Sequence record: MK308676.1
Direction: 5' to 3' (one strand)
DNA length: 64,000 nucleotides
Part shown: positions 1 to 64,000 of the stretch, in pieces
Layout: the number at the start of each line of letters is the position of its first letter
How positions within the stretch are numbered: position 1 is the first letter of the stretch
Position numbers and translations under genes: made by a program
The notes under the pieces: model-generated
Databases searched by the model: none
The model's input: only the letters and a program-made list of their open reading frames with translations
Told to the model about the DNA's origin: nothing

Positions 1-27
1 TACAATGTTTTTAGTTTTAGCGAACAT
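1..27 (-). CDS. 5' end of a gene running off the window (MFAKTKNIV...)
   Basis: AAGGAG Shine-Dalgarno followed by ATG at 27 on the minus strand; frame open to the window edge. Confidence 0.5.
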
Positions 28-60
28 AGCAGTTCTCCTTTATGCCAAAAGAAAATTATA

Positions 61-98
61 CATACCCCTATCTGCTCGAGCAGATAGGAGGGGGTATG
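61..98 (-). terminator. long inverted repeat, terminator-like
   Basis: CATACCCC-TATCTGC-TCGA-GCAGATAG-GA-GGGGTATG followed on the minus strand by a T-rich run. Confidence 0.55.
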
Positions 99-125
99 TT
101 TAAAGGATTAATATAAGAGTGAGAG

Positions 126-147
126 CATAAAGATAATATGGGTTTTA
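126..147 (-). promoter_or_regulatory. candidate phage promoter, copy 1
   Basis: Minus strand TAAAACCCATATTATCTTTATG matches the copy at 23190-23211 at 18 of 22 positions and resembles the phiKZ early TATATTAC motif. Confidence 0.5.
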
Positions 148-175
148 CTTTTTCTTGAAAACGTGAAATAGGTAA

Positions 176-204
176 GGATACGAGCCGAAGCCCGTATCCC
201 TTTT
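176..204. terminator. intrinsic terminator hairpin
   Basis: GGATACG-AGCCGAAGCC-CGTATCC just after the stop of the 210..509 gene. Confidence 0.6.
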
Positions 205-209
205 ATGCG

Positions 210-509
210 CTAGGCCACAAAGTAGGCAAATACAACAGCCACTATCCCGAGGAATAACTGAAGACCTACAAATGTTGTCTTAACTTCTTCTTTCACCAGA
301 GCATGTTTCAGGAAACTACCCCGAGGTCGCTTGAAGGTAACTGAGTTACCATTGGCACCGTAGTAGTGTTCGATGTTACATGCGTCGCACATAACCTTAC
401 GGATAAATGCAACAGGCTTAGGCGCCTTAACGTTAGTGAAGTCAGAAAAAGCTTTTTGTAGTCCCCAGATAAGAAGAGCCGCAAAAGCTAGGATAAGAAT
501 AGAGTACAT
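210..509 (-). CDS. small membrane protein, hypothetical (99 aa, two hydrophobic segments)
   Basis: GGAGG RBS before ATG 509 (shorter than the ORF-track call); hydrophobic N- and C-termini. Confidence 0.7.
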   Translation of the reverse strand: MYSILILAFAALLIWGLQKAFSDFTNVKAPKPVAFIRKVMCDACNIEHYYGANGNSVTFKRPRGSFLKHALVKEEVKTTFVGLQLFLGIVAVVFAYFVA

Positions 510-531
510 GGTAATTGCCTCCGTAGTGTGA

Positions 532-1338
532 TTACCAGAATGTTGAACTACGTGGGTCAATCAATTGAACTTTCTCCCAGCCCATGGCAGAGCGAATCAT
601 AGTTGAAGTAACTAAGTCATCTCCTTCCATGCCGATGCCGTCGAGTAGTTTGGCTTCCTGCTCAGATTTAAATAGAGCAGCCTCACTGATAGCGATAGGT
701 TCATCTTTGTCAGGTGTCCAGATGCCTTCGTTAGAAGCATCGATACCTTCCATAGATGGCGTATCCCATTTGTTTGCTACAGCAATACCGCCATGGTTCA
801 CTTGGTCCCACGTAACGATTAGTTTGATACGTTTATTTGGAACGCCGCCTTCATAAGTAGTAGGGTGCGTTAGAGTACGTATCGAGAAGTCGACATTCTC
901 TTCTGGATTGTCAAACTTCTTCTCTAGTTGAGGACCATATAAGCCAGAGCCCTTAACCCAACCGAACACTTTAATAATGCGATTGCCTTTATCGTCTTTA
1001 CCTTCTTCTAGTCGTACTGACTTGATGTGGTGACCAACGAGTTCATTTGCAACGCGACCTACACGACTAACGAACATGCCGAAAGTCATACCAGGAACAG
1101 GATAAGGGTGTTCAACCTCACCGTGTAGTTTACCGTTAGCGATTTGTTGCATTAGTCGAGAGCTAGGAGAGAACATAGCTTCAAGTTCTTTAGTGAAGCG
1201 GTAGAACTCGCCTTTCTCAGACATGCAGTTAAATGCACCTAAACAGATTTCACGATAACCATTGGCATCAATGGCCATCTTGCCAACTTTGTTGCGTGTC
1301 TGCAACACAGTGCTTTCATATAGAGCGATAGTAGACAT
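532..1338 (-). CDS. prohead (head maturation) serine protease, phiKZ gp175 / SPN3US gp245 family
   Basis: GEVEHP (catalytic His), DFSIR (catalytic Ser) and TWDQVNHGG motifs; C-terminal SME/GME self-cleavage-type sites; synteny with vRNAP genes. Confidence 0.85.
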   Translation of the reverse strand: MSTIALYESTVLQTRNKVGKMAIDANGYREICLGAFNCMSEKGEFYRFTKELEAMFSPSSRLMQQIANGKLHGEVEHPYPVPGMTFGMFVSRVGRVANELVGHHIKSVRLEEGKDDKGNRIIKVFGWVKGSGLYGPQLEKKFDNPEENVDFSIRTLTHPTTYEGGVPNKRIKLIVTWDQVNHGGIAVANKWDTPSMEGIDASNEGIWTPDKDEPIAISEAALFKSEQEAKLLDGIGMEGDDLVTSTMIRSAMGWEKVQLIDPRSSTFW

Positions 1339-1341
1339 TGT

Positions 1342-2067
1342 TTACAACCTCAACAGCGATTCTATTTCTTCTGTGGTCTCACTTGGGTTCACTAGGGAAG
1401 ATGCGATACCTGTTTTAAGGTACGAGCCCAATAAGCGAGACGCTGTATTATCAGCACCGAACGCGACACTTCGCAGTGGGATAATGTCAACTTCGGCGTT
1501 GTCGTAATCTTCTTGTGTAGCGAAACCTTCGCGTGCCGGAATAGAGCGGTCTGCCGGGTCACGAATACAAGAAGAGGCAAAGATAGATTGTAGGGACTGA
1601 CCACCACCCAAGTCTACACCTGCAAACTTAGGAGCAGAATAAAACAGTTCAGCGCGAGCACGGTGACCGATATACCAAGGCTGTTTGCCTTTAGCAACGA
1701 TTTCATCGTATACTTCGAACACTAATGTCTTCTTCTGTGCCAAACGATAGTTAGGACAGATAACGCTACCTTTAGTCCAGCTAAGAACATAGTAGCTACC
1801 TTCCTTGACTTTCACGACGCCTACTTCTTCAGGAGTAAAAGGCATGATAGCGTGCACGCGACTTAATGCGTAAGAGCCACCAACAATCCAACCTACGAAA
1901 CAGGCGGCATTGTAACGGCCGTCAATAGTGCCTAACTTACCGTTGAAGTAGTGCTCTGGAATGTGAAGTGAGATATCTTCTTTAGCAATCAGCATGTGGT
2001 TTTCAGTATCCTTGTGGATAGCTGCATGGATTGCTTTAGGGTTATGGGTTAGACTTGAAACGTCCAT
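1342..2067 (-). CDS. conserved virion protein, positional equivalent of phiKZ gp176 / SPN3US gp244 (possibly vRNAP-associated)
   Basis: 241-aa ORF with phage codon usage; assignment rests mainly on synteny next to the protease. Confidence 0.6.
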   Translation of the reverse strand: MDVSSLTHNPKAIHAAIHKDTENHMLIAKEDISLHIPEHYFNGKLGTIDGRYNAACFVGWIVGGSYALSRVHAIMPFTPEEVGVVKVKEGSYYVLSWTKGSVICPNYRLAQKKTLVFEVYDEIVAKGKQPWYIGHRARAELFYSAPKFAGVDLGGGQSLQSIFASSCIRDPADRSIPAREGFATQEDYDNAEVDIIPLRSVAFGADNTASRLLGSYLKTGIASSLVNPSETTEEIESLLRL

Positions 2068-2085
2068 TACTTTTACCTACAGTTG

Positions 2086-2114
2086 AAAAACCTCTCTTCC
2101 CGAAAGAAGAGAGG
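2086..2114 (-). terminator. intrinsic terminator
   Basis: CCTCTCTTC-CCGAAA-GAAGAGAGG with an A5 tract (U tract on the minus strand). Confidence 0.7.
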
Positions 2115-2124
2115 TAAAGTCTTA

Positions 2125-3549
2125 TTACAGTTGAGCAAGGTCGAATTCAGGAGCAGTCGACTTAGTCACGGTCATCTGTGTTCCGGCCCATTGCCCTAAT
2201 AGACGAACCATCGCACGAACACCAGCTTGACTACGCGTTAGCGTCTCGTCATCTTCCATGAATGCATCCATGTCGTTCAGTAACTGCAAACAAGCAGAGT
2301 TAGGAACGATTGCTACACAAACAGCTTCACGGACATATTGGCCGATGTCAGCATTTGACTGTAGGGGATGTTTACCGAAGAAACCTTGCGCACGAGCAAT
2401 ATAAGTCGGAACTTGGTCTTTCTCAACTTCGCTATGAATGTGGTTATAAAGGCCACGTTCGATTACACCTTTCATCTCTGCTACTGTCGCTAGTCGCTGA
2501 CGAGTACGCGCAGAACTTTCAATACGACGGTATTCCGCTGTATACTTAGAAGGGTCTTTCATTAGCGCTTCAGAAACACCAACAACAGTTTCACGACCAG
2601 ACGCAAGAGCTCCGATTAGTGCTTCAGCTTCACCTTCGCCATCCAACCACTTAGTGTAGTTCTTAGCGTAGACGAAAACTTCTTTGTTGTTAGAACCGTT
2701 AGGAATGATAAACTTACCAGACTTGTTGAACTCCGTTACGTGACGGATTTGGTCAGCTAGACGGTTGCCGAAGTAAGCACGTGCTTTTGCTAACTCTGTA
2801 CGTTCATGTACAGTGATGTCGTTTAGAGAGACGTTAGTGAACGAGTTGTTCAATAGCGCATCTAAGAACAGGAAGTTCAATAGATTGATTGGTGAGTTAA
2901 ACATAGCCGGAGAGTTAGACTCGGGCTGTTCATTGCGCAATAGGATTTCAGATGCAGTAGTGAAACCTAACAGGTTAGCACCTTCGCCCATTGCTTGCTT
3001 GATACCGGTGTTCCAGACTTCGTTACCGCGCTTAAGTCCTTCGAAAAGAAGGTCGTCAGTTAGACCACCAAGAATCTTAGAGCGTAATGGGCCACTAAGT
3101 TCTACAGGACGGAATGCGCCAACACGATACTTTTCATACATCGTCGCTAGTTCAGGAGATGTGAAAGTAGGAAGAACGGCTACAGAACGGATACCGATGT
3201 TAAGAGGCGAATCGCCTTCAATTGCACGCTTAGCGTTTTCACAATCACCAACGATTGCCCTGACTAGCGGATTAACAACAGTACGTGCCATCTTCAGGTT
3301 AGCGGATGCACGGTTTGCCATAAGTTGAGCTACGCGACGCTTCTCACCGGTGTGAGGGTCAAAACCTACGTTGATAGGCATAGCTGCTTGGCGTACTTGG
3401 TCAACGACAGAATCGTTTTCCATGAATGCGTTTAGAGAAGAATGCACGAGGTCTAAGTGAGTGTTTTGGTTTAGGCTCAACGTGATGTTAGACGCTGCCA
3501 AACTTGTACCTAGTTGCATCGCGGCTTCTAGTGACTTATCCTTGAACAT
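2125..3549 (-). CDS. virion head protein, positional equivalent of phiKZ gp177 / SPN3US gp243
   Basis: 474-aa ORF; synteny between the protease block and vRNAP beta. Confidence 0.6.
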   Translation of the reverse strand: MFKDKSLEAAMQLGTSLAASNITLSLNQNTHLDLVHSSLNAFMENDSVVDQVRQAAMPINVGFDPHTGEKRRVAQLMANRASANLKMARTVVNPLVRAIVGDCENAKRAIEGDSPLNIGIRSVAVLPTFTSPELATMYEKYRVGAFRPVELSGPLRSKILGGLTDDLLFEGLKRGNEVWNTGIKQAMGEGANLLGFTTASEILLRNEQPESNSPAMFNSPINLLNFLFLDALLNNSFTNVSLNDITVHERTELAKARAYFGNRLADQIRHVTEFNKSGKFIIPNGSNNKEVFVYAKNYTKWLDGEGEAEALIGALASGRETVVGVSEALMKDPSKYTAEYRRIESSARTRQRLATVAEMKGVIERGLYNHIHSEVEKDQVPTYIARAQGFFGKHPLQSNADIGQYVREAVCVAIVPNSACLQLLNDMDAFMEDDETLTRSQAGVRAMVRLLGQWAGTQMTVTKSTAPEFDLAQL

Positions 3550-3712
3550 TTGCTTTCTCCGAGATTACGATATGTAGTTCTTGTGAGAAGATTGCTTCCA
3601 GCTCTTTCATGTCAGAGCCATTCAAATCGTTACCCGCAAGTTCTTGAATTGCGTCCGTACAGACATCAATCGCTGTAGCGGCTACAGCAACATTCTGAAG
3701 TGCAGTAGTCAT
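3536..3712 (-). CDS. 58-aa hypothetical protein missed by the ORF track (MTTALQNVAVAATAIDVCTDAIQELAGNDLNGSDMKELEAIFSQELHIVISEKANVQG)
   Basis: GGAG RBS; ATG 3712; stop overlaps the start region of the 474-aa gene; helical acidic composition. Confidence 0.65.
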   Translation of the reverse strand: MTTALQNVAVAATAIDVCTDAIQELAGNDLNGSDMKELEAIFSQELHIVISEKANVQG

Positions 3713-3816
3713 GTTTATACTCCAGGGTTAGAGCGCCGCTTGTTGCAGCGTTTATTGAAAAGTTTCGATGTGCCCTCTATATAAGGGCTCATCTTATTTG
3801 TCCTTTAAGGAGGGCA

Positions 3817-6357
3817 TTACCCCTCCGAAAAGTACATGTCTACCAACTGCTGGTTCTTCTTACGAACAACGGCGTTGATAACACCTTGTGAAATACATGA
3901 GGTTACGATACGGTTGTTTACAGATTGCGCACCGAAGACTAAGTCGATATCGCGACCATCTTCCGTTCTGTTAATGCCTTCCATGATACGACCGTGTACA
4001 GTTTTAAGCTGATTACTAACAACCGACTTATCGCCGATACCTGATTCGAGTTCGCTATCGATGTAGACCGAAATAACAACCTTACCAGGAATAACTTTCT
4101 CACCAGCAACGTAAGTAGGCTTACGCAATTCGCCAGTACGGCCAGCAGCGCCGCGATTAAGGTCACGGCTTTCTTCTGCACGGCGAGCATTGTCCGCTTC
4201 AACGATTGCTCGTAGGGATTCGCTCATGTCGTCTATGTTACCCATGTAGAAAACTTCGATGCGAGTTACAACGCCACCCGTTTTCGCTTTAGGTGTTTGG
4301 TTAGAAAGTTTGCTTAACGCAAGAAGCGAAGCGTCAGTCTGCTCAAGTCCGGTTAGAGTACCTTCCTTGATTGTGCCCAAGATAGTATCGAACTCTACTT
4401 CTTGACCAACCGTTACCAACCCTTCAATCTCTTGGTCGAAGTCCAGGATAATGCCTTTATTCTTAGAGATGCGAGTAGATAGTTTCTTACGGAAGTTCTC
4501 AGAGATAGCCGAACCATCTTCTAACGTATCGTTACCTTCTTTAAGTACAACTGTTGCCAGTGCACCAGAAAGCATAGACACGTTTTCAGGAGCAGTTAGT
4601 TCACGAGCAAAGAAACCGCTGTTCCATGCTAGAACCCAACCTTCTTCAAAAGTACTACCAACAACTTTATCGGTTACATATTCATGCGGAATGAGTTCAC
4701 CTGCTACGCTACCGTGTTTAACACCTAAGCGATACCCTTCTTCACGGCCACTTGCGTATTTAACGCGAATGACTTTATCTGTAACCTTAGTTACTTCCCC
4801 AGCTTCTTTCGCACGGTAAACGAAGAACTCAGAAACGCGAGATGCGATAATTGAATCGTAACCAGAACGATAAGGCATTGGGTGAGAACCCGCAGTAGGA
4901 ACAACGGCTGATTGTTGTACCGCACCCAAGTTAGCACGTTTACCGTCATCGCGGTCCATGTCTGGGAACAGAAGTGCCGTAGTAGATAGCAGCGCTGAAG
5001 AACCATCTTCAGGCGTCCAAGTGCCCGCAGTACCACGTAAGTCGTTGATGCGCGCGTTAGGTGTAGCGAAACCACGGATACCTACTTTCGCAGAGTCCGG
5101 AGTGTGCTCACTAAGGATACCTAAGTCGTTCTCGTGGAATACACGGTTACGTTTAACCAGTGTACGTGCCGAACGTCCGCCTTCACCTGCTAAGGTAATA
5201 GCTTCCTGTTCTTTAAGGTTGTGAACTGGGTTGACTTCACTTACTAGCTGAACAGAACTGTCCGCATTCAGACGGTTACGTAGTTCAGAAGGCATTAGCG
5301 TTATAGCTTCGTTGCGAGAGTTAGGCATACGACGCTGAGCAGCAATTGCTTCATACATCGCCAAGTAAAGAAGACCACTGATACGTTCCATGCCGCGAAC
5401 GCGCATGAATTTAGGGTCAGCTTCATCGGGAGCATCGTCTGTCTTAATCAATTCACAACAGCGAATGAACAAGTCAACTAGGTTGTCAGGTTCTTTCATG
5501 TCAGCCAATACTTCTAACGTAATCGGGTCTAGGAACAAATCGTTCATTAGAGTCCAGTTATCAGCATGACCTTTGTTTGCTTTATAGTAAGGCAGTGACA
5601 CTACCCAACCATCGCGACGGTTAAAGTCGGACACGTTAAAGCGACGTGTCATTTCTTCCATGTCTTTTAGGCCAGACCAAATCAAAGATTGCATCGGGTC
5701 TTTAACGTCGACATAGAGACGTTCATCTGCAAACGAGATAACGATTTCATTCTGCAAGGCTTGAACTCGGCGGTCCAAAGGTTCCCAACGGTGACGCACT
5801 TTCAGTTTACGCAATAGCTTATCCAAGCCTAGCGTATAACCTAAGAACATAACCACAGGAATCTTGCGGTTCAATGAACGGAAGATAGCTACGTCAGATG
5901 GAGGAGTCCCCCAACCGCCGCCAGTAAGCTCTAGGATGGAACCACCTGCGCTCTTAGGAACGTTAACGGTGTTATCCATATTCATTGTGATGATGGCACC
6001 GTCGTAAGTACCACAGACAACAGCACCGCTGCGCTCAGCATTGGCAACTGCTTTCTCACCGTAACGCTGCTCACGCTTCTCATATTCGAAGTCGAACTTG
6101 TAAGCACCAGAATCAAAGCCACTGATTTCACTCATGAAAGAAGTGTAGTGACGTGGAAGTGGAACGTTCGGTATTTTGTTTGTACCATAGCGCAGACTAG
6201 TAACGCGGTCGTCGCCGTTGGTTAATGCAGCAGCAGAGAAAGCTTTACGTAACCAACGTCCTTGGTCATGTTTAGCTAGCTCGCTACGGCTAATGAAGAC
6301 TTTACCTGCGTAAGAAGTTAGAGCAGCCTGGTTAGGCTTAGTCTTACGGATTGGCAT
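3817..6357 (-). CDS. rpoB: virion RNA polymerase beta-like subunit (phiKZ gp178 family), exon 2
   Basis: Beta motifs GEGGRS..., SEHTPDSAKVGI, DDGKRANLGAVQQSAVVP and GDKSVVSNQLKTV; joins exon 1 in frame (QKVD^MPIRK), spliced product 1308 aa. Confidence 0.92.
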   Translation of the reverse strand: MPIRKTKPNQAALTSYAGKVFISRSELAKHDQGRWLRKAFSAAALTNGDDRVTSLRYGTNKIPNVPLPRHYTSFMSEISGFDSGAYKFDFEYEKREQRYGEKAVANAERSGAVVCGTYDGAIITMNMDNTVNVPKSAGGSILELTGGGWGTPPSDVAIFRSLNRKIPVVMFLGYTLGLDKLLRKLKVRHRWEPLDRRVQALQNEIVISFADERLYVDVKDPMQSLIWSGLKDMEEMTRRFNVSDFNRRDGWVVSLPYYKANKGHADNWTLMNDLFLDPITLEVLADMKEPDNLVDLFIRCCELIKTDDAPDEADPKFMRVRGMERISGLLYLAMYEAIAAQRRMPNSRNEAITLMPSELRNRLNADSSVQLVSEVNPVHNLKEQEAITLAGEGGRSARTLVKRNRVFHENDLGILSEHTPDSAKVGIRGFATPNARINDLRGTAGTWTPEDGSSALLSTTALLFPDMDRDDGKRANLGAVQQSAVVPTAGSHPMPYRSGYDSIIASRVSEFFVYRAKEAGEVTKVTDKVIRVKYASGREEGYRLGVKHGSVAGELIPHEYVTDKVVGSTFEEGWVLAWNSGFFARELTAPENVSMLSGALATVVLKEGNDTLEDGSAISENFRKKLSTRISKNKGIILDFDQEIEGLVTVGQEVEFDTILGTIKEGTLTGLEQTDASLLALSKLSNQTPKAKTGGVVTRIEVFYMGNIDDMSESLRAIVEADNARRAEESRDLNRGAAGRTGELRKPTYVAGEKVIPGKVVISVYIDSELESGIGDKSVVSNQLKTVHGRIMEGINRTEDGRDIDLVFGAQSVNNRIVTSCISQGVINAVVRKKNQQLVDMYFSEG

Positions 6358-7848
6358 CTACTCTCCAACCACGGAGAGCAGGACTATATCATGTCTTTCA
6401 TAATCTGCGAGAGATTAATCAGACCCTACCGTTTCGGCTTGCGCCTACTCTACTCGGTTATTCCCAGTAACATCGCTGTTAAAGGTATCCTTTCGATAGT
6501 CTCTGAACTCATCCCGTATCTTTCGACTTAGGGACTTCGTTGCGTCGGTCACTTCCTCGGCTAGCGTTTTTACCGTGCTTCTCACTTCCATTACTGGGAG
6601 AAGTATTACAGTGCGTTTCTGCCTGTAAGTGGTAGCTAGGGAGTTATAGAAGATTCCCGCAGTTAGGTAGGTTTATAGTGGACATGTCTTGTAAAAAGAC
6701 TTTGTATTAAAATGTTTACTAGGTAAGGAACATCACTAACTTACTCAGCAAAGAACTCATCAAGTATTTCATCGACGGTTCGCTTGTCGAAACAACTTAT
6801 AGTTAATTGAGATAAACCCATTTCTTTAACCAAAGCTAGTTTCTCTTTATCCCGCTTAACAGTCCCTAGGTGGCCTTCTAAGCCGCCAAAGCGTTCTACG
6901 GGTACAAAGTGTTGTTTACCGTGAAACTCTATCATTAGAGCTTGTTCAGGGACGTAGAAGTCCCAACGGTATTTGTAATCTGGAAATGAGTATTCTGGGA
7001 TATACTTCTTACCGTTTCTTTCCAACCAAAGCCTAACTTCTCTTTCACCGATGCTTTCTTTGCAGCGAGGACAGCCAGCTTTAGCTTGTATATGTTCAAG
7101 GGGCGTTTTAGTAAACTCGCCATGAATGGGACAGTTAAGAGTAATCTTAACTCTCATTCCTTTATAGTCTATGACGGAATAGTCAAAGGCATCGCCGTGT
7201 ATTTCTTTTGCTTCCCGAACAAAGTCTTCTTTAGGACGCATCATGGTTTCATCTGAACAGCGCTTACAGCCGTAACCCTCTAGGAAAGAACTCACTCTCT
7301 TAGTGAATGGGCCGTGGCTTTTGCATTCAAGCTCAATTACGTCATCGGTATTGCCAAACGTGACGTTGCTAAGGTCATACGTGTCGCCAAACAACTCTTT
7401 GGCTTTCTGTAGGAACGCTTCTGTACTTAAACGCGTTTCTGCCATGGCGCAAATAAAGCACTTGGTGTCGCGCATGTGTTCGGCGGGCCTAGGAAAGAAC
7501 GGCCCGTGGTCAGGACAAATGACTTTGACCGGACAGGTAGAATTAATAAACTCTACTTCGCTGTAGTCGTACTTACCCTTATGAATTCTTTTACTTTCCT
7601 CTAGGAAATCGCTAACATGTAAAAGAGCACCAGAACAGTAAGGACAGCCTTTAGACCTAGGCCTGGTTAGGTTACCGGGAATAACATCCCAGTCGCCATG
7701 TTTCTTGCACGTAACTGTGCAAGGGGTCTTGTTGTTTATGTAAACAAGCTTTTCAAAAGTAAACGCGTCCCCATAACGCTCTTTTACTCTTCTTATGAAA
7801 GCTTGCTGTGGTGTGATGTTTTGTTTCATTTTAATACTTAGGATTTTA
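6358..7848 (-). mobile_element. group I intron (1491 nt) in the vRNAP beta gene, endonuclease ORF in the P1 loop
   Basis: Exon ends in U and intron ends in G. P element AACUGCGGGAA (6654-6664), R GUUCAGAGACUA (6497-6508), S AUGAUAUAGUCC (6381-6392), P3 CCUACC/GGUAGG. IGS CAU-GUCCACU (6677-6686) pairs 7 bp with exon AGUGGAU including the U.G wobble, and with the 3' exon AUG. Confidence 0.93.
6741..7829 (-). CDS. intron-encoded homing endonuclease: four CxxHG...CxxC (DUF723-like) repeats plus a C-terminal Vsr/DUF559-like PD-(D/E)XK nuclease
   Basis: Four repeats of F...K..HG..YDYS.V.Y....V...C..HG.F...P..H....GC..C, then ESIGE...WDFYVP...IEFHGKQHF; start moved to ATG 7829 inside the intron (362 aa). 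Confidence 0.8.
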   Translation of the reverse strand: MKQNITPQQAFIRRVKERYGDAFTFEKLVYINNKTPCTVTCKKHGDWDVIPGNLTRPRSKGCPYCSGALLHVSDFLEESKRIHKGKYDYSEVEFINSTCPVKVICPDHGPFFPRPAEHMRDTKCFICAMAETRLSTEAFLQKAKELFGDTYDLSNVTFGNTDDVIELECKSHGPFTKRVSSFLEGYGCKRCSDETMMRPKEDFVREAKEIHGDAFDYSVIDYKGMRVKITLNCPIHGEFTKTPLEHIQAKAGCPRCKESIGEREVRLWLERNGKKYIPEYSFPDYKYRWDFYVPEQALMIEFHGKQHFVPVERFGGLEGHLGTVKRDKEKLALVKEMGLSQLTISCFDKRTVDEILDEFFAE

Positions 7849-9234
7849 ATCCACTTTCTGAGCATCCATGGTGTAGCGAACGCCACCCATGGTGAAAGTA
7901 CCATCTTCATGAAAGACAGGAACTTCGATTTCAAACGTAGCTTCTTTACCATCAACTGGAAGAAGAGTGATGCGAAGTAATTGAGTTTCTTCTAATGCAT
8001 CCGCTACGATTTCAGATTGGTAATCGCGAAGAATGTAACCGCCTCGGTTAAGAGACAAGAACACGTTCGCAATATCTTTCTGCATTACATCAGAGACATA
8101 CTTGCTACGCATCTTAGCAATGGTAGATTTCCTGGCGTGCTCTGGAACAACGTTATCGCCGATAGGCACTTTAAGGTCGTCGTCGTAAGCGATGTCTTCC
8201 TTAGAGACTTGGGCGTATTGTTGTAGTGGTTGGTCTGAGAAAGGAGAATCGATTCGAGCAATGTTACCGATAGCTTCAGCATAGCGACGTTGCTGTGCTT
8301 GAGTTAGTTGACCTGCTTCAATCTTTTCTTCTAGTTGGCGTTGCAAACCTTCCGGAATAAGTTTACGAGCTTCACTCTCTGAGATAGTAACAGTTTCATT
8401 TTCCATCTCAGCTGCTTCTTCTTCATCAACCGTCAAGGTAAGCATTAGCTTTTCCAGTAGGTCGTGGAACTTAGCAGCAGCACGGTCATCGGTATCTGCG
8501 TGATAGAACAATGTTTCTACCGGCAGGAATACCGCTTTAGTGCCGACAGTAATAACGAAGACAACATCGTCTGCTTCAATCTTACCAACAATTGAATCCA
8601 CGCCGCTCATCGCACGATAGATTTCTAGAACCCATTGCATCGCAGGGTCACGGAAAGCATCACGGTATTGAGCTTGTACTTCTTCAAGGTTAGCTTTGAA
8701 TACAGCTTCGGTTTGCCAAGTGTTGCCTAAGTGAATCTGAAGGAACTGAGGACGTGTACCGCTGAACAGGTTCATGTTAGCGACAACAGTCTCGGCCATG
8801 TTAGCCCAGTAGTCTTGATAAACCGTCGGAGTCTCACCGTAGCGCGCCATACGAGGTACAAGAGTGTAGTCTGCTACAATCATGTCCTTTTCATCCATAA
8901 GGTCACGCTGGACGTTACGGGTGCGTTTTACGGTAGGAGTGTTAGCGTAGTAGTCTTTAATGTAACGACCGCTAGAGAACTGAACACGACGAACACGGCC
9001 ATGCTTGAATACGCCTTCTTCAATGAAAGAGTGACGGATTCGGTTAGGCCAGTTAACTGCCAGCAGACTGTCAGCTTTAAAGCCTCGGTCTTCAGCTGAA
9101 AGGGCCGAATGGTGAAGGATAGGCTTCTTAGGTAAAGTAATACCAATGAGGTCTACGAGCGGTGCTTGAGATAAGGCAAGATTTTCTCTTGCCCCGTATT
9201 CTCGGATAAATGCGTTTAAATGTAATAAAGACAT
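7849..9234 (-). CDS. rpoB: virion RNA polymerase beta-like subunit, exon 1
   Basis: Ends in GTFTMGGVRYTMDAQKVD, aligning with bacterial beta [20 protein letters not shown]; the TAA is the first codon of the intron. Confidence 0.88.
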
Positions 9235-9250
9235 TTGTAATCCCTAGTTA

Positions 9251-9424
9251 TTAATCGTCGCCAGTCATGAAATTCAGAACAAGGTCTGACACGTCCGTGG
9301 TGATTGGGTAAGTTAGACCACCCGATGGAGAAAGGTAAGATGAAGAACGGGCTAACATCTCATCGATTTCTTTAACAGCATCGTCACTCGTAACCACGGT
9401 AAACGAAAGCGTATCGCCATCAAA
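9251..9424 (-). CDS. rpoC: virion RNA polymerase beta'-like subunit (phiKZ gp180 family), exon 2
   Basis: Begins FDGDTLSF, completing the catalytic GADFDGD motif after splicing; preceded by the intron terminal G at 9425. Confidence 0.9.
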   Translation of the reverse strand, partial: FDGDTLSFTVVTSDDAVKEIDEMLARSSSYLSPSGGLTYPITTDVSDLVLNFMTGDD

Positions 9425-9848
9425 CAGAATCTTCAACAGTATCGCTAATACTGCCCTGTTTATTAAACAGCTCCGGGTCTCCCCGAATGCTGAGACTATA
9501 TAATCACCCTCGTAAACTGTTACCGCTTATGAGGGGCTCCCCGTTTCCATTTAAGCCGTTAGGCACCCGCTTGGGCCGTACTCTACTCACTTCCCCTAAG
9601 CTATGTTGGGCTTAGGCTATCATCCCCTAAAGGCTTTCTCTTTAGGTTAAGCTTTCGATAGTCGTTGAACTCATCCCATATCTCTTAATAGACTTAGGGA
9701 CTTCGCTGCGTCGATTTTCTCTATTCTCAAGGTTTTCACTTTTTAAACCTGTCATTAACAGTTGTCACTTATCTGTGTTTCCACGATAAGGCAGTACTTG
9801 AGACTTTACAAGAACTTCCCGCAATTAGAGGAGTTTATTTTCTACACA

Positions 9849-10796
9849 TTACTGCGTAGGCGGACTTATGTCCAATGGTGTAAAGGTATGGTCTCTGTAA
9901 GAGCCTTTAGAAACAACGCTTCTCTGTAGCGCAGCTATGCCATTTAAGTCAGGAAAAAGTTCTTTCCAAACATCGGATAAGCTACGGTAAAGAGTACGTG
10001 TTTTGTCTGGAGCAGTCACCCAATACGGGCGTATGTTACCGCGCATAGGGTTAGACCAGAGTTCTTCTTTGGACCAAGACTTAAAGACTACGGTCTCATC
10101 GCCTTTAATGCGCATGCTCCATCCGTTTAAAGGATAGTTAGACTTTTCTGTTAATCTACGCTTAATTGCGTTTTTGTCAGCAGAAAGAAATCTACGTATT
10201 TTAGACTCAGTAGGAAATTCTAAGACTTCCTTAGTTTCAACATTGTAAAGCTCAAAACCAGAACTAGCAGGACGCATATAAGCTTCCCTATTGCCGGCAG
10301 ACACATCATCCCATGGAGTTTCATCTGTCAGCAGCTTTGCAAGCCATCCTCTTCCTAGAATGCCATTAGCTAAAAATTTAACTCGATGGCTATCGGAAAG
10401 ATTGCGTTCTTTTAAAAACTTGTTGAAATTAGAATAGATGACCTGGTTACCGCTAGGGTCCCGAATAATAACATCGCCCCATCCGTCCTGCCTAAGAAGA
10501 GTATCCCAAGCATGCTGTAGGTTGGATGTCTGCGTTGCCCATTCTAAGTTGTCTAAATCGTAGTTGGTTTTATCGCCGTCCTTATGGTTGACGATGTGTT
10601 CCTCACTAGGCTTATCAGGACCATAGAGTTCCATGAGCGCCACGTGAAGTCTAACGTTCTTGCCGTAATAGGCAAGCTTAAAGTAAATGTAGTCATCTGA
10701 ACCTTTCCAAGGCTTTAGATAAGTTTTGGAGATTTCACTGTAACATTTACCATCTCTTTCAAAAAGGTAACCTTTTAAATTTCTGTAGACTTTCAT
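9849..10796 (-). CDS. intron-encoded HNH homing endonuclease (I-HmuI-like HNH with C-terminal DNA-binding repeats)
   Basis: RLHVALMELY...VNHKDGDKTNYDLDNLEWATQTSNLQHA motif; AAGGAG RBS. Confidence 0.88.
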   Translation of the reverse strand: MKVYRNLKGYLFERDGKCYSEISKTYLKPWKGSDDYIYFKLAYYGKNVRLHVALMELYGPDKPSEEHIVNHKDGDKTNYDLDNLEWATQTSNLQHAWDTLLRQDGWGDVIIRDPSGNQVIYSNFNKFLKERNLSDSHRVKFLANGILGRGWLAKLLTDETPWDDVSAGNREAYMRPASSGFELYNVETKEVLEFPTESKIRRFLSADKNAIKRRLTEKSNYPLNGWSMRIKGDETVVFKSWSKEELWSNPMRGNIRPYWVTAPDKTRTLYRSLSDVWKELFPDLNGIAALQRSVVSKGSYRDHTFTPLDISPPTQ

Positions 10797-10821
10797 ACTA
10801 ATCTCCTTGTATAAGATTAGT
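10797..10821 (-). promoter_or_regulatory. RBS-sequestering hairpin upstream of the HNH gene
   Basis: ACUAAUCU-UAUACAAGG-AGAUUAGU immediately before the AUG; perfect 8-bp stem overlapping AAGGAG. Confidence 0.65.
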
Positions 10822-10854
10822 CGAAGTCACATCCCATTGGAGGACATATTGTTA

Positions 10855-12306
10855 ATCCGCACCTAGACCGCTTAGCATGTACGGAGACACACTCATTGTA
10901 TCAAAGAACGCTAGATTGTTGGAGGTGTCAGGGAACTCAACCGCACGGTTATCCGTCGGAGCCCAAGACTCGTCTAACTCAAGTAAGTTCAAACCACTGA
11001 CGGTAGTCTTGATGTAAACTTCTGAGGCGTAAATAGACGAAAGACCAGTAACCGGATAACGGGTACAGAATGCACGCGAGCGTGGCACTAAGTCCTTAGA
11101 AAGAAGATAGTACATCTCTGCCCAACTCATTGGGCGCACATTCGCAGGTTCCCAACCATCTGGCAATTCATCAATGGATTTCATAATTTTGTAATATTTG
11201 TCATCCTGATAAATCAACCTTAGGAAGTGGCCATCGATGGTTACAGGTCGATGTCTTAGTGTGGCATCGGCAAAACCGTTTATCATGTTTTCTAGACCAT
11301 CAGAGGTCAGCCATTTTTCACGGACTTTATCCGAGAGGCTATGATAAACTGTTTTCAAAGTCTTGCGGTCCACTAACGGTACTTCATATTCGCCTTCCGC
11401 ATACATGTCGGAAAGGAACAGACTACGGAAAGCATATTCGGTTAAGTGAATCTGCGTTGCCTTCATGAACTGGAACAGACCAACCATTGTAGTGTTTAGG
11501 CCAGGCTGTCTTTCATCGCCTAATACTTCACTACCTACATCCATCGAACTCAATACGTTACGTGTAGAGCCCACGATGCGACGAGAAGCAAACTTACCTT
11601 GCAGTAGACCTTTCTTACCTTCCAGCATTTGGAAGATGTAATCATAGATTGCTGTAATATGGCGCTGCATAGATGCTTTGGCTTCATCGAGCAATTCTGA
11701 GTTACGAGATTCAAAGTCTACGTTAATGGTGTTTGAAACAGAAATCACTTTACGGTAAAGGTCATTGATTTCTTCTTCTTTAGGTTGTCCTTCTTCGGTC
11801 AGTTCGATATCGCGAAGACCAGCAGGGATTACGATGATGCGTTTAACGAAAGCTTGCTGACGATATTTCTCAAGCAAGTCAATGCGTAAGTCACGCTGTT
11901 GGGATTTGTTACGCTTAAAGATAAGCTTAGGGAAGTGACGTAGGAAAAAAGCAAAGCCAGTCTCACCTGTCATGATGTCGGAACGAACGAAGTCATTCTC
12001 GGCTTCATCAAACACAGCGTAAGCTTGACGGGTTAGAATCTCATTGTACAGCTGTTTAAGCGCAATGAGTTCTTTATAGTAAAGAGGATGAAAGACAGGA
12101 ACCTTCAAGTTAATGAAACCTTCTTTCTCATCACGTGCTTCTTCACCCTGCTTGCCGAAAACGACATTGGAGTAAAGCCCTTGAGGATGGTAATCGCCGT
12201 GACGCCCTTCATAGAGCTGACCTGTTTGCACGGGCAACATACCAGCGTATGTGTTAGGTATGTCGGCTAGGAAGTCGATATTAAAGGGTAGTCGTTTGAT
12301 TTTCAT
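10855..12306 (-). CDS. rpoC: virion RNA polymerase beta'-like subunit, exon 1
   Basis: Beta' motifs DYHPQGLYSNVVFG, VIPAGLRDI, GKKGLLQGKFASRR and TRYPV; ends GLGAD; start at ATG 12306 (AAGGA RBS); spliced product 541 aa. Confidence 0.9.
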
Positions 12307-12403
12307 GTGGATTCCTTGCGTCGAATCTTTTGAGTCGCTAAACAACGGGGACGCCCGTAGCGACAGATTTTTATTCTTTCATTGTTCTCCGGAGAACAAA
12401 ACC

Positions 12404-15400
12404 ATGGCTGATGAAAACTACACACTAGATGACCTAGACTCGATAATTGCGAGTTTAGATGATTCTTCTGTGCCATCGAACCCAGACCCTCAGGAACTGG
12501 GTACGCGACAAGTCATCGAGGCTGTCGCTGCCGGGTCTTTTGATAGCATCAAAACCCGCGACAATTTGGCAAAGTATGGTGCAGCTATAGCCAAAGCAAG
12601 TTTACCCGAAGGATACCGTAATGCGGTTGATAAGGTAGACGATAGTGCGTCTTCTATTATAGACCTATACAATGACTCGAAGAAGGTTTTAGAAAAACCG
12701 TTAGCCGAGCTAAGAAAGGCTGTAGCAGCACGCGCAGACAACCTTCCGGACTTCTTATCCGAGAGTACGAAAAAGTCTATTAAGGACTGGGCAAATACGC
12801 CTGCTCCTGATAAAGGACCTTCTCGTGCAGACATTGACTACGACCAACTAAGAATCGATGCGGCCTTCCAATCTGTATTTGGCATGCAGCGCGGTCAAAT
12901 GGAACAGAACCAAGTTCAAAGTCAACTGCAAGAAGTTCAAGCACAGAAAGACGATTCCTTCCAACGTTCCTCTCTAGTGGCCAGTGACGGCATGCTAGAC
13001 CAGTTAGGAAGACTCGTAGGTTACAACGACACTATCAATTTCCGCTACCAGCAAAAGACATTGGAGCTACAGCACCTACAGTACTTTGCACAGCGTGACT
13101 TATTGAAAGTGTTCTCAGCGTACGCCGAAGATACAGACGTACAGCTGGAAGCGATTATCCACAATACTGCTTTGCCTGAATTCCAGAAGGTGAAGATGTC
13201 TGAAGGTTTCCGTGCGGTTCAAGCACAGAGACTTTACGGCAACATCGGTGAATCTCTCGAAGAGTACCGTGACCAGTATTTTGGCGATGTGATGACTAAC
13301 CTGAGACAGAGAGCTGACAAAGTTGCTCGTGATGTCGCAGGCGGCATTCAAGGCGTAGCCACAGCCCTTCAGTCGACGGAAGGTGTTTCGGACGGCCTGA
13401 ATGCTCGAGATAAGATTGCAGTGGGTGCCGGCGTAGCTGCCGATTATGCCGCTGAACAACTTAGTCCAGCTATCGGAAGAAAAATCCGTAAGCTACTCGA
13501 GTCTAACCCAGCAATCGCTAAGAAGTCCAATGAGCTAATGTACATCTTTGAGAATGCTCCTTCGATGTTCAACCAAGCTCTTAAGGACTGGGACGGTAAA
13601 GTATTCCCAGAGAGCGTTCTAAAGCGCATACCGGCGTTAGAACTGTTAAGCGCTAACTTCATTAAGCGTGAACTACAAAGCCTCTCTCCGTCCTCTCCAG
13701 ACGCTTCTATTAACTTAGGCAATGACTTCACTAACAGAATGTCAGACCCAGCCGTTTATTCTGAAATGGCTCAGAAGTCAATTGTCGAAATCATCCCTGG
13801 GCTTCTATCTCGTCAGTTAGCTGAACTCGAGATGATTCGCACAGGCGAGTATGCCGAACGCTTAGTTTACAATCCAGGCCAGCAAGGCATGGTGCGTATC
13901 TCAGACTTAGCCTCACAGGCTAACGAAGAAGCTTTCTTAGGCACAGGGCAGCGTCGTAACAAATACACTGACGCCTTGGTTAAACTCCTAGGTTCTGGTT
14001 CAGGAGTTCAGTTAGATGACGAAGCAACGCGTGTCCTTAAAGATACATTGCTACAAGACGCCATAGGCGGTCGAGTCTTTAACATCAATGACCTGGCCCG
14101 TCGTGATTTCGGTAACGATGAGATTACGGCTCAAATCCAAAACATGATTCAGAACTCTCGTGGCGATGACGCGAAGCGTAACCTAACAGGTGCCCGTGTA
14201 AGTCGTGAGTTAGTACGTGGTCAGCAACAGCTGAATAACGTTATCAATACGTTCGCGGAAGCAGGTAACCTAGACGTACTGAGAGAGATGGGTCTAATTG
14301 CCGTAGATGAATACGGTAATGTAAAAGTAAGTGAGGAGTATGTCAATACGGCGTCTCGAGAAGAGAACGTCCAAGGGTTTAGCCGCACTTTCAATAGTTC
14401 GCCTTCAATGGCAGGTATGGAAGACGCAGCGAAGACGGTAGATGAGTTCTTCTTCCAAGACATCGCCGGGCAACGAGCTATTCCGGTAGCTATCGTTAAT
14501 GACGGCATGTCTGAAACGTCTCCTCTCTTCCAAGTAACAAAAGAAGGTTTCGATTCTCAGATTAGTTTGTTAGATGCTTTATTAGGGGCAACTCTAAGAG
14601 CAGGACAAACAGAGCAGGAATCTTCAGCAGGCACAGAACGTCGCGGTAAGTGGTACGACGGTGCAACTAAGTGGTTGAGTCCTAGCGCAGTAATGGGCGG
14701 CTTAGCAAACTTCACAACGGCATGGTATAATGGCGTCTCTAATTTCACGCGCACTGGAGCGGACATCGTAGGTAACACTTTCAGCGGTGGTCTTAACATG
14801 CTTCGCGGTGGAGGCGGCGATAAAGGCCCTAAGGCAATCGACATTTACGTCGAAGGTCGAAGTGAGCCTATTCTGCTGGCCCGTGACTTACGAGCAGGTA
14901 TGTATGTCGATGCTGAAACTAAGAACCCTATCCGCGTAGTTGAAGACATCACTGGCCCAGTAGAAGACCTAGATGGTAACGTTGTTATCAGCGAAGTTGA
15001 CATTGAGCGAGGTCTTTATTCTAAGACAGGTGAGAAGTTCGGCATCTTCGGCGCAGCGGCTTCAGGACTTAAGAACGTCACAAACCTACAGCTTAGTGCA
15101 ATCGCTTCAATTGCGAAAATGCCTGGTGCCTTCATTAAAGGTATAAATAGCAAAGTTCGCGACATTTATGTTCGCGGGGAAACTACACCTAGGCTGTACG
15201 CTAACCTAATGAAAAATGGTGCCTACTATTCTCATGCAACAGGTAAGCGAATCTACCATCCAGACGAGATTGACGGAGAAGTCAAAGACATCGACGGCAA
15301 TACAATCGTGTCAATGGAAGATATCGGTCGAGGCTTAGTGGATAACCTAGGTACGCCTATTGGCGGCAGTCGGCTGGCTCAAGTAGCTAAGAACGTCTTG

Positions 15401-17896
15401 TTCGGAACGGTTAACTTTGGTCGTAACTTAGTAGCATCTAGTTTTGAATTCGGTAACCGCACAATGGCGGGAGCATACAACCTAGCCGAAGGCGGCCTCA
15501 GTGCTATCGCTGGTTTAGGTGGAACGAAGAACTACTACGAAGGTACAGGACAGGAAGATACTTTACAGGACATCTATTCTTACATGCAAGCGCGTTGGCC
15601 TCTTATGGATGGTCAGACCGTTGAGCCTGTAGGTGCCAGCGGTCTCTTCGGGGATACGGATGGTGACGGTGACCGTGATGGTAGCTTCCAAGATATCTTT
15701 GCAGAAAGGGCAGCGCGTGGCGATAACCCAGAAGGCCCAGCTCCGGCAGATGTAACTACGGGCGAGAAAGAAGGCAACGAAGGTAAAGGACTGTTCGGTT
15801 CTATGCTCGGCTTGTTCTCGAGTATCTCAACAGGCATCGGTTCTCTTATAGAGGGCATCGGTGGCATCGGTAGCTTATTGGCAGGATGGTTCGCTTGGAC
15901 TAAAGGCGCAGACGCAGCGGAAGCAGCGGGTGACTTTGCAGGCGATATGCTAGATGGGGAAGATGGCAAGAAAGGACGCAAACGCGGCCCTCGTGGTGGC
16001 GGTAAGAAAGGCTTCTTTAGGAAGCTACTCGGTAAAGGCGCGTCTCTAGTTTCTAACATCGGCTCTAAGGCAGGTACGTTTGCAAGAGCAGCAGCTCCAG
16101 TTGCATTGGCTGTTGGCCGTAAGGCAGTAACAGCAGCAGCTTCAGCGGTCGCTACAGTAGCAGGTGCGCCAGCGGTTGGTACAGCCATCGCGGCAGCGGG
16201 CATTGCTTATACGGGCTACCAAGCTTACAAGTATTTTGCACGCCGTGCTGATGTGGAACCTATCGAGAAACTCCGTTATCTACAGTACGGTATTAACCCA
16301 GACATCACAGACGACCTTGTAGCGATACGTTACTTGGAAGACAAGATTATGAGTTATGTTTCTTGGGCAGGAGATGAACCTCGTTTAGACATTCCTTTGA
16401 AAGAAGCGGTGGAAGAATGGGCAGAAGACTTCGGCGTAGACCTTTCTAACGAAGGGCAGGTAACACAGTTTGCAACATGGTTCGCTAAACGCTTTGTTCC
16501 CGTACTGATGACGCACTTGCATGTGGCGCGTAAGATTGATAAGTCAATCGACTTGTTCGATATTGATGACGAAATCAGTCCTAAGCAAATCCCTGACTTT
16601 GTTCGTGGCGTTTCATTACGTTCTGCTTATAGAACTAAACATGACCCACTGAGCGTTATGGTATCTCCATTCCCTGGTCGCTTAGTTACGGCAGACACAG
16701 TTGCAATTCAAGCACTAGCTGATGCTCTTATTGCTAAACATGAAATCGATAAAGGTAACATGGCCGATGTCGAAGAAGTGCCTAACAAGGACATCGTCGT
16801 TGGAGCATCTTCCGCAGAAATCTCCGCACGTCAAGTGAAGGCGATGGAAGACCAGAAAGCCAAAGCGCAAAGAACTCAGGCAGCGGCAAACCAAAGCGGC
16901 ACGACAATGACCAATATGGAATTGCGTCGTACGGCAAACGCAGCAGGGGTAAGTACCACAATACTAAACGCAGCAGCTCGAGGTACCACGGGAACCTTCC
17001 GCCTCATCATGCCTATGGAAGGAAGAATCTCTTCCCCTTACGGTATGCGCGTGCACCCTATGCAAGGTACACGCAAGATGCATAAAGGTGTGGACATTGC
17101 GGCTCCTGAAGGTACTCCGGTACGTGTGGCAGCAGACGGCGTTATCTATCGTAAGTACTATTCTAAGTCCTACGGCAACGTTATCTATGTTTCGCACTCT
17201 AACGGTAAGGCTACTCGCTACGCGCACATGTCTCGTTTCGAGCCAGGTTTAAACATCGGTTCCGAACTCAAAGCAGGTCAGGTAATCGGTTACTGTGGTA
17301 ACACGGGTAAGTCTAAAGGTGCACATCTTCACTGGGAACTTCGAATAGGTACAGGCCAATGGGCTGATACTGAAGACCCACTGAAGTACGTAGACCGAAG
17401 CGTAGCTCGTGACCTAGCTAAGGAAGAGAAGGCCATCCTTAAAGATGAGAAAGAGTCAGATAAAGAAACAATGGACACTACCCTAGAAGGGCTAGAAACC
17501 ATTCGTTCTACTCTTGTTCCGCCTCCGAAGGAATCTGCGAAGGAAGCACAAGAACGTAAGTCTGCTCCTCAGTCTTCTCAAGAAGCTCTAGCCAACCGAG
17601 AACGTACTCGTGCTCCTCAACGAGAAGCCGAACGTGAACGTAAGGCAGCAGCAGCGAGCCAGAAAGCCCTAGCGAAAGCTATGGATGAACAGGCAACCGA
17701 AGCTAAGACTGCAACAGGTCAGCGCGAATCCATGATTGAGTTACTGGAAACCATGAACGCCACTATGGAACGAGTAGCCGTCGCATTGGAAGCTGAACCT
17801 AAGATGGCAACGTCTGGTCGAGCTACTACCGTACCGTCCCCTGAGCAATACAAACGCAGCACTACGGTCTCACCGGCCGTAAGCATGAAAGGTTAA
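12404..17896 (+). CDS. large tail protein (phiKZ gp181-like tape-measure/cell-puncturing protein) with a C-terminal M23 peptidase
   Basis: GGAGA RBS before ATG 12404 (1830 aa); helical Ala/Gly-rich body; HKGVDIAAP...YAHM...GAHLHWE M23 motifs at about 16998-17350; divergent from beta' as in phiKZ. Confidence 0.82.
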   Translation: MADENYTLDDLDSIIASLDDSSVPSNPDPQELGTRQVIEAVAAGSFDSIKTRDNLAKYGAAIAKASLPEGYRNAVDKVDDSASSIIDLYNDSKKVLEKPLAELRKAVAARADNLPDFLSESTKKSIKDWANTPAPDKGPSRADIDYDQLRIDAAFQSVFGMQRGQMEQNQVQSQLQEVQAQKDDSFQRSSLVASDGMLDQLGRLVGYNDTINFRYQQKTLELQHLQYFAQRDLLKVFSAYAEDTDVQLEAIIHNTALPEFQKVKMSEGFRAVQAQRLYGNIGESLEEYRDQYFGDVMTNLRQRADKVARDVAGGIQGVATALQSTEGVSDGLNARDKIAVGAGVAADYAAEQLSPAIGRKIRKLLESNPAIAKKSNELMYIFENAPSMFNQALKDWDGKVFPESVLKRIPALELLSANFIKRELQSLSPSSPDASINLGNDFTNRMSDPAVYSEMAQKSIVEIIPGLLSRQLAELEMIRTGEYAERLVYNPGQQGMVRISDLASQANEEAFLGTGQRRNKYTDALVKLLGSGSGVQLDDEATRVLKDTLLQDAIGGRVFNINDLARRDFGNDEITAQIQNMIQNSRGDDAKRNLTGARVSRELVRGQQQLNNVINTFAEAGNLDVLREMGLIAVDEYGNVKVSEEYVNTASREENVQGFSRTFNSSPSMAGMEDAAKTVDEFFFQDIAGQRAIPVAIVNDGMSETSPLFQVTKEGFDSQISLLDALLGATLRAGQTEQESSAGTERRGKWYDGATKWLSPSAVMGGLANFTTAWYNGVSNFTRTGADIVGNTFSGGLNMLRGGGGDKGPKAIDIYVEGRSEPILLARDLRAGMYVDAETKNPIRVVEDITGPVEDLDGNVVISEVDIERGLYSKTGEKFGIFGAAASGLKNVTNLQLSAIASIAKMPGAFIKGINSKVRDIYVRGETTPRLYANLMKNGAYYSHATGKRIYHPDEIDGEVKDIDGNTIVSMEDIGRGLVDNLGTPIGGSRLAQVAKNVLFGTVNFGRNLVASSFEFGNRTMAGAYNLAEGGLSAIAGLGGTKNYYEGTGQEDTLQDIYSYMQARWPLMDGQTVEPVGASGLFGDTDGDGDRDGSFQDIFAERAARGDNPEGPAPADVTTGEKEGNEGKGLFGSMLGLFSSISTGIGSLIEGIGGIGSLLAGWFAWTKGADAAEAAGDFAGDMLDGEDGKKGRKRGPRGGGKKGFFRKLLGKGASLVSNIGSKAGTFARAAAPVALAVGRKAVTAAASAVATVAGAPAVGTAIAAAGIAYTGYQAYKYFARRADVEPIEKLRYLQYGINPDITDDLVAIRYLEDKIMSYVSWAGDEPRLDIPLKEAVEEWAEDFGVDLSNEGQVTQFATWFAKRFVPVLMTHLHVARKIDKSIDLFDIDDEISPKQIPDFVRGVSLRSAYRTKHDPLSVMVSPFPGRLVTADTVAIQALADALIAKHEIDKGNMADVEEVPNKDIVVGASSAEISARQVKAMEDQKAKAQRTQAAANQSGTTMTNMELRRTANAAGVSTTILNAAARGTTGTFRLIMPMEGRISSPYGMRVHPMQGTRKMHKGVDIAAPEGTPVRVAADGVIYRKYYSKSYGNVIYVSHSNGKATRYAHMSRFEPGLNIGSELKAGQVIGYCGNTGKSKGAHLHWELRIGTGQWADTEDPLKYVDRSVARDLAKEEKAILKDEKESDKETMDTTLEGLETIRSTLVPPPKESAKEAQERKSAPQSSQEALANRERTRAPQREAERERKAAAASQKALAKAMDEQATEAKTATGQRESMIELLETMNATMERVAVALEAEPKMATSGRATTVPSPEQYKRSTTVSPAVSMKG

Positions 17897-17898
17897 AT

Positions 17899-17918
17899 GG
17901 AGGCTTCGGCCTCCTTTT
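17899..17918 (+). terminator. intrinsic terminator
   Basis: GGAGGC-TTCG-GCCTCC-TTTT. Confidence 0.85.
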
Positions 17919-17933
17919 ATTTAGGAGTTAACA

Positions 17934-19928
17934 ATGGCATTTCTAACTGCCCCTAATGAAGTAAAAGACTCGGCTTGGATAAGCCAAGCATTCTTTGTGC
18001 CGAGAGGATTGGGCGGTGCAGGGCAACAACTTACTCGCCCGTTCGTTACAGCTGACATGAAGTATTACGATACGACACCAGGCGGTAATAAGGCGATAAA
18101 CCCTAAGTCCCAGTTTACTCGATATGCTGACCCTAAAGCACCTTCTCTTGCTGTGAATTCAGATGGGATGGGTCGCTACTATTCCAAGGCTTATGACGAT
18201 ACGGCTACTCGAATCGCTTTACGCTTTGGTGGTCCTCGTAATAACGCTCTAAGCACCTTCTTGGCTAATGCCTACGATAAGGGCTTAGCTGACTTAGTGA
18301 ATAAAGGGAAAGTATCTACGGGTATCTTCTCTGCATACACAATCGGTAAAGCACTGGGTACAATCTACACGATGCCTTTACAGGTTTACTTCGGTATCTC
18401 TTATTTGTACCGTCGAGTGAATACGGCAATCACTGGAAGACCATATAGTAAGTTCTACTACATGGAACCTCAGATGCCTCTGTACTGGTCAACGGTAAAT
18501 ACCATCGCTAACCAAATCGCAGCGAACATGGGCATCATCCATTCTTACGAAACGGGTGACCTACAAGACGCTGAGAATGGAGCAACGCCTGAGCAAGGTC
18601 TAACGACCGCGCAGGTACGTTCGCTTAACTCGATAATCCCTAGGGTTCTCTCTAACGGAGACGGCTCTAACCACATCGACGTTAAAGCTATCTCCTCGCG
18701 CGCTCAGAGGCTCCAGAACGAGTATTACGACGTAATTGATGCAATCTCTAAGGATACGTCTTTGGACGCTGACGGTTTCACTGAGGCCGTTCAAGCAGCA
18801 TTGAGAACTAAGTCATTAAGTTCCAATGCAAGAGTTGCGGATGACCTAGAAGGTTACATGAAAGCCTACAGCTCTTCTCCTATGGGTAAGTCTTCAGAAG
18901 CAACGACTGTTGTCCCTGTTGAAGATGGCGAAACGAAAGAGGCTACGGAAATAGCTCTCTATAGTGAGGCCATTCGTCCTAAGAAAGAAGAAGCGAGTTT
19001 CATGGACTTGCTGCAAGCGGAGTTACGTGAAGGTTCTGCATTCATTAACTATGAGGTTACTTACAACGGACCAGTTAGCGAATCGTTCAGTAGTTCTACC
19101 CAGAAAACTGGATTGGAAGAAACAACGAACTCAACTGCGCAGAACATGCGTAATGCTTTCATTAACTTCGGCAATGGTAACGTAGGCGACAACTTCGCAG
19201 CAGATGCGTTGGAAGCAGCTATCGGTGGAGTTAAGAACCTTATTGCAGGTGCGGCAACATCGTTTGGATTTGGTGGTCTCGCTTTACTAGGCGGTTCAGC
19301 TTACATCGACATGCCGGAAGTATGGCAGAACAGTATCGCTGAAATGCCAACGGAGTCTTACACCATCAAGTTGCGCACACCTTACGGAAATAAGATGTCG
19401 GTGTTCCTTAAACTAATGTTACCTCTTTGCGGTATCTTAGCTGGTGCACTTCCTCGTTCCGCAGGTAAAGCAGCTTACGGTTCTCCTTTCCTTTGCAGTC
19501 TACATTCGCAAGGTAGGGCTAAAGTCTCATTGGGTCTTATTGACAGCGTACAGATTCAGCGTGGTACTTCCAACATTGGGTTTAACAGTGCGAAGCTACC
19601 TACTGCAATCGACATCACCATCAACATCAAGAACCTTGACCAAATTATGCACGTTCCGATTAGTGATAGTTTTACGTCACGGCTATTGTCTTTCTCACAC
19701 TTTGATGAAGATACAGCCTTGACGGATTACTTGACAACAATCAGCGGGGTTGACCTATATAGTCAGTTCTACGCAGCCCCTCGTTTGAAACTAGCATGGT
19801 CTAAGACGGCAGCCGACTGGAACTCGTTTACTTCCCCGAGTTACTTCGCTCAGTACGCCGCACACAGTGCGCCCGGACAATTGGTGTCAGCCATACTGGC
19901 CGCCTCACCAAACTTGGAAGGCATATAG
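17934..19928 (+). CDS. tail/baseplate structural protein, phiKZ gp182 / SPN3US gp238-like
   Basis: 664 aa; follows the gp181 homologue; DMPEVWQNS...YTIKLRTPYGN baseplate-hub-like segment. Confidence 0.65.
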   Translation: MAFLTAPNEVKDSAWISQAFFVPRGLGGAGQQLTRPFVTADMKYYDTTPGGNKAINPKSQFTRYADPKAPSLAVNSDGMGRYYSKAYDDTATRIALRFGGPRNNALSTFLANAYDKGLADLVNKGKVSTGIFSAYTIGKALGTIYTMPLQVYFGISYLYRRVNTAITGRPYSKFYYMEPQMPLYWSTVNTIANQIAANMGIIHSYETGDLQDAENGATPEQGLTTAQVRSLNSIIPRVLSNGDGSNHIDVKAISSRAQRLQNEYYDVIDAISKDTSLDADGFTEAVQAALRTKSLSSNARVADDLEGYMKAYSSSPMGKSSEATTVVPVEDGETKEATEIALYSEAIRPKKEEASFMDLLQAELREGSAFINYEVTYNGPVSESFSSSTQKTGLEETTNSTAQNMRNAFINFGNGNVGDNFAADALEAAIGGVKNLIAGAATSFGFGGLALLGGSAYIDMPEVWQNSIAEMPTESYTIKLRTPYGNKMSVFLKLMLPLCGILAGALPRSAGKAAYGSPFLCSLHSQGRAKVSLGLIDSVQIQRGTSNIGFNSAKLPTAIDITINIKNLDQIMHVPISDSFTSRLLSFSHFDEDTALTDYLTTISGVDLYSQFYAAPRLKLAWSKTAADWNSFTSPSYFAQYAAHSAPGQLVSAILAASPNLEGI

Positions 19929-19933
19929 ATATA

Positions 19934-19962
19934 GCTCTCTTCTCCTTTTGGGAGAAGAGAGC
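19934..19962. terminator. bidirectional terminator between convergent genes
   Basis: GCTCTCTTCTCC-TTTTG-GGAGAAGAGAGC. Confidence 0.8.
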
Positions 19963-19970
19963 ATAATCTT

Positions 19971-21044
19971 TTATAGCTGTAGGAACGCGTTCCTGTAAAT
20001 GAAACGCTGAGCCAATGATGTTTCACTGACAGGTACTGCTGCAAAGGTACGGAAAGACAAAGCCATGTTTCTGGTTCTGTCATGTGCGGAAAGAATCGTA
20101 ACCGTATGTTCGGACGCATAGCGCATGAACTTCATAGAAGGCGTAGACACGCCGTTGCGGTCTATCTTATCCCAGTTAGCATCTAAAGCATCTAGTCTCG
20201 CTATAAGCTTTTCCGCCTCAGCGTGGTAGATGGATGGTGACGCTCCAACTGGAAGACGATAACCGTAGAGTAAACCCTTCACGGTATCCTTTCTTATCTT
20301 AGGACTTATGTTCGTCGGACCTTTAGATATTAAGTCGTCAATGTAGTCCCAAAGACCGGATTCAGCAAACGATGGTAGCAAGTCACCAAACAGAGTTTTC
20401 TTCTCTTCGGCACTCAGTGTGCTGTCGTCGTTAATCCAATCAATGATTTCTTGACCTAGGCCAGTTCTCGCTAACTTATCAGCGATAGAGAAACGGTTAG
20501 CTAACTGTAGGACCTTGTCCATAGTTACTGTATCGCGAGGTAAAACTCCGGCGGCCTTTCCCCATAGAGACTGGATGTTCTTAAAGTCCCAATTGCTGCC
20601 GAGTCTGTATTGGTCACGATACTTCTTAATGTTCGTAAGGAACGACTTATAGTCAATGTTGTCTAGACCAGAGAACAGATTAAAGTCGACCGACCCTTTA
20701 AACTTCTCTGCCCACTCCGCTAAGAATGGAACGTCAAAGTCCCCGAGCAGACTGTTTAGGTCTACGCCCGAAGGGAGGTTACGTTTTATCCCATCCAGGG
20801 CGTTGTTTAAAGTGAGACCAGACTCAGCTAAGTATTCTTGCGTAAGTGGGTCGTTGATGATGTCTAAAAGCTTATCGGCTTTTAAATCTGGATATTGTTC
20901 TGACAGGATTTGTAACCCGGCGTCAGAGGTAGGGTTCTGGATAAACTTATCTAGCTCCCCTTGCTTATAGGCGTCTATTACTTCGAGCCCCTGCGTTGGC
21001 TTCGTGCCAAAGCTAGTTCTACTAAGAATGGATTTGGCAGACAT
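19971..21044 (-). CDS. hypothetical protein, probably virion-associated
   Basis: 357-aa ORF with a GGAG RBS; convergent with the baseplate gene. Confidence 0.7.
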   Translation of the reverse strand: MSAKSILSRTSFGTKPTQGLEVIDAYKQGELDKFIQNPTSDAGLQILSEQYPDLKADKLLDIINDPLTQEYLAESGLTLNNALDGIKRNLPSGVDLNSLLGDFDVPFLAEWAEKFKGSVDFNLFSGLDNIDYKSFLTNIKKYRDQYRLGSNWDFKNIQSLWGKAAGVLPRDTVTMDKVLQLANRFSIADKLARTGLGQEIIDWINDDSTLSAEEKKTLFGDLLPSFAESGLWDYIDDLISKGPTNISPKIRKDTVKGLLYGYRLPVGASPSIYHAEAEKLIARLDALDANWDKIDRNGVSTPSMKFMRYASEHTVTILSAHDRTRNMALSFRTFAAVPVSETSLAQRFIYRNAFLQL

Positions 21045-21076
21045 TGTAATCTCCTTTTGTACTACTAGATTTTACG

Positions 21077-21114
21077 AAAAAAAAATAAGTTAGTCTCCCC
21101 GAAGGGAGACTAGC
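21077..21114 (-). terminator. intrinsic terminator with a long U tract
   Basis: Minus strand TAGTCTCCC-TTCG-GGGAGACTA-ACTTA-T9. Confidence 0.85.
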
Positions 21115-21116
21115 GA

Positions 21117-21425
21117 CTAGTAGGTAAGCTTATAGACGACTACTTCGCCTTGCTTAGCTCTGCGATTGAACCAAAGCTCGTTACCTATTTTAGTGATGGT
21201 ATTAAAGACATGCTTCTCTGTAACAGACTTCATCTCTTTGTCCCATGCTTTAATAAGCAGCGTGCTTCCGTTGTACTCGATTGAGTAAATGCCGGGGTCC
21301 CCTGTGCCAGTAAAGTAAAGGTCGCGTAAAAGCCCCTTCCCTTTAACCGGTAACATAAAGGCATCCTTTCTCGGCATGTTAACGCCGTACTTCTCTAAGG
21401 TTCTTACTAGGTCTGATGCCATCAT
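21117..21425 (-). CDS. hypothetical protein
   Basis: 102-aa ORF with GGAG RBS. Confidence 0.7.
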   Translation of the reverse strand: MMASDLVRTLEKYGVNMPRKDAFMLPVKGKGLLRDLYFTGTGDPGIYSIEYNGSTLLIKAWDKEMKSVTEKHVFNTITKIGNELWFNRRAKQGEVVVYKLTY

Positions 21426-21437
21426 AATTGGGTACTC

Positions 21438-21917
21438 CTATAAAGCCAAACAAATAAGCGCAGTCTTTGTATGCGCCAAGTGATTAGGCAGCGAATCCAC
21501 GCGATAGCTCTTGCGGTCACTCCACGGGAAAATTTCTTTACAGTTTAGACACATACAGTCTCGGTGTGAGACGCAGCACCATTCGGTTTCAGAAAGACCA
21601 ACGGTATGAACGCCATTGAAACGAACGACAAGTCCATGGTCGCATTTCGGACATGCTGTAAAGCGAGTGCTCTTAGTCTTCATATTCTGAAGCTTAGAGA
21701 GTTCTAAAGTAGGATAACGCGCAAGAATACTTTTCACATCCAGCCCCATCCCGTGGAACGTCTCTATCGCCCATGCTTGAGCGTCTACTCGGATTTTCCC
21801 CAAGGTCTTCATGTACTGGATTGCCTCGAAGCGGCGTACGCCGTTAGCCATCGCGGAGAAAGCATGCATTCGCTTCCATAGTTCTACGCGAACATCTTCC
21901 GGTATTCTGTTTTCCAT
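21438..21917 (-). CDS. hypothetical Zn-finger/ribbon protein
   Basis: CPKC...CCVSHRDCMCLNC cluster; GGAG RBS before ATG 21917. Confidence 0.65.
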   Translation of the reverse strand: MENRIPEDVRVELWKRMHAFSAMANGVRRFEAIQYMKTLGKIRVDAQAWAIETFHGMGLDVKSILARYPTLELSKLQNMKTKSTRFTACPKCDHGLVVRFNGVHTVGLSETEWCCVSHRDCMCLNCKEIFPWSDRKSYRVDSLPNHLAHTKTALICLAL

Positions 21918-21974
21918 TTTCTTCTCCAAAATTAAGTATAAAGAAAAGGAGAGTTCCGAAGAACCCTCCTCCCT

Positions 21975-22640
21975 TTAACGCAGATTTAGATAGACAAGTT
22001 CGTACGGTCGGCCCTTCGGCTTCAGTGCGACTTCCATCTTAATGTTGTCAAAAGCGCAAACCATAAGACCACGATAAAACATATTCCACATCATGCTATC
22101 TCTTACCAGAGCTCGCTTGAGGTTGGATTTGAGCCATTCGGGAACCTTACCAGTCTCCTCTTTGAACTTACGCTCATATGCCTTCTGTAGCTTAGGCCAG
22201 TCTTCCCCTATCTTCTCTGGGTACTCTTTGTGAATAAGGTCCCAAAGTACGCGCAAGATTTCACCTGGGTTCTGTTCATGAATAATCGGAATGTTGATTG
22301 AGACTCGCTTAGTCTCCCCGTTTTCAGTAAGCTCCATAGAGAAGCGAACATCTTCGAAGTTAAACACGCTGAGTCCCTGACAAAAACGTTCCCAGGTCAT
22401 CTTATCCTTAGCCAGGTCTTTAGGGATGTTTCCCTTAAGGTTTGTCGCTTTAGATTTCCCTATCGCCATGTTCAAGTCATAGATATAGTTCTGAAATAAA
22501 GCTTCCCAGATAGGAGCACGTACGTCAAGGTTATAGAGTGACAAACGCCAGAGTCTAGAAAGTACACAATTCACATTGCTGATAAGAGAGACGTCATTCT
22601 CCATCAGCTTGTATATTTCCTTCTTCTTATCTTCTGCCAT
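21975..22640 (-). CDS. hypothetical protein built from two homologous halves
   Basis: Repeated L..LW.L...W..L...Y...LK.N...L..D.M.W..F..GL.V..F pattern; GAGG RBS before ATG 22640. Confidence 0.75.
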   Translation of the reverse strand: MAEDKKKEIYKLMENDVSLISNVNCVLSRLWRLSLYNLDVRAPIWEALFQNYIYDLNMAIGKSKATNLKGNIPKDLAKDKMTWERFCQGLSVFNFEDVRFSMELTENGETKRVSINIPIIHEQNPGEILRVLWDLIHKEYPEKIGEDWPKLQKAYERKFKEETGKVPEWLKSNLKRALVRDSMMWNMFYRGLMVCAFDNIKMEVALKPKGRPYELVYLNLR

Positions 22641-22647
22641 TTTTACC

Positions 22648-23139
22648 TCACGGTTGAGAAATGCATCGTAACCACATAAGTGTATCGTGGGCGATGCGGT
22701 AATAACAGCCATTAACCCGGCTGTTGTGGGGACCGGTTTCTTCTAACGTCTTAGACAGTTTTACGATAGCTCGCAAAAGTCGTTCAGTTAGAACTTCGGC
22801 ATTGGTTCCTTCTTCATCAGTTCCCCACGGACCAACACTTCTAGCAGTAGCTACTGTGCCTTCAGGTTGGTAGGGTCCCTGTTCGACAGTGCGGTTACTA
22901 ACATGTTCCGCTTCGCGCACTAGGTGCCCGAGTTTATCGAAAAAGAAAACCTGTTCGTTTTCGCGCAGAGCCAAGAGATTAATCTCTATGTCTCTGAACC
23001 ATTTGTGCTGCTTAGAGATTGCCTCCAAAGCTTCCAATGAAGGAAAGTCAATCCTACCATGTTCATAGTAAGACTTCATTTCCCAGAGTGAAATCTTTCG
23101 CTGTAATCCCGCAAGCCGCTTTTTAACTAGCTTTAACAT
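22648..23139 (-). CDS. hypothetical protein
   Basis: 163-aa ORF, first gene after the candidate promoter at 23190-23211. Confidence 0.65.
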   Translation of the reverse strand: MLKLVKKRLAGLQRKISLWEMKSYYEHGRIDFPSLEALEAISKQHKWFRDIEINLLALRENEQVFFFDKLGHLVREAEHVSNRTVEQGPYQPEGTVATARSVGPWGTDEEGTNAEVLTERLLRAIVKLSKTLEETGPHNSRVNGCYYRIAHDTLMWLRCISQP

Positions 23140-23189
23140 AGGCCTATGTCTCTAATTAAGTAGTGGACGTAAGCATTTATAGAATGCTA

Positions 23190-23211
23190 CATAATAGTAA
23201 TATAGGTTTTA
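23190..23211 (-). promoter_or_regulatory. candidate early (vRNAP) promoter, copy 2
   Basis: Minus strand TAAAACCTATATTACTATTATG contains the phiKZ early-promoter core TATATTAC; heads a run of small minus-strand genes. Confidence 0.6.
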
Positions 23212-23236
23212 TTTTTACTTGATTGAGGAACCTACC

Positions 23237-23689
23237 ATGGCAGAAATTAGCCCCGAGCAAGCTGAAGAGCTTGCAAACCAAGCCGCAGCCGACACTCAGA
23301 ATTCTTACCAGCTTTTAGACTGGTTAGAGGAAGACCCTGCGAAACGAATCGCTCGAGTGCAGCAGGTCCGTATGCACTTATTGCAGACCAACGGCTACAT
23401 CGACAAAGAACAAGCGAAGATGTTGAAAGATATCACATCTACCGACTTAGGCCTAATGCGTCTGGATGTAGACAAAGACAATGCCAATGGTTTGGCGGCA
23501 CTTTCTACAGCCGTGGCAGAAATGTTCATGCAGCGTACAGAAGCTCCTTTCCGTACAATTGATGGTCCAGCAACAGCTGACGCCGCTCCTCAGTTGGAAG
23601 CCGAAGAGTTAGGCGATAAGGAAGTTCCAAATTGGGCCCTTAGCCAAGAACTCGCCGATATCCAATACGAAGAAATCATAACGAAATAA
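23237..23689 (+). CDS. acidic hypothetical protein
   Basis: GAGGA RBS before ATG 23237; 150 aa. Confidence 0.75.
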   Translation: MAEISPEQAEELANQAAADTQNSYQLLDWLEEDPAKRIARVQQVRMHLLQTNGYIDKEQAKMLKDITSTDLGLMRLDVDKDNANGLAALSTAVAEMFMQRTEAPFRTIDGPATADAAPQLEAEELGDKEVPNWALSQELADIQYEEIITK

Positions 23690-23695
23690 TAAAAG

Positions 23696-23725
23696 ACCTC
23701 TGTCTCCCGCAAAGGAGACAGAGGT
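23696..23725. terminator. bidirectional terminator
   Basis: ACCTCTGTCTCC-CGCAAA-GGAGACAGAGGT between convergent genes. Confidence 0.8.
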
Positions 23726-23736
23726 AATACATCACC

Positions 23737-24420
23737 CTAGGCTGGGATGATAAACGAGAAGTCATCCAGGGGCACTGGAGTGACATCTATTGCAACGCGC
23801 AATGTCCGTTTAACCTCTTCTACGACCTCAGCAGGCGGTAGGCCCATATCCTTATGTTGGATGTAGGGGTGGATAGTTTCCACTCGAGGTATAGGACACT
23901 TCGCGAGTGCCTGGTTATGAACATTCAACCAGCTGTCGAAGTCGTAAGTAATGAACAACTCAAACTCGCTTAGTAATGAAGGCGTTATGAGTCCCAAGTC
24001 TAACGAGACGAAATCCACAGCATGGAACTCGGTCGCATAGAGCAATGTTTCTCTTAACTGCTTTCTATGTTCATCGGGTAACTTGTACGGATACAGGTTA
24101 ACCACAAGGGTTGTCACAGACTCATTAACTTTGCTAACGTTCTGTGCGTAAGTGGCGCGGGCAAACATCTTTAGTCGGCTCACAATTGAAGTCATTGCAG
24201 ACTTTGTGATATGTCCGTATGTTCTGCCCGCATATGTGTCTTCGAAGTCCTTTTGAGGAAACCCCGGAATGAGTCTGTCAAACTTATCGTCCAGACGCTT
24301 GAAGTAACGTTCGTCCTTTGCTAACACTTCGGCATGCTGTGGCCACAGGCCAGCGATAATACCGATGCGTGTGTCCAATAAGCTATCCAAGTCAACGAAG
24401 GCTTTAACGTTTTCTATCAT
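23737..24420 (-). CDS. hypothetical protein with an N-terminal HAD-like DxD motif
   Basis: AFVDLDSLLDTR near the N-terminus; ATGA overlap with the upstream gene. Confidence 0.6.
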   Translation of the reverse strand: MIENVKAFVDLDSLLDTRIGIIAGLWPQHAEVLAKDERYFKRLDDKFDRLIPGFPQKDFEDTYAGRTYGHITKSAMTSIVSRLKMFARATYAQNVSKVNESVTTLVVNLYPYKLPDEHRKQLRETLLYATEFHAVDFVSLDLGLITPSLLSEFELFITYDFDSWLNVHNQALAKCPIPRVETIHPYIQHKDMGLPPAEVVEEVKRTLRVAIDVTPVPLDDFSFIIPA

Positions 24421-24851
24421 TGGTCAAGGTCCATGAGTTCGAGCATTCGACAGAAGATAAGCTCTGGAAATTTAGAGAGCTCTTCTCGCAGTGCTTTCTG
24501 TTCTTCTTCCTTTAGACGGAAAGAACATGAAACTCCGTCTAAGAAACGTGCCAGTTCATCAGGTGACTGGATGCCGCGCGTAACGGCTTTGTCCATGTAC
24601 TGACGCATCGTAGTATGAATGCCATAACTGCGAAGCTTCTCCAATAGTTCTGTTTTACGAGAACTAGAAGGGTCAGGGCCACAGATGTCATACTTAACTT
24701 TAGAGATTTCGATAACAAGCTCTAAGGTAGAAGTGTCTTCGATGAAAGGCTGTGAAAGGAAGTGCAGGACTTCCTTATTGAAAGCCGGAAGCATGTCCAG
24801 ATATTCTCTGCGCGGTCCCGGCATTTCGATTTTCTTATCTTTGTTAAACAT
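24417..24851 (-). CDS. hypothetical protein
   Basis: 144-aa ORF within a tightly packed operon. Confidence 0.7.
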   Translation of the reverse strand: MFNKDKKIEMPGPRREYLDMLPAFNKEVLHFLSQPFIEDTSTLELVIEISKVKYDICGPDPSSSRKTELLEKLRSYGIHTTMRQYMDKAVTRGIQSPDELARFLDGVSCSFRLKEEEQKALREELSKFPELIFCRMLELMDLDQ

Positions 24852-24859
24852 AGTTTATC

Positions 24860-25525
24860 CTACAAGGTTGAGGACAGACCCATGCCTCGCAATAGCTTGT
24901 TAGTCGTACTGATAATCTTCGGACGACTATTAGCGTCGATGATTGGGCCTAGAGAGAAACCGCCGGTATCTCGAATCTGTTCCATCATAGAACGATAAGC
25001 TTCTTTATCACCGCCACGGACTTTAATCAGCTCAATGATGCCTTGGGCATTGCCCTTAGCATTAAGTGCTGTTAGTTCCGGTAGCGACATAGACGCTGAT
25101 TTAGAGTCACCAGTAACCTGACCTGAAAGTTGGTCAACCACTTTGTTAGACGATGCGGTACTGCGCTTCTTAACCAAGTGTTGAATCTGTCGACGTACCT
25201 GCAATTCCAAGATAAGATAACGGACAGGAGATAAGCTTGTCTCACGTGTAACTGAGTCAGTCATTTCGATACGCTGGAACCAGCTAATACCTAATTTTTC
25301 ACCGACCTTCATTACATGTTCGTAATCCATGCCTTCACCTTCCATATTGAAAGAGCGAATAGCGAGTACGTCTTTCTCGTCACGAATGAGCTGCATCATT
25401 GCATCGAACTCTTCGTCCGTTAAGCGAGCAAAGAGTTCTTTATACAGTTCTTTGTTACGAACTGGGGCTTTAACTTCATCTAGAAATTTAAGCCATTCAG
25501 TTTCTACCTTTTTACGGTTAGCCAT
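24860..25525 (-). CDS. virion RNA polymerase beta C-terminal subunit (phiKZ gp149 / SPN3US gp218 family)
   Basis: QVRRQIQHLVKKRS...VDQLSGQVTGDSKSASMSLPELTALNAKG parallels the beta C-terminal KLHHMVDDK...QQPLGG...GEMEVWALEAYG segment. Confidence 0.75.
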   Translation of the reverse strand: MANRKKVETEWLKFLDEVKAPVRNKELYKELFARLTDEEFDAMMQLIRDEKDVLAIRSFNMEGEGMDYEHVMKVGEKLGISWFQRIEMTDSVTRETSLSPVRYLILELQVRRQIQHLVKKRSTASSNKVVDQLSGQVTGDSKSASMSLPELTALNAKGNAQGIIELIKVRGGDKEAYRSMMEQIRDTGGFSLGPIIDANSRPKIISTTNKLLRGMGLSSTL

Positions 25526-25534
25526 GTCGACTCC

Positions 25535-25801
25535 TTAGAAAGTTTTCAGTGAAGGGAGCCAAACATTATTGAATTGGTGTTTGAAATGCTTATCGTCAGT
25601 AATGCCGATAAACGTAGGCTCCAGGGCAGCCTTCTCATTGGCAGTGAGAGAAGACTGGGTCACGGCGAGTCTGACGACTTCCGTTAGCCATAAAATTTGA
25701 CTATCTTTGGAAACCTTTACTTCTTCAAATAACTTCCACGTGGCCGACTGACCTATCGCGTCGGAAAGACCCCGCGCGACGTGGCCTTCTAACTTCTTCA
25801 T
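25535..25801 (-). CDS. hypothetical protein
   Basis: 88-aa ORF with a 1-nt stop/start overlap. Confidence 0.65.
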   Translation of the reverse strand: MKKLEGHVARGLSDAIGQSATWKLFEEVKVSKDSQILWLTEVVRLAVTQSSLTANEKAALEPTFIGITDDKHFKHQFNNVWLPSLKTF

Positions 25802-26169
25802 TATTTGAGTTCTCCACAGTACTCAAAGTCAATGCCTCGTTCTTTACACATGGCCTCTATTATGTCGACTAATAGAAGCCTGTGACAGAACTTACCTGCC
25901 TTACACCAACAGCCTAAACAAAGCGTTTCAGAAGTCAACAAGTCTTCCCAGAAGTCTGGGTCTAATTCATAACTCTTCCTCATCATCTCGTTAAACACGG
26001 CCGCGTATCTCTCATCGGTCCAATAAGGGTCATTGTTTTTATGACCCATGACCATCTCCCATGAGGGAGCGAGTTGAGACCAGCCAGACTTTATTGATGT
26101 GTCAATGAAAGGAACGCCTATCTCTCTAGGCAGTTCCGGTTTCGTGACTTGGCAGGTATATAGTTGCAT
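25801..26169 (-). CDS. DUF488-like protein
   Basis: LAPSWE...LCLGCWCKAGKFCHRLLLVD motif. Confidence 0.6.
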   Translation of the reverse strand: MQLYTCQVTKPELPREIGVPFIDTSIKSGWSQLAPSWEMVMGHKNNDPYWTDERYAAVFNEMMRKSYELDPDFWEDLLTSETLCLGCWCKAGKFCHRLLLVDIIEAMCKERGIDFEYCGELK

Positions 26170-27632
26170 TACTTACGGTCGCCAATTTTCCAGTGTTCTT
26201 CGATAAGAGTTTTCTTATCGTCTTTTAGGAAGTAAGGATGGTATTCACCTGCTGCAACGCGAAGTAAGTCTAGAGTAGACAGGAATGGCTTCTGGCCTTC
26301 TTCGTCTTCTAGGTACATCCAGTAACCGCGTGTATCAAGCAGTTGCTCAATGTCATAACCTTGCTTAGCGATGCGGTCAAATACTTCCGCCGGTTCAACG
26401 TGTAGGTTCTCGTCTACATTACGCCAAATCTTGCGCATCTGTAGCATTTCAGATGTGAACTCTAGAGCACGTTTAACTTTAGGGTTCTCTTCAATGATGC
26501 GGCGAATAGTCGTACGCTCCATTGTTACATCTGGGTAGAGGTCAAGGTGATAACGACGGTCATTGCCGCCAATGCCGAACTTCTTGTTCTCTTTCAAGTA
26601 CAAGTATTCAGTTAGACCAACTTTAATACCTTCAGTCTGAGAAACAACAATAGGGAAGTAGATACCAGACTGACCACCTTTGTTACGAGAGTTAACCGCA
26701 GTGATGAGGAAAAGGTCATTACCTTCTTCACGGTCAGCAGCGATTAGCGGGAACAGAGGAGCTTTGTCTGCTTGGTTCTTAAGCGGTTTAGTGTTAAGCA
26801 CTTCTACTAAGTGGTCGTTGATGTATTGGAACTTCTCAGGTACACCTTTCGCTTTCGCACCGTTCTTAGAGAACGTTAGTTCGATAGGCTTAGGAGCGTA
26901 CGGGTCCATTTCAATACGGTTACCGATGTGAGCAGTACAGCTGAAGTAAACATCACCTTGCACAGTAACGTTAGGCAGCTGGATAATCATTTGCGTTTTA
27001 GCAGCACCATCTTTCATGAACATGGTGTTGTTCTTCGCATCGCCGATTTCGTTCTTGTCAACAATCTTGTCGTCAACAGAAGCTACAGAGAACGCAGACA
27101 GAGAGTCACAGACAGCGTGAGTCGCAGCCATGCGCTGCATCATGTCGCCTTTAGAGTCACGAATAGGGAGAGTACGCATAATGCTTCTAGCATTCTTCTG
27201 CTTCTCTTTAGACATGTCTTTAACAAGGTCGAACCATTTCTCACCACCTAGGTCAGCTTTCTGCATGAACATAAGTAGTGGGTCTTCGCTGTATGCTTGC
27301 TGAGCAAAGTCCGTACCACGCAGATTAGGCATGTTCATTGCAATACGGTTAAAGCGAGTGTATTTCAGTGAGTTCTCTGTATCGTACACAACGGCACGGT
27401 GAGAAGGGTAGCGGTCTAGACACGTCATTGTCGGGAATAGAACCAAGTCCGTCTTAAACGAGTTACCTGGGCCTGTAAACGAGGTGACGAAAGACTGACC
27501 GCCCATGAGTACCATTTCACCACGAATACCTTTTACATAAGTGCCCTGAGGAATGTCAAAAAGGCAACCGATATTAAAGGCAGGGCGAATAGGTGGTGCA
27601 ATGAATTCTTGCCCTTTAAATAGGTTAAGCAT
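26169..27632 (-). CDS. recA: RecA/UvsX-like recombinase (phiKZ gp152 family)
   Basis: Walker A GPGNSFKT, YDTE, and Walker B-like AVCDSLS. Confidence 0.85.
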   Translation of the reverse strand: MLNLFKGQEFIAPPIRPAFNIGCLFDIPQGTYVKGIRGEMVLMGGQSFVTSFTGPGNSFKTDLVLFPTMTCLDRYPSHRAVVYDTENSLKYTRFNRIAMNMPNLRGTDFAQQAYSEDPLLMFMQKADLGGEKWFDLVKDMSKEKQKNARSIMRTLPIRDSKGDMMQRMAATHAVCDSLSAFSVASVDDKIVDKNEIGDAKNNTMFMKDGAAKTQMIIQLPNVTVQGDVYFSCTAHIGNRIEMDPYAPKPIELTFSKNGAKAKGVPEKFQYINDHLVEVLNTKPLKNQADKAPLFPLIAADREEGNDLFLITAVNSRNKGGQSGIYFPIVVSQTEGIKVGLTEYLYLKENKKFGIGGNDRRYHLDLYPDVTMERTTIRRIIEENPKVKRALEFTSEMLQMRKIWRNVDENLHVEPAEVFDRIAKQGYDIEQLLDTRGYWMYLEDEEGQKPFLSTLDLLRVAAGEYHPYFLKDDKKTLIEEHWKIGDRK

Positions 27633-27718
27633 GAGGTGTCTCCGTTTGTCAAATATTGTAGGTAATACTTTCCTAGACCATTGGCCAGGTCTATTTCAAA
27701 TCACAAGAGTACTCTAAA

Positions 27719-28585
27719 ATGAACATTCATCAATTAGCTAACCAGTTAGCACGAGAAGTTCAAGAAGGTGATGAAATTTCCATGGAATCTTTCGATTCTT
27801 TCTTTGGATATTTGAGCGCCTTCCGAAACAAACTCTCAGTACAAATCACAAAGCTTTTTAACGAAGATTTTAAAGCGCTTGACGTTACTCCAGAGACATA
27901 CGCTAAGCTCGAGTCTCTCCTGTCTCAAAAAGGACTTGATTACAACGACATTGCTAAAGTAGTCATCTACCGCCCAGAAGCAATGACTAGCCCTATGGTG
28001 GATTTCACCAAAGAGCTTTACCAACAGTTTGCTTTGATGGGTTCACTACAAGACCGCCTATATCGCCCTGCGATTAGCTGGTTCGCTCAAGCAGCTTCCC
28101 GTGATGAGTTCATGGAGAAGGTGTGGAAAGACAAAAACCTTCTTATGGTTGATGTCGAGAAACTGCAGAAAGAAATGCGTCGTCACTATAAGAACGACCG
28201 TGGACGTGAAGGTCCAGACATGGAATCTGTAGCGAAGCTTTATGGGTCACTTCGTCAGTTTGACCAAACACAACAGAACCTACATCTTTTAGCCGAAGCT
28301 GGTAAGCAATTCGACTTGAAGATTCTTAAGGATGCGGAAGAAACTCTTTCTATGCACATCATGGAACTTATTAAAGCGACTGATGAGCGTCAGGAAGAAG
28401 GTCAGGAAATCAAAGACATTCCTGAAGGTACCCGTAAGCGCCTTGCCGAAGTGTTGCGCCATATCGCCATGGAGACCGAATACTTCTCGAGTCTAACCTT
28501 CCTTGCTACTACGGCAATCACATCTTGGAACGACAGCCTAGCTAAAATCGAAGCTGCGTCAGACGAACTTAAGAAAGAGAAATAA
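27719..28585 (+). CDS. head/inner-body protein with a putative propeptide
   Basis: Acidic N-terminus ending in EISME|S, a protease-type site. Confidence 0.6.
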   Translation: MNIHQLANQLAREVQEGDEISMESFDSFFGYLSAFRNKLSVQITKLFNEDFKALDVTPETYAKLESLLSQKGLDYNDIAKVVIYRPEAMTSPMVDFTKELYQQFALMGSLQDRLYRPAISWFAQAASRDEFMEKVWKDKNLLMVDVEKLQKEMRRHYKNDRGREGPDMESVAKLYGSLRQFDQTQQNLHLLAEAGKQFDLKILKDAEETLSMHIMELIKATDERQEEGQEIKDIPEGTRKRLAEVLRHIAMETEYFSSLTFLATTAITSWNDSLAKIEAASDELKKEK

Positions 28586-28588
28586 GAA

Positions 28589-29809
28589 ATGAACTTATTA
28601 CGTCAAGCGATTGCTGAGTCGCTCAAAAAACAAGCAGACGAAGAAAAATACCTTGCGCCGGAAGGCTCAATGGAACCTGAACTAAAAGAAGATGAGATTG
28701 CAACTATCTTCGCCGAATACGAGCAAGAGAACGCAGACCTTGTCGACGCGATGCATATTTATGCTAAGCTGGAAGAGATTGAAGCTCGCGCTGGCAACTC
28801 TTCTCCTGAAATGATTATCTACGCTGTTAACGAAGCACTAGTGAAAGTTCCTGAACTTCAACTGGATACTGTTTCTATGGAATCGGCTAACGACGAGTTA
28901 ACCACTGAAGTTGCAATGCTGGGTCTGGAAGACGTTAAGACTAAACTAAAAGACTTTATCTCTGGCGCTATGAAAACAGTAAAAGAGAAAATGTCTAAGA
29001 TTGGTCGCGCAGTTAAAGATACGTTCCGTACTGAGTATGGCCGTGCTAAGTCTATGTTAGAAGTATTAGACCAAGGCAAGGGCATGAAAGACGCTGCGGT
29101 TAAAGTATCTTCTGGTTACGTTCCTTACTTCCAGGTTAACGGTAAAGCGATTAGTCTGCAAGACGGCCTTAAGCGCATGGCGGCTTCTAGCGTTTACAAG
29201 AACCACAAAGCAATCACTGGCGGCTTCTACGCAGCAGCTAAAGACGTAACGTTTGATGAAGCAGCAACTGTAGGTACTGGCGTGGCTCGCGCATCTCGTG
29301 CTATTCTGGAAGGTGCTAACGCTAAGATGGTGAAAGAAGTAGACGGCGTACGTGCTGGTCCTGACATCACTCTTTACGTAGCAGACGAAGGTCTACCTAA
29401 CGGCCACAAAACGGTGTTCGCCGTGAAAGAGTCTACTCAAGGCGGCGAAGATACTACGTTCCTAGCATGGGGCCGTACAATAAATGATGGGCGTAAAGCT
29501 AAGAAACTAGCAGGCGACATCACTCTACAGCTAGGCGAGTCTGATGCGCGTACCGCACTTAAGACTATTATGCAGCTTTCCATGAACAACGATAAGCAGT
29601 ATGATGAGTACGCTAAAGGCTACTGGGATGCTATCAGTGCTTACTGGAAGATGATTGATTCTAATACCTTCAATGGTGAACGTGCGCTTGCTATCTCTCG
29701 CATGGAGAAGAACTTCTTTGCTATGGCCGCTCACTTAGACGGCTTCTTCTTTGCACAAGGCTCAGCTTACAAAGCGTATGTTGGCGCTATCAAAGCGTGC
29801 ATGAACTAA
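28589..29809 (+). CDS. phiKZ-like internal head protein (gp93/gp162 / SPN3US gp53-54 family)
   Basis: Long acidic propeptide with SME, SME and GLE sites, then a K..I...K..I....K coiled segment typical of the family. Confidence 0.7.
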   Translation: MNLLRQAIAESLKKQADEEKYLAPEGSMEPELKEDEIATIFAEYEQENADLVDAMHIYAKLEEIEARAGNSSPEMIIYAVNEALVKVPELQLDTVSMESANDELTTEVAMLGLEDVKTKLKDFISGAMKTVKEKMSKIGRAVKDTFRTEYGRAKSMLEVLDQGKGMKDAAVKVSSGYVPYFQVNGKAISLQDGLKRMAASSVYKNHKAITGGFYAAAKDVTFDEAATVGTGVARASRAILEGANAKMVKEVDGVRAGPDITLYVADEGLPNGHKTVFAVKESTQGGEDTTFLAWGRTINDGRKAKKLAGDITLQLGESDARTALKTIMQLSMNNDKQYDEYAKGYWDAISAYWKMIDSNTFNGERALAISRMEKNFFAMAAHLDGFFFAQGSAYKAYVGAIKACMN

Positions 29810-29823
29810 GATACAAAGTTATC

Positions 29824-29850
29824 TCCTATCTCCCTCGGGAGATAGGAGGT
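29824..29850. terminator. bidirectional terminator
   Basis: CTCCTATCTCC-CTCG-GGAGATAGGAG between convergent genes. Confidence 0.75.
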
Positions 29851-29853
29851 TTC

Positions 29854-30147
29854 TTATTGCTTCAGTAGCATACTTAGAGAGTCTAGCTTAGCCGCTAACT
29901 GTTCTTTATGGCCTGCGTCCATATGAGTGATTTCCATCTTACCCACAAAGATGCGTCCTTGTTCAAACATCTGGTCATTGAACCATACTAGACAAGGATA
30001 GGAATGAGGCCAGTTAGTCACAGCGTTGCGTACTTCCTTTCGACTGTAACCGCTATCTTTAATACCCATCGATTGATAGAGGGCTTGGTTAAAGCCCGCC
30101 TGTGTGTGGACGAGGTAAACCCCGCCAACGATTTTCTCAAAGTTCAT
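29854..30147 (-). CDS. hypothetical protein
   Basis: 97 aa, translationally coupled to sbcC. Confidence 0.7.
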   Translation of the reverse strand: MNFEKIVGGVYLVHTQAGFNQALYQSMGIKDSGYSRKEVRNAVTNWPHSYPCLVWFNDQMFEQGRIFVGKMEITHMDAGHKEQLAAKLDSLSMLLKQ

Positions 30148-32630
30148 TAACTCATCTCCACTACAGTGTTGTACTCGCCATGGATTTGAACATTGTTCGT
30201 ATTCATAGCGATAACGTCACAGTTAGCAATGCCGCCGTATTCGGAAGCGAAGTGCGAAATCATGATAAGCTGAGAGATAGCGCCCGTGCTAATTAACTTA
30301 CGAATAAACGCAAGCAGATTAGCTCGGTGAGCATAGTCAAAGCTACTGCCGATTTCGTCCATAAATAAAGGATAGCCCGCAAGTTCTTTCTGAGCCATGA
30401 TGACTAGAGTAGCCGCTAGGTTAATGACGTCCTGTTCGCCAGTACTACCTACTTTAATGTCGGGACGTTCATCGCCATCCACGTGCATCGTAAAGTTGAA
30501 CGATAGTTTCTTCTCATCTTTAGGAACCGAGATTAGAAGTTCGTGTTCCCAAATCTCACCCAAGATAGAGTTAACGCTAGCACAGAACTGGTTCAAGCTT
30601 TCTCTTAACTGACGACCGATAAAGCCATGTTGAGGAGAGATAGCTTTAACTAGTCGGTCAAATGCTTTCTTACGCTGAGCTAGTTGCTCGTTCTCTGAAG
30701 CCAGGAACTGACGGCGCTTCTCTAAGTCTTCCCAACGAGTCAAAGAGTTACGCATTGTACCTAGACGGCTTTGCATCTCTTTTACCTTGTTGGTAATTTC
30801 TAGAGTCGCTTCGTTATCAACCCACTCATGGAACAAACGGTCACGCTCTTCTACAAGCTTATCCATTTGGTTCTTGTAAGAAGTCAGCGCAGAGAACATT
30901 TGCTCTAGTTTACCATAGACGCGTACAGTATTGCCCCAGTTAACTTTCTGGACAATCATTTCATCGTAGCGTTTAGTTAGCTCAGTGAAACGACCTTCAG
31001 CGTTATCTGTTTCAGATAGCTTGATGAGGTATTGATATTCCTTCATCTTCTCTAGTTCGCGTTCTAAGCGTAGTTTCTCGTTCTCCTTAGCCAATCCATC
31101 TAACTCATCAGAGAAAGCCTGCATGAGAACGTGAGGCGCTCTAAGGATGTCATCTGCCTTACCAATCTCCGTCCAGATTTTACTGAACATAGGGTATTGC
31201 CCTAAAAGACCAGTAACACGAGTCCGGTTAGCCATATAAAGGTCAACCTTATCCTGTTCAGCTACTCGTGCTTCTAACGTCTTCTCTGCTTCATCCAAAG
31301 CATTGCGTCCATTCTGAATGTTCGCTTCCAACTGGGCCATCTTCTCGTCTGACATAGAGTCGTTACCCAGAATGCGAGTATCACAATTAGGACAGACAGT
31401 GTCAGACTGCTTAGCTAACACAGCATGATGATGGATGGTTTCAGCACGGTCTAGCTTCTGTTTAATTTCAGCCACACGAGTCTTAGCCGCTGCGGTGGCA
31501 TCGGTAATAGTCTTTACTTCTTCCTGACTAAAGAAGTCTAGAGAAGTAGGAATGTGGTCAGCCACAGAAGCAAAGTTACCGATTAGCAACTTAAGAGAGT
31601 TGGTCGCATCCGTGTAGTTCGTGTAAACACCGATAATGGAAGAAGACCATGACTCTAGTTTTTCAGTAAGCGCTTTAATCTGAGCATCCAACTGAGACGC
31701 ATCGATGGTGTCAGGGCATTCTTCCAAGCGCGCCATGACGTCGGAGAGTTCAGCTAGTTCTTTCTGTACGACTTCAATATCACCATCTACTGCTTCCAGT
31801 TTTTCTTTAGCTGAAGCAATGTTTGCTTTAAACTCTTCAAAGCTAGAGAACTGCTGAGGGAAGATAATCTGTTCTTCTTCGTAGTTAAGAATCTGTTTAC
31901 GTAACTGCTGTGCTTTTGGCAAGATAGCTTCTAACTCGCGTTGGTTATTCGCTAACTTAGTTTCAATCGGATTGATGCCATTTAACGACAGATTAGTCAG
32001 AGGCAACAGACTAGTCACCGTTTCCTCTTCTTCCTTTAGACGCATCGCTAACTCTTCCATGTCGCCCATGGAGTCTAACTGAGCACAAAGGTCAGAGTAC
32101 TTAACTGAAAGGTGCTTAGAAGCGCCTACAGCGTCACGCAGTGCTTGTTTTAGCTTATCGTAAGTAGCCAGTGCAAAATCGAAATTAACGCCAGAGATGT
32201 CGATAAGCATATTCTCGCGCTGAGACTTAGACATCGAAGTGAAACGAATATCCTGTGTAAGGATGCGATGCAAGTGAGCGGTGTAGCCCATGTGTTGCTC
32301 AACGAGTTGGTTCTGTACCATTGCGGTACCGCCATCATTAAGTTCCTTACCGTCACGGATAAAGCTATGGTGTGGCTTCTTACCATAATGACTTTCTAGT
32401 TCGAATAGCACGTTATCTATCGATAGCCAGCGAGACTTCTTACAGCCGCCTTCACGAAACTCATTGCGGTCAGTCGTGGTCGGTGTCGCTGCACGGCTGA
32501 TACTAGATTTACCAGAACCGTTTGTGCCCAAGATTAACTGCCAAGGCTGAGCAGGTGTCCAACGGAAGTAATTAATGTTGGATAATGACAACGGTTTAAA
32601 GCCCGTTAGTTCTAGTTCTAAAAGTTTCAT
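30147..32630 (-). CDS. sbcC: SbcC/Rad50-like SMC ATPase
   Basis: Walker A GTNGSGKS, coiled coils with a CPNC zinc hook, signature GSTGE, Walker B LFMDE and His switch. Confidence 0.92.
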   Translation of the reverse strand: MKLLELELTGFKPLSLSNINYFRWTPAQPWQLILGTNGSGKSSISRAATPTTTDRNEFREGGCKKSRWLSIDNVLFELESHYGKKPHHSFIRDGKELNDGGTAMVQNQLVEQHMGYTAHLHRILTQDIRFTSMSKSQRENMLIDISGVNFDFALATYDKLKQALRDAVGASKHLSVKYSDLCAQLDSMGDMEELAMRLKEEEETVTSLLPLTNLSLNGINPIETKLANNQRELEAILPKAQQLRKQILNYEEEQIIFPQQFSSFEEFKANIASAKEKLEAVDGDIEVVQKELAELSDVMARLEECPDTIDASQLDAQIKALTEKLESWSSSIIGVYTNYTDATNSLKLLIGNFASVADHIPTSLDFFSQEEVKTITDATAAAKTRVAEIKQKLDRAETIHHHAVLAKQSDTVCPNCDTRILGNDSMSDEKMAQLEANIQNGRNALDEAEKTLEARVAEQDKVDLYMANRTRVTGLLGQYPMFSKIWTEIGKADDILRAPHVLMQAFSDELDGLAKENEKLRLERELEKMKEYQYLIKLSETDNAEGRFTELTKRYDEMIVQKVNWGNTVRVYGKLEQMFSALTSYKNQMDKLVEERDRLFHEWVDNEATLEITNKVKEMQSRLGTMRNSLTRWEDLEKRRQFLASENEQLAQRKKAFDRLVKAISPQHGFIGRQLRESLNQFCASVNSILGEIWEHELLISVPKDEKKLSFNFTMHVDGDERPDIKVGSTGEQDVINLAATLVIMAQKELAGYPLFMDEIGSSFDYAHRANLLAFIRKLISTGAISQLIMISHFASEYGGIANCDVIAMNTNNVQIHGEYNTVVEMS

Positions 32631-32702
32631 AATAAAATCTATTTTAAATGAATTTCCACTAGACGAATTGTCTAGATAGTTAATCTTAACAAAGGGTTAC
32701 CG

Positions 32703-33785
32703 ATGATTAGTCAAGGCTCTCAGTTCAGAGTCGTCTCGATGGGTATTGTTGCAGAGAACAAACCAAGAGGCGAGAACGAAATCAGAATATGGCCTATTGA
32801 ACTCTATAGCGAACTGAATGACGAAGTACGTCAAGACAGTGACGTGGTTGAGGCAACAGGTACAAAGGAGTCGGGCGAGAGATACCGATTCGAATTAAGA
32901 CGCTCTGCTACTGTCCCTGCTGAATGGTTGGGAGAGAACAACAGAAGAACTTCACCGGATGTCCGTCGAGGCGAGCAGGTCTTCCTATGGCAATCTTCGG
33001 ATGCCGATAAGTATTACTGGACCACTCTGGGACGTAAGAAAGACTTAGACTTACGTCGCTTGGAAACTATCGTCTACGCTTGGTCGGGAGACCCGAATAA
33101 CGAAGACACGGAGTTCAACCTAGACAATGCTTACTACTTTGAGTTGTCTACTCACGATAAGTTAGTAACGTTCCGTACGTCTCAAGCCAATGGCGAGAAA
33201 GTTTCTTATCTTACTCAGTATAACACTGGCGACGGATATTACATTCTGGAAGATTCAGAAGAGAACCGTTTCTCTATCGATTCCATGGAACATCATCTTC
33301 GTTTAGAGAACGCTGACGAGTCTGTGATTGAAATCAATAAGACTGTAGCAAACATCTTTACTAAAGACGAAGTAAACATCCGAACCGATAAGTATACTCT
33401 GGAAGCAACCTCGTCGATTGATGTTAAGACCTCCTCATATACAGAAAAGTCGGATACCTATAAACATTCCGGTGGAACAGTATCGTGGTCCTCTCAGTCC
33501 TTCGACAACACTACCGACAAGTATAACCGCAAAGCTTCTGTGAACACAGTCGGTGGGCCGGTGACATACGACTCCATGAATGCTTTCCCTGCATTTACAT
33601 GTGGCCCTGGCGCTACGGCATCAAGCGGCGGAGGCGGAGGCGACTTCGTAGGCGAAATGAAAGGCGGGCTTAACCATACCGAAGGTAAGATTAAGTCTGT
33701 TGAAATGGAAGTAGATAAACTGGACGTAGGCGCTGGTAAGTTCCAATCCATCGAATGGTCTTCTGCGTCTGGCCCATTGCCATAA
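32703..33785 (+). CDS. baseplate central spike (phiKZ gp164-like; OB fold plus beta-helix)
   Basis: SMGIVAENKPRG...PAEWLG...RRTSPDVRRGEQV N-terminal domain followed by Ser/Thr-rich beta repeats. Confidence 0.7.
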   Translation: MISQGSQFRVVSMGIVAENKPRGENEIRIWPIELYSELNDEVRQDSDVVEATGTKESGERYRFELRRSATVPAEWLGENNRRTSPDVRRGEQVFLWQSSDADKYYWTTLGRKKDLDLRRLETIVYAWSGDPNNEDTEFNLDNAYYFELSTHDKLVTFRTSQANGEKVSYLTQYNTGDGYYILEDSEENRFSIDSMEHHLRLENADESVIEINKTVANIFTKDEVNIRTDKYTLEATSSIDVKTSSYTEKSDTYKHSGGTVSWSSQSFDNTTDKYNRKASVNTVGGPVTYDSMNAFPAFTCGPGATASSGGGGGDFVGEMKGGLNHTEGKIKSVEMEVDKLDVGAGKFQSIEWSSASGPLP

Positions 33786-33830
33786 AAAGAAAATAAGCTT
33801 CTCCCTTACCCGCAAAGGTAAGGGAGGAGT
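33786..33830. terminator. bidirectional terminator
   Basis: CTCCCTTACC-CGCAAA-GGTAAGGGAG with an A-rich tract, between convergent genes. Confidence 0.75.
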
Positions 33831-33832
33831 TA

Positions 33833-35287
33833 TTATGGCACTAGTCGCAGTGAAGAGAACGGAGCATTATAGATGCCCAAGTTATCTTTACCTTGCACAA
33901 TGATTGCATGGCGGAAAGAGACCGGAGTCTTCGTGAACTTCACAAAGTAAATCTTGATTTCTTTCTCTTGCTCGAACATTCGTTTGAATGCAGAAACCTG
34001 AGGCATATGTATGCCCTGCGTTAAACGAACCGTCAGCTTCTTACCTTCGTACTCTGTATCCAGAAGAATCAGTCTATCGAACTCAGTTGACTTGATGGGT
34101 ACAGTTTTACCTTTCGCATTCTCTTCAAAGAACATAGCCGTGATGTCTTGAATGTCGTCATCTAAGTCGCCCGCTTCGAATTGTTCTAACAGGTCTAGTT
34201 TGCGCATACAAGAGTCAACGGCATCATCGGCTAGGCGAGGAATGTCTAGGTAGTAAGTCAACATGACTTTCTTATCTTGAGATAAGATGTTCTTGTTAGA
34301 CTTCTTAAACTTCTGGTTCTCAGAACGAACGAACTCTTCCCAACGTGCCTTCGAAGTGAACGCTGCCCAATCTACTACAAATGGGTAGTCCGCCACACGT
34401 GGTGCAATTTCGTTTTGGTACTGACGCAACTTCGCATACTGCAAACATTGCTCTTTCGCTAAGATAAGACCTTCAGCAGCATCTGGGTCAATCTGCCCCA
34501 AGTTACGCGTCTTCGCTTCAATCTTCTTAGCTTTAGTTGCTTCGTCATCGTCTCCTGATTTAGCTTTAGTTGAGAACGCATGGTTCATGTAAATGGTGCG
34601 CCCATCTACTGTCATAGCTTGTGGACGATGCGAGATGTCTAGCAACTTACCGAAACAAAGGAAAGCGTTAGCCGGAGCTACCTTCTCTTTCTTCGGTTTC
34701 TTAGTCGCTGGTTTCTCGTCTGCTGTTGGCGGAACATCTTCTGTTGCTGGTTCTTCTGGCTCAGAAACATAAAAAGACTTCTCCGTACGGAACTTTTCAC
34801 CTGCTTTCCCTCCCTCTTGGGCGAGTCGCTTACCTTCAGTAGCAGCAGAGTCAGCGTGTTCGTTACCTAGAATGCCAGAGTGACCTTTCACCCACGTGTA
34901 CTGATAACCGACCTTCTTCGCATCGAGCTGCGTTTGTAGCTTATCGATGTCTTCCCAAAGTTCTCGGTTCTTAACGTCAGTGCCCATGCGGGTCATAAAG
35001 TCATTCTGTTTCCACTTCTGTAATGGGCCACGACAGTTATCCATTACGTACTTAGAATCCATGTAGTAGTGCGCTTCTTTATAGTCGCCTTCTAACACTT
35101 CTTCCATTGCGTACTTATAGGCCATTAGTTCCGCAGCGTTGTTTGTACAACCTACGCCACCCGGCCCGTAAACGCCATATTCATTCTTGCCTTCTTCGGA
35201 AGGGTAACACCACGTGCCCCAGCCGCCTACCCAATTATCATCGATAAGGGACGACCCGCCGTCGGTATAAATTTCAATTTTACTCAT
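33833..35287 (-). CDS. rnhA: ribonuclease HI with a long C-terminal extension (phiKZ gp155-like)
   Basis: IYTDGG, TNNAAEL, DSKYV and WVKGHSGILGNEHAD catalytic motifs. Confidence 0.92.
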   Translation of the reverse strand: MSKIEIYTDGGSSLIDDNWVGGWGTWCYPSEEGKNEYGVYGPGGVGCTNNAAELMAYKYAMEEVLEGDYKEAHYYMDSKYVMDNCRGPLQKWKQNDFMTRMGTDVKNRELWEDIDKLQTQLDAKKVGYQYTWVKGHSGILGNEHADSAATEGKRLAQEGGKAGEKFRTEKSFYVSEPEEPATEDVPPTADEKPATKKPKKEKVAPANAFLCFGKLLDISHRPQAMTVDGRTIYMNHAFSTKAKSGDDDEATKAKKIEAKTRNLGQIDPDAAEGLILAKEQCLQYAKLRQYQNEIAPRVADYPFVVDWAAFTSKARWEEFVRSENQKFKKSNKNILSQDKKVMLTYYLDIPRLADDAVDSCMRKLDLLEQFEAGDLDDDIQDITAMFFEENAKGKTVPIKSTEFDRLILLDTEYEGKKLTVRLTQGIHMPQVSAFKRMFEQEKEIKIYFVKFTKTPVSFRHAIIVQGKDNLGIYNAPFSSLRLVP

Positions 35288-35633
35288 TACAGTTAAACCT
35301 TCCTAAGTTAAAATCTTCAACAATGGATTCTAACAGAGCATTATTTTTCTCAAGTGCCTTAACATAAGAACGCACGCTTTCTTTTGGATTACTTGCTGAT
35401 TTGAATTCTTCTTTATCTAAGGCACGGAAACTTTTAAGTTGGCTAAACGCTTTCGGATAGCACGGAACTTTAACTTCTTTAGGAACGTTCACCGGTACTT
35501 CTACGCGCTCCGGTATGCGCACTATGATAGGTTCACTTGGTACTTCGACTACAACTGGCTCTGGTTGTATGACTCTAACAGTACAGCCACTTAAAAGTAT
35601 TACTGCTGCTAAGGCGCTAATCAAATATCGCAT
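35280..35633 (-). CDS. o-spanin (Rz1-like lipoprotein)
   Basis: Signal peptide with lipobox LSGC, Pro/Val-rich linker and helical C-terminus; overlaps the end of the upstream gene. Confidence 0.72.
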   Translation of the reverse strand: MRYLISALAAVILLSGCTVRVIQPEPVVVEVPSEPIIVRIPERVEVPVNVPKEVKVPCYPKAFSQLKSFRALDKEEFKSASNPKESVRSYVKALEKNNALLESIVEDFNLGRFNCNE

Positions 35634-36096
35634 TGTACACTTCTCCTATATCGTCGGCTTTGACGGCTAAAACTTTTATGAGCGTTTCTTTATTCTCTAC
35701 GTCATTGCTTAACCGTGCATTTTCGATTCGCAGTTCGGTCATCTGCTCACGTAGATTTATCTTCTCTGTTTTAACTTCCTCCAAAGCGTCTGTTAGGGAA
35801 ACGGTTTTAGATTTGTATTTGGTCGCTTCTTTAGTTTGAGTGTCGACCTTCTCTTTAAGAGAAGCTATCTCTTTCTCATATTTGGCGACTTCCTTTGCAT
35901 GGTCTTCTTTTAACTGTGCAATCTCGGCTTTAGCTAATGCGAGTTCTGTTTCTAAATCGCTCTGAGCGATTCCGTTAGACAGGGCCGAACTACCCATGCC
36001 AATCATAACCATAAGTAAGAGGATGCCTAAGGCTGCTCCGCCTATTTTAAAGTAGTTGGTATAGTTGGCGTAGTAATAGTCGAATATACGTTTCAT
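35617..36096 (-). CDS. i-spanin (Rz-like)
   Basis: Single N-terminal TM helix followed by a long coiled coil; directly upstream of the lipoprotein. Confidence 0.7.
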   Translation of the reverse strand: MKRIFDYYYANYTNYFKIGGAALGILLLMVMIGMGSSALSNGIAQSDLETELALAKAEIAQLKEDHAKEVAKYEKEIASLKEKVDTQTKEATKYKSKTVSLTDALEEVKTEKINLREQMTELRIENARLSNDVENKETLIKVLAVKADDIGEVYNAIFD

Positions 36097-36195
36097 GGGA
36101 TATCTCCAGTAATAACTTAGTTGTCTAACAAATTCTTTGAGCCTGTATTAATAAAAGCGCTTACAGGCAATATATATATAAATGGGAGCTCTCTT

Positions 36196-37491
36196 ATGGC
36201 CTTAACAATACGCGGCTTTATCCAAATCCCAACCAACGCCAATAACACTGCGAATGCGGTAGCTGGTCTAGGTGAACTGTCGGATAAGGCTTACACGTAC
36301 TCCCGAAACAAACAGTTTGTTTCGGACCCAGATAATGCACCGGATATCGACTTAGTCGTGTTCAATGCCGTTAACGAGTCGGACGCGGCCGTTAATGGAC
36401 TAGACACTGCTGATGTAGCACCTGGTCTTAAACTGATTAATGACATCCACGATAACTTCGACAACTCAGGCTCTTTAACTGACTGGTTGACGGCTAATGC
36501 GGATGCAAGTCTTTCTAACTTCTCACATGGTAACATCATAGTAGAAGGCGGCATTAATATGCCTAACTACATTGAGTTTACCCATACGGATGCGGATACC
36601 ACGACTTACAAGCTATGGATATCTGACGCGACATTCTTAACGGATTACGATTTAAGTGAGACCGTTATTGTGCCTGCTATTTTGCCTGTGACCGACCTAT
36701 ATGCCGATTACACCACAGTGCAAGCCTCCCTAGCTAATTGGTCTAAAATCGATGAGATTAATGCTTTACAAGCAGCAACCGATTCGACTAAGTACACTGA
36801 AGTTACCACTTATGAACTTAAATGGAACGAGCCCACCAACCTAAGTAATCAGATTCAAACTACTTGGATGGTACTAGGCTATGGCCCTGACGGTACTCGT
36901 ACTGACCGTGTGTTAGAAGCTATCCGTAACTACCTAACGGCTAACTCTTCTTACACGGTAGACCAGTGGAAAGAATATCTGCCTGACATCCAAACGCTAG
37001 ACGTGTACAACTTCATTCCTTTATGGGAGAACACGGCACTGGCAGCGGGTCCAGGTATTGACTCTTTACAGCGCCCCGTGTTTAAACAGTCTTCTCTAGC
37101 AAACATCATGACCCAGGTTCTAGTAGGCCGCGATGCAGCGGACTGGACGGACTTCGGTGAGTCTCTGGTAGCTCTGTTCCGTAACATGCCTATCTTAATG
37201 ATAGCAGGTGAAGCAAACGACCCGGCGCGTAACTCTTTCGAGGCATCGTTCCCGGACTACACCATGGTAGCGCTGAACGACCAATCGGCTAACCGCATTT
37301 CTGGTGCAACTCAAGATGCCATCTCGGCACTCGATAGTCTCCTGCGTGCGGCAGAAATAGATGACGGCACCCAGACACTACCTTCGGGCATGACACGTAA
37401 CCAAGTAGCGTCTCGCCGGTTCCTAGAGCGTTCTGTCGGCGGCATTGTTTTCCGTCTAGTAACGAAGTCGTCATTTGAAGAGGTGACCTAA
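36196..37491 (+). CDS. virion structural protein
   Basis: GGGAG RBS before ATG 36196 (431 aa); acidic, structural-type composition. Confidence 0.65.
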   Translation: MALTIRGFIQIPTNANNTANAVAGLGELSDKAYTYSRNKQFVSDPDNAPDIDLVVFNAVNESDAAVNGLDTADVAPGLKLINDIHDNFDNSGSLTDWLTANADASLSNFSHGNIIVEGGINMPNYIEFTHTDADTTTYKLWISDATFLTDYDLSETVIVPAILPVTDLYADYTTVQASLANWSKIDEINALQAATDSTKYTEVTTYELKWNEPTNLSNQIQTTWMVLGYGPDGTRTDRVLEAIRNYLTANSSYTVDQWKEYLPDIQTLDVYNFIPLWENTALAAGPGIDSLQRPVFKQSSLANIMTQVLVGRDAADWTDFGESLVALFRNMPILMIAGEANDPARNSFEASFPDYTMVALNDQSANRISGATQDAISALDSLLRAAEIDDGTQTLPSGMTRNQVASRRFLERSVGGIVFRLVTKSSFEEVT

Positions 37492-38090
37492 TGCCAACTC
37501 CAGTCCATCAGGCTGTGGGTTTGTATGAAGTAAAATCTCCCTTCTCCGTTACGCCCAATGCAGCATATATCTGTGAATCGATTCAAGGCTTCGAGGCTTT
37601 AATTGATAAAGGCGTCAATGTCTATGAGACGTACTACTCGCCTCATAGTTTAACTCAAGCGGATTACGAGAGAGACTTAAAGAATAACGAGAACATCGTT
37701 ACTCTCCTATCTTCAACTGAAGATACGGTTATCTTACCGTCTAGCTACATCCTAAGCTTCCCTGACGAGAAAGCGGTTCCCTATAGCCGAACTTTGTTAG
37801 TGGTAGACTTAGGTGCGTTACCAGACGGCTTTGCAATGACAGCAACTCAAGAACATGTTAAAGAGGTCATAGACCACAACATCGGCATTGAGTCTGTCTC
37901 GAGTTTGGTAGTTGGACCAATTACCAACTATGTAGACTATGCTACGCACGGTGACCGTGAACAAGCCAGACGCGCGAAGATTGATTATGAAGATTCTCCG
38001 TTACGTCAGTTAGCTATTGCGAATGAAACAATCGCAGAGCAAGCCGAACGCATTAAGTTACTTCAAGCACAGCTGTTGAAATACATTTAA
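37491..38090 (+). CDS. hypothetical virion protein
   Basis: 199 aa, stop/start coupled. Confidence 0.65.
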   Translation: MPTPVHQAVGLYEVKSPFSVTPNAAYICESIQGFEALIDKGVNVYETYYSPHSLTQADYERDLKNNENIVTLLSSTEDTVILPSSYILSFPDEKAVPYSRTLLVVDLGALPDGFAMTATQEHVKEVIDHNIGIESVSSLVVGPITNYVDYATHGDREQARRAKIDYEDSPLRQLAIANETIAEQAERIKLLQAQLLKYI

Positions 38091-38097
38091 GAAACTA

Positions 38098-38126
38098 TAC
38101 TCTCTGGCCGCAAAGCCAGAGAGTAT
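38098..38126. terminator. bidirectional terminator
   Basis: TACTCTCTGGC-CGCAAA-GCCAGAGAGTA between convergent genes. Confidence 0.75.
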
Positions 38127-38136
38127 AATATTCTTT

Positions 38137-39375
38137 TTATGCGAACGAATAGATTTCTAAAACGTGTGCGTCTTTATACCCTTCTTTAGGGCGACTGTAG
38201 CCTTGCTCAGCAAAAGCATTCAGTTTAGGTAAAGGCACAACTTCATAAGTCCACGTAGGTCGTCTATTGTCGCCTGTGATGATTTGGACTTCATGTTCGT
38301 TGTAGTCGTTGATTGCAGCATTGGCCATTAACATGTCATCGAAGAACACAATGCCTTTCGGTGCACGATAATGGTAGTAGGTGCGATACAAAGCATTTTT
38401 ACCTAGAGGCTCACGCATGAACGCAAGGTCCGTATTCTTAACCAGCACGATAAAACTATTGTTGTCCACCAGATACTGTTTAGAATCGAAAGTAGAAACG
38501 TTTACGCCATTCCCTTGTAGGTTGGCTGGACTAATCCAACTACGGGTGTGCTCTGGTTTACGAGCCGCACGCTGCATTGCTAAGTAATGGTCCACTTCTA
38601 GAAGAATCTTATCTCGGTCTACAATCTCGTACGAGCCATCGTCTATAGTGTGAAGGTAGCCATCTAGCACTAACAGCGGAACGCAGCCGGACATGTCCTT
38701 ACCAGCATTGATAACCATGCGAGTAACATGGCGCTGTTGGTCATTAAGCGTTCTCGTAACTTCAGTCACAGAACTCTCTTCAATGTTGATGGTTTCAATG
38801 CCGCCAATCTCGGAGAAGTCGATAAGGTTAATGAGTTGGTCTTCTTCCACTTTAAAGCGCTCGTAAGCGCCCAGGATGTACAAGTACTCGCCTTGTAATG
38901 TCATTGGGTGGATAAGTCCGTTGACCATCGCTAAGGACGTCTCAGCGAGTTTAGCGGTGGCTCTCTTATCGAAAGAAGGATAACCCGTCTTAAACTTGAT
39001 GTCTGTTTCCGCACCTTCTGGAATAGGGTTGCCTGCACCATAAAGAACATTAGCGCGGGTTACTTCTGAAGCAACGTCATAGACGTCGAAGACAGAAACG
39101 ACATTTGAGTCACGCAAGCCATTAGCTTTAGTGGTGAGCTGTAAAGCGTCCTCACTTAAAGTTTGTACCCAAGCCGAAAGCGTTAGGGTAGTGTCGGAGC
39201 TTACCATCAAACTGCGATTAACACTGACGTAGAAATCTCTTTCGTACTCGCCATTCCAGTCTACGGTAAAGCGCCCGTTTTGTAGTTTCAGAACTTCGTT
39301 AAGAGTCCAAGAACTAATGTCCTTTTCTTCCCAAGCGTAGTCCTGTTTAACATAGGTTGTTACAATAGTGAACAT
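38137..39375 (-). CDS. virion structural protein (probably baseplate-associated)
   Basis: 412 aa; ETSLAMVNGLIH and PLLVLDGYLH segments typical of phiKZ-like baseplate-region proteins; low-resolution call. Confidence 0.5.
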   Translation of the reverse strand: MFTIVTTYVKQDYAWEEKDISSWTLNEVLKLQNGRFTVDWNGEYERDFYVSVNRSLMVSSDTTLTLSAWVQTLSEDALQLTTKANGLRDSNVVSVFDVYDVASEVTRANVLYGAGNPIPEGAETDIKFKTGYPSFDKRATAKLAETSLAMVNGLIHPMTLQGEYLYILGAYERFKVEEDQLINLIDFSEIGGIETINIEESSVTEVTRTLNDQQRHVTRMVINAGKDMSGCVPLLVLDGYLHTIDDGSYEIVDRDKILLEVDHYLAMQRAARKPEHTRSWISPANLQGNGVNVSTFDSKQYLVDNNSFIVLVKNTDLAFMREPLGKNALYRTYYHYRAPKGIVFFDDMLMANAAINDYNEHEVQIITGDNRRPTWTYEVVPLPKLNAFAEQGYSRPKEGYKDAHVLEIYSFA

Positions 39376-39612
39376 TTCGAGTTCCTTGGGTTAATAAAAC
39401 TAAGCATAGGATTCGCCACTCCGTTATCTCAGAGCGGGCCTAATTTTATGAGCATTCTTGCCTTCCTTATATATAAAGAGGAAGAAGCGAGACTGATAAT
39501 TAGGTCCGTCTAGCACTCTGGCAATTGCGACGGCAATCGCTGGACTAAGACGGGCACCATCTTTTTCGCCATTAGACTTAGCGCGCACAACCTTTTAAAA
39601 GGAGTCTTACTC

Positions 39613-40611
39613 ATGGCTTTATTACCGTTTGATGAAACCGGTAAACTCGCATCTAACTTGAAGCGAGAATCCCATACCGTTAACAGTGTAAACGTTAACT
39701 TCCATAACTTTATCCTTCCGGACTGGGCACCGTTCTTTAAGACGGGCTTTACAGTCTTCCATGTAGAGTCAGGTCGTTACCTGGACGAAGGCGTAGATTT
39801 CTTCTTCTCGCATTACTTCGAACTGGCCGATGACAAACTGGCCGATAAAGTTTATAGTTCCATTACTTTCTTTGATAAGAACATTACTGGTACATTCCAG
39901 CTATCAATGCAGTCGTTAGGCGGAGACTTTGTAGACTCTGCAACTCAGGCTTTAGAAAGTGGCTTAGATACTCTGGCAAACCTTAGTGCGGTACGCTGGG
40001 AAGATATTGTTACTCCTCCTACTTTCCCCGTGACTTCGCACGAACACGTAGTGACTGGCGTGGAAGGCGTAAACCGTCACCTAGAAGAGATGACGAAGAT
40101 TCGTGAAGCAATTGAGAAGATGTGGGATGAGCTTACTCTTTCCGACATCACGGATTTCGATTCAGAGTTCCGTGCTCCGCTGCTATCTAGCTTAAGTGCC
40201 TTAACCGCAGCAATCGTTGCTGACAGTCGTCCACGTGACCTGCCGCATTACTACTCGCTGTTGTTCACCGACGACGCCTCAGGCGCAAGTGATGTGGATT
40301 TAGGCGTAGTAACTCAAGGTTCTTGGGTACAGCTACCTCTGACTATGTTAGTCGCCCAACCTGGCGAGTACAAGCTAACGCACAACATCGGTGCGGAGAT
40401 TGAAGCTCCAGCCGACATTAAAGTGCTGTATCGTTGGACCTTTAACGGTGTCCCTGTTGGACGCTCAATGGCAAACGGCGCTATACACACCATCAATGCA
40501 AATACGCAAGTTCGCTTAGAAGCGAAAGTAATTGGTGCGGATACCACTAAGTTCCTACTAGCGTCCGCTGAACATGCTTCTGGCATCGAAGGCACGTTCC
40601 TTTCAAACTAA
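39613..40611 (+). CDS. baseplate/fibre-attachment protein, paralogue 1
   Basis: N-terminal PFDETGKLASNL..E motif shared with 40622 and 53756. Confidence 0.6.
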   Translation: MALLPFDETGKLASNLKRESHTVNSVNVNFHNFILPDWAPFFKTGFTVFHVESGRYLDEGVDFFFSHYFELADDKLADKVYSSITFFDKNITGTFQLSMQSLGGDFVDSATQALESGLDTLANLSAVRWEDIVTPPTFPVTSHEHVVTGVEGVNRHLEEMTKIREAIEKMWDELTLSDITDFDSEFRAPLLSSLSALTAAIVADSRPRDLPHYYSLLFTDDASGASDVDLGVVTQGSWVQLPLTMLVAQPGEYKLTHNIGAEIEAPADIKVLYRWTFNGVPVGRSMANGAIHTINANTQVRLEAKVIGADTTKFLLASAEHASGIEGTFLSN

Positions 40612-40621
40612 GGTGATTTAA

Positions 40622-41548
40622 ATGGCTTACACAGATTATAACTTCGACCCTACAGCCGAAGCGCCTGCCAACCTCATCTCTCAAGAGGTACATGCGTTGG
40701 ACATGGCTACGTTTGTAGGCGTCATTCCTGACCAAGGTGCCTTCTTTGAAAAGGGACTGGTCGTGGAAGCACGAGCGAGTTCGTCTGACCCTTGGGTTGA
40801 ACTAACTCCTTATTTCGACTTTGTCTTCTCTCCTCCATTCGTAGATGCCGGTGCGAGAACAACCCGTAAACAGGTATTCTCTTACATCGTGTTGAATGAA
40901 GACCGAGGCGTCTATTCCGACGTCCGTTTAACATACCAAGCAATCGGTAAGTACCGCGATTCAGAAATGTTCACTTTACTAAATGCAGCTACTTTCGACC
41001 GCAGCCTGTCTGCTGAATGGGTAGCGTTCTCGAGCTACATCGACACGATGTCGCACGTGACGCGCGAAGAGACATTGGTTGGGAAGGGTACTCTAGAAGT
41101 TCTAGCCGCAATGGTAGATAAGTGGACTGAAGCTATCCAGAACCCGCACGCTCAAGGGAAGAACCTAGGGCAAGACGTGGCTCGCTTAGAACAGAAAGTC
41201 GCCAAAGCACTAACGACAGATGCTTACGCCGAACTAACCGCACAGAATGACTTCAGTCAGGCAGTTGTTTCAGGTACAGCATACGAAGTGAAAGTTACTG
41301 ACGACGAAGTAGAGCTACATAAAGGCATGCTTCTAATCAAGTCGTCAACAGGGGATGCGTATAGCGTAGACGTACTAGGCCGTAAAGCCGGCTCTACTGT
41401 GCACTCTGCTTTATTTAGCCAGAGCCATAACAACGGGGTTTTAGGGACCGTAGCCGTCACTCGCTCTTCTGACGCAATTGTTATCCGCGTGACTCCTTCT
41501 GTCGCAGGCACCATGTACTATAAAACTGTTTCAGAAATCAGAGGCTAG
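40622..41548 (+). CDS. baseplate/fibre-attachment protein, paralogue 2
   Basis: N-terminal YNFDPTAEAPANLISQE motif. Confidence 0.6.
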   Translation: MAYTDYNFDPTAEAPANLISQEVHALDMATFVGVIPDQGAFFEKGLVVEARASSSDPWVELTPYFDFVFSPPFVDAGARTTRKQVFSYIVLNEDRGVYSDVRLTYQAIGKYRDSEMFTLLNAATFDRSLSAEWVAFSSYIDTMSHVTREETLVGKGTLEVLAAMVDKWTEAIQNPHAQGKNLGQDVARLEQKVAKALTTDAYAELTAQNDFSQAVVSGTAYEVKVTDDEVELHKGMLLIKSSTGDAYSVDVLGRKAGSTVHSALFSQSHNNGVLGTVAVTRSSDAIVIRVTPSVAGTMYYKTVSEIRG

Positions 41549-41553
41549 TAAAG

Positions 41554-43116
41554 ATGAATAATCTTCGTAAATACATAGGGCTAAAGTTAGCCCATTGGGG
41601 TAAGTTCGTGTTCCCTTACGGCGCGATGACCGCCCAAAGAACCACTGACGGAGAAGACGGCGCCGCATTTATCGACTCCGACTTAAACGCTTTAAGACTG
41701 CATTTGGGCGGGACATATAAACAGCAAGCCTCGTTGGTTTATAATCCTGCGGCCATTGTCTCCGATACGAACGAAACCGTCCCAGGTATGCTCCGTGCGG
41801 TTGATACATCTGGCGGCCCTATTGTTGTAGACCTAGACCCGACTCTTCCTGCGGGCTCAATGGTGGGCTATATTGACGTTACGGGTACGTGGGCAACGAA
41901 TAAGTTTTCTCTAAGGGCAGCCGCGAATATCCAAGGCGAAGCCGTTAAGGAGTATACCACGGCGTTTGGGTCCATTCAGTTAATCAAGCATGCGACTGCC
42001 GGCTGGATTCCATTTGGTGGCGGAGTAGGTGGCGGAGAAGGAGGCTCGGGAATTGGCCTCCCGGAAGGGGAGCTGGTCCATGGTACGTCCTATACCTTAA
42101 AGGTAGGTGTCCCTGCGTTACTCGACTTAGGCAAGACCTTCACAACGACCGGGTTTAACGTTCACTTTGAAAGAACGATGGATTACACTGCGGCCGATTG
42201 GGAATATACGCTGCCGAACGTCACATCGCTCCACTTACCTGAAGTCTATAACGTGAAAGCCGACCCCACGCAATCCGGTGACGCTGTGGCCGACCCAGAA
42301 GCCGGCCACTGGAAACTACCTGCCGACCCTGGACGTGCTATCCTAAAGCACCCTACCTTAAAGAAATGGATGCTCGTCCGTTTGGATGTCGCTCAAGAGT
42401 TCTTCCTTCAGATTGACGAAGAAGAATACGACCACCCTGCGAGAGTACAGACATGGGCATCAGTCGATGCCGGTACGGGCGAAAGGACTATTCTGCCAAA
42501 CGCCGAAATAAAACTAACAGACCTGACTTTAACTCTGCCTTTACCACCAAGTGGCGCAGTGGGAGATACGGTCGCATTCTACGACATATGGAAACTCGCT
42601 TCATTCGCGAATGTGATTCTAGAGGTAGACGGCGCGCGGTCTTTAGACATGGACGGGAGAAGCTTTGCTATCGACGTCGATGGTGCCTCCGCCGAAATAC
42701 AAGCCGTGCAACAGCGTGGCTGGGTAGCGGTCCGCTGGAACGTCGGCGCCGACCCGATGAATGACGAAGCCCCACATAGTAACTTAGTCGTAGGCAGCAT
42801 AAGTCACGACTCTACTGACGACTACACGTCATCCAATGGTTCAATCGAGCCAACTACGGAAGGCAGTGACGTCAAAGTAATGAATATTACCGAAGCAACC
42901 ACAATTCAGCCCCCACTTTTGAAGTCAGGTCCTGTTACTTGGCTCACTTACAAAATCGTACAAGGCAACACAGCATACCCTGTGGAGTTTACTAGCGATT
43001 ACGTAATCGTTGATGGGGTAGAGGCCTCCAAGGCACCTAACTCAGTTACGTGGGCCAGAGTTCTGGTCTCGGGTGACGGTAAGTACGATGTGTGGTTGTC
43101 TTCACGTCCTTTATAA
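41554..43116 (+). CDS. tail-fibre base with two T4 gp34-like repeats and a C-terminal adaptor domain
   Basis: VDTSGGPIVV.L...G..VGYIDVTGTWATN and LTLPLPPSGAVGDTVAFYD repeats; C-terminal YKIVQGNTAYPVEF...SGDG domain. Confidence 0.6.
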   Translation: MNNLRKYIGLKLAHWGKFVFPYGAMTAQRTTDGEDGAAFIDSDLNALRLHLGGTYKQQASLVYNPAAIVSDTNETVPGMLRAVDTSGGPIVVDLDPTLPAGSMVGYIDVTGTWATNKFSLRAAANIQGEAVKEYTTAFGSIQLIKHATAGWIPFGGGVGGGEGGSGIGLPEGELVHGTSYTLKVGVPALLDLGKTFTTTGFNVHFERTMDYTAADWEYTLPNVTSLHLPEVYNVKADPTQSGDAVADPEAGHWKLPADPGRAILKHPTLKKWMLVRLDVAQEFFLQIDEEEYDHPARVQTWASVDAGTGERTILPNAEIKLTDLTLTLPLPPSGAVGDTVAFYDIWKLASFANVILEVDGARSLDMDGRSFAIDVDGASAEIQAVQQRGWVAVRWNVGADPMNDEAPHSNLVVGSISHDSTDDYTSSNGSIEPTTEGSDVKVMNITEATTIQPPLLKSGPVTWLTYKIVQGNTAYPVEFTSDYVIVDGVEASKAPNSVTWARVLVSGDGKYDVWLSSRPL

Positions 43117-43126
43117 GGAGTAAGGA

Positions 43127-46100
43127 ATGAATCCCGAAGCCAAGCAAGTTGGCCATTTAGAGAGCGACGTTAAAGGTCGCTCTTTTGACCGATACAAAAT
43201 AAAAGGCTCTCTGTCTTTAAACCCGCCTTTGGGCGGAGTGCAACCGCCTTTTCTAGCATATACGCAAAAGGATGGAAACCGCCAAATAGGCACTGTCTCA
43301 CTTTGGATACGTCGAAGAGGTGTGGCAAACAAGTCCCCCTCTACAACGGACGAGACTATATTTAGCCATCAGGCGTCATCGACTACGGCCTCTTACGGCG
43401 GAATGGGATTCGATTCCAGCGGCCATCTAGCCCACTTCATGTCTGACGGCACCGCTACGCAGTACGGCATGATAACGAAAGAGCGCTTTGTAGACTGTTC
43501 TCGCTTCTACCATATTGTGGTTCACTGGAATACATGGATATCGGATGCTAACCAACGCATGCGCATGTTCGTTGACGGCAAGGAAATCAAATCGTTCATT
43601 CACTTTACCATGCCGCCGCTCGGCTACCAGGGGAAAGTGCATAATGCGGCTTATCCGTTTACCATCGGTCACGTTCCGGGACTGTCTGCTTATAATTACT
43701 TCGCTTTAAATGCCGAGATTGCAGACTTTGCCCTAGTTGATGGCCAGGCACTATTCCCGAAAGACTTTGGGCACTTTGATACCCAAGATAACTGGCGTCC
43801 AAGCTTCCCGAGCTTCGAAGGATGGGGACCTAACTCTCTGTTTTTGACCTGGGATAAACAGGCTAACGGAATGACCTCGCATGTCATTAATCGCCCTTCG
43901 CAATATGCCCCGGATGAGACCGACGATAAGAAGCCTATCTCTACGGTGCCTACGCCAGGTATTAAAGCCGACATCACCATACACAAGTCGTACAACCACA
44001 CGTCAAACCAACATATGTTCTTGCAGGACTCAGTCCGCGGAGACGGCTGGTTCACTACGTTCTCAGAAGCTACGATTAACTCGCGCTACCATGGTCGACC
44101 TGCGCCGGCACCCAATGGGGAAGATGAACACTTAAGGTTCAGCGGCTCCTTTAACTGGGAGAAACGTACGGATAATGAGCCGACATATTGGACACACTTC
44201 CTCTTTGCTACGGGACCCGAACACGGCATCAGTATCGTTCCTCACGATGGTACCGCCGCAGAAAAGAGAATTGAGCACGGTCTGGGGCGTAAGCCGGACT
44301 TAGCCATAAACGTGGTCCAGGAATCCGGAGCAAGCTACCCGATGTATACTTGGGCCAAAGGCTTTACGGATACTAACGACGATTCTCGCCTAAATCTCCA
44401 TAATGGCTCAGGGGTCTTTACAGCACCTGGAGCAGACCACTGGCGAAACTCCTTAACGGACGAAACCTATTTCGGATTCGGTAGTGGGAGCGCGAACAAC
44501 AGCGCATCTGGTAGAAACTTCATCACGTATTTCTTTGCGTCCGTTCCCGGAAAGTCCCAGTACTTTAAATGGGAACATCGCGGGTCTAACACTAGGACGC
44601 GTTTTGAATGCGGTTTCCGCCCGCGCTTCTTCTTCTGGAAGACGGCAACGCCGTCGGGTGAGACTGCCGATGTCGGTGCTTGGGTGGTTGTTGACTGTCG
44701 AGACGGTACGGCTTGGGAATTCGACCGCACGCGCGGCGGATACTACTCTTACAGTGCGACTTACTTCAATCCGGCTGAGGTAGACGATACCGGTTTCTCA
44801 ATGGGCCACGACCTGGCCAGCATAGACGGCATTATCATGGCCTTCGCGGACGAGTCGGACCTAAACCGCTGTGCCAAGTCAATAATGAACGATAACCGTG
44901 TTCGGCCGATTAACTTCCATGGCACGGCGGACATCAGTGACGCAACTCCAGATAACCCAGGTGTAATCCTTAGCTGGAATAATGCTAACCGCTGGGCATC
45001 CGCAAACGGAGCAGCTCACCAGAGCCAGAGAGCCACGGAAGGCGGTTATCGCCTAGAGCTTTCACATACGCGTACCAATACCGCGGTAGGCTTAGGGCTT
45101 TCTCGCTCATTGCCGGAAAGCGGTAAGTGGTACTTTGAGGTAGATAGTTGCTATACGTTCGTTTTATGCGGCTACCAATTCATGGACGGTGCCCAGAACG
45201 GATACGACTACTACGACTACGTCAAAGATACGCCGGGGTACGTATATGCTGGCGGCGTAAAGAACACACGCAGAAGTCACTACATTGCCTTGGATATGGA
45301 TGCGCGGACATTACATGTCACTACCTCCGACGGCAAGGTGTTCACTCTACCGGTTCCAGACGCCGACGAACGCACTACGGGCGATTATCAGTTCTTCGTA
45401 TCCTCTAACGTCGCGTCTAAAGATACGGCCTCCATCAACTTAGGGCAGCGCCCTTTTGTAAATGAGATGCCAGTGGGCTACCGTCCTCTGAACGACCTCG
45501 GCAACTATCAGGAAAACTCGATTGAGCCTGAGAAATACTTCGACAACTTCATTTACAATGGCCTGCAAGCTTGCCATCAGGACATGTCGTCTACGTGGGC
45601 TTACTGGGGCGTGAAGTCTTTTGAAATCGACGGCGAACTTTACCTAGCCCGCCGCCGCACGCACAGGATAGCGAACCCGCCGGTTGCCGCGGACTGGGTT
45701 AACCAAGGACATGTGGAAATATGGCTCTGGAACAGACATACTAAGAAGTTCAACGAACATCATACCTTGGCCATGCCTTCGGGCGGATACGCAATAGATG
45801 TGAAGTCGATAGATGGAGAGACGTATCTTTCTGCGGGGTCACACTACAACGGCTCACACGACATCACTGGCGGAGCATACCTCTTTAGATGGAACCGGAC
45901 ACACAAGAGATTCGAAACATTAGTTCGCCGCAATGAAGGTACCGGGCACATAGGAACCGAGATTTTCGACATCGATGAAGACCATTTGGGCTGGATAATG
46001 TCATCTCACCGCAACGGTACTGTCTTTGACTTGGATTCTCACTTCTTTAAAGTGGAGAAACAAACAGGCAATGTTGTAAAGGTCCAGGCTATCCATACGG

Positions 46101-48832
46101 CCGGGGCACACGGCGTATCGACTGAGGTCTTTGAGGGAGAAACGTGGGTCACTATTTCGGAGTATCGTACTGGCGCAAATGGAGCTCAACTTGGAAACAT
46201 TCCGCAAAGAAGTTGGCGCTATGACCCGACCACCAGCGAGTTAGTGGCCGCCCCAGGTCTAACTACTGGACAGTATGCCGCAGTGGTACAGAATAAACTA
46301 TTCGCGCACTCGGGTAACTTATATTGCCTGGTTTCATCTCGTCATACGGCCAACGTTTGGACGGAGTATACTAGCCTGGGCATGTTTAAGCTAAATGCCG
46401 CTAAAGACGGCTGGGACCAAATCACCTCTATGGGCTCAATTGGCGCCAGCGAAGTAAGCGTACTGAAGAAAGATGACGGAGTTTACATCAGTGTCCCTTG
46501 TTATTACAACGGCACGTCAGTAGCATCCCGTCAGAACTACGTAGCGTTTAGCACGATTGCTTTCTTTAACCCGCAAACAGAGACGTTGATTTCCCACGAG
46601 ACGTGGCGTGGTGTGGCTCAGACAGGTGCCGACTTCTTTGAGGACGATGGTGACTTCTATTTGGCCACGACGTCTACTTTGGACGATAGCTACAGCGCGA
46701 CATGGATGGGCGTGCAAAAGTTTGCCGATAAGAACTTATCTGGATTCATTACTCGGGCCCAGTTCGGCAGTGACTCAGTCTACGACTCTGTGCGCATTGA
46801 TGACGCCGACGGAGAGTACGTCCTGATGGTAGAACACGTGAAAGAATCTTCTCGCAGTCAAAGATTGTCAGACATTCAAATTCACGAGTACAACCCGACC
46901 ACAAAGAGTATATCGCGCATAGGCACGCGCTCATCTCACGGCTGTCATGCCTTGGACGCTAAGAAGATTGGCGGCAAGTGGTACCTCGCGTCGGTCAATC
47001 ATTCAAACGCCAGTACCGACACTACCGGCGGCGCCATTAACATTTATGTCTGGAATGAAACTACCAAAGACTTAGACTTCGTCATATCGTCACCCGTACA
47101 CGGCTGTATAGAGGCGAAGTGGTTCGAGTCCGACGGTAAGACATATGTTTCCATTACGTCTAATCGCAGCGGTTCGAACTATGGACAGCCACTGGGTACG
47201 TTCTTGTTCGACCCAGCGTCTGTAGGTAGCGAGCTCACAGTCAAACCGACTTTGTCGGGCTCAGGCCATTTCGGTCTAGACCTTTATGAGTTCAAAGGAG
47301 AAACCTTCGGCTTTATCGGCGGTTCAGCCGCGTCTTCTTCTGGCGGCTATCATACGGCCTTTATAAAGTGGTATCCTGACTCGGAGACTTGGGGCGTTCA
47401 TCAAAACCAAATCGCAGGTTCCAATATTCCGCATGGTTACGGTCGCTTCTTTGAAGCGAATGGACGACTGTATCTTCTTCTGGGCGCAGACCGCATCGGA
47501 GGCACACCAAACGCAACAACGGTTTGCCAGCTTTACCGTTACAGCGAAGCGACGCAGAGGATGTATTTCGTCAATGAGGTTCATGCTCCCGGAGCACGAA
47601 ACTTCAATGTCGTTGAATACGAGGGCGACATCTATGCGGCCATGGCTACGTGGGGTACGCCCGAGAGTAACAATCGCGGACTGGACCCGTATGACTGGAC
47701 GGACAACCTCCTGCTTAAGTTTGATGCAGCAGACGAGACGTTCTACCTAGAAGCGGTTTATCCAGCGCACCATTCGGTTTGTCATAAGTTACACCTGATG
47801 AACGACGGTAATCTGTTCATAGCGGCGCATAGCCACACGACGAACAATACCTTTAGTGCTCCTAACTTATGGCTACAAGTTAAGAAAGGTGCAGCGGCGA
47901 TGCAGCACAACACCTTGACGGTCCCGACCGACTTTGTCTGGCTCAAGTCGCTTTCTGGCCCTGCTAACTCACATAAGCAGTTCGCTAAGAAGGTAGGTTG
48001 GGAAAGGCAACTAACGTCCGACACGGCAGACGCGGCAAGCTTTACTAACGGCCAGCATATTTTCGGTGTCTACAAACACGGAGTTCGTTTAGCGTATTCG
48101 TCATCAGCAAACGTCGCGCGCCTAGCTTACTCGGTGTATGCCTGGAAAGCTGCCCCAGAGGCGGGCTTTGATTGTACAGTCCACGAAGGTAGTGGCGGCA
48201 CACAGCATGCCCTCCCTTACGATATGGGCGACAAGCAAGCCACGCTCGGCATCATTAAGAGCATCGATGTTTCCGGCAACTGGATGGTTCAAGGACCTAT
48301 CTTGAAATCTGTAAACAACCGAGTGCTTTACTTAAATGGTACCGGGGCCGCACAAGACAACTCATCCGACGGCTACATGTCTATGTTCTACAACGTAGGC
48401 CACTACGTTCTCGGGAACCAGGATGTGTCTAACGACCACGTAAACCGCAATGGGCAGAAATACATGGGCCTATGGTTCCGTAGTATAGAAGGCCAGGTTA
48501 AAGTGGGTCGCTATTCGGGCACGGGCCAAGTCGATGGCGATTTCGTTCCGCTGTCATTTAGCGCCCGCTGGATAATGATAAAGAGTGAAGCGAGTTCCAA
48601 CAACTGGGCGGTCTATGACTTGAACAACGGAGCTAACGTTCGAAACGACGTGACGCACATCATCTATCCTAATCTCTCGCAGAGTATGGGAGAGCCGGTA
48701 ACGGATAAGATAGAAGTAAGTGCCGGCGGTTTCCGCCCTATCGGTGCCGGTAACATCCATAACCAAAACGGACAGCCTTATGTCTTCATCGCCATAGCGG
48801 ACGACCCGTTTGGTACATCTAACGCTTACTAA
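43127..48832 (+). CDS. giant fibre/receptor-binding protein A: LamG (ConA-like) + SPRY + 14 EPTP/EAR-like repeats
   Basis: GTVSLWIRR/FYHIVVHW LamG motifs; SGKWYFEV...INLGQRPF SPRY; 14 repeats at 45563-47890; ends FIAIADDPFGTSNAY. Confidence 0.7.
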   Translation: MNPEAKQVGHLESDVKGRSFDRYKIKGSLSLNPPLGGVQPPFLAYTQKDGNRQIGTVSLWIRRRGVANKSPSTTDETIFSHQASSTTASYGGMGFDSSGHLAHFMSDGTATQYGMITKERFVDCSRFYHIVVHWNTWISDANQRMRMFVDGKEIKSFIHFTMPPLGYQGKVHNAAYPFTIGHVPGLSAYNYFALNAEIADFALVDGQALFPKDFGHFDTQDNWRPSFPSFEGWGPNSLFLTWDKQANGMTSHVINRPSQYAPDETDDKKPISTVPTPGIKADITIHKSYNHTSNQHMFLQDSVRGDGWFTTFSEATINSRYHGRPAPAPNGEDEHLRFSGSFNWEKRTDNEPTYWTHFLFATGPEHGISIVPHDGTAAEKRIEHGLGRKPDLAINVVQESGASYPMYTWAKGFTDTNDDSRLNLHNGSGVFTAPGADHWRNSLTDETYFGFGSGSANNSASGRNFITYFFASVPGKSQYFKWEHRGSNTRTRFECGFRPRFFFWKTATPSGETADVGAWVVVDCRDGTAWEFDRTRGGYYSYSATYFNPAEVDDTGFSMGHDLASIDGIIMAFADESDLNRCAKSIMNDNRVRPINFHGTADISDATPDNPGVILSWNNANRWASANGAAHQSQRATEGGYRLELSHTRTNTAVGLGLSRSLPESGKWYFEVDSCYTFVLCGYQFMDGAQNGYDYYDYVKDTPGYVYAGGVKNTRRSHYIALDMDARTLHVTTSDGKVFTLPVPDADERTTGDYQFFVSSNVASKDTASINLGQRPFVNEMPVGYRPLNDLGNYQENSIEPEKYFDNFIYNGLQACHQDMSSTWAYWGVKSFEIDGELYLARRRTHRIANPPVAADWVNQGHVEIWLWNRHTKKFNEHHTLAMPSGGYAIDVKSIDGETYLSAGSHYNGSHDITGGAYLFRWNRTHKRFETLVRRNEGTGHIGTEIFDIDEDHLGWIMSSHRNGTVFDLDSHFFKVEKQTGNVVKVQAIHTAGAHGVSTEVFEGETWVTISEYRTGANGAQLGNIPQRSWRYDPTTSELVAAPGLTTGQYAAVVQNKLFAHSGNLYCLVSSRHTANVWTEYTSLGMFKLNAAKDGWDQITSMGSIGASEVSVLKKDDGVYISVPCYYNGTSVASRQNYVAFSTIAFFNPQTETLISHETWRGVAQTGADFFEDDGDFYLATTSTLDDSYSATWMGVQKFADKNLSGFITRAQFGSDSVYDSVRIDDADGEYVLMVEHVKESSRSQRLSDIQIHEYNPTTKSISRIGTRSSHGCHALDAKKIGGKWYLASVNHSNASTDTTGGAINIYVWNETTKDLDFVISSPVHGCIEAKWFESDGKTYVSITSNRSGSNYGQPLGTFLFDPASVGSELTVKPTLSGSGHFGLDLYEFKGETFGFIGGSAASSSGGYHTAFIKWYPDSETWGVHQNQIAGSNIPHGYGRFFEANGRLYLLLGADRIGGTPNATTVCQLYRYSEATQRMYFVNEVHAPGARNFNVVEYEGDIYAAMATWGTPESNNRGLDPYDWTDNLLLKFDAADETFYLEAVYPAHHSVCHKLHLMNDGNLFIAAHSHTTNNTFSAPNLWLQVKKGAAAMQHNTLTVPTDFVWLKSLSGPANSHKQFAKKVGWERQLTSDTADAASFTNGQHIFGVYKHGVRLAYSSSANVARLAYSVYAWKAAPEAGFDCTVHEGSGGTQHALPYDMGDKQATLGIIKSIDVSGNWMVQGPILKSVNNRVLYLNGTGAAQDNSSDGYMSMFYNVGHYVLGNQDVSNDHVNRNGQKYMGLWFRSIEGQVKVGRYSGTGQVDGDFVPLSFSARWIMIKSEASSNNWAVYDLNNGANVRNDVTHIIYPNLSQSMGEPVTDKIEVSAGGFRPIGAGNIHNQNGQPYVFIAIADDPFGTSNAY

Positions 48833-48842
48833 GGAGTAAGAA

Positions 48843-49262
48843 ATGCGTTCATTTTCTAAGAAATTTGGACGCGGCCCTGCCTCTCAAATCAGTAAAGGCA
48901 CCAAGAGCGCGGGTTTCCGCGCCGATGGTGCGCTCCTGGTCACAGGCAGTGTCGTAAACACCCCTATCACTTTGCCCTATGCTGCAAACGTGGAGCTATC
49001 CTTAGCAGATAGCGATACGCAGCATCTAGAACTAGCTGGCGATGTGCATATTACTGCGCCGGAGCTAAGAGTAGGTGGGTCCTGGAAAATCTATATAAGG
49101 CAAGATGCGACAGGCGGACACGATGTAACCTTCGGGGCTAACCTAAAGAACATCTATGGTACACCGGTGTTGTCTGCCGCAAACGCGACGACGTTAATGA
49201 CCCTAATCGGTCGAGGGGATGGTAATTTTGATTACACCCTAACGGCCGTTGCCACGATTTAA
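48843..49262 (+). CDS. small fibre adaptor protein
   Basis: GGSWKIYIRQDATGGHDVTF...RGDG domain resembling the C-terminus of 41554..43116. Confidence 0.55.
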   Translation: MRSFSKKFGRGPASQISKGTKSAGFRADGALLVTGSVVNTPITLPYAANVELSLADSDTQHLELAGDVHITAPELRVGGSWKIYIRQDATGGHDVTFGANLKNIYGTPVLSAANATTLMTLIGRGDGNFDYTLTAVATI

Positions 49263-49282
49263 ACTAAACAAACGAGGTTAAC

Positions 49283-52200
49283 ATGCTTCTACCAAACATT
49301 GACGGTGGGGTTGTTAGTAAAGCAAGGGGCGATATCAATGTCGCCCCTCCTCTTTACGACCCGGAAGGCTCAATATTCCTAGATGGCCGCGACGGCGAAG
49401 GCGGCATGTTACAGTTCCGCCCGGAAACTCCATCGGACTCTACGAAATGGTGTTATTCTATCTGGATAAAGAATGGTGGGTTCAGCTACAGTGACCGGCA
49501 CTTCACGCTGCTTGGCGCTGTAAACCAGAACGGTATTCCGTCGGCACTTAACACTTCTCGGCTTGACGACAACATGGCATATATAGCCATCGACGATTCG
49601 AGCACCTTTAAGTTAAGTAATATTACGAATAACGCAACTATTGACACCTACACTCTCCCGATTAAATTTAAAGACTCGGCCGACTGGCAGCATTTGTTTG
49701 TTCGTTTTGACACCACTCGCGACATACTAGAACTGTTCGTCAATGGGGTTTTCGCAGGCGATGTCGTCGTGGCTAAAGATATCTTGAGGTTCGGCGATAC
49801 TTCCCACTATCACTACATCGGAGCAGATTCGTATTCTCGTACTCGAGATGCCTATTTTACAGACCCAGCACTTATCTTCGGGGAGGGGCAGCTGGATGTT
49901 AATGATTTTGGTTACACTGACGAACACGGCGTGTGGCGTCCGAAGGACCTAACGCAATCTTTACCGAAAAGTATTTGGAAAGGGAGCTCTTTTTACCTAC
50001 AGCCGGGTAAAACGCCTAGGTTTACCGAAGAGGCCGAAGGCGGCATCGCGCATGGTCACAAATATCAACGTGGTTTCCAGAGATTCAGAGTCGGCTTTGA
50101 GCCAGACATGGTTATGGTTTTCTCTACCAAGTATGGTTTTGCCGAAGGCGCCGACTTTACCTTTAAAGAGTTGCCAGAACTCTCCATCAATGCATCAAAC
50201 GAAGTGGGTGCCGTCGCGGACCCAAATGGGGTAAAATATTTCCACGATGGTTTTTCCATGGGAACTTCCGGGAACTTCCATAACGAGAACGGTTTCCCTT
50301 ACTCTTACTTGGCCTTTAAGAAAGGAGCTAAGTACGGCATCGACATCATTCATTATACGGGTGACGGCCAAGACAATCGCCGGGTCGCCCACGAGCTGGA
50401 ACAGCGCCCGCTTTCTACTTGGATTATTCCAGTCGACGTCAACGCCAACCGAACATATAACCATATCGAGTTAGGACCCAATCGCGTCATGACCCTTGAG
50501 GATGGCGAGCTAACCGCAAGCACGGGCTACATACGTAACCTGACGGACAAAGAAGTTGTGGTCAGCAACTCAGCGAACGTCAATGCCAGCGGCGTACGCT
50601 ACGCAATGATTTGTTTTGGTAATAAACAGGGCGTTATGTCCGTGGAACATCTTGTTGGTCCCGGCAATAGTCTACATTCTGGGTCCACTGAGACGCCGAT
50701 TGATTTCCACGGGCTGGTTGCATTTACTCGCCGGATGGCAGGTAGCGGTAATCGCGCACTAGACATTATTACCAACGACTCCGTGCGTTCTATTTCGAGC
50801 GCGTACGCGGTGGCCTATCCGAACAACAGTGCCAATAACCCCCAGTTCTTCAGCAGCAATCAGTTAAACTGGTTAACGACCGTCGCCGAAACAATCGGCT
50901 ATGCCGCTAGGGCAGATACGCGGTCAATCTTTAAGGCATGTAAGTCTGTAGTCAACGACGTTCAGTTAATCCCTCGTCGTATGTCGACGCATGATGCTTT
51001 GTCCGACGATAGTCCTTTCAGGAACTTAGGCGTCTGGAAAAACGCAGAGACGAATAGCACTTCGAGCTTCCACAGCGGCGGGCTTGGGGCGCACCTAGGC
51101 AATGGCGCGACGGCACAGGCCAAATGGAGCAAGTCGATACGCGGACGCTGTTACTGGGAAGTCAACGTCGAGTCCTCAGGCAGCGGCTACTACTATTTGG
51201 TCGGCTTAACGGGCAACCCGGGCTACACTTCGGCTGCTTACATCGACTGGTCGTACTATGTCGTTTATTACGCTAATAATGGAACAATACTCAGTTCTCC
51301 TCCAGGCACTGGCGGTGAGCAATTAGGGACGACAACCGGCGGCGGTCATAGACATATTTACAGTATGTTGTGGGACCCGGAAATACGTACGCTTAAAATG
51401 TATCGTGACGGAAGCCTTCTTTTCGAACAAGACATGAGTGCTTATGATTTACCGGACTCGATATATCCGTACATACGCCACGCCTCGGGAGCACAATCCA
51501 CAGTCTTCGCGATGAACGACGGGCGCTTCCCGTTTTTGTATCCTGAGCTTGCCGATAATGCACCTTCTCTTATGGAGGATGGCCTTAAGCCAATCGCGGA
51601 CATAAAGAACAGCCAGGTAGCTTTTAAGCCGGTTGCGTACAAAGCGGGCGATAACTCGGGCCATCTGTTCTCTTATACTGGACAGCCGGCATCCACGACA
51701 TGTAACATGTTCGAGGCAGACGGTAAACTGTATCTCTATAAGGCCAACTTCGGTGATGGTTCGACGCACCACGTCAACGATGAGCTAATTCGCATTAATG
51801 AGGACGGCTCTTTCGAAGTAGTGCTGGAAGGGCAGTACGGCAGCGCCACCTATGACACTCGCCATTTCGAGTCCAACGGCAGACATTTCCTCATTGTCTG
51901 CGACTACAATAAGGGGGCCTGGGGGAGCGCTAACACAGGTATCGGCATAATCACTTACGAGTTTCATCCTAAGACAGAAACGCTAACGACTATCTCGGTT
52001 TTACCTAACGGTGGCGTGAACAGGCTATCGCTTTACGAGTTTAACGGTGAACTGTTCTTAGCTCGTTGTGTGTGGGGCACCTCGTATGAAAACATCCGCA
52101 TTTACAAATGGCAGCCGGACCACTTAACCTGGAAGGAAGGAGGCTACGAGGCTCTTACAAATGCCACCGCGGCACAGTTCTGGGAACGTGACGGAACACT

Positions 52201-53650
52201 CTATCTGTCTTGTGCTGCTTTGATGACGGCGGGCCGTAAGAGTGCGACGTATCGAGTCGACCCGGAAACAGGGAACCTTGCTCTCGTGTTCGCAGGGCCT
52301 AACGTAAACCAAGCGCGCTCTTTGGCAGTCAATACGGCTAAAGACGGTAACACCTACATGTTGATGTCATACACGGGAACGAGCAACAAGCTCTTCAAGT
52401 GGGACCCTGTTAACGAGGACTGGATTGAGGATGTCGCGCCTGGGTCCTGGGCAAACTGCTACGGAATGAGCACCTTCAAAGAAGGAGAAGAGGTTTACTT
52501 CGCAATGGCGAATGCGGAATATACTTCCTCAAACGTACTGCATCACTTTGACCCGGTTACGAAGGGGCTGACTCCTATCGTTACGGCGGCTTCACAAAAC
52601 GCACACGATGCTCAAAGCATTAAGTATCGCGGCGTGTGGTATACGGCATTCGCGAACCACCGCACGTCGAGCAGCTATGCCCAAGGCTACATCACTGTGG
52701 TGACCTCTAAAGTTGACCCCGACACAGGAATATTGAAAGCAGGTCGCTTCATTGAGATGCCTAAGGGCGCTGACTTAATGTGGGTTAAGGACAGAACCAC
52801 ACCGGGCATTGCTCATCGTTTGTACAGTCCTAAGATGGTAGATAAGGAACTCTATCCGGGCCTAAACCTACCTGCTGGAAATTCGGCCACCGTAGACTGG
52901 CACGATGACGGCGTGTTGTTACAAGGCGGTTATACCGGACACAATACCGGCAACATTAACCACGTGGCATACTTCTGGAAAACTGGCCCTGAGTACGGCA
53001 TTGATTTCTCTTTGCAAACCTCGGGGCCGGATGGAACAACCGCGGTGACACACGAACACAATTGCGGCGACATCCCGGAAGTTTTGATGATAAAAGGACT
53101 AACGAATAACTCATCGTGGCATGTCAGGTTTGAGGATTTTGCGGATACCGATACCTTGCTCTTGGACACGAACACCGTAAGGTATACGTTGCCTGGCGCT
53201 AAGTATTGGGATAAGGCAAACTTCAATGAGAAGTCCGTATCGCTGTTCGCAGCGAATGCAATTGGTGTCAACCAAGGATTCGCAATGTTGGCTATTCGTT
53301 CCGTCCCGGGCTATTCAAAAACCGGTTTTTATTGGGGCAATGGCAACGCGTCGGGTATCGATTTTAACCTTGGATTTAAACCAGCATGGATGTTGGTCAA
53401 GATTGAAAACGTCGTCGGTAACGATTGGGTAATCTTCGATTCGTCGCGTTCACCGTTTAACAAGGACGGGATGGCGAGATTGCGAGTTAACGGTACTCAG
53501 GTTGAGGACGCAGCGGAAAATAACGACATCTTCTTTACGTCAACTGGCTTTAAGTGTGACGGTACGGGAAGTTCCATGAACCGACTGAATGCTAAGTACA
53601 CATTCATCGCGTTTGCGGAAAACCCGTTCGAACACACCAACGCTCGATAA
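49283..53650 (+). CDS. giant fibre/receptor-binding protein B: LamG + SPRY + 7 EPTP/EAR-like repeats (paralogue of A)
   Basis: KWCYSIWIK/WQHLFV LamG; RGRCYWEV SPRY; GFEPD/GFKPAW motifs; 7 repeats at about 51650-52730; ends FIAFAENPFEHTNAR. Confidence 0.7.
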   Translation: MLLPNIDGGVVSKARGDINVAPPLYDPEGSIFLDGRDGEGGMLQFRPETPSDSTKWCYSIWIKNGGFSYSDRHFTLLGAVNQNGIPSALNTSRLDDNMAYIAIDDSSTFKLSNITNNATIDTYTLPIKFKDSADWQHLFVRFDTTRDILELFVNGVFAGDVVVAKDILRFGDTSHYHYIGADSYSRTRDAYFTDPALIFGEGQLDVNDFGYTDEHGVWRPKDLTQSLPKSIWKGSSFYLQPGKTPRFTEEAEGGIAHGHKYQRGFQRFRVGFEPDMVMVFSTKYGFAEGADFTFKELPELSINASNEVGAVADPNGVKYFHDGFSMGTSGNFHNENGFPYSYLAFKKGAKYGIDIIHYTGDGQDNRRVAHELEQRPLSTWIIPVDVNANRTYNHIELGPNRVMTLEDGELTASTGYIRNLTDKEVVVSNSANVNASGVRYAMICFGNKQGVMSVEHLVGPGNSLHSGSTETPIDFHGLVAFTRRMAGSGNRALDIITNDSVRSISSAYAVAYPNNSANNPQFFSSNQLNWLTTVAETIGYAARADTRSIFKACKSVVNDVQLIPRRMSTHDALSDDSPFRNLGVWKNAETNSTSSFHSGGLGAHLGNGATAQAKWSKSIRGRCYWEVNVESSGSGYYYLVGLTGNPGYTSAAYIDWSYYVVYYANNGTILSSPPGTGGEQLGTTTGGGHRHIYSMLWDPEIRTLKMYRDGSLLFEQDMSAYDLPDSIYPYIRHASGAQSTVFAMNDGRFPFLYPELADNAPSLMEDGLKPIADIKNSQVAFKPVAYKAGDNSGHLFSYTGQPASTTCNMFEADGKLYLYKANFGDGSTHHVNDELIRINEDGSFEVVLEGQYGSATYDTRHFESNGRHFLIVCDYNKGAWGSANTGIGIITYEFHPKTETLTTISVLPNGGVNRLSLYEFNGELFLARCVWGTSYENIRIYKWQPDHLTWKEGGYEALTNATAAQFWERDGTLYLSCAALMTAGRKSATYRVDPETGNLALVFAGPNVNQARSLAVNTAKDGNTYMLMSYTGTSNKLFKWDPVNEDWIEDVAPGSWANCYGMSTFKEGEEVYFAMANAEYTSSNVLHHFDPVTKGLTPIVTAASQNAHDAQSIKYRGVWYTAFANHRTSSSYAQGYITVVTSKVDPDTGILKAGRFIEMPKGADLMWVKDRTTPGIAHRLYSPKMVDKELYPGLNLPAGNSATVDWHDDGVLLQGGYTGHNTGNINHVAYFWKTGPEYGIDFSLQTSGPDGTTAVTHEHNCGDIPEVLMIKGLTNNSSWHVRFEDFADTDTLLLDTNTVRYTLPGAKYWDKANFNEKSVSLFAANAIGVNQGFAMLAIRSVPGYSKTGFYWGNGNASGIDFNLGFKPAWMLVKIENVVGNDWVIFDSSRSPFNKDGMARLRVNGTQVEDAAENNDIFFTSTGFKCDGTGSSMNRLNAKYTFIAFAENPFEHTNAR

Positions 53651-53662
53651 GTAAAAAGAATA

Positions 53663-53702
53663 CCTCCCTAGTCTCTCGGGACTAGGGAGGGTCTTTATTT
53701 TT
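53663..53702 (+). terminator. intrinsic terminator
   Basis: CCTCCCTAGTC-TCTCGG-GACTAGGGAGG followed by a T-rich run. Confidence 0.8.
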
Positions 53703-53755
53703 TAACAAATCAAATAGTGCTATACACTTATTTCTTCTGGCCGGAGAACTATTAA

Positions 53756-54745
53756 ATGTCAATCCAAACGCTATACAAATACCAGTTCGACAAGTACGGA
53801 AATAACTCCGCTAACTTGATTCCAAATGAACCGGTGAAGTTCGATACTCCGCGTATCGTTCCTTTCGTACTGAGAGAAGGTAACTTCTATCAGAAAGACT
53901 TAACTATCCGAGATAAAGCAGACAACAGTTTATTGGTCTTAGGTACCGACTATAACCTAGTTGGCCTAGATGCTGACCTTACAGCAGAGACAGGCTTAAC
54001 TGTAGCAGGCGGTATCGAGTTAGCCGATAAAACATTCATCGGTGAATTGGAAGTTACCTATCGCTGCGTAGGTGGACCGCAAGGCGAATCGCGCGCTCTT
54101 TATCTGGAACTAATCGAAGCAATCACAAACGCAGGAACTAACCCTAGTGTTCTTTGGGAATCCATCATTGGTCGCCCTCAGCGCTTCCCGCCTGAAATCC
54201 ACTCACACTTACTGAGCGAACTGACTGAACTTGAGAAACTCTATCAGTCAATGCAGGACATGACTAATGCAATCGTCAACTCTAAGCCGATGTATGGTTC
54301 CAACCAAAACATCTTAGAACAGATTGAAGGCATCATTCAAATCCAGGCAGCGATGCAGTTAGCACTTAACCGTGTGGCTACAGGCGTAGGCTCAGTCGCG
54401 TTAATTAACCAAGTGCGTGATAATCTCGCTAACGTTCATAAGCAGTTCGATAAGACGACCAACACCGTTGGCGTTACTTGGGCAGACGTAGCAGTTATCC
54501 CTGAAGCGGACTTCAACAACGCACGCGGCGTCATCTCTATTGTTGATGCAACCGACTCCATGCAGATGGATTTCGATATTTCGTGGACTACCGCGAAAGA
54601 CCCGTCTTACACACACTATGGCCATATCGGCACAGATGAACTCATCAACGCGATGCAAGTCATTAAACAGTCAGGTAACGTTGTAGTTCAAATTCGAACC
54701 ACTAAAGACGCAACCGTCAAGACTAAATTTACTCACCTGCTTTAA
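53756..54745 (+). CDS. baseplate/fibre-attachment protein, paralogue 3
   Basis: N-terminal YQFDKYGNNSANLIPNE and WESIIGRPQRFPPEIHSH (compare WEDIVTPPTFPVTSHEH in 39613). Confidence 0.6.
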   Translation: MSIQTLYKYQFDKYGNNSANLIPNEPVKFDTPRIVPFVLREGNFYQKDLTIRDKADNSLLVLGTDYNLVGLDADLTAETGLTVAGGIELADKTFIGELEVTYRCVGGPQGESRALYLELIEAITNAGTNPSVLWESIIGRPQRFPPEIHSHLLSELTELEKLYQSMQDMTNAIVNSKPMYGSNQNILEQIEGIIQIQAAMQLALNRVATGVGSVALINQVRDNLANVHKQFDKTTNTVGVTWADVAVIPEADFNNARGVISIVDATDSMQMDFDISWTTAKDPSYTHYGHIGTDELINAMQVIKQSGNVVVQIRTTKDATVKTKFTHLL

Positions 54746-54754
54746 GGAGCACCC

Positions 54755-55201
54755 ATGAAGATTACTTTTCATTTCTTCGATAACCGCGCAATCGGTTCGC
54801 TACTTATCAAAGCACGCCTTTCCGAGCATTTCTCTCATGTGGGAATGGAGTTTGAGAACGGCGCGTTTATTCACAGCACTATGCTGCACGGCACCGTCAT
54901 GCAGAAACTTAGCGACCAGCCAACTGAGCCTCTTGCGTCGGTAACTATCGATGTAGACGAAGAAGCGTACATGGAAGCGTACGAATGGGCAGTTCATCAA
55001 GTGGGTGGCAAATACGACTACAAGGGAATCATTGGTTTCATGTTCGCTAAGAAATGGAACGATGAGAATGCGTTCTTCTGTTCTGAGCTAGGACGTAAAG
55101 TATTTGAAATCGCGACAGGGAAAATCCTGAAGTATTATAATTTGGTTACGCCCGGCGAATTACGCATGCTTGTAGCTATGCACAATCTAGACGGCAAGTA
55201 A
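54755..55201 (+). CDS. permuted papain-like NlpC/P60 enzyme (YiiX/YebB, DUF830-like)
   Basis: FSHVG (His), YDY and FFCSEL (Cys) in permuted order. Confidence 0.8.
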   Translation: MKITFHFFDNRAIGSLLIKARLSEHFSHVGMEFENGAFIHSTMLHGTVMQKLSDQPTEPLASVTIDVDEEAYMEAYEWAVHQVGGKYDYKGIIGFMFAKKWNDENAFFCSELGRKVFEIATGKILKYYNLVTPGELRMLVAMHNLDGK

Positions 55202-55217
55202 CTTAAGGGAAAAGACT

Positions 55218-58200
55218 ATGAGTAGCAAATTAATCTTTACCATGCAATATTTCCGCGGGGAGAAAAAGCGCGAATATCTCGCTGACCCTGAAACCGGACT
55301 TATTCCTGGTACTGGTGAAACGGGCGGAGGTCTAGAAGAATACGACCGCGCCAAAGCATGGGATAAAGACGACGTCGTTATTCGCGACGGCGCTATCTTC
55401 CAAGCGAACGAAGACATTCCTGCGGGCTCTTCTTTCATTGAAGGCCTTACTGGCCCGACTTGGCTTAAGTTAGGCGCAGAAGCGGTAGCGACACTTCCCG
55501 ACTACGCTGTAGGCATTCGTTATCTTAAAGACCAAGCGATTGCCCGTGGTCGAGTTATCTACCGTGCGAAGAATGACTTTACTTCTGCCGCGTGGAATCC
55601 AGCACAATGGGAAACGGTCTTCTCTGAAGACGCAGTTCGCGATAAGGTAGCGGACTTCAGTACTGCACAGTCTTACGTAACGCATGAATTAGTTGCCTAC
55701 AACGGTGACATCTATGCGGCAAACGAAGATATGGCGGCAGGGGCCTTTGACGCATCTAAATGGCAGAATCTAACTACGCCTAACGTAACATACGTCGATG
55801 ACTATGCCCCGGGCACAGTCTATACCAAAGACGCTGTAGTTATGCGCAATGGTCAATTGTTCCGTGCAACGCAACAAACTGCGACAGCATGGGATGAAGG
55901 CGATTGGCAAGCGGTTTCTTCAGTTTCTACTGTTCGTGGTTACTGGGACCTTAATGCAACCTATAAAGCAAACGAAATAGTTATCGCTAATGACCGCTTC
56001 TATCGTGCTAACGGCGATATCGGTTCAGGCACTACGTTCACTGTAGGTACTGGTACTGAAGAATGGACTGAGGTGTCGGGCCCTGTTACTCCGCCTATCA
56101 CGGCAGATGACTTTAAAGCTTCTACGCTTTATGCTAAGAATCAGGTTATTGTAGTTAACGGCATCCTTTATCGGGCTAAGGCAGAGTTCACTTCACTCTC
56201 TGCATTTAGCATCGCGGATTGGGACCCTGTCTCTTATGACCCAGAAACGGCCGTAGACGCATGGCAAGCTAATACTGACTATAAAGCAGGGCAGTTAGCC
56301 ACGTTAGTTGTAAATGGTCGTAACACGCTTTACAGAGCGCGTGCGGACATCACAGGCGGAGCGAGTTTCGTAGCGGCCGAATGGGACGACCTAACTCAAA
56401 CGTCGACCTGGCGTGCTGAGTGGGATATCTCGAACATCTATGCTAAGGACGACGTTGTGTGGCGTGCAGGGCATCTGTACATTGCCAACGATGCGGTACC
56501 TATCAACACTGCATGGGTAGAAGGCATCACCGGCGCTACGTGGGCTCGTTTGTTGGCCGAACCAGTATCTAAGATTTCTGTTTGGGCAGCAACAACTTCT
56601 TATCAGAAAGATGAACTTCTAGCTTATGATGGCAACATCTATCGCGTGGAAGCCCCTTTCGTTTCTGGCGCGGCATTTACAAGCGGTGGCCTAGAACTGC
56701 TCACTGCCGGTAAGTATACTAAGATTCCTGCATTCCGTGGCTCTAACGCTTACGTCCAAGACGAGACGATTGCCGAAGGCGGAATCCTTTACCGCGCTAA
56801 AGCGGACTTTACGTCAGCTACAAACTTCAATGAAGCAGACTGGGAAGTTATCGCGGACATCGCGACAAACATCCTGTACGACTTCAGTATCACAGAAGAC
56901 TATGTAGAAAATGAAATCGTTTTCCACTTAGACTCCATCTGGCGTGCTAAAGGCGACCTTGCTCCTGGGGCTTGGGACGAGTCCGATTGGGAATTCGTTT
57001 CTGAATACTCAACCTTTAAAGGTCAGCACGTCCAGGCACGTGACTACAAGCAAGACGACGTGGTAATCCACAACAACCGATTATATCGAGCAAACTCGAA
57101 TATTGCGGGCGGCACTGCTTTCTTGGCAGGTAGCGGAGGTAACCAATGGACTGAGGTTTCCCCTCCAGGAAATCCTTCTGCTCCGGACTGGGCAAGCTCA
57201 ACGGCATATGTTCAGCACAACTTGGTCATTCACGGTGGCGTCCTTTACCGCTGTAAGACAGACCATACTTCAGGAAGTAGCTTCCTCGCTTCTCAGTGGG
57301 AGACATTGAAAGCAGAAGCGGCTACCTTGGCTTCGACTTACCAGAATGGCCAAGAATATGTCCTTGACCAACTGATTGAATACAACGGCATTCTTTACCG
57401 CTGTATCGAAGCGATGCTAAGTTCACCTGTAACGTTCGAGCCAGACAAATGGCAAGGCGTATCGGTTTCTTATATCCGCATCTCTGCGCATAGTGCTTCA
57501 GCCGTTTATCGTGAAGGCGAATTGATTTGGCACGTGAATCGCTTGTATCGTGCTAAGGCAGGCATTAACCCAGGTCGTGCTTTCTCGCTTAACGATTGGG
57601 CTATCTCTGAAGATACCAACTACGTGAGCGAATATGCGGAGAATGAAGACTACCGCCTAGGCCAACTTATCCGTTCAGGTGTTGACTTATATATCGCAAA
57701 CGAAGCTATTACCGGTGCTCCTGCTGTACTTGACGAAACTAAGTGGAACCGCGTAGGTTACCGCCCAACCGTTCAAGGCGCGCATGACGATACTCTTGCG
57801 TATAAGCAAGGGGACATTGTTCTTAAGGAAGGTACTTGGTACGAAGCTAACGCGGACATCGCGGCTAACGTGGCCCTGTCTGAAGGTACTACTGGCGCCA
57901 CATGGAAACGTGTAACCGACAGCATGACCATCAAGGCACATGCGGCAGACGCAATCTTCTTCCCTGGTCAGCTCTGTCTACATGAAGAGCGCGTTTACAC
58001 AGCGAAGGAATTCCTAACGGTAGACAGCTCTAATACGTTCCAGTCTATCAAGTGGGAGAAGCTAGGTTCGTTTGTTACTCTAGCGGAAGACTACCAAGAC
58101 AACATCGAATACAAGAAAGACCAAATCATCTTCCATCTGAGCGTTCTTTACCGCCGCATTGCGACGGGCACCGATACGACTTGGACGGCAGCAAATTGGC

Positions 58201-59552
58201 AAGCTCTTTCTTTAACCGCGGCGATTCTAAACGACTTCGACAACACGAAGAACTATGCTGCCAACGAGGTCATCACTCGCGGAGGTGCTACCTACCGTGT
58301 TAAGACTCCTGGCATTAAAGCTAGCTTCGTAGAAAGCGATTGGGACCGCATCGATGAGCGTCCTACGTTCCGTGGCGAATGGGCTCAGGCTAATGCTTAT
58401 AAAGCAGCTGACTTCGTAGTTCGCGACAGTATCCTTTACACTGCCAACGATGATGTTCCGGCAACAACTGCATTCTCAGTCGGCACTACCGGCGCTACAT
58501 GGAAACGTCAGTCGCCAGAGAACATTGCAGTTGAGCACGTAGGTGCTGAGATTACGGTAACTGAGGGACAACCTGTTCTTCATCGCCGTGTTCTTTACTT
58601 CGCAACACAGACGGTAACCATTCCTGATGCGTTCGATGAAACCGGACTTAAGAAGATTGGTCGCTTCGGCATGACCGAGCAAACCTTCGAAGCCGATACT
58701 TGGTTCCCTGCTGGTTGGTTAATGCGTCAAGACGATAAAGTCTACAAAGCGAAAACGGACTTTACCACTGCGACGGCCTTTGATGTTGCTGACTGGGATT
58801 TAGTTTCTCATGACTACGCGTTCATTGTAGAGTTCAGCACAGCTGACACTTACTACAAAGACCAAATCGTTATCAACTCTAAACTACTTTACCGTGCTAA
58901 TACAGACGTTACTGTAGCGGGTGCTTGGGACTCTGCCCAATGGGACCAATTGGCTCCAGCTGAAGCAGCTCGTATCGAGACTCATGACGAGACTAACGAA
59001 TACCTACTTGACGACATTGTCTTCAAAGACGGTATGTTGTGGCGTGCTAACTCTGCCATCGCAGCGAACACTCCGTTCGTTAAGGGCACGAGTGCCAACG
59101 AATGGCGTGCAGCCATTGAACTTAAGATTAAAGCGTTTGCTGAAGGTGAGAACATTCTTACCGGAGAGTACCGCTTAATCGAAGGTCACTTAGCCGTAGC
59201 AAAAGAAGACATTGCATCTACTGCTGCGTACGCTACGGAAACTGAGAAGTGGAGTATTCTGTCTCACGACATCTCCAAACTTAAGATGGTTTACCCAGTC
59301 CGCGAATACTTACCGGCCGAGACAAACATCAACTATGATGGTTCAATCGACGGTTCAGTATCCGACACTTGGGTAGTCACGGGTAGCTTACCGACTACAG
59401 AACTTTCAGTGTTACTATGGTTAGGTTACGAGTTCCACTTAGGTGGCCTAGACGTAACTGACAAAGTAGTACAGAAGGGTTCGTCAGCACCGTATGGTTT
59501 CGGCATTAGCGGTGTCTGGATTGAGTCAGGCGACGTCCTAGAGGTACGATAA
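55218..59552 (+). CDS. virion-associated protein with about 26 CBM5/12 (ChtBD3)-like repeats
   Basis: Repeated W/F....Y...D.V...G.LYRA.......F....W units of about 45-50 aa along the whole length. Confidence 0.72.
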   Translation: MSSKLIFTMQYFRGEKKREYLADPETGLIPGTGETGGGLEEYDRAKAWDKDDVVIRDGAIFQANEDIPAGSSFIEGLTGPTWLKLGAEAVATLPDYAVGIRYLKDQAIARGRVIYRAKNDFTSAAWNPAQWETVFSEDAVRDKVADFSTAQSYVTHELVAYNGDIYAANEDMAAGAFDASKWQNLTTPNVTYVDDYAPGTVYTKDAVVMRNGQLFRATQQTATAWDEGDWQAVSSVSTVRGYWDLNATYKANEIVIANDRFYRANGDIGSGTTFTVGTGTEEWTEVSGPVTPPITADDFKASTLYAKNQVIVVNGILYRAKAEFTSLSAFSIADWDPVSYDPETAVDAWQANTDYKAGQLATLVVNGRNTLYRARADITGGASFVAAEWDDLTQTSTWRAEWDISNIYAKDDVVWRAGHLYIANDAVPINTAWVEGITGATWARLLAEPVSKISVWAATTSYQKDELLAYDGNIYRVEAPFVSGAAFTSGGLELLTAGKYTKIPAFRGSNAYVQDETIAEGGILYRAKADFTSATNFNEADWEVIADIATNILYDFSITEDYVENEIVFHLDSIWRAKGDLAPGAWDESDWEFVSEYSTFKGQHVQARDYKQDDVVIHNNRLYRANSNIAGGTAFLAGSGGNQWTEVSPPGNPSAPDWASSTAYVQHNLVIHGGVLYRCKTDHTSGSSFLASQWETLKAEAATLASTYQNGQEYVLDQLIEYNGILYRCIEAMLSSPVTFEPDKWQGVSVSYIRISAHSASAVYREGELIWHVNRLYRAKAGINPGRAFSLNDWAISEDTNYVSEYAENEDYRLGQLIRSGVDLYIANEAITGAPAVLDETKWNRVGYRPTVQGAHDDTLAYKQGDIVLKEGTWYEANADIAANVALSEGTTGATWKRVTDSMTIKAHAADAIFFPGQLCLHEERVYTAKEFLTVDSSNTFQSIKWEKLGSFVTLAEDYQDNIEYKKDQIIFHLSVLYRRIATGTDTTWTAANWQALSLTAAILNDFDNTKNYAANEVITRGGATYRVKTPGIKASFVESDWDRIDERPTFRGEWAQANAYKAADFVVRDSILYTANDDVPATTAFSVGTTGATWKRQSPENIAVEHVGAEITVTEGQPVLHRRVLYFATQTVTIPDAFDETGLKKIGRFGMTEQTFEADTWFPAGWLMRQDDKVYKAKTDFTTATAFDVADWDLVSHDYAFIVEFSTADTYYKDQIVINSKLLYRANTDVTVAGAWDSAQWDQLAPAEAARIETHDETNEYLLDDIVFKDGMLWRANSAIAANTPFVKGTSANEWRAAIELKIKAFAEGENILTGEYRLIEGHLAVAKEDIASTAAYATETEKWSILSHDISKLKMVYPVREYLPAETNINYDGSIDGSVSDTWVVTGSLPTTELSVLLWLGYEFHLGGLDVTDKVVQKGSSAPYGFGISGVWIESGDVLEVR

Positions 59553-59559
59553 AGTCATA

Positions 59560-59583
59560 GAGGAGGGCTTCGGCCCTCCTCTA
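59560..59583 (+). terminator. intrinsic terminator hairpin
   Basis: AGAGGAGGGC-TTCG-GCCCTCCTCT. Confidence 0.75.
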
Positions 59584-59719
59584 TTCTTCTCTTTCGTCAA
59601 ATCCTCTGAGAAGGCCCGTTTTCCCTAATCCTAGGCTAACTCAACGTCAGAGGTAAACAGGTATGTTTTCTACGACTATATATAACAATATCTTTAAAGT
59701 CGACATCCAGGGGCAAGAC

Positions 59720-60076
59720 ATGGCCGAGACATACTCTCGCTCAGGTCAAGACGATGTCGGTCTCGAATGGTTAGGAAGACTTTCACTTCGCTTAGCGCAT
59801 TACGTGGCATATCTGCGCGTCGTGCAATCTGCTGAAGATGCTTGTCTTTTCGTTAATGAACAGGTGGACTTACTCTTAACAGAGCTTTCATCCTCAAATG
59901 TGTTCCCCGACCGTGACTCCGATGTGATTACGGTAGAAACAATGCAAGCTTTGAGATTTCTAATGGAAGAAGTTCCCACTGCACAAGACCACTTCATTAA
60001 TCAAATCGCTCAAGAGATTGAAAGCGGCCAAGTCAGCAAGGAAGCTGAGTTCTTGCGCCCTCTCGGTTCTTTTTAA
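59720..60076 (+). CDS. hypothetical protein (118 aa)
   Basis: AGGGG RBS before ATG 59720; followed by a terminator. Confidence 0.65.
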   Translation: MAETYSRSGQDDVGLEWLGRLSLRLAHYVAYLRVVQSAEDACLFVNEQVDLLLTELSSSNVFPDRDSDVITVETMQALRFLMEEVPTAQDHFINQIAQEIESGQVSKEAEFLRPLGSF

Positions 60077-60103
60077 GATTGAGATAAAACAATAATAAAA
60101 TAA

Positions 60104-60131
60104 AGCAGGAAGGTTTCGGCCTTCCTGCATT
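60104..60131 (+). terminator. intrinsic terminator
   Basis: GCAGGAAGG-TTTCGG-CCTTCCTGC followed by a T-rich run. Confidence 0.75.
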
Positions 60132-60147
60132 TATACTATTTTTCATC

Positions 60148-60200
60148 AAAAAAAAAATAAGTCATGTCTCTTCCCTAAGCCCATTAAGGCTTAGGGAAGA
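60148..60200 (-). terminator. intrinsic terminator with a long U tract
   Basis: Minus strand CTCTTCCCTAAGCC-TTAAT-GGGCTTAGGGAAGAG-ACATG-ACTTA-T10. Confidence 0.8.
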
Positions 60201-60729
60201 GTTAGACTCTTAAAGTTAAAATCCATGTGGCGTCTACGCCATTAAAAGTTTGGTTAGTTTAGGGTTGTGCTTTTGAAGGTGGTGTCACGAATGTTTATAG
60301 CCTTTAGACACACGATATTATCCCGTGGCTTTTGCCCGTGTGGCGGACTTGTTTTTGTCTGCACTGGCATGGCGAGTGCAGCGAGACATGCAGTTGACCT
60401 TTGAGAGGTTTGTGTTTGCATGCATATAGACAATATGGGTCTTACTTTTCCTTCAAACCCAAATCCTCGGAACGCTGGTGTTATCTTGTCGATATCCTTG
60501 GACTCGATGAACAGGCGTGGCGAAGTACTACTCACGTTTTGTTTCCTCCTTATATTAAGTCCCCTACCTTCAACGCTAAAGGAACGAGAGGGACAGTAAA
60601 TGTTTCCAGAGACAATGACAATAAATCCGTTATCCGTCAAGCGTACGTGCAGCTCTGAGAAACCTAGCCGGTTATTACTTTTCTAATTTTTAAACAAATA
60701 GGCGGTGTGGTTCGCCATAGAATTAAACA

Positions 60730-60770
60730 AAATAAAAACATACAGGACGGTACCCGAAGGCACCGTCCTA
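60730..60770 (-). terminator. intrinsic terminator
   Basis: GGACGGT-ACCCGAAGGC-ACCGTCC hairpin with a T-rich run on the minus strand, after the stop at 60789. Confidence 0.7.
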
Positions 60771-60788
60771 TCTAGGTAAAACTAAGAC

Positions 60789-61736
60789 TTAGTATTCCGC
60801 TGGAGCGGTCCAGAATTTAGTGAAGTCGTAAAGAATATCTTCCGGAGCTTCTTCTTCTGCACCTTCAGTTTGGTCAGCGATACCAACACGTACAAGCTTA
60901 AGTACGCGACCTTCATCGTCGTACTCGTTGCGACCAGTACAGCTAACTGTACCTTGGGTGCATTGCTCTAGCATGTTGCCTTTGTCATCCCACTTGAATG
61001 TGATAACGGTGTCGCCTACTGGTGGCGGAGCGTAGTAAGTAGCCGTTTCCATCAGACCAGTATCTTCGTTATGGGCGAAGGTAGCGTGATGACGGAACAT
61101 ATCGCGGTCTAGTTTAGCGGGTAGTTTGCCTTTACTAGTCGCATCGAATTCACCTACGTGATGTTCTACTGGCCAGTCTTTACCGTTGTAGATATGACGG
61201 TCAACAGAAATCTTACCGGTCTCTTGGAAAGAACGACCGTCTTCGCCATGAACAAGAATAGGTTGATGTTCTTCTTTAACGCGACCTTGCTTGTCGTAGA
61301 TTACGTTATAGATGACCATGTGCACTTTCTTAGTAGCACGGTCTACAACTGCCTGTTCAATAGTCAGGCCGCTGTCTGCACGATAACGTGTACGAGTTAG
61401 ACTACCGTCGGCATAGTGCGACCAACCGATGATTTCATCTTTCTCTGCATCGATTTCAAATGTTTCACGATGTGTAGGATAGATGACCATCATTGGAACG
61501 CCATCTTCTAACCACGTTGTTTGCGTAATGATTCCGCGAATATGGTCAGACCAAATGCCTTCGATAGAAAGGAAGCGACCTACCGTAGTAGGGATGATGT
61601 TATTACGCTTAAGTACTTCTACCTGAGCCGGGTCCATACCTAACAAGATTAATGCTCGCGCATCGATTGGTGCATTAAGAACTTGCTTTTGTGCTTCGGT
61701 TGGATTTTCAGGAAGAGTGATTTGTGGCTTATCCAT
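60789..61736 (-). CDS. hypothetical protein with YD/RHS-like beta-hairpin repeats
   Basis: IYDKQGRVKEE, WDDKGNMLEQ and EYDDEGRVLK units. Confidence 0.6.
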   Translation of the reverse strand: MDKPQITLPENPTEAQKQVLNAPIDARALILLGMDPAQVEVLKRNNIIPTTVGRFLSIEGIWSDHIRGIITQTTWLEDGVPMMVIYPTHRETFEIDAEKDEIIGWSHYADGSLTRTRYRADSGLTIEQAVVDRATKKVHMVIYNVIYDKQGRVKEEHQPILVHGEDGRSFQETGKISVDRHIYNGKDWPVEHHVGEFDATSKGKLPAKLDRDMFRHHATFAHNEDTGLMETATYYAPPPVGDTVITFKWDDKGNMLEQCTQGTVSCTGRNEYDDEGRVLKLVRVGIADQTEGAEEEAPEDILYDFTKFWTAPAEY

Positions 61737-61770
61737 TTTGGGTTCCTTCTATAGTAACAAAGAATTAGGG

Positions 61771-62352
61771 TTAGGCGTTTTTATTGACTTCGCAGATAGC
61801 TTCTTCAACTTGCAAGTCTAAAGCATCATAGTTATCACGGAAATGAAACGCACGGATGTGTGGATTGGGATGGTTGTTGACTTGGTCGCAGTTACGGATG
61901 AAGTCGTCTAATAACCAAACCTCATCCCACTGATGGGACTGCTGAAGTTGATTCATGACAGCAGCCTTCTCTCCACTGCCTTGAACGATATGGAAATGTT
62001 CCAGCGTATGGGCACTATTAGGAAGGTTACGAATAATCCACTGCTGTTTAGTCGACTTGGCTAACGTAGGGTTCGGATATAGGCCGAAAGCCGTTAACCA
62101 ACCTAAAGTAAAGAAACCTTGCGCTTCTAGAGAAAGCTGACTTTCCCATAGCTCTTTAAAGCCGGGTAAGATTTCTAGATGTTTAAAAGCGCTTGGGTTT
62201 TCAGCATAGTAATGCTGCATGATTTCTTGACGCTCTTCAGGAGACTTGTCGTTGAATTCTCGGATGTTCTCGTAGCCGTAACGTTCGCAGACGGGACCTC
62301 GCCAGTTACAAGCGAATTCGTCCATGTCATTAAGTAGTAGAATCTTTTTCAT
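61771..62352 (-). CDS. HAD-family 5'(3')-deoxyribonucleotidase-like protein
   Basis: LLLNDMDEFACNW (DxD), WLTA and WLLDDFIRN motifs. Confidence 0.7.
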   Translation of the reverse strand: MKKILLLNDMDEFACNWRGPVCERYGYENIREFNDKSPEERQEIMQHYYAENPSAFKHLEILPGFKELWESQLSLEAQGFFTLGWLTAFGLYPNPTLAKSTKQQWIIRNLPNSAHTLEHFHIVQGSGEKAAVMNQLQQSHQWDEVWLLDDFIRNCDQVNNHPNPHIRAFHFRDNYDALDLQVEEAICEVNKNA

Positions 62353-63035
62353 TACATCGTCTCTATTTTGATTTTGTAACCGATGGAGTTCAATAACTTC
62401 TGCATGTCGTCAAAAGTAATCTTACCGCCGGTTGCTGCCGTAGACACAGCCGCTGCTGTTAGTCCACTTTTAAAGGATAGGTCTTCTTCAGTTAAGTTCC
62501 GTTCATCCATGTAATCTTTTAAATGAATCGAAAGCTCGTCTGACGAAGACTTGTATGTCTTAGGTAGTTGAATATCTAGGTAGTAGCCATAATATGCCAT
62601 GTATTGCATTGCAGATACAAAGGCCTTAGTTGGACCATAACCTAGAAGATGATGGAACGTATTCTCAGAGATACCATAAGCAGGGACATCCCGATACGTT
62701 AGCTCTGAAGTCTTGGAAAGCTCTCGGATAACAGAAGGCGTTAACCAATCGCAGTTCCAACTAAGTTCCGCACCTAAGTGATTGAGTAGCCCGTCAGGAA
62801 TTACCCAACATGTCATCTTAAGTCCTAAGGTACTAAAGAAGCGAAGCATTCGAGGCACTTGCTTATCGAAGCTTTTATTCTTCTCAAACTTATAGACCGC
62901 ACCTTCTGTGTGGCCCATAAGTTTACTAAGGCGTGTAGCAGCAATTCCTCGCTCCAACCGCCTTTCCTTTAGACGTTCTGACGTCAGGTAGTTCCAAGGG
63001 ACCTTTTCTTCCAGTAGGACGCCTTGGAGTTTCAT
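62352..63035 (-). CDS. protein with three tandem XRE-like HTH domains
   Basis: LKERRLERGIAATRLSKLMG..., IRELSKTSELTYRDV..., LKDYMDERNLTEEDLSFKSGLT...; GGAG RBS before ATG 63035. Confidence 0.65.
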   Translation of the reverse strand: MKLQGVLLEEKVPWNYLTSERLKERRLERGIAATRLSKLMGHTEGAVYKFEKNKSFDKQVPRMLRFFSTLGLKMTCWVIPDGLLNHLGAELSWNCDWLTPSVIRELSKTSELTYRDVPAYGISENTFHHLLGYGPTKAFVSAMQYMAYYGYYLDIQLPKTYKSSSDELSIHLKDYMDERNLTEEDLSFKSGLTAAAVSTAATGGKITFDDMQKLLNSIGYKIKIETM

Positions 63036-63037
63036 AC

Positions 63038-63475
63038 CTATAGCTCCACGTCGCACTCAGGAGCAAGAGAGCGCATGTTAGAGGCGTTCTCTACTAAGTG
63101 TAGTACGTTCTCCTCAGTAACAGCGAACTTAAGGTTCACGTCCTTTTGGAGAGGCTTATAGAAGCAAGGAACGACTACGTTCACGATGCCGCCATACGGT
63201 ACAGTGATTTCGTCGGTGCCGAGCTCACTATAAATCTGCGTACGCAGTAACGTCTCGCCAAACAACTGGTCAGACGCAATAATGTCCGAGTTAGGCAAGT
63301 AGATAACTAACGGCCAAAACAGGTAGTTTTTATCTTGCGAGTCTAACCAAGCTGCCATAGGCTGATTGCTTTCACTCTTATACTCAACGGTCTCCGTCAG
63401 TACTTTCATGAAGGCATTCATTTTGTGGGACTTAACGTGCACCACTAACGTTTCAAACGGATTAGATAAAGCCAC
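63038..63475 (-). CDS. hypothetical protein
   Basis: AGGAGG RBS before GTG 63475 (145 aa), which removes the overlap with the upstream gene. Confidence 0.65.
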   Translation of the reverse strand: MALSNPFETLVVHVKSHKMNAFMKVLTETVEYKSESNQPMAAWLDSQDKNYLFWPLVIYLPNSDIIASDQLFGETLLRTQIYSELGTDEITVPYGGIVNVVVPCFYKPLQKDVNLKFAVTEENVLHLVENASNMRSLAPECDVEL

Positions 63476-63485
63476 AGAGGCCTCC

Positions 63486-63980
63486 TTATTTCTTCTTGCG
63501 GTTTGCTTTACGTCCTTGCTTGCTTTTAGCGCGGGACTTCTTAATTGCTGCACGAGAGCGCTTATGTGGGTTTACTTCCAAACCCATTGCGTCGTTCTGT
63601 GCTTTCTTCTCATCTTCCCATGGTTTAGGGGCAACATGTGAATAGGTCCACTGAGGACGACTAAAGAGAGGGTCACGGAAGAAGTTCTCGTCTCCCGTAG
63701 GGCAGATAGCCCATGGGCCAACATCTACGTCTGGTAGTAAATCGTCAACCATGGATTTGCAGCCAGGAGTCAGCGCCACGGTCGGATTAGCCATCATAGA
63801 AGCAGTAGCCAAAGCCATCGCCGTCTTCATGCTCATTCCGCCAGAGTTAACGCGTCCTCCGCGAGGAATGAAACCTACCGCGGTTGAACCGATTTCTCCT
63901 ACTAGGGCTTGGGCTACTTCTGGAAGAATGCCTTTCTCCGTAAGAACGCCAACTCGACTACTAAACTCAGCAGCTTTCAT
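63486..63980 (-). CDS. hypothetical protein with a basic C-terminal tail
   Basis: 164 aa; ends KRSRAAIKKSRAKSKQGRKANRKKK. Confidence 0.65.
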   Translation of the reverse strand: MKAAEFSSRVGVLTEKGILPEVAQALVGEIGSTAVGFIPRGGRVNSGGMSMKTAMALATASMMANPTVALTPGCKSMVDDLLPDVDVGPWAICPTGDENFFRDPLFSRPQWTYSHVAPKPWEDEKKAQNDAMGLEVNPHKRSRAAIKKSRAKSKQGRKANRKKK

Positions 63981-64000
63981 TTCACTTACGGTTCTTGCTG

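Follow-up and report, generated by a model that had tools for sequence, protein, structure and literature searches.

A predicted mobile-type group I intron with an HNH endonuclease gene in its P1 loop interrupts the DFDGD codons of the virion RNA polymerase beta'-N gene in Yong jumbo phages

The virion RNA polymerase beta'-N gene of the Vibrio mediterranei jumbo phages vB_VmeM-Yong (hereafter Yong) is interrupted at the codons of its catalytic DFDGD motif by what is very probably a mobile-type group I intron, 1430 nt long and of subgroup IA style, that splices from the transcript and encodes an HNH protein to which homing is ascribed by analogy. The intron occupies positions 9425..10854 of a 64,000-nucleotide stretch of phage DNA, whose full length is called the window below; all features described here lie on its minus strand. 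As judged from sequence, the Yong intron is real and unannotated, but its kind was known already, since phiKZ is interrupted by an intron between the same two codons. New here are the Yong intron itself and two predicted features of its architecture, namely an HNH gene placed in the P1 loop and an internal guide sequence that forms part of the final codons of that gene, 989 nt away from the 5' splice site.

The region is 100% identical in the isolates XC31, XC32, MS31 and MS32, each with a genome of ~290 kb, and no intron-less allele of Yong was found among these four (position in record MK308674.1 equals window position plus 123,999). Exon 1 (10855..12306) encodes 484 amino acids ending in LGAD, and its last codons, GGT GCG GAT, finish at 10855. 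They are directly followed by an in-frame TAA that consists of the first three intron bases (10854..10852). At the other side the intron ends in TTCTG, with its terminal G at 9425, and exon 2 (9251..9424) opens at 9424 with TTT GAT GGC GAT; it encodes 57 amino acids starting FDGDTLSF (9424..9254), with the stop codon at 9253..9251. The two exons were searched separately, each on its own and not as a joined spliced model. Against the profile of PHROG 2986 ('RNA polymerase beta subunit', 539 positions), exon 1 aligned to positions 1-484 (E 2.3e-161) and exon 2 to positions 485-538, so that jointly they account for positions 1-538 of 539. Homologues in phages sm033 (549 aa) and BONAISHI (555 aa) are uninterrupted and read continuously through LGAD|FDGD. 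Their tblastn alignments to the window break at residues 492|493 and 495|496, respectively, which in both cases coincides with window positions 10855/9424, and exon 2 shares 55-56% identity with their C-termini. Because the profile and the uninterrupted homologues cross the junction without gap or overlap, the junction is correct to the base and in phase 0. The original prediction, which had placed the intron at 9425-10854 and had it split a GAD|FDGD motif between codons, was thus exact in both respects.

The interrupted gene was identified, as had been proposed, as a homologue of phiKZ gp180. In phiKZ, the sole match of exon 1 was PHIKZ180 (gp180; E 1.6e-91), and the non-virion paralogue family, PHROG 2987, scored just 28 bits with the Yong gene. 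The neighborhood is also phiKZ-like, with a gp178 homologue (matching PHIKZ178) downstream and a gp181-like tail/lysin gene diverging upstream. Since gp180 is the sole phiKZ match and the neighbors are the same, the sequence assigns the Yong gene to the beta'-N subunit of the virion-packaged polymerase. In phiKZ, Gp180 is a virion-packaged, active polymerase subunit and is treated in the phiKZ literature as the carrier of DFDGD (PMC10612078). The intron is absent from the GenBank annotation of Yong, where exon 1, the HNH gene and all other genes of the region are entered as 'hypothetical protein'. Exon 2 appears there as a stand-alone hypothetical protein of 61 amino acids (QAX96130.1), which is the kind of mis-annotation that had been anticipated. 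The records of the four Yong phages and the phiKZ reference record therefore present a truncated beta' that lacks two catalytic aspartates, with the intron missed, and the phiKZ record misses exon 2 as well. Comparative or structural work on these polymerases should take the spliced product.

The membership of the intervening sequence in the group I class was supported by a match to Rfam family RF00028 over the whole model (positions 1-253), which extended from 9877 to 9471 with 69.9 bits versus a gathering score of 50 (E 4e-17); no other Rfam family exceeded its threshold in the 64-kb window. A match to snR82 in the window was below threshold and was disregarded. The matched segment (9471..9877) contains the ribozyme core, P2 to P9, in which a large insertion separates P7 from P3'; this insertion forms two extra hairpins that we take to be the P7.1/P7.2 pair typical of subgroup IA. 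P2 (9842..9859) is a hairpin of 7 bp with loop GUAA, identified from the Rfam alignment, the sequence and the equivalent hairpin of a related intron. The 3' tail (9425..9470) probably includes two small hairpins, assigned by inspection as P9.1 and P9.2, before the terminal G. Both ends of the intron are canonical for the group, with a U preceding the 5' splice site and a G terminating the intron, and together with the protein alignments they define its boundaries. In an alignment restricted to four related introns (those of Yong, an IMG/VR relative and BONAISHI, and the second intron of phage pir03), 30 of the 77 predicted core pairs stay paired despite changes on both sides. The P10 pairing of the Yong intron amounts to just 2-3 bp. 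A stop codon at the very start of the intron is a shared trait, UAA or UGA being likewise present in phiKZ and in the IMG/VR loci L014, L019, L026, L045, L054, L061 and L077.

The location of the internal guide sequence was established by comparison with an intron that lacks an open reading frame. IMG/VR loci L012 and L013, whose host genes are the closest relatives of the Yong gene among the IMG/VR matches listed (71% amino acid identity), carry at the same site an ORF-less intron of 498 nt. Homology between the L012 and Yong introns (82% over 387 nt) starts exactly at GUCCGCC (9865..9859), an element that in L012 follows the 5' splice site by only 23 nt. The predicted minimum-energy fold of the natural L012 intron contains the same P1 (z = -3.6). 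By this homology, the guide of Yong, and 3' strand of its P1, is GUCCGC at 9860..9865. It is complementary to the 5' strand GCGGAU at 10855..10860, the 5' splice site following the U at 10855, and the two would form 6 bp including a U.G wobble. In Yong, 989 nt separate the 5' splice site from the guide, which falls within the Ser-Pro-Pro codons that end the HNH gene, the stop codon of which (9851..9849) is located in the P2 loop. Because the identity of the guide is fixed by the homology to L012, the HNH gene (10796..9849) is placed by prediction in the P1 loop of the intron. In competition with P1, the guide can also pair locally as GGAC/GUCC (9873..9862) in a hairpin of 4 bp.

A different arrangement, in which the guide would be a proximal GUCC (10845..10842), P1 a small local hairpin and the HNH gene an insertion between P1 and P2, was considered and appears improbable. 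The proximal element sits at the splice site itself and could pair as GGAU/GUCC across a 9-nt loop, but with only 4 bp (U.G included) versus 6 bp for the distal guide. Moreover, it is the distal GUCCGCC that is homologous to the L012 guide and stands at the standard distance from P2. A GUCC-type element just before P2 is also found in nine other introns at this site, including that of phiKZ, where it is within the end of gp179; in a tenth, L045, the element reads GUUCC.

The gene in the predicted P1 loop (9849..10796) encodes 315 amino acids plus a stop, and is preceded by a Shine-Dalgarno-like AAGGAG (10803..10808) 6 nt before its start codon, presumably a functional ribosome-binding site. 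The presence of an HNH gene in the intron, part of the initial proposal, was borne out by a Pfam HNH_3 match (37.4 bits versus a cut-off of 24.8; E 1.9e-09) that covers residues 51-92 (10521..10646), and by matches of the protein to PHROG 59 and 959 (HNH endonuclease). The structure of the nicking enzyme I-HmuI (1U3E) matched residues 10-96 weakly (E 0.0012), the two proteins having the same residue at H71, N83 and N92 of the Yong protein. On these grounds the product is predicted to be an I-HmuI-like HNH homing endonuclease. Distant kin are phiKZ gp179 and pir03 ORF30, with 25-26% identity to the Yong protein, and the HNH proteins encoded at this site in Yong, pir03 and phiKZ share 25-32% identity. 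A Pfam match to a CUT domain in the C-terminal region was below threshold and was disregarded.

The closest known counterpart is the gp180/gp179 intron of phiKZ, which interrupts the same gene at the same LGAD|FDGD boundary and has TAA right after the 5' splice site, as in Yong. In phiKZ, TAA follows the LAPLGAD end of gp180, and gp179 encodes an HNH protein. The interval between gp179 and gp178 has an RF00028 match of 92 bits, followed by a frame of 62 amino acids that begins FDGDTVSF, is not annotated and ends just before the gp178 gene. The layout also agrees, with an HNH_3-type gene upstream of the core and a GUCC guide within its last codons. By contrast, gp179 shares only 25% identity with the Yong HNH protein, and the host genus differs. 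No similarity was detected by blastn between the Yong intron and the introns of phiKZ and pir03 at the DFDGD site, and thus descent from one lineage is not demonstrable by that comparison. Two later papers (PMC10914365 and PMC11512511) credit Mesyanzhinov 2002 and Ceyssens 2014 with the prediction of the phiKZ gp179/gp180 intron. In one of the two, long-read sequencing of phiKZ transcripts recorded no splicing at gp179 under the conditions used (PMC10914365).

When the phiKZ segment from gp180 to gp178 was used as query, 47 phiKZ-like records matched. Among the 45 listed, 10 had the intron with its HNH gene, 2 had a version ~960 nt shorter, and the other 33 had a clean empty site, their span being shorter by exactly the 1443-nt intron at ~97.5% identity. 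ORF-less introns were present among phiKZ relatives in OMKO1 and fMGyn-Pae01. Alleles of these three kinds, occupied, ORF-less and empty, correspond to the stages through which a homing element classically passes. All three are found in the relatives of phiKZ, whereas for Yong there are the occupied state and an ORF-less relative. With all stages of the homing cycle visible in close relatives, these phages offer a convenient natural system for the study of homing and of competition between phages.

Interruption of this motif extends well beyond these two phages. A survey of gp180 homologues for introns at this codon, envisaged in the original prediction, revealed that 21 of the 80 IMG/VR loci among the matches listed are interrupted in or beside the motif, the majority at D|FDGD, the point used by Yong and phiKZ. 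RF00028 exceeded its gathering score in 11 of the 15 interrupted loci scanned, with two hits in L014, and a hit in L077 was obtained in a separate scan. Across IMG/VR loci and phages the insertion points are staggered over at least four positions; besides D|FDGD, they include one base beyond it (L029), DFD|GD (phage pir03) and DFDGD| (L015/L016, L071 and L037). ORF-less introns at the Yong site were found in L012/L013, L026, L054, L056, L061 and L065. Of 60 isolates sampled at even spacing from 289 records, eight (Yong, fMGyn-Pae01, U1B, PDCC-1, EL, GXNNE2, PS1 and VP4B) had alignments to the uninterrupted query that stopped at residues 492-500, the match end being the criterion applied. The gp180 homologue of phiPA3 (H112) is uninterrupted, and the site is likewise empty in BONAISHI and sm033. 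Self-splicing introns have hence landed repeatedly in the few codons of the Mg-binding loop in this phage family. At third codon positions near the site, just 10-50% of 50 distinct intron-less alleles agree with Yong.

These observations can be combined into a scheme for the Yong intron. Folding of the transcript would bring the exon end GCGGAU into pairing with its guide, GUCCGC, ~1 kb downstream, and two transesterification steps initiated by guanosine would excise the intron and join the exons into a frame of 541 codons. On unspliced transcripts, translation would halt at the TAA to give a product without two of the three catalytic aspartates. The HNH protein would be made from its own ribosome-binding site within the P1 loop and, by analogy with the I-HmuI-like family, would nick alleles that lack the intron, close to the point of insertion, in the course of mixed infection, whereupon repair would copy the intron in. 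Indirect support for such nicking comes from the presence or absence of an intron at the same site among phiKZ relatives. Splicing in vivo, like the activity and target of the HNH protein, we infer; propagation of the phage implies that an entire DFDGD loop is produced, the gene being essential in this family. A search of public sequencing runs found no RNA run with the stretch. The only match, run X1, yielded short, low-depth, DNA-type contigs from a relative ~90-97% identical to Yong, in which the two exons, the HNH gene and the core are represented and no junction is bridged.

Movement of the element is suggested by its divergence relative to that of its host gene. Between Yong and L012 the intron core is 82% identical and the flanking exons 58-66%; the core being closer than the exons points to transfer of the intron after the host genes diverged. 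The Yong core is also 74% identical to cores inserted at other sites, in the neighboring gene of pir03 and BONAISHI. Core similarity at this level fits transfer between genomes and between sites, to which a stronger constraint on ribozyme sequence could contribute.

Three other readings of the locus were weighed against a spliced and mobile intron. Highly improbable is a truly split gene without splicing, whose polypeptides of 484 and ~57-61 amino acids would assemble. GenBank does list two CDSs, a TTG at 9436 could start the second, and RNA polymerase subunits of jumbo phages are split elsewhere (PMC7598289). Nevertheless, what separates the two parts exactly is a complete ribozyme with a good score, bounded by the canonical U and G. 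In relatives, close as well as distant, the frame is uninterrupted; moreover, a split here would break the metal-binding loop, and the TTG start would add four intron-encoded residues. That the ribozyme works but the element is immobile, as a fixed passenger inherited vertically with an HNH protein that is inactive, retargeted or decaying, is possible though on balance unlikely. Such a state would suit the common occurrence of ORF-less introns at the same site, those of OMKO1 and fMGyn-Pae01 included, the low identity among the Yong, pir03 and phiKZ HNH proteins, and the identity of all four Yong isolates at the region. It fits poorly with an intact frame of 315 codons that is preceded by a ribosome-binding site and retains the catalytic His and Asn, with the presence of pieces of the HNH gene in the relative from run X1, and with a core far more similar to L012 than the exons are, which suggests later transfer.

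A remaining reading concerns the role of the endonuclease. The original prediction had the HNH protein cleave intron-less beta' alleles at the active-site codons. On this reading it would serve chiefly as a weapon against the virion polymerase gene of co-infecting relatives, in the manner of phiPA3 gp210 against phiKZ, and less as a means of spreading the intron. This role, drawn by analogy, seems to us rather doubtful as the main one. A precedent exists within the same phage family (PMC11620839), and the target gene is essential. Yong, moreover, has a chimallin-like shell protein (PHROG 4795, E 1e-31), so that nucleus-based biology may apply; the match is to the PHROG profile, whereas the C-terminal half of phiKZ chimallin had no match in the Yong record and pairwise BLAST was not significant. 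The precedent, however, involves a different gene and a different site, and related Vibrio phages vary at many third-codon positions, so recognition of a given rival is uncertain. The latter variation also qualifies the earlier argument that a competitor can hardly mutate the active-site codons. This is sound for the amino acids, but third positions do vary, and phiKZ was protected from gp210 by silent changes and by D-to-A/G/Y escapers (PMC11620839, Birkholz et al. 2024).

The phiPA3 system nonetheless resembles that of Yong in combining a group I intron and an HNH gene, gp210 being a nicking endonuclease, at conserved codons of the catalytic region of a virion RNA polymerase gene. The gp210 intron interrupts the gene of the beta subunit (gp211/209, homologous to phiKZ gp178) just behind a pair of Asp residues that correspond to RpoB D675 (PMC11620839), whereas the Yong site is in DFDGD of beta'. 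The phiPA3-type site is used by BONAISHI (HDDG|) and not by Yong. The parallel drawn initially between the two phages accordingly stands as regards an intron in a virion polymerase gene and fails as regards the subunit, phiKZ gp180/gp179 being the closer precedent. That introns occur in jumbo-phage RNA polymerase genes, AR9 among them, agrees with the literature: in AR9 and MarsHill-like jumbo phages, genes for polymerase subunits are reported to be disrupted by introns, non-virion beta'-N included (bioRxiv 10.1101/2020.12.14.422802). Unlike Yong, these phages have Gram-positive hosts and belong to another phage lineage. The Yong site extends study beyond the single published case of phiPA3 and phiKZ.

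Homing systems of other phages provide further comparisons. I-HmuI of Bacillus phage SPO1 and the Yong HNH protein align over the N-terminal ~90 residues of the Yong protein, and each is encoded by a group I intron that resides in an essential phage gene. I-HmuI, however, has 174 amino acids and resides in a DNA polymerase gene, whereas the Yong protein has 315, of which the C-terminal two-thirds are uncharacterized. The T4 introns td, nrdB and sunY, of subgroup IA, have extra hairpins between P7 and P3', a stop at the intron start and a free-standing endonuclease gene in a peripheral loop. They share with the Yong intron the core layout, the early stop and the peripheral-loop gene. In the T4 introns the gene occupies a loop other than P1 and in most cases codes for a GIY-YIG enzyme, whereas in Yong it occupies the P1 loop and the guide is ~1 kb from the splice site.

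Taken jointly, the data allow a broader and decidedly tentative proposal. Across phiKZ-like phages, homing elements may contend for the DFDGD codons of the virion beta' gene and of its non-virion paralogue alike, unrelated group I introns with divergent HNH genes having entered these codons at no fewer than five staggered points. A P1-loop gene with the guide in its last codons might be tolerated since transcription, and possibly splicing, in a ribosome-free protein nucleus would separate HNH translation from P1 formation, and the endonucleases might double as weapons between phages.

The virion polymerase of Yong appears to be interrupted a second time. In the next gene, the gp178 homologue, alignment with sm033_165 revealed an insertion at KVD|MPIRK (6358..7848), residues 1-460 of sm033_165 corresponding to 9228..7849 and residues 461-1298 to 6357..3865. 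This insertion is a probable second group I intron, with an RF00028 score of 43.3 bits that is under the gathering score, and it contains a gene for a 358-aa endonuclease that matches PHROG 559, 681 and 9084.

Besides the group I intron in the virion RNA polymerase beta'-N gene (hereafter intron 1), two further introns of this kind interrupt RNA polymerase genes of Vibrio phage vB_VmeM-Yong. Intron 3 lies outside the window, at about 72266-74093 of MK308674.1 (about 2767-4594 of locus L092; minus strand; RF00028, 53.8 bits), and interrupts the non-virion beta' gene (PHROG 2987, QAX96059.1) at NADFD|GD. It contains an HNH gene encoding 449 amino acids (QAX96058.1). Given the positions of introns 1 and 3, both beta' paralogues of the Yong phage are therefore split within one catalytic motif. 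In phiKZ, gp55/gp56 is split at N|ADFDGD.

The gp178 homologue, which encodes the beta subunit and directly follows the gene that contains intron 1, is interrupted by intron 2, of 1491 nt (window 6358-7848, minus strand), inserted at KVD|MPIRK between exons at 7849-9234 and 3817-6357 on the same strand. As in intron 1, TAA directly follows GAU; the RF00028 score of 43.3 bits was below the gathering score. The endonuclease gene of intron 2 (7817..6741, minus strand; PHROG 559, 681 and 9084) was read here as 358 amino acids, whereas the GenBank version has only 234. A related intron and gene occur in phage pir03, at an insertion site shared with Yong intron 2.

The gp178 homologue of Vibrio phage BONAISHI is also interrupted, after HDDG, by an ORF-less intron of 500 nt located between ORF25 and ORF26 (L005 11533-12032), which scored 37.9 bits with RF00028, below the gathering score. 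It lies in the conserved Asp-Asp region where the phiPA3 gp210 intron also sits, and its core shares 74% identity with a portion of Yong intron 1. An IMG/VR locus (UViG_3300031933_000228; L014 5456-7350) contains a pair of group I introns, which score 60.5 and 68.9 bits with RF00028. They are separated by a micro-exon of 12 nt, UACGACGGCGAU, which codes only for YDGD of the catalytic loop, and the first of them holds an open frame of 357 amino acids. In RefSeq phiKZ (NC_004629.1 181000-190500), gp180 is annotated as 490 amino acids ending in LGAD, and the second exon, which codes for 62 aa (FDGDTVSF...) and is located between the ribozyme core and gp178, lacks a CDS.

Within Yong intron 1, the terminal part of the HNH gene contains a local hairpin, GGAC-AUAA-GUCC (window 9862-9873, minus strand), which mimics P1 and occupies part of the guide sequence; the Rfam alignment placed P1 on it. 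No equivalent was present in the ORF-less relative L012. This hairpin might delay or regulate P1 formation.

Outside the window, QAX96061.1 (634 aa; MK308674.1 76333-78237, L095 134-2038, minus strand) showed an end-to-end match (E 1e-31) to the PHROG family 'nuclear shell protein'; the Yong phage probably builds a phiKZ-type nucleus. Relative to the non-virion beta' gene, QAX96061.1 lies two genes upstream. A divergent gene encoding 1881 amino acids adjoins exon 1 of the gp180 homologue (window 12251-17896, plus strand; PHROG 3201, 6700 and 16615). The N-terminal region of its product is tail-fibre-like and the C-terminal domain peptidase/endolysin-like; the position of the gene corresponds to that of phiKZ gp181.

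What the first reader, a model, noticed from the sequence alone, without database searches (positions are those of the whole stretch)
39613..59552. Possible three-fibre modular adsorption apparatus assembled from parts of different phage lineages
Seen: three paralogous ORFs (39613, 40622, 53756) share an N-terminal (Y/P)xFDxxG/A...(A/S)NL...E motif, and the window has three candidate distal receptor-binding proteins (43127, 49283, 55218). Each LamG giant is directly preceded by a gene ending in the same adaptor-like domain (YKIVQGNTAYPVEF...SGDG in 41554; KIYIRQDATGGHDVTF...RGDG in 48843). 41554 also carries T4 gp34-like repeats. Inference: phiKZ-type baseplate anchors connect through adaptors to marine-phage-type lectin fibres and a CBM filament, giving a branched multi-receptor system.
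Basis: inference. Interest (0 to 1): 0.7.

Follow-up and report, generated by a model that had tools for sequence, protein, structure and literature searches.

The report
Mosaic tail-fibre module of Vibrio jumbo phage

Summary
[quoted passage not shown] A1, A2 and A3 are true members of the phiKZ gp131-135 fibre-base family and sit beside a gp130-like gene. They are 1:1:1 orthologs of three genes in relatives whose module holds only one giant, so anchor number does not track fibre number.

B is not gp34-like. Its N-terminal part matches the XD1-type sandwich of T4 gp9/gp10 and CBA120 TSP4. B's C-terminal domain and the whole of C belong to PF26209, which also has an XD1-type fold.

B-F1-C-F2 is a four-gene cassette shared collinearly with the otherwise unrelated Vibrio phage GR7B and with marine metagenome contigs. 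The junction lies inside B.

In 53 viral contigs the PF26209 domain always ends its protein. The tightly coupled next gene is often a lectin protein (LamG 12/44 downstream versus 0/48 upstream).

F3 consists of 26 CBM5/12-like repeats, and its BONAISHI ortholog lies at another locus.

Best reading: a phiKZ-type base carries a connector (B), which carries lectin giant F1, and C adds a second giant, F2. All physical contacts are inferred. This is a new variant of a known kind, of moderate interest.

The parts
38137..39375 (-). gp130-like baseplate-periphery protein (412 aa), divergent from A1
   Evidence: It has the same size, position and orientation as 201phi2-1 gp215, which is annotated as phiKZ gp130-like. 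Collinear BLASTP/phmmer matches are weak (E 1e-3). It hits phrog_3337 at E 4e-28. It is conserved in BONAISHI, C-ZP2022 and sm033.
39613..40611 (+). A1, gp131-family fibre-base protein (332 aa): N-terminal docking domain of about 175 aa, helical stalk, C-terminal beta-sandwich
   Evidence: phrog_2163 E 4e-26. Ortholog of BONAISHI ORF300c at E 3e-63. Matches 201phi2-1 gp216 and gp220 at E 2e-14 and 2e-13.
40622..41548 (+). A2, gp131-family fibre-base protein (308 aa); lacks the HxH of the tail-fibre repeat motif
   Evidence: phrog_2163 E 4e-11. Ortholog of BONAISHI ORF299c at E 8e-28. Alignment A1.
41554..43116 (+). B, chimeric connector (520 aa). Residues 1-178 are clade-specific and include an XD1-type gp9/gp10-like domain at about 80-165. 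Residues 179-520 are cassette-specific and end in a PF26209-like domain at about 410-516 (window 42781-43101).
   Evidence: A profile of the B N-termini hits CBA120 TSP4-N (E 5e-7), T4 gp10 (E 7e-6) and T4 gp9 (E 0.08). The sm033 ortholog matches Pfam T4_gp9_10_N at E 4e-11. B residues 179-520 match GR7B_152 residues 175-502 (E 4e-21), whereas the N-terminal part matches only the BONAISHI-group B proteins.
43127..48832 (+). F1, lectin giant (1901 aa): LamG-like N-domain, internal DUF7483-like domain (about 364-528), 14 propeller blades (833-1558, i.e. two seven-bladed propellers), C-terminal DUF7483 (1593-1894)
   Evidence: Pfam DUF7483 E 4e-44 and EPTP E 2e-7. Blade spacing is 53-61 aa. GR7B_153 matches at 32% identity, E 1e-99. 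Marine phage hits by tblastn.
48843..49262 (+). C, free-standing PF26209 (XD1-type) domain protein (139 aa) with a conserved N-terminal extension of about 35 aa
   Evidence: The representative search gave 70 hits, and in some the domain is tandem. The sequence profile hits the C-terminus of the phiTE tail fibre at E 3e-7. The AF2 model has pLDDT 87. Foldseek hits are TSP4-N, T4 gp9/gp10, CpaA and StcE. GR7B_154 matches at 36% identity, E 1e-22.
49283..53650 (+). F2, lectin giant (1455 aa): LamG-like N-domain, seven propeller blades (811-1114), C-terminal DUF7483 (1163-1448)
   Evidence: Pfam DUF7483 E 4e-40. Full-length ortholog GR7B_155 (E 4e-86), which carries Pfam Laminin_G_3, SPRY, EPTP and DUF7483. 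Blade motifs.
53663..53690 (+). terminator-like hairpin closing the unit A1-A2-B-F1-C-F2
   Evidence: 12-bp stem with 7 G-C pairs followed by a T-rich tail. Gaps inside the unit are 5-20 nt.
53756..54745 (+). A3, gp131-family fibre-base protein (329 aa) with a conserved HxH in the tail-fibre repeat motif
   Evidence: phrog_2163 E 3e-35. tblastn hits in 173 phage records, mostly phiKZ-like. The 'W..P..FPP.H.H' motif matches 9d93 collar fibre gp4. In the AF2 model the N-domain has pLDDT about 90. Foldseek hits are tailspike N-domains and T4 gp9.
54755..55201 (+). D, conserved 148-aa protein that follows A3 in all relatives; possibly a permuted papain-like fold
   Evidence: 42-44% identity to the D proteins of the relatives. 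phrog_1128 E 1.5e-14. Only weak YiiX/YaeF and NlpC/P60 hits (E 0.03-0.13).
55218..59552 (+). F3, repeat filament (1444 aa): N-terminus of about 37 aa, 26 tandem CBM5/12-like repeats of about 51 aa (38-1352), C-terminal domain of about 90 aa
   Evidence: Pfam CBM_5_12 E 2e-34. Iterated repeat HMM. PDB matches to the N-modules of 9rkv and Milano gp124. BONAISHI ORF141 has the same architecture but lies at another locus.
59557..59584 (+). terminator-like hairpin closing the unit A3-D-F3
   Evidence: 12-bp stem with 7 G-C pairs.
59663..60076 (+). E, conserved 137-aa protein of unknown role, followed by a hairpin at 60105-60128; in the relatives it comes directly after D
   Evidence: 27-31% identity to the E proteins of the relatives (E 1e-14 to 9e-19). 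Hairpin.

Best explanation
The block is the tail-fibre (adsorption) gene module of a phiKZ-like jumbo phage. It has three layers.

Layer 1 (identity shown by homology): three inherited gp131-family proteins, A1, A2 and A3, sit next to a gp130-like baseplate gene. By analogy with phiKZ, their N-terminal domains and following helices form the fibre-attachment base at the baseplate periphery. This base is most likely an oligomeric assembly of the paralogs, not three separate sockets for three fibres.

Layer 2 (homology shown, role inferred): these are connectors built from XD1-type beta-sandwich domains. B has a clade-specific N-terminal third that plugs into this phage's base. The rest of B came with the cassette and ends in a PF26209 domain. 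C is a free-standing PF26209 domain with a short N-terminal extension.

Layer 3: these are the distal binders. F1 and F2 are strings of lectin-type domains (LamG-like, DUF7483, SPRY-like, seven-bladed propellers). F3 is a filament of 26 CBM5/12-like repeats.

Inferred mechanism: a PF26209 domain at the end of one protein is the socket for the LamG-like N-terminal domain of the protein encoded immediately after it. B would then hold F1 and C would hold F2. C-F2 would ride on the B-F1 unit rather than on an anchor of its own. Whether it hangs in series from the end of F1 or as a side branch from B is unresolved, with gene order slightly favouring series.

The B(C-part)-F1-C-F2 cassette was exchanged horizontally with another Vibrio phage lineage. 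F3 was moved into the module, and how it attaches is unknown.
For: Identity: 100% match to Yong XC31. The relatives are phiKZ-like (PMC6207643).

Anchors: an HMM of the A N-domain hits 201phi2-1 gp216, gp220, gp218 and gp219 (E 2e-29 to 1e-16). These are MS-verified virion proteins of the gp131-135 family, and they sit next to a gp130-like gene just as in this window. In phiKZ these N-domains form a hetero-hexameric fibre base beneath gp130 (PMC13250141). There are exactly three carriers in the genome. They are 1:1:1 orthologs in three relatives whose module has one giant.

Cassette: GR7B_152-155 are collinear with B-F1-C-F2 (E 4e-21, 1e-99, 1e-22, 4e-86). No flanking GR7B gene matches anything in the Yong genome. 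TARA and ENA contigs carry F1-like, C-like and F2-like genes in the same order. GC is 0.50-0.52 in the cassette against 0.456 in the genome.

Pairing rule: in 53 IMG/VR loci the domain always ends its ORF, and 49 of them have a downstream ORF starting within a few nucleotides. Downstream proteins carry Laminin_G_3 in 12 of 44, plus DUF7483, SPRY and F5/8C; upstream controls carry none in 48 (Fisher p 6e-5). In 7 loci the downstream protein carries F-type domains: six open with the F1/F2-type N-domain at residue 14-19, and five carry DUF7483.

Operon structure: hairpins delimit the units [A1 A2 B F1 C F2], [A3 D F3] and [E].
Against: XD1 is not the domain shown to dock partners in T4 gp10 or TSP4; that role belongs to XD2 and XD3. 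In TSP4 its role is described as a possible spacer, and the same fold binds glycans in StcE and CpaA (PMC8825819).

Profile-profile comparison finds no sequence link between PF26209 and the XD1 region of B.

No virion proteomics exist for Yong or its close relatives. BONAISHI was annotated by homology only.

The HxH motif is conserved in all A3 orthologs but absent from all A2 orthologs. This fits an A3 homotrimer better than an A1-A2-A3 heterotrimer.

Genome-wide, the relatives do have further giants at other loci: BONAISHI ORF141, and sm033 00299 and 00301. The mismatch between anchor and fibre numbers is therefore strict only within the module.

The IMG/VR loci are not all independent. The raised GC could partly reflect amino-acid composition.
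Confidence: 0.55

Rival explanations
1. There are three parallel fibres, each hung from its own anchor paralog, giving one anchor per fibre and a three-receptor apparatus. An example mapping is A2 to B-F1, another A to C-F2, and A3 to F3.
For: There are three anchors and three giants in the window. Each transcription unit starts with anchor gene(s) and ends with giant(s): [A1 A2 B F1 C F2] and [A3 D F3]. sm033 has three giants genome-wide.
Against: A1, A2 and A3 are orthologous 1:1:1 in relatives whose module holds one giant, and A3 is followed there directly by D-E with no F3. The BONAISHI ortholog of F3 is encoded about 130 kb away in the record. In GR7B the same B-F1-C-F2 cassette works with no gp131-type protein detected in the 19 kb examined around it. 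In phiKZ the paralogs co-assemble into one base rather than each carrying a fibre.
Confidence: 0.12
2. There is no adaptor role. The PF26209 (XD1-type) domain is itself a distal glycan- or receptor-binding tip. The lectin genes that follow it are merely co-transcribed, independently attached proteins, or they depend on it only for folding.
For: The same fold is a glycan-binding module in StcE and CpaA, and XD1 has no proven docking role. In phiTE and many other contigs the domain is the extreme C-terminal tip of a long fibre protein. Some downstream ORFs are small (60-250 aa), as tail-fibre chaperones are.
Against: A free-standing 139-aa C protein has nothing to attach it to the virion unless it binds a neighbour. 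The order F1-C-F2 is conserved in three contexts. Lectin proteins are enriched downstream but not upstream. The F-type N-domain begins at residue 14-19 in each downstream partner. B is chimeric exactly where an adaptor would be expected to be.
Confidence: 0.17
3. F3, and possibly F1 and F2, are not baseplate fibres. They are decorations elsewhere on the virion (neck, sheath or head), or adhesins for environmental surfaces such as chitin particles rather than for the host cell.
For: F3 has no adaptor gene and no recognised baseplate-docking N-domain. It consists of 26 CBM5/12-type units, a module class known for chitin binding. Its ortholog in BONAISHI lies outside the fibre module, near a glycoside hydrolase gene. 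Smaller CBM-repeat proteins occur elsewhere in the Yong genome.
Against: Similar repeat units form the tail-binding N-module of the trimeric Milano tailspike gp124 and of the 'putative tail fiber' in 9rkv. phrog_9851 and the sm033 annotation both call such proteins tail fibres. In Yong F3 is co-transcribed with A3.
Confidence: 0.15

Closest known systems
phiKZ fibre base: gp131 with paralogs gp133/gp134/gp135 beneath gp130 (PMC13250141); 201phi2-1 gp216-220
   Same: Same N-terminal domain family (E 2e-29 to 1e-16). A tandem paralog array sits next to a divergent gp130-like gene. A helical segment follows the N-domain.
   Different: There are only three paralogs, all short (308-332 aa), and none has the gp131 C-terminal propeller. 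Foreign connector and giant genes are inserted inside the paralog array. The propellers occur instead in F1 and F2, and no homology to gp131C was shown.
Branched multi-tailspike complexes built on T4 gp10-like domains (CBA120 TSP1-4, G7C gp66/gp63.1; PMC8825819)
   Same: There is a dedicated connector with a lineage-specific baseplate-anchoring N-terminus followed by gp10-family beta-sandwich domains. Several receptor-binding proteins are encoded in a row. The distal parts are exchanged modularly.
   Different: Only XD1-type domains were detected here. XD2 and XD3, the proven docking modules, were not found. The distal proteins are lectin or propeller strings, not beta-helix depolymerase tailspikes. 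The base is phiKZ-type.
T4 long tail fibre, gp34-gp35-gp36-gp37 serial chain attached via gp9 (textbook knowledge)
   Same: Gene order may mirror assembly order. A small protein lies between two large ones (C between F1 and F2, like gp35). A gp9-type XD1 domain sits at the proximal end.
   Different: No gp34, gp36 or gp37 homology was found. The giants are globular lectin strings rather than trimeric beta-fibres. Serial topology is unproven.
phiTE long tail fibre, protein 241 (Pfam PF26209 Phage_phiTE_241_C; PMC11972413)
   Same: It carries the same C-terminal domain (E 3e-7). Its distal part is thought to contact another fibre.
   Different: In phiTE the domain ends a 793-aa trimeric fibre and was not resolved. 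Here it also occurs as a free-standing 139-aa protein and is followed by lectin giants.
DUF7483/LamG 'tail fiber' proteins of pelagiphages, cyanophages and roseophages
   Same: Same C-terminal DUF7483 and LamG-like N-domain. The same PF26209-to-lectin gene pair occurs in marine and environmental viral contigs.
   Different: Those proteins are mostly 300-800 aa, in small podo- or myophage genomes. F1 and F2 are 1455-1901 aa, with added propellers, and there are two of them in tandem on a jumbo-phage base.

Membership tests
phiKZ gp131-135 fibre-base paralog family | gp131-type N-terminal domain | tested here: met
   An HMM of the A N-domains hits 201phi2-1 gp216, gp220, gp218 and gp219 at E 2e-29, 4e-26, 4e-21 and 1e-16. 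tblastn of A3 finds 173 phage records, mostly phiKZ-like. phrog_2163 matches all three.
phiKZ gp131-135 fibre-base paralog family | Tandem paralogs adjacent to and divergent from the gp130-like baseplate gene | tested here: met
   38137-39375(-) has the position, size and orientation of 201phi2-1 gp215, the gp130-like gene. Sequence similarity is weak (E 1e-3).
phiKZ gp131-135 fibre-base paralog family | Helix after the N-domain that joins a six-helix bundle | tested here: inconclusive
   The AF2 monomer of A3 predicts helices at 108-227, but with pLDDT below 50. No multimer model could be made. The phiKZ models (9XQD and others) did not appear in the PDB copies searched.
phiKZ gp131-135 fibre-base paralog family | Presence in the virion at the baseplate periphery | not testable with these tools
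   MS evidence exists only for the 201phi2-1 homologs, in the record notes.
T4 gp9/gp10-like connector (CBA120 TSP4-type branching adaptor) | XD1-type beta-sandwich domain | tested here: met
   A profile of the B N-termini hits TSP4-N residues 99-194 (E 5e-7), gp10 residues 58-141 (E 7e-6) and gp9 (E 0.08). The sm033 B ortholog passes the Pfam T4_gp9_10_N threshold (43.9 bits against a cut-off of 25). Yong B alone gives no PDB or Pfam hit.
T4 gp9/gp10-like connector (CBA120 TSP4-type branching adaptor) | XD2/XD3 jellyroll domains that dock partner trimers | tested here: inconclusive
   The sequence matches cover XD1 only.
T4 gp9/gp10-like connector (CBA120 TSP4-type branching adaptor) | Physical binding of other receptor-binding proteins | not testable with these tools
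   Only gene-order evidence is available.
Pfam PF26209 Phage_phiTE_241_C | Sequence match to the family | tested here: met
   Homologs of C (P0014, P0015, P0016) carry a precomputed PF26209 hit. A profile of the family hits the phiTE fibre at residues 665-783, E 3e-7. The local Pfam copy did not list the family for C itself.
Pfam PF26209 Phage_phiTE_241_C | Position at the C-terminal end of the protein | tested here: met
   B residues 410-516 of 520. All 53 IMG/VR hosts have 0-46 aa after the match. C is a free-standing copy.
T4 gp34 proximal long-tail-fibre repeats | Sequence or profile match to gp34 repeats | tested here: not met
   There was no gp34 hit for B or its orthologs in PDB, Pfam or NCBIfam. 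The only related signal is a weak phrog_972 'proximal subunit' hit on GR7B_152 (E 7e-4).
DUF7483/LamG lectin-type phage fibre proteins | C-terminal DUF7483 | tested here: met
   F1 E 4e-44 and F2 E 4e-40, both above the cut-off.
DUF7483/LamG lectin-type phage fibre proteins | LamG (concanavalin-like) domain | tested here: inconclusive
   There is no direct Pfam hit on F1 or F2. The assignment is transitive: the ortholog GR7B_155 has Laminin_G_3 at 28.8 bits against a cut-off of 27.6, and F1 residues 24-673 align with GR7B_155 residues 14-615 (E 2e-17).
CBM family 5/12 | Repeated CBM_5_12 sequence signature | tested here: met
   Pfam E 2e-34. There are 26 units of about 51 aa.
CBM family 5/12 | Chitin or carbohydrate binding | not testable with these tools
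   Similar units also act as a structural tail-binding module in Milano gp124.

The most novel reading that the evidence does not exclude
The PF26209 (XD1-type) domain and the LamG-like N-domain would form a portable plug-and-socket standard. It would let lectin receptor-binding cassettes move between unrelated phage lineages: phiKZ-like jumbo phages, GR7B-type myophages and small marine phages. Yong would stack two such units, B-F1 and C-F2, on a phiKZ-type base, making a compound lectin fibre of more than 3,300 residues per chain set. F3 would additionally be a chitin-surface adhesin that places the phage where vibrios live.
Probability: 0.3. Interest if true: 0.65.

Novelty: new variant of a known kind. 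Interest (0 to 1): 0.5.

Why it matters
Tail-fibre organisation in phiKZ-like jumbo phages was resolved only recently, and only for phiKZ itself. This module shows how the conserved gp131-type base can be fitted with foreign distal binders through a chimeric connector.

The recurrent gene pair, a PF26209-ending protein followed by a lectin protein, is a testable rule for annotating receptor-binding modules in marine viral metagenomes, where most such genes are labelled 'hypothetical'. It also gives two uncharacterised Pfam families (PF26209 and DUF7483) a concrete structural hypothesis.

The practical value is descriptive. It allows better prediction of which genes determine adsorption in Vibrio phages of aquaculture and coral-disease interest.

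Tried and rejected
- The word-indexed homolog search with A3 alone gave 2 hits, and with the 12-sequence alignment gave 8. The A3 model therefore rests on a shallow alignment (pLDDT 64).
- PDB sequence and fold searches did not return the phiKZ gp131-N models. The link to gp131 rests on 201phi2-1 gp216-220 and on the phiKZ paper.
- hhalign of the PF26209 family against the B N-terminal XD1 profile showed no similarity. I do not claim they are one sequence family.
- Pfam and NCBIfam on B, C, D, E and the relatives' X protein returned nothing significant for Yong B, C, E or X. PDB search on D found nothing.
- An iterated HMM for the propeller blades did not converge, and a loose regex was noisy. 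I placed blade motifs by eye and verified their positions.
- The IMG/VR scan with C alone and with the 26-sequence alignment failed. An 8-sequence alignment worked.
- C is not homologous to the relatives' X protein (215-230 aa).
- gp34 likeness was rejected.
- No literature was found on GR7B or DUF7483.
- Sigma-70 promoter matches were fewer than in shuffles (8 against 19), so they are uninformative, as expected for a phage that encodes its own RNA polymerases.

Full report
IDENTITY AND OBSERVATION

[quoted passage not shown] The 21 kb queried are identical to it, and three sister isolates match at 100% rounded identity (one nucleotide differs in MS32). The host is Vibrio mediterranei. In the record every gene of the block is 'hypothetical protein'. 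Its nearest described relatives, BONAISHI and pir03, are phiKZ-like jumbo myoviruses (PMC6207643; PMC7765460).

All ten ORFs named or implied by the finding exist. I call them:
- A1: 39613-40611
- A2: 40622-41548
- B: 41554-43116
- F1: 43127-48832
- C: 48843-49262
- F2: 49283-53650
- A3: 53756-54745
- D: 54755-55201
- F3: 55218-59552
- E: 59663-60076

THE ANCHORS

A1, A2 and A3 share an N-terminal domain of about 175 residues. All three hit phrog_2163 (E 4e-26, 4e-11, 3e-35) and align throughout. tblastn of A3 finds the domain in 173 phage records, mostly phiKZ-like phages of Pseudomonas, Erwinia, Serratia, Ralstonia, Klebsiella and Vibrio.

An HMM of the domain hits 201phi2-1 gp216, gp220, gp218 and gp219 (E 2e-29 to 1e-16). 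The record marks these as MS-verified virion proteins, paralogs of one another and similar to phiKZ proteins. gp216 is named as the gp131 homolog in the phiKZ structural atlas. There the gene array sits next to, and divergent from, a gp130-like gene. In the window the 412-aa ORF 38137-39375(-) has the same size, place and orientation, with a weak collinear match (E 1e-3).

In phiKZ, six gp131-like N-domains plus a six-helix bundle form each fibre base beneath gp130. The proposed composition is gp131x3 + gp133 + gp134 + gp135 (PMC13250141).

After the N-domain the A proteins carry one copy of the tail-fibre repeat motif 'W..P..FPP.H.H', as in the collar fibre gp4 of PDB 9d93. A predicted helical stretch and a small C-terminal beta-sandwich follow. 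In the AF2 model of A3 the N-domain has pLDDT about 90, the helices are below 50 and the C-domain is about 70. By Foldseek the N-domain resembles tailspike N-terminal domains and T4 gp9 (probability 1.0, about 110 columns). A scan of every ORF of the Yong genome finds exactly three carriers of the domain.

THE CONNECTORS

The claimed gp34 likeness of B is not borne out. A profile of the B N-termini from four phages hits CBA120 TSP4-N residues 99-194 (E 5e-7), T4 gp10 residues 58-141 (E 7e-6) and T4 gp9 (E 0.08). The 1017-aa sm033 ortholog passes Pfam T4_gp9_10_N (E 4e-11). No gp34 match appears anywhere. The matched region is the XD1 sandwich of TSP4 and gp10 (PMC8825819).

C matches B residues 410-516 and the C-terminus of BONAISHI B. 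Both hit the C-terminus of phrog_4549. Only B and C carry it in the genome.

A search of 1.8 billion representative proteins gives 70 hits. The unit of about 90 residues occurs free-standing, at protein C-termini, and in tandem (up to 29 matched stretches in one protein). Precomputed Pfam labels on homologs call it PF26209 Phage_phiTE_241_C. A profile hits the C-terminus (665-783) of the 793-aa phiTE tail fibre (E 3e-7). That distal part was not resolved and is thought to contact other fibres (PMC11972413).

One caution applies. XD2 and XD3, not XD1, are the proven docking modules of gp10 and TSP4, and the XD1 fold binds glycans in StcE and CpaA.

THE GIANTS

F1 and F2 end in DUF7483 (E 4e-44, 4e-40), and F1 holds a second, partial copy.

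F1 has 14 propeller-blade motifs spaced 53-61 residues apart (833-1558), which makes two seven-bladed propellers. F2 has seven (811-1114). Pfam EPTP hits support this.

LamG is not called directly on F1 or F2. It is called on GR7B_155, the full-length ortholog of F2, along with SPRY. F1's N-terminal 650 residues align to that protein.

tblastn places the relatives of F1 in pelagiphages, cyanophages, roseophages and one Vibrio phage. The 'marine-phage-type lectin' label is therefore fair.

F3 consists of a short N-terminus, 26 head-to-tail CBM5/12-like units of about 51 residues (38-1352), and a C-terminal domain of about 90 residues. Similar units occur in the tail-binding N-module of the trimeric Milano tailspike gp124 and in 9rkv. 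They may therefore be structural as well as, or instead of, carbohydrate-binding.

COMPARATIVE GENOMICS

BONAISHI, C-ZP2022 (pir03-like) and sm033 all have the same layout: gp130-like(-) | A1 | A2 | B | one giant | X | A3 | D | E.

Yong A1, A2, A3, D, E and the gp130-like protein are 1:1 orthologs of theirs. F1, C, F2 and F3 have no BLAST match in those modules. The three anchors are thus ancestral and do not scale with the number of giants in the module.

One caveat applies. The relatives encode further giants elsewhere: BONAISHI ORF141, and sm033 00299 and 00301. BONAISHI ORF141 has the architecture of F3, with 19 repeats and the same C-terminal domain. F3 is therefore a relocated clade gene, not a Yong invention.

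All B orthologs end in the PF26209-like domain and directly precede the giant. BONAISHI's giant keeps weak LamG-like and DUF7483-like signals.

The strongest new result concerns Vibrio phage vB_VcorM_GR7B (207 kb). It has four collinear genes, 152 (502 aa), 153 (1089 aa), 154 (141 aa) and 155 (1457 aa). They match as follows:
- 152 matches B residues 179-520 (E 4e-21)
- 153 matches F1 (E 1e-99; it lacks the propellers)
- 154 matches C (E 1e-22)
- 155 matches F2 (E 4e-86, full length)

These genes follow gp25-like and gp6-like baseplate wedge genes. None of the flanking GR7B genes matches anything in the Yong genome. B is therefore a chimera. Its first 178 residues are shared only with the BONAISHI clade, and the rest is shared with GR7B.

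Two marine metagenome contigs carry F1-like, C-like and F2-like genes in the same order. The cassette is 4-6 points richer in G+C than the genome.

A GENERAL PAIRING RULE

In 53 IMG/VR loci found with a PF26209 alignment, the domain is always at the extreme C-terminus of its ORF, whose length ranges from 131 to 1504 aa. In 49 loci a same-strand ORF starts within a few nucleotides. For the eight small hosts, the next ORF is 308-1058 aa.

Of 44 downstream proteins, 12 carry Laminin_G_3, 5 DUF7483, 4 SPRY and 2 F5/8 type C. Of 48 upstream proteins none does; these are ordinary tail or adaptor proteins. Fisher's exact test gives p = 6e-5, but the loci are not all independent. In seven loci the downstream protein carries F-type domains: six open with the F1/F2-type N-domain at residue 14-19, and five carry DUF7483.

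TRANSCRIPTION UNITS

Gaps within the block are 5-20 nt, except for 105 nt after F2 and 110 nt after F3. Both of these gaps, and the region after E, hold strong hairpins with 10-12-bp stems followed by T-rich tails. This gives the units [A1 A2 B F1 C F2], [A3 D F3] and [E].

MECHANISM

Shown: the identity of the families, the chimeric structure of B, cassette sharing, the pairing rule and the gene-order conservation.

Inferred:
- The A proteins form the phiKZ-type base.
- B's clade-specific N-terminus docks on that base or on the gp130-like periphery.
- The PF26209 domain at the end of B receives the LamG-like N-domain of F1, and C does the same for F2.
- C-F2 rides on B-F1, either in series or as a branch.

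I put 0.55 on this overall. Family assignments stand at about 0.9 and the specific contacts at about 0.4. The conserved HxH in A3 orthologs, but in no A2 ortholog, hints that A3 may be a homotrimer. The exact oligomer of the base is therefore open.

COMPARISON AND NOVELTY

Multi-RBP, branched or serial fibre systems with gp10-family connectors are well known: CBA120, G7C and the T4 long tail fibre. The gp131-type base is known from phiKZ.

Three things are new here:
- A phiKZ-type base is combined with a horizontally shared connector-plus-lectin cassette.
- The breakpoint lies inside the connector.
- A PF26209-ending gene is recurrently paired with a lectin gene.

I rate this a new variant of a known kind, with interest 0.5.

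LIMITS

No multimer prediction was available, no virion proteomics exist, and the alignment behind the A3 model was shallow. Only two structure jobs were allowed, so B, F1, F2 and F3 were not modelled.

Noticed in passing
window 53663-53690, 59557-59584, 60105-60128 (+); 60771-60742 (-): There are strong terminator-like hairpins (10-13-bp stems). Three of the four have a TTCG loop. They lie exactly in the only long intergenic gaps of the block and after the next minus-strand gene.
   Followed up: partly
window 54755-55201 (D): D is the best-conserved small protein of the module (42-44% identity in the relatives) and always follows A3. Its only family signals are weak permuted-papain (YiiX/YaeF) and NlpC/P60 hits, plus phrog_1128. 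It could be a fibre-associated enzyme or an assembly factor.
   Followed up: partly
window 48116-48118 (F1 residue 1664); locus L021: Isolate Yong MS32 differs from XC31 by a single nucleotide across the gene. The change is a non-synonymous A1664S inside the C-terminal DUF7483 domain of F1. The BLAST score suggests it is the only difference in the 21-kb block.
   Followed up: yes
outside the window: MK308674.1 240927-242336 (-) and 273695-275455 (+) (loci L009, L010): Two further Yong proteins, QAX96246 and QAX96285, carry 5 and 2-3 CBM5/12-like repeat units of the F3 type.
   Followed up: partly
window 12251-17896 (+): There is a very large ORF here (1881 aa by the ORF listing from a GTG start; the record annotates QAX96133 as 1830 aa from window 12404). 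It was not examined. The BONAISHI paper lists a 5.7-kb 'glycoside hydrolase' gene (ORF23c).
   Followed up: no
L012 (sm033 281883-288938 and 290146 onward): sm033 encodes two more giants away from its fibre module. One is a 2351-aa CBM-repeat 'tail fiber protein'. The other is a neighbouring ORF of about 2280 aa.
   Followed up: partly
L018 (Logan contig SRR33465429_2922) 8519-12718: A phage contig carries two small PF26209 proteins (245 and 189 aa). Each is followed by another ORF (223 and 689 aa). This is a second example of doubled connector-partner pairs.
   Followed up: no
L004 (C-ZP2022) and L003 (pir03): The C-ZP2022 record has many ambiguous bases, giving X in several translations. The linear pir03 record starts and ends inside its giant fibre gene, which is therefore annotated only as a misc_feature.
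   Followed up: no
alignment A1, columns around A3 residues 134-152: The HxH of the tail-fibre repeat motif is kept in all A3 orthologs, in Yong A1 alone among the A1 proteins, and in no A2 ortholog.
   Followed up: partly

What the first reader, a model, noticed from the sequence alone, without database searches (positions are those of the whole stretch)
43127..53650. Two paralogous giant fibre proteins carry EPTP/EAR-like propeller cassettes (14 and 7 blades) plugged into the same site
Seen: both proteins share the frame LamG - repeat domain - SPRY - repeat domain - ...F(I)A(I/F)A(D/E)(D/N)PF..(S/T)NA. In A the frame is interrupted after EKYFDNFIYNG (45563-47890) by 14 repeats of about 50-58 aa (F.xDG..YL...S......IY.W.......F). 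In B it is interrupted after VAFKPVAYKAG (about 51650-52730) by 7 such repeats. Both then resume with (D/F)(F/L)(V/M)W(L/V)K. Knowledge: EPTP/EAR repeats form 7-bladed beta-propellers, best known from animal LGI1, TSPEAR and ADGRV1; marine-phage LamG/SPRY virion proteins normally run ...Y.G.G...GF.PD.VWIK without a break. Inference: a conserved scaffold with an exchangeable ligand-binding propeller slot, one propeller in B and two in A. I am not aware of this architecture being described for phiKZ-like phages.
Basis: partly seen in the sequence, partly recalled or inferred. Interest (0 to 1): 0.78.

Follow-up and report, generated by a model that had tools for sequence, protein, structure and literature searches.

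The report
EPTP propellers nested in phage adhesins
Two giant tail-module proteins of a jumbo Vibrio phage carry one and two seven-bladed propellers of the EPTP/EAR family (best known from human LGI1) inserted into the same hairpin of a common marine-phage protein scaffold, which is a rare and undescribed way for a phage to add a likely binding module.

Summary
[quoted passage not shown] Protein A (43127-48832, 1901 aa) and protein B (49283-53650, 1455 aa) share the frame LamG - partial DUF7483 - SPRY - DUF7483. In both, the C-terminal DUF7483 is split near its start: by 14 blades in A and 7 in B. A blade profile built only from unrelated proteins scores A at 81 bits and B at 46 bits, against 7.8 for the best shuffle.

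The inserts belong to the EPTP/EAR family. 25 of the 27 nearest relatives among 1.84 billion representatives carry PF03736. A profile hits only LGI1 in the PDB. The AlphaFold model of B's insert has 28 strands, and its seven best Foldseek hits are the human LGI1 EPTP domain (TM 0.81).

The syntenic orthologue of A in Vibrio phage GR7B has 8 residues where A has 783, so it is a natural empty slot. GR7B and a metagenomic relative keep the B-type insert. About 200 other DUF7483 proteins have no EPTP blades.

Virion location and ligand binding are inferred, not shown. A's second propeller is modelled only moderately well. I class this as a new variant of a known kind (modular phage adhesins), of moderate to good interest.

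The parts
43127..48832 (+). Gene A (QAX96161.1, 1901 aa): LamG - partial DUF7483 - SPRY-like - [two EPTP propellers] - DUF7483
   Evidence: ORF. 100% identical to MK308674.1 167126-172831, annotated 'hypothetical protein'. Pfam DUF7483 151.5 bits and EPTP 31.2 bits. phrog_19943 virion structural protein and phrog_24898 tail fibre.
43283..43678 (+). A, LamG-like jelly roll (residues 53-184)
   Evidence: Pfam Laminin_G_3 34.4 bits against a cutoff of 27.6 on A 1-260.
44210..44821 (+). A, first (partial) DUF7483 copy (residues 362-565)
   Evidence: Pfam DUF7483 profile 124-273. Local profile positions 117-308, E 2e-16.
44984..45496 (+). A, SPRY-like domain (about residues 620-790)
   Evidence: No direct Pfam hit. 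Collinear with the GR7B_00153 orthologue. Shares the 'SGKWY.EV' and 'GQRPF' landmarks with P0002-P0004, which carry PF00622. This assignment is inferred.
45524..45562 (+). A, pre-insert strand of the C-terminal DUF7483 (residues 800-812, ends '...FIYNG')
   Evidence: Last residues of the 11-812 BLASTP block against the empty-slot orthologue. Junction listing. Not placed by AlphaFold.
45563..46774 (+). A, EPTP propeller 1 (residues 813-1216, blades 1-7)
   Evidence: PF03736 24.4 bits. 7 blade-profile hits. AlphaFold pLDDT mostly 70-92 with 27-28 strands. Foldseek hit to LGI1 EPTP, TM 0.77.
46775..47896 (+). A, EPTP propeller 2 (residues 1217-1590, blades 8-14)
   Evidence: PF03736 23.4 bits. 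7 blade-profile hits. AlphaFold gives an all-beta region with pLDDT 50-80, and the last blade is not modelled.
47909..48829 (+). A, remainder of the C-terminal DUF7483 (residues 1595-1901)
   Evidence: Pfam DUF7483 profile 19-330 at residues 1593-1894. BLASTP block 1596-1900 against GR7B_00153 790-1088.
48843..49262 (+). 139-aa ORF between A and B, conserved in the syntenic loci; possible fibre accessory or assembly protein
   Evidence: phrog_4549 tail fibre C-terminus. Its counterpart in L002 carries PF26209 Phage_phiTE_241_C. Aligned with the L002 and L006 counterparts and with the C-terminus of the 520-aa ORF.
49283..53650 (+). Gene B (QAX96163.1, 1455 aa): LamG-like - partial DUF7483 - SPRY-like - [one EPTP propeller] - DUF7483
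   Evidence: ORF. Pfam DUF7483 138.2 bits. PHROG hits. Collinear end to end with GR7B_00155 and P0010.
49400..49972 (+). B, LamG-like N-terminal domain (about residues 40-230)
   Evidence: By collinearity with GR7B_00155, which has Laminin_G_3 at 28.8 bits against 27.6. 4 of 7 N-terminal fragments of the family hit PF13385.
50174..50827 (+). B, first (partial) DUF7483 copy (residues 298-515)
   Evidence: Local DUF7483 profile hits at 298-346 and 349-515. The second Pfam stretch is reported.
51050..51562 (+). B, SPRY-like domain (about residues 590-760)
   Evidence: Aligned to P0010 610-729, where SPRY scores 35.1 bits, and to GR7B_00155 609-699, where it scores 27.0 bits. No direct hit in B.
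51617..51649 (+). B, pre-insert strand (residues 779-789, '...VAFKPVAYKAG')
   Evidence: Junction listing. Not placed by AlphaFold. Its mapping to the profile is not significant on its own.
51650..52741 (+). B, EPTP-type seven-bladed propeller (residues 790-1153)
   Evidence: 7 blade-profile hits. AlphaFold gives 28 strands with pLDDT mostly 70-96. The seven best Foldseek PDB hits are human LGI1 EPTP, E 3e-16, TM 0.81. No direct PF03736 hit.
52745..53647 (+). B, remainder of the C-terminal DUF7483 (residues 1155-1455)
   Evidence: Pfam DUF7483 profile 27-330 at residues 1163-1448. Local profile positions 27-332.

Best explanation
A and B are paralogous proteins of the tail or baseplate-distal module of the jumbo, phiKZ-type Vibrio phage vB_VmeM-Yong. 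They use a scaffold that is widespread in marine phages: LamG jelly roll - partial DUF7483 - SPRY - DUF7483. All of these are lectin-like beta-sandwich modules.

Shown here: in both proteins the first hairpin of the C-terminal DUF7483 has been opened, and seven-bladed beta-propellers of the EPTP/EAR family are nested in it. B has one and A has two in tandem. The propeller in B begins with a strand ahead of the first full blade and has 28 strands in all.

Inferred: the propeller closes in the usual way, so its two ends lie side by side. That would let a whole propeller hang from a beta-turn without disturbing the host domain. Two such propellers in series would do the same.

Inferred function: the propellers are extra or alternative ligand-binding heads that recognise a structure on the Vibrio cell surface, alongside the LamG and SPRY modules. 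Gain or loss of the cassette would diversify what the virion sticks to. Evidence for such gain or loss is that A's orthologue in phage GR7B is empty and that the cassette sits at another site in a third relative.
For: Identity and context:
- The window is 100% MK308674.1.
- The neighbouring genes are tail or virion genes. Three ORFs share an N-terminal domain matching phrog_2163 (virion structural protein), and two of the three also match phrog_13857 (tail protein). phrog_4549 is a tail-fibre C-terminus. A third giant protein has CBM_5_12 modules and phrog_9851 tail fibre.
- In GR7B the syntenic cluster lies just downstream of a gp25-like baseplate gene.
- Homologues of the scaffold are annotated as tail fibre, virion structural, lectin or LamG proteins in pelagiphages, cyanophages and roseophages.

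Propellers:
- 14 and 7 blades.
- PF03736 passes its cutoff in both halves of A's insert.
- 25 of 27 nearest relatives are PF03736 proteins.
- The PDB profile search hits only LGI1, E 1.6e-22.
- B model: 28 strands, pLDDT 70-96 in the propeller. The top 7 Foldseek hits are LGI1 EPTP (E 3e-16, TM 0.81, rmsd 3.6-4.0 A). The next class is Kelch at 1e-10.
- A model: the best hit is LGI1, and the other hits are tandem double-propeller proteins.

Insertion:
- A 11-812 and 1596-1900 match residues 15-781 and 790-1088 of GR7B_00153. In that protein DUF7483 is matched uninterrupted over profile 1-330.
- In the five filled proteins the profile resumes at positions 14-27.

Conservation:
- The B-type architecture is kept at about 25% identity in GR7B_00155 and P0010. 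The A-type is kept in P0009.

Rarity:
- 80 of 85 IMG/VR DUF7483 ORFs and 90 of 117 metagenomic DUF7483 proteins have an uninterrupted C-terminal copy. None has EPTP blades.
- tblastn with a canonical EPTP propeller finds only Yong and GR7B among 50,697 phage records.
Against: - No proteomic or imaging evidence places A or B in the virion. The PHROG and GenBank names are themselves inherited annotations.
- No ligand is known for any microbial EPTP protein. The only characterised EPTP interaction, LGI1 with ADAM22/23, is protein-protein and has no bearing on bacteria.
- B has no direct PF03736 hit.
- In both models AlphaFold left the pre-insert strand unplaced (pLDDT about 30). The seventh blade of A's second propeller was also not modelled. 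The hairpin-insertion geometry therefore rests on sequence collinearity, not on a model.
- The tools returned no coordinates, so the distance between the ends of the insert could not be measured.
- A and B have no recognised N-terminal attachment domain.
Confidence: 0.7

Rival explanations
1. The propellers are enzymes rather than binding heads. They could be, for example, a lactonase/SGL-type hydrolase or a surface-polysaccharide depolymerase carried on the virion.
For: 5 of the 27 nearest relatives, and P0009, also give weak hits to the Pfam family 'Lactonase, 7-bladed beta-propeller'. One BFVD neighbour is named in that way. Virion-borne depolymerases are common in phages (general knowledge).
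Against: The lactonase hits are at or below the family cutoff (20.0 against 21.7 bits in P0009). The best sequence and fold matches are all to the non-catalytic LGI1 EPTP domain, ahead of any enzyme by four or more orders of magnitude in E-value. No catalytic family is hit in A or B themselves.
Confidence: 0.08
2. A and B are virion proteins, but the propellers bind non-host material such as chitinous particles, mucus or algal and coral surfaces. They would keep the phage where Vibrio lives rather than recognise the infection receptor.
For: The same gene cluster encodes a third giant protein with four CBM_5_12 chitin-binding modules. The hosts of Yong and GR7B are surface-associated marine vibrios. 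Several bacterial EPTP relatives look like cell-surface adhesins, carrying Big_5, PKD or PEP-CTERM domains.
Against: Nothing separates this reading from receptor binding at the sequence level. The scaffold family is annotated as tail fibre in podoviruses that have few other candidates for receptor binding. That argues for host recognition for the scaffold, though not necessarily for the insert.
Confidence: 0.15
3. The propellers have a mainly architectural role. They could act as a spacer, an oligomerisation platform or a docking platform for the neighbouring small proteins, with binding done by the LamG, SPRY and DUF7483 modules.
For: Propellers often serve as protein-protein platforms, and LGI1 EPTP itself binds a protein. 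Small conserved ORFs flank the genes. A's orthologue works without any propeller in GR7B.
Against: The propeller sequences evolve fast. A, B and their orthologues are closer to canonical EPTP proteins than to each other. That pattern is typical of surfaces under diversifying pressure and is not expected of a conserved assembly interface. The cassette is dispensable in one lineage and sits at a different site in another.
Confidence: 0.07

Closest known systems
EPTP/EAR domain of human LGI1 (PDB 5Y2Z, 5Y31, 8Y6B, 9KZC; Pfam PF03736)
   Same: A seven-bladed propeller with four strands per blade and repeats of about 45-55 aa. It is the only PDB family hit by the sequence profile and the best fold match for both models.
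   Different: About 10-12% identity. LGI1 is a secreted animal protein in which an LRR domain is followed by a terminal EPTP domain that binds ADAM22/23. Here the propeller is nested inside another domain of a phage protein, occurs singly or in tandem, and has no known ligand.
LamG-SPRY-DUF7483 'virion structural / tail fibre / lectin-like' proteins of marine phages (GR7B_00153, pelagiphage HTVC011P tail fibre, cyanophage and roseophage homologues, P0002-P0004)
   Same: The same domain order and the same C-terminal ending. GR7B_00153 is the syntenic orthologue of A, with 32% identity over 800 residues.
   Different: Their C-terminal DUF7483 is uninterrupted in 80 of 85 and 90 of 117 proteins surveyed, and none has EPTP blades. 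None of them has been characterised structurally or functionally, and no paper mentions DUF7483.
GR7B_00155 (Vibrio phage vB_VcorM_GR7B) and P0010/P0009 (metagenomic contig SRR13169030_335253)
   Same: True orthologues with the same nested architecture at the same site: 7 blades in the B-type and 14 in the A-type.
   Different: Only about 25% identical. All are unannotated 'hypothetical protein' entries. GR7B combines a filled B-type with an empty A-type.
vB_VhaM_pir03 ORF199 'EAR-like protein' (PMC7765460, table entry, IPR009039)
   Same: An EAR/EPTP repeat protein in a related jumbo Vibrio phage. A 548-aa viral protein, the same length as that ORF, appears among the BFVD fold matches.
   Different: It is a stand-alone protein of 548 aa, not nested in a DUF7483 scaffold, and the paper does not discuss it. 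It was not compared directly here.
Phage receptor-binding proteins with a propeller head (for example the five-bladed propeller of staphylococcal phage phi11 Gp45). Recalled from knowledge, not tested here.
   Same: A propeller used as the carbohydrate-binding platform of a tail-tip protein. This is the closest known way of working.
   Different: The blade number and family differ, and that propeller is part of a linear trimeric fibre rather than nested in a hairpin of another domain. No tool result links the two.

Membership tests
EPTP/EAR repeat family (Pfam PF03736) | Sequence match to PF03736 at or above the gathering score (21 bits) | tested here: met
   A: 31.2 bits for the whole protein, and 24.4 and 23.4 bits for the two halves of the insert. 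Orthologues: P0009 163.2, P0010 116.8, GR7B_00155 33.3 bits.
EPTP/EAR repeat family (Pfam PF03736) | The same criterion applied to protein B itself | tested here: inconclusive
   B's insert has no PF03736 hit up to E = 10. An independent blade profile made from PF03736 proteins scores B at 45.7 bits, against 7.8 for the best shuffle. B is collinear with P0010 and GR7B_00155, which both pass.
EPTP/EAR repeat family (Pfam PF03736) | Seven repeats of about 45-55 aa forming one closed seven-bladed, four-stranded propeller | tested here: met
   7 blades in B and 2 x 7 in A by profile. B model: 28 strands, pLDDT 70-96. A's first propeller: 27-28 strands. A's second propeller is weaker and its last blade is not modelled.
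EPTP/EAR repeat family (Pfam PF03736) | Closest solved structure is an EPTP domain | tested here: met
   The top 7 Foldseek PDB hits for B are LGI1 EPTP (E 3e-16 to 4e-14, TM 0.81), with the next class at 1e-10. The best hit for A is LGI1. The sequence profile hits only LGI1.
EPTP/EAR repeat family (Pfam PF03736) | Binding of an ADAM22/23-type partner, as in LGI proteins | not testable with these tools
   No bacterial counterpart is known. This is a property of the animal members, not of the fold.
DUF7483 (Pfam PF24299) | Sequence match above the gathering score (27 bits) | tested here: met
   A 151.5 bits and B 138.2 bits, with two stretches each.
DUF7483 (Pfam PF24299) | The domain is contiguous (profile 1-330 in one stretch) | tested here: not met
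   In A the match starts at profile position 19 (residue 1593), and in B at position 27 (residue 1163). The empty orthologue GR7B_00153 matches 1-330 in one stretch. In this respect A and B are variants of the family.
LamG / concanavalin A-like (Pfam PF13385 Laminin_G_3) | Sequence match above the gathering score (27.6 bits) | tested here: met
   A 1-260 scores 34.4 bits. A longer piece gave no hit. For B only the orthologue passes: GR7B_00155 at 28.8 bits.
SPRY (Pfam PF00622) | Sequence match above the gathering score (26.3 bits) | tested here: inconclusive
   No hit in A or B. The aligned regions of P0010 (35.1 bits) and GR7B_00155 (27.0 bits) pass. P0002-P0004 carry PF00622 at the equivalent place.
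Phage tail fibre / receptor-binding proteins | Encoded in the tail or baseplate module and similar to annotated tail-fibre families | tested here: met
   phrog_24898 tail fibre, phrog_19943 virion structural protein, and tail-type neighbours. A gp25-like baseplate gene lies upstream in GR7B.
Phage tail fibre / receptor-binding proteins | Physically present on the virion and binds a host receptor | not testable with these tools
   No proteome or structure of this phage group was found.
phiKZ-type jumbo phages | Split multisubunit RNA polymerase beta genes | tested here: met
   Three ORFs of the window hit RNA polymerase beta-subunit PHROGs as fragments. The pir03 paper reports a phiKZ-like sheath and terminase in this group.

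The most novel reading that the evidence does not exclude
The first hairpin of the DUF7483 sandwich is a general docking slot in the adhesins of marine phages. Evolution leaves it empty, fills it with a small beta domain, or fills it with one or two EPTP propellers. The EPTP cassette can move between equivalent hairpins of the repeated DUF7483 units.

The EPTP/EAR fold, so far discussed as an animal nervous-system module, would then have an old microbial and viral history as a surface-recognition head.
Probability: 0.4. Interest if true: 0.65.

Novelty: new variant of a known kind. Interest (0 to 1): 0.55.

Why it matters
Receptor-binding proteins decide which bacteria a phage can attach to, and they are the least predictable part of phage genomes.

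This case gives three things:
- A scaffold that is abundant in ocean viromes but uncharacterised. DUF7483 gave at least 574 hits in a single IMG/VR scan.
- A natural set of states at one defined hairpin: empty, one propeller or two propellers. That makes a clean comparative system for asking how nested domains are gained.
- Evidence that the EPTP/EAR propeller occurs in bacterial surface proteins and in phages. That bears on where the animal LGI/ADGRV1/TSPEAR module came from.

It also gives annotation pipelines a concrete rule. A DUF7483 match that starts near profile position 20 signals a nested domain upstream.

Tried and rejected
- MAFFT alignment of the three propellers came out one blade out of register, so I did not use it as a profile.
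- Word-based homologue searches were nearly empty. Whole B gave three scaffold hits. A's insert gave only itself.
- The IMG/VR scan with the B + P0010 alignment found nothing.
- phmmer of A's insert against PDB sequences found nothing. Only the profile did.
- Global alignments that mix full-length and fragment rows misplaced the N-terminal domains. The alignment for A's structure prediction therefore had good depth for only one propeller, which is probably why the second is weak.
- Mapping the short pre-insert strands onto a DUF7483 profile was not significant. The B-type strands matched the equivalent strand of the second internal unit equally well. I therefore rest the site assignment on collinearity.
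- Pairwise scores between propeller units gave no orthology signal. Each unit is closer to canonical EPTP proteins than to the others, so I make no claim about the order of gain, loss or duplication.
- DNA-level repeats: none.
- Two IMG/VR loci whose match began at the resume motif turned out to be a divergent strand and a contig end, not inserts.
- Literature searches for EPTP plus phage, for DUF7483, and for LamG/SPRY tail fibre found nothing relevant, apart from the pir03 table entry.
- I considered and rejected a single 14-bladed ring. The first seven blades close on their own and match a seven-bladed structure.

Transparency: notebook entry 1 holds a nine-position degenerate pattern for the blade core, and entry 2 holds a junction pattern. 

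Full report
WHAT THE WINDOW IS.
[quoted passage not shown] The three genes under it are deposited as 'hypothetical protein'. The window also holds split RNA polymerase beta genes and a giant tail protein with a peptidase domain. The one paper that mentions these phages groups them with the jumbo phages BONAISHI and pir03, which have a phiKZ-like sheath and terminase. 'phiKZ-like' is therefore fair in the broad sense.

THE OBSERVATION.
The ORFs are 43127..48832 (A, 1901 aa) and 49283..53650 (B, 1455 aa).
- A runs to '...EKYFDNFIYNG' at residue 812 and picks up the scaffold again at 'DFVWLK' (residue 1602).
- B runs to '...VAFKPVAYKAG' at residue 789 and picks up at 'DLMWVK' (residue 1164).

Between these points lie 14 units of 41-62 aa in A and 7 units of 45-56 aa in B, which align to each other. 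A profile made from these 21 units finds 14 and 7. That is circular for A and B. The same profile also finds exactly seven units in independent proteins that Pfam calls EPTP, and none in scaffolds without an insert.

The independent test is a profile made from 91 blades of non-window proteins only. It scores A at 81.2 bits and B at 45.7 bits. 400 shuffles of the two inserts never exceed 7.8 bits. The DNA has no repeats. The repeats are real, old and diverged.

WHAT THE INSERTS ARE.
- Pfam EPTP (PF03736) passes its gathering score of 21 bits in A as a whole (31.2) and in each half of the insert (24.4 and 23.4). B's insert gives no direct hit.
- An exhaustive HMMER search with A's insert against 1.84 billion representatives gave only 29 proteins at E <= 0.001. 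Of the 27 that are not from the window, 25 are PF03736 proteins, with a best E of 7e-104 and typically seven repeats. Some carry bacterial surface-protein domains (Big_5, PKD, PEP-CTERM), and one carries a Peptidase_S74 chaperone domain in a bacterial chromosomal context.
- A profile of B's region aligned with these relatives hits a single family in the PDB, human LGI1 (E 1.6e-22).
- AlphaFold2 on B 770-1455 gave mean pLDDT 77. The insert is at 70-96 and consists of 28 strands, which is seven blades of four. Foldseek against the PDB put seven LGI1 EPTP chains first (E 3e-16 to 4e-14, TM 0.81 on the EPTP-only chains, rmsd 3.6-4.0 A). Six-bladed Kelch proteins follow at 1e-10.
- AlphaFold2 on A 795-1901 was weaker (mean pLDDT 65), because the alignment could be made deep for only one propeller. 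The first seven blades are confident (27-28 strands, pLDDT mostly 70-92). The second seven are all-beta at pLDDT 50-80, and the last blade is not modelled. The best Foldseek hit is again LGI1 EPTP (TM 0.77). The other hits are proteins with tandem seven-bladed propellers, such as Elp2, DDB1, SF3B3 and BT4663.

I conclude that B carries one EPTP-type propeller and A carries two. A's second propeller rests more on sequence than on the model.

THE SCAFFOLD.
- DUF7483 (PF24299) is hit twice in each protein.
- A's N-terminus passes Laminin_G_3 (34.4 against 27.6 bits).
- SPRY is not hit directly in A or B. It is hit in the aligned regions of their orthologues P0010 and GR7B_00155 and in the insert-less relatives P0002-P0004.
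- The scaffold is very common in marine viromes. At least 574 IMG/VR stretches matched in one scan and 806 proteins in one search. GenBank homologues in pelagiphages, cyanophages and roseophages are named tail fibre, virion structural, lectin or LamG proteins.

WHERE THE INSERT SITS.
The key comparator is Vibrio phage vB_VcorM_GR7B (MT366760.1). Its syntenic cluster, just downstream of a gp25-like baseplate gene, has a 1089-aa orthologue of A and a 1457-aa orthologue of B.
- By BLASTP, A 11-812 matches GR7B_00153 15-781 (32% identity, E 2e-100), and A 1596-1900 matches 790-1088 (E 7e-22). The 783 residues 813-1595 of A therefore stand where GR7B_00153 has eight.
- Pfam matches DUF7483 in GR7B_00153 in one piece, profile 1-330.
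- In all five filled proteins the match resumes only at profile positions 14-27: A 19, P0009 19, B 27, P0010 21, GR7B_00155 22 by Pfam, and 14-27 by a local profile.
- Side by side, the empty scaffolds read 'Y-x-G', then a hairpin of 12-14 residues, then the 'D-x-x-W-x-K' strand. In the filled ones the propeller or propellers lie directly after the 'Y-x-G' strand.

The two paralogues therefore use the same site at the level of sequence.

What I could not show: AlphaFold left the short pre-insert strand unplaced in both models. That strand is also too short to map onto the profile with significance. The tools returned no coordinates.

HOW WIDESPREAD.
- The nested architecture is conserved at about 25% identity in GR7B (B-type) and in a metagenomic contig that carries both types in the same gene order (P0009 with 14 blades, P0010 with 7).
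- A third relative (P0007) has 14 blades at residues 440-1195, but the start of its C-terminal DUF7483 is uninterrupted. There the cassette sits elsewhere in the protein.
- Outside this small group I found none. 80 of 85 IMG/VR DUF7483 ORFs and 90 of 117 metagenomic DUF7483 proteins have an uninterrupted C-terminal copy, and none has EPTP blades.
- Of the 120 best hits to P0010's propeller + DUF7483 region, only P0009 and P0010 combine PF24299 with PF03736.
- tblastn with a canonical EPTP propeller against 50,697 phage records hits the propeller region only in Yong and GR7B.
- In BFVD only these same proteins combine both parts.

IS THE SLOT 'EXCHANGEABLE'?
Partly. It is empty, single or double within one orthologous group. 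In addition, six metagenomic DUF7483 proteins carry an unidentified domain of about 115-130 aa nested in the same hairpin region of another DUF7483 copy, a few residues downstream of the A/B site. About eleven others have an insert of about 105 aa between the first and second internal units. DUF7483 is thus an insertion-tolerant scaffold. I found no other domain at exactly the A/B position.

HOW IT PROBABLY WORKS.
Shown: nested seven-bladed EPTP-type propellers at one hairpin of a lectin-like scaffold, encoded in a tail gene module.

Inferred:
- The propeller's two ends lie side by side. B's model begins with a strand that precedes the first full blade, as in the usual ring closure. A whole propeller, or two in series, could then hang from a beta-turn.
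- The proteins are on the virion, and the propellers are additional binding heads for a Vibrio surface structure.
- Fast divergence of the propellers, together with gain, loss or relocation of the cassette, fits a role in recognition.

Rivals are an enzymatic role (weak lactonase hits only), adhesion to non-host material (a neighbouring giant protein has four chitin-binding modules), and a purely architectural role.

COMPARISON WITH WHAT IS KNOWN, AND NOVELTY.
The fold family is known (LGI1, ADGRV1, TSPEAR). The scaffold family is catalogued but uncharacterised, and no paper mentions DUF7483. Propeller heads on phage receptor-binding proteins are known in other families (from general knowledge). 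One related jumbo phage paper lists a stand-alone 'EAR-like protein' in a table without comment.

Nesting of EPTP propellers in a DUF7483 hairpin, in single and tandem form with a natural empty-slot orthologue, is not described in anything I could search. I rate it a new variant of a known kind, with interest 0.55.

SLIP NOTICE.
They describe repeats and were used to build nothing.

Noticed in passing
window 55218-59552 (+): A third giant protein of the same cluster (1444 aa) carries four CBM_5_12 chitin-binding modules and matches phrog_9851 tail fibre. The cluster thus encodes three large proteins with different putative binding modules.
   Followed up: partly
window 48843-49262 and 41554-43116 (+); L002:15496-15918; L006:12256-12681: The 139-aa ORF between A and B shares its C-terminal 70 or so residues with the C-terminus of the 520-aa ORF upstream of A, and with the syntenic small ORFs of both relatives. 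In the relatives this region is Pfam PF26209 (Phage_phiTE_241_C). It may be a fibre accessory or assembly domain.
   Followed up: partly
window 39613-40611, 40622-41548, 53756-54745 (+): Three proteins of about 310-330 aa share one N-terminal domain of about 110-230 residues (phrog_2163 in all three; phrog_13857 and phrog_7557 in some). They precede the giant genes. They may be the attachment adaptors that A, B and the third protein lack.
   Followed up: no
P0044, P0099, P0110, P0112, P0113, P0127 (metagenomic DUF7483 proteins): An unidentified, beta-looking domain of about 115-130 aa is nested in the first-hairpin region of their second DUF7483 copy, between a '...YTGN.G' strand and '...KFQPD..W.K'. 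Pfam does not recognise it.
   Followed up: partly
P0047, P0048, P0061, P0063, P0065, P0080 and others: In about eleven DUF7483 proteins the C-terminal copy is split between profile positions of about 109 and 101 by an insert of about 105 aa. This is a second insertion-tolerant point of the domain.
   Followed up: no
L003:10001-15598 (P0007, 1865 aa): The gene at the A position of a third relative has 14 EPTP blades at residues 440-1195, followed by an unassigned region of about 345 aa and an uninterrupted DUF7483 start. The cassette is therefore at a different site, possibly the equivalent hairpin of another internal unit. That locus has no B-type gene.
   Followed up: partly
L005:10001-13105 (P0006, 1034 aa): The closest relative of A's insert is a protein with seven canonical EPTP repeats and a C-terminal Peptidase_S74 (endosialidase chaperone) domain. 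It is encoded among bacterial housekeeping genes (grpE, purL, SAICAR synthase) and not in a phage.
   Followed up: partly
window 12251-17896 (+); 3817-6357, 7846-9234, 10852-12345 (-): A 1881-aa protein combines phrog_3201 tail fibre with an M23-type peptidase/endolysin domain at residues 1510-1730. Three neighbouring ORFs are fragments of RNA polymerase beta subunits, which is the phiKZ-type split polymerase.
   Followed up: no
window 43127-44116 (+): The Laminin_G_3 hit of A's N-terminus appeared when residues 1-260 were scanned (34.4 bits) but not when residues 1-330 were scanned. The hit depends on where the fragment is cut, so weak domains in these proteins are easily missed.
   Followed up: no
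window 54755-55201 (+): A 148-aa ORF between the adaptor-like gene and the third giant gene matches phrog_1128, 'enoyl-CoA hydratase/carnithine racemase-like', which is odd for a tail module. Pfam gives no hit.
   Followed up: no
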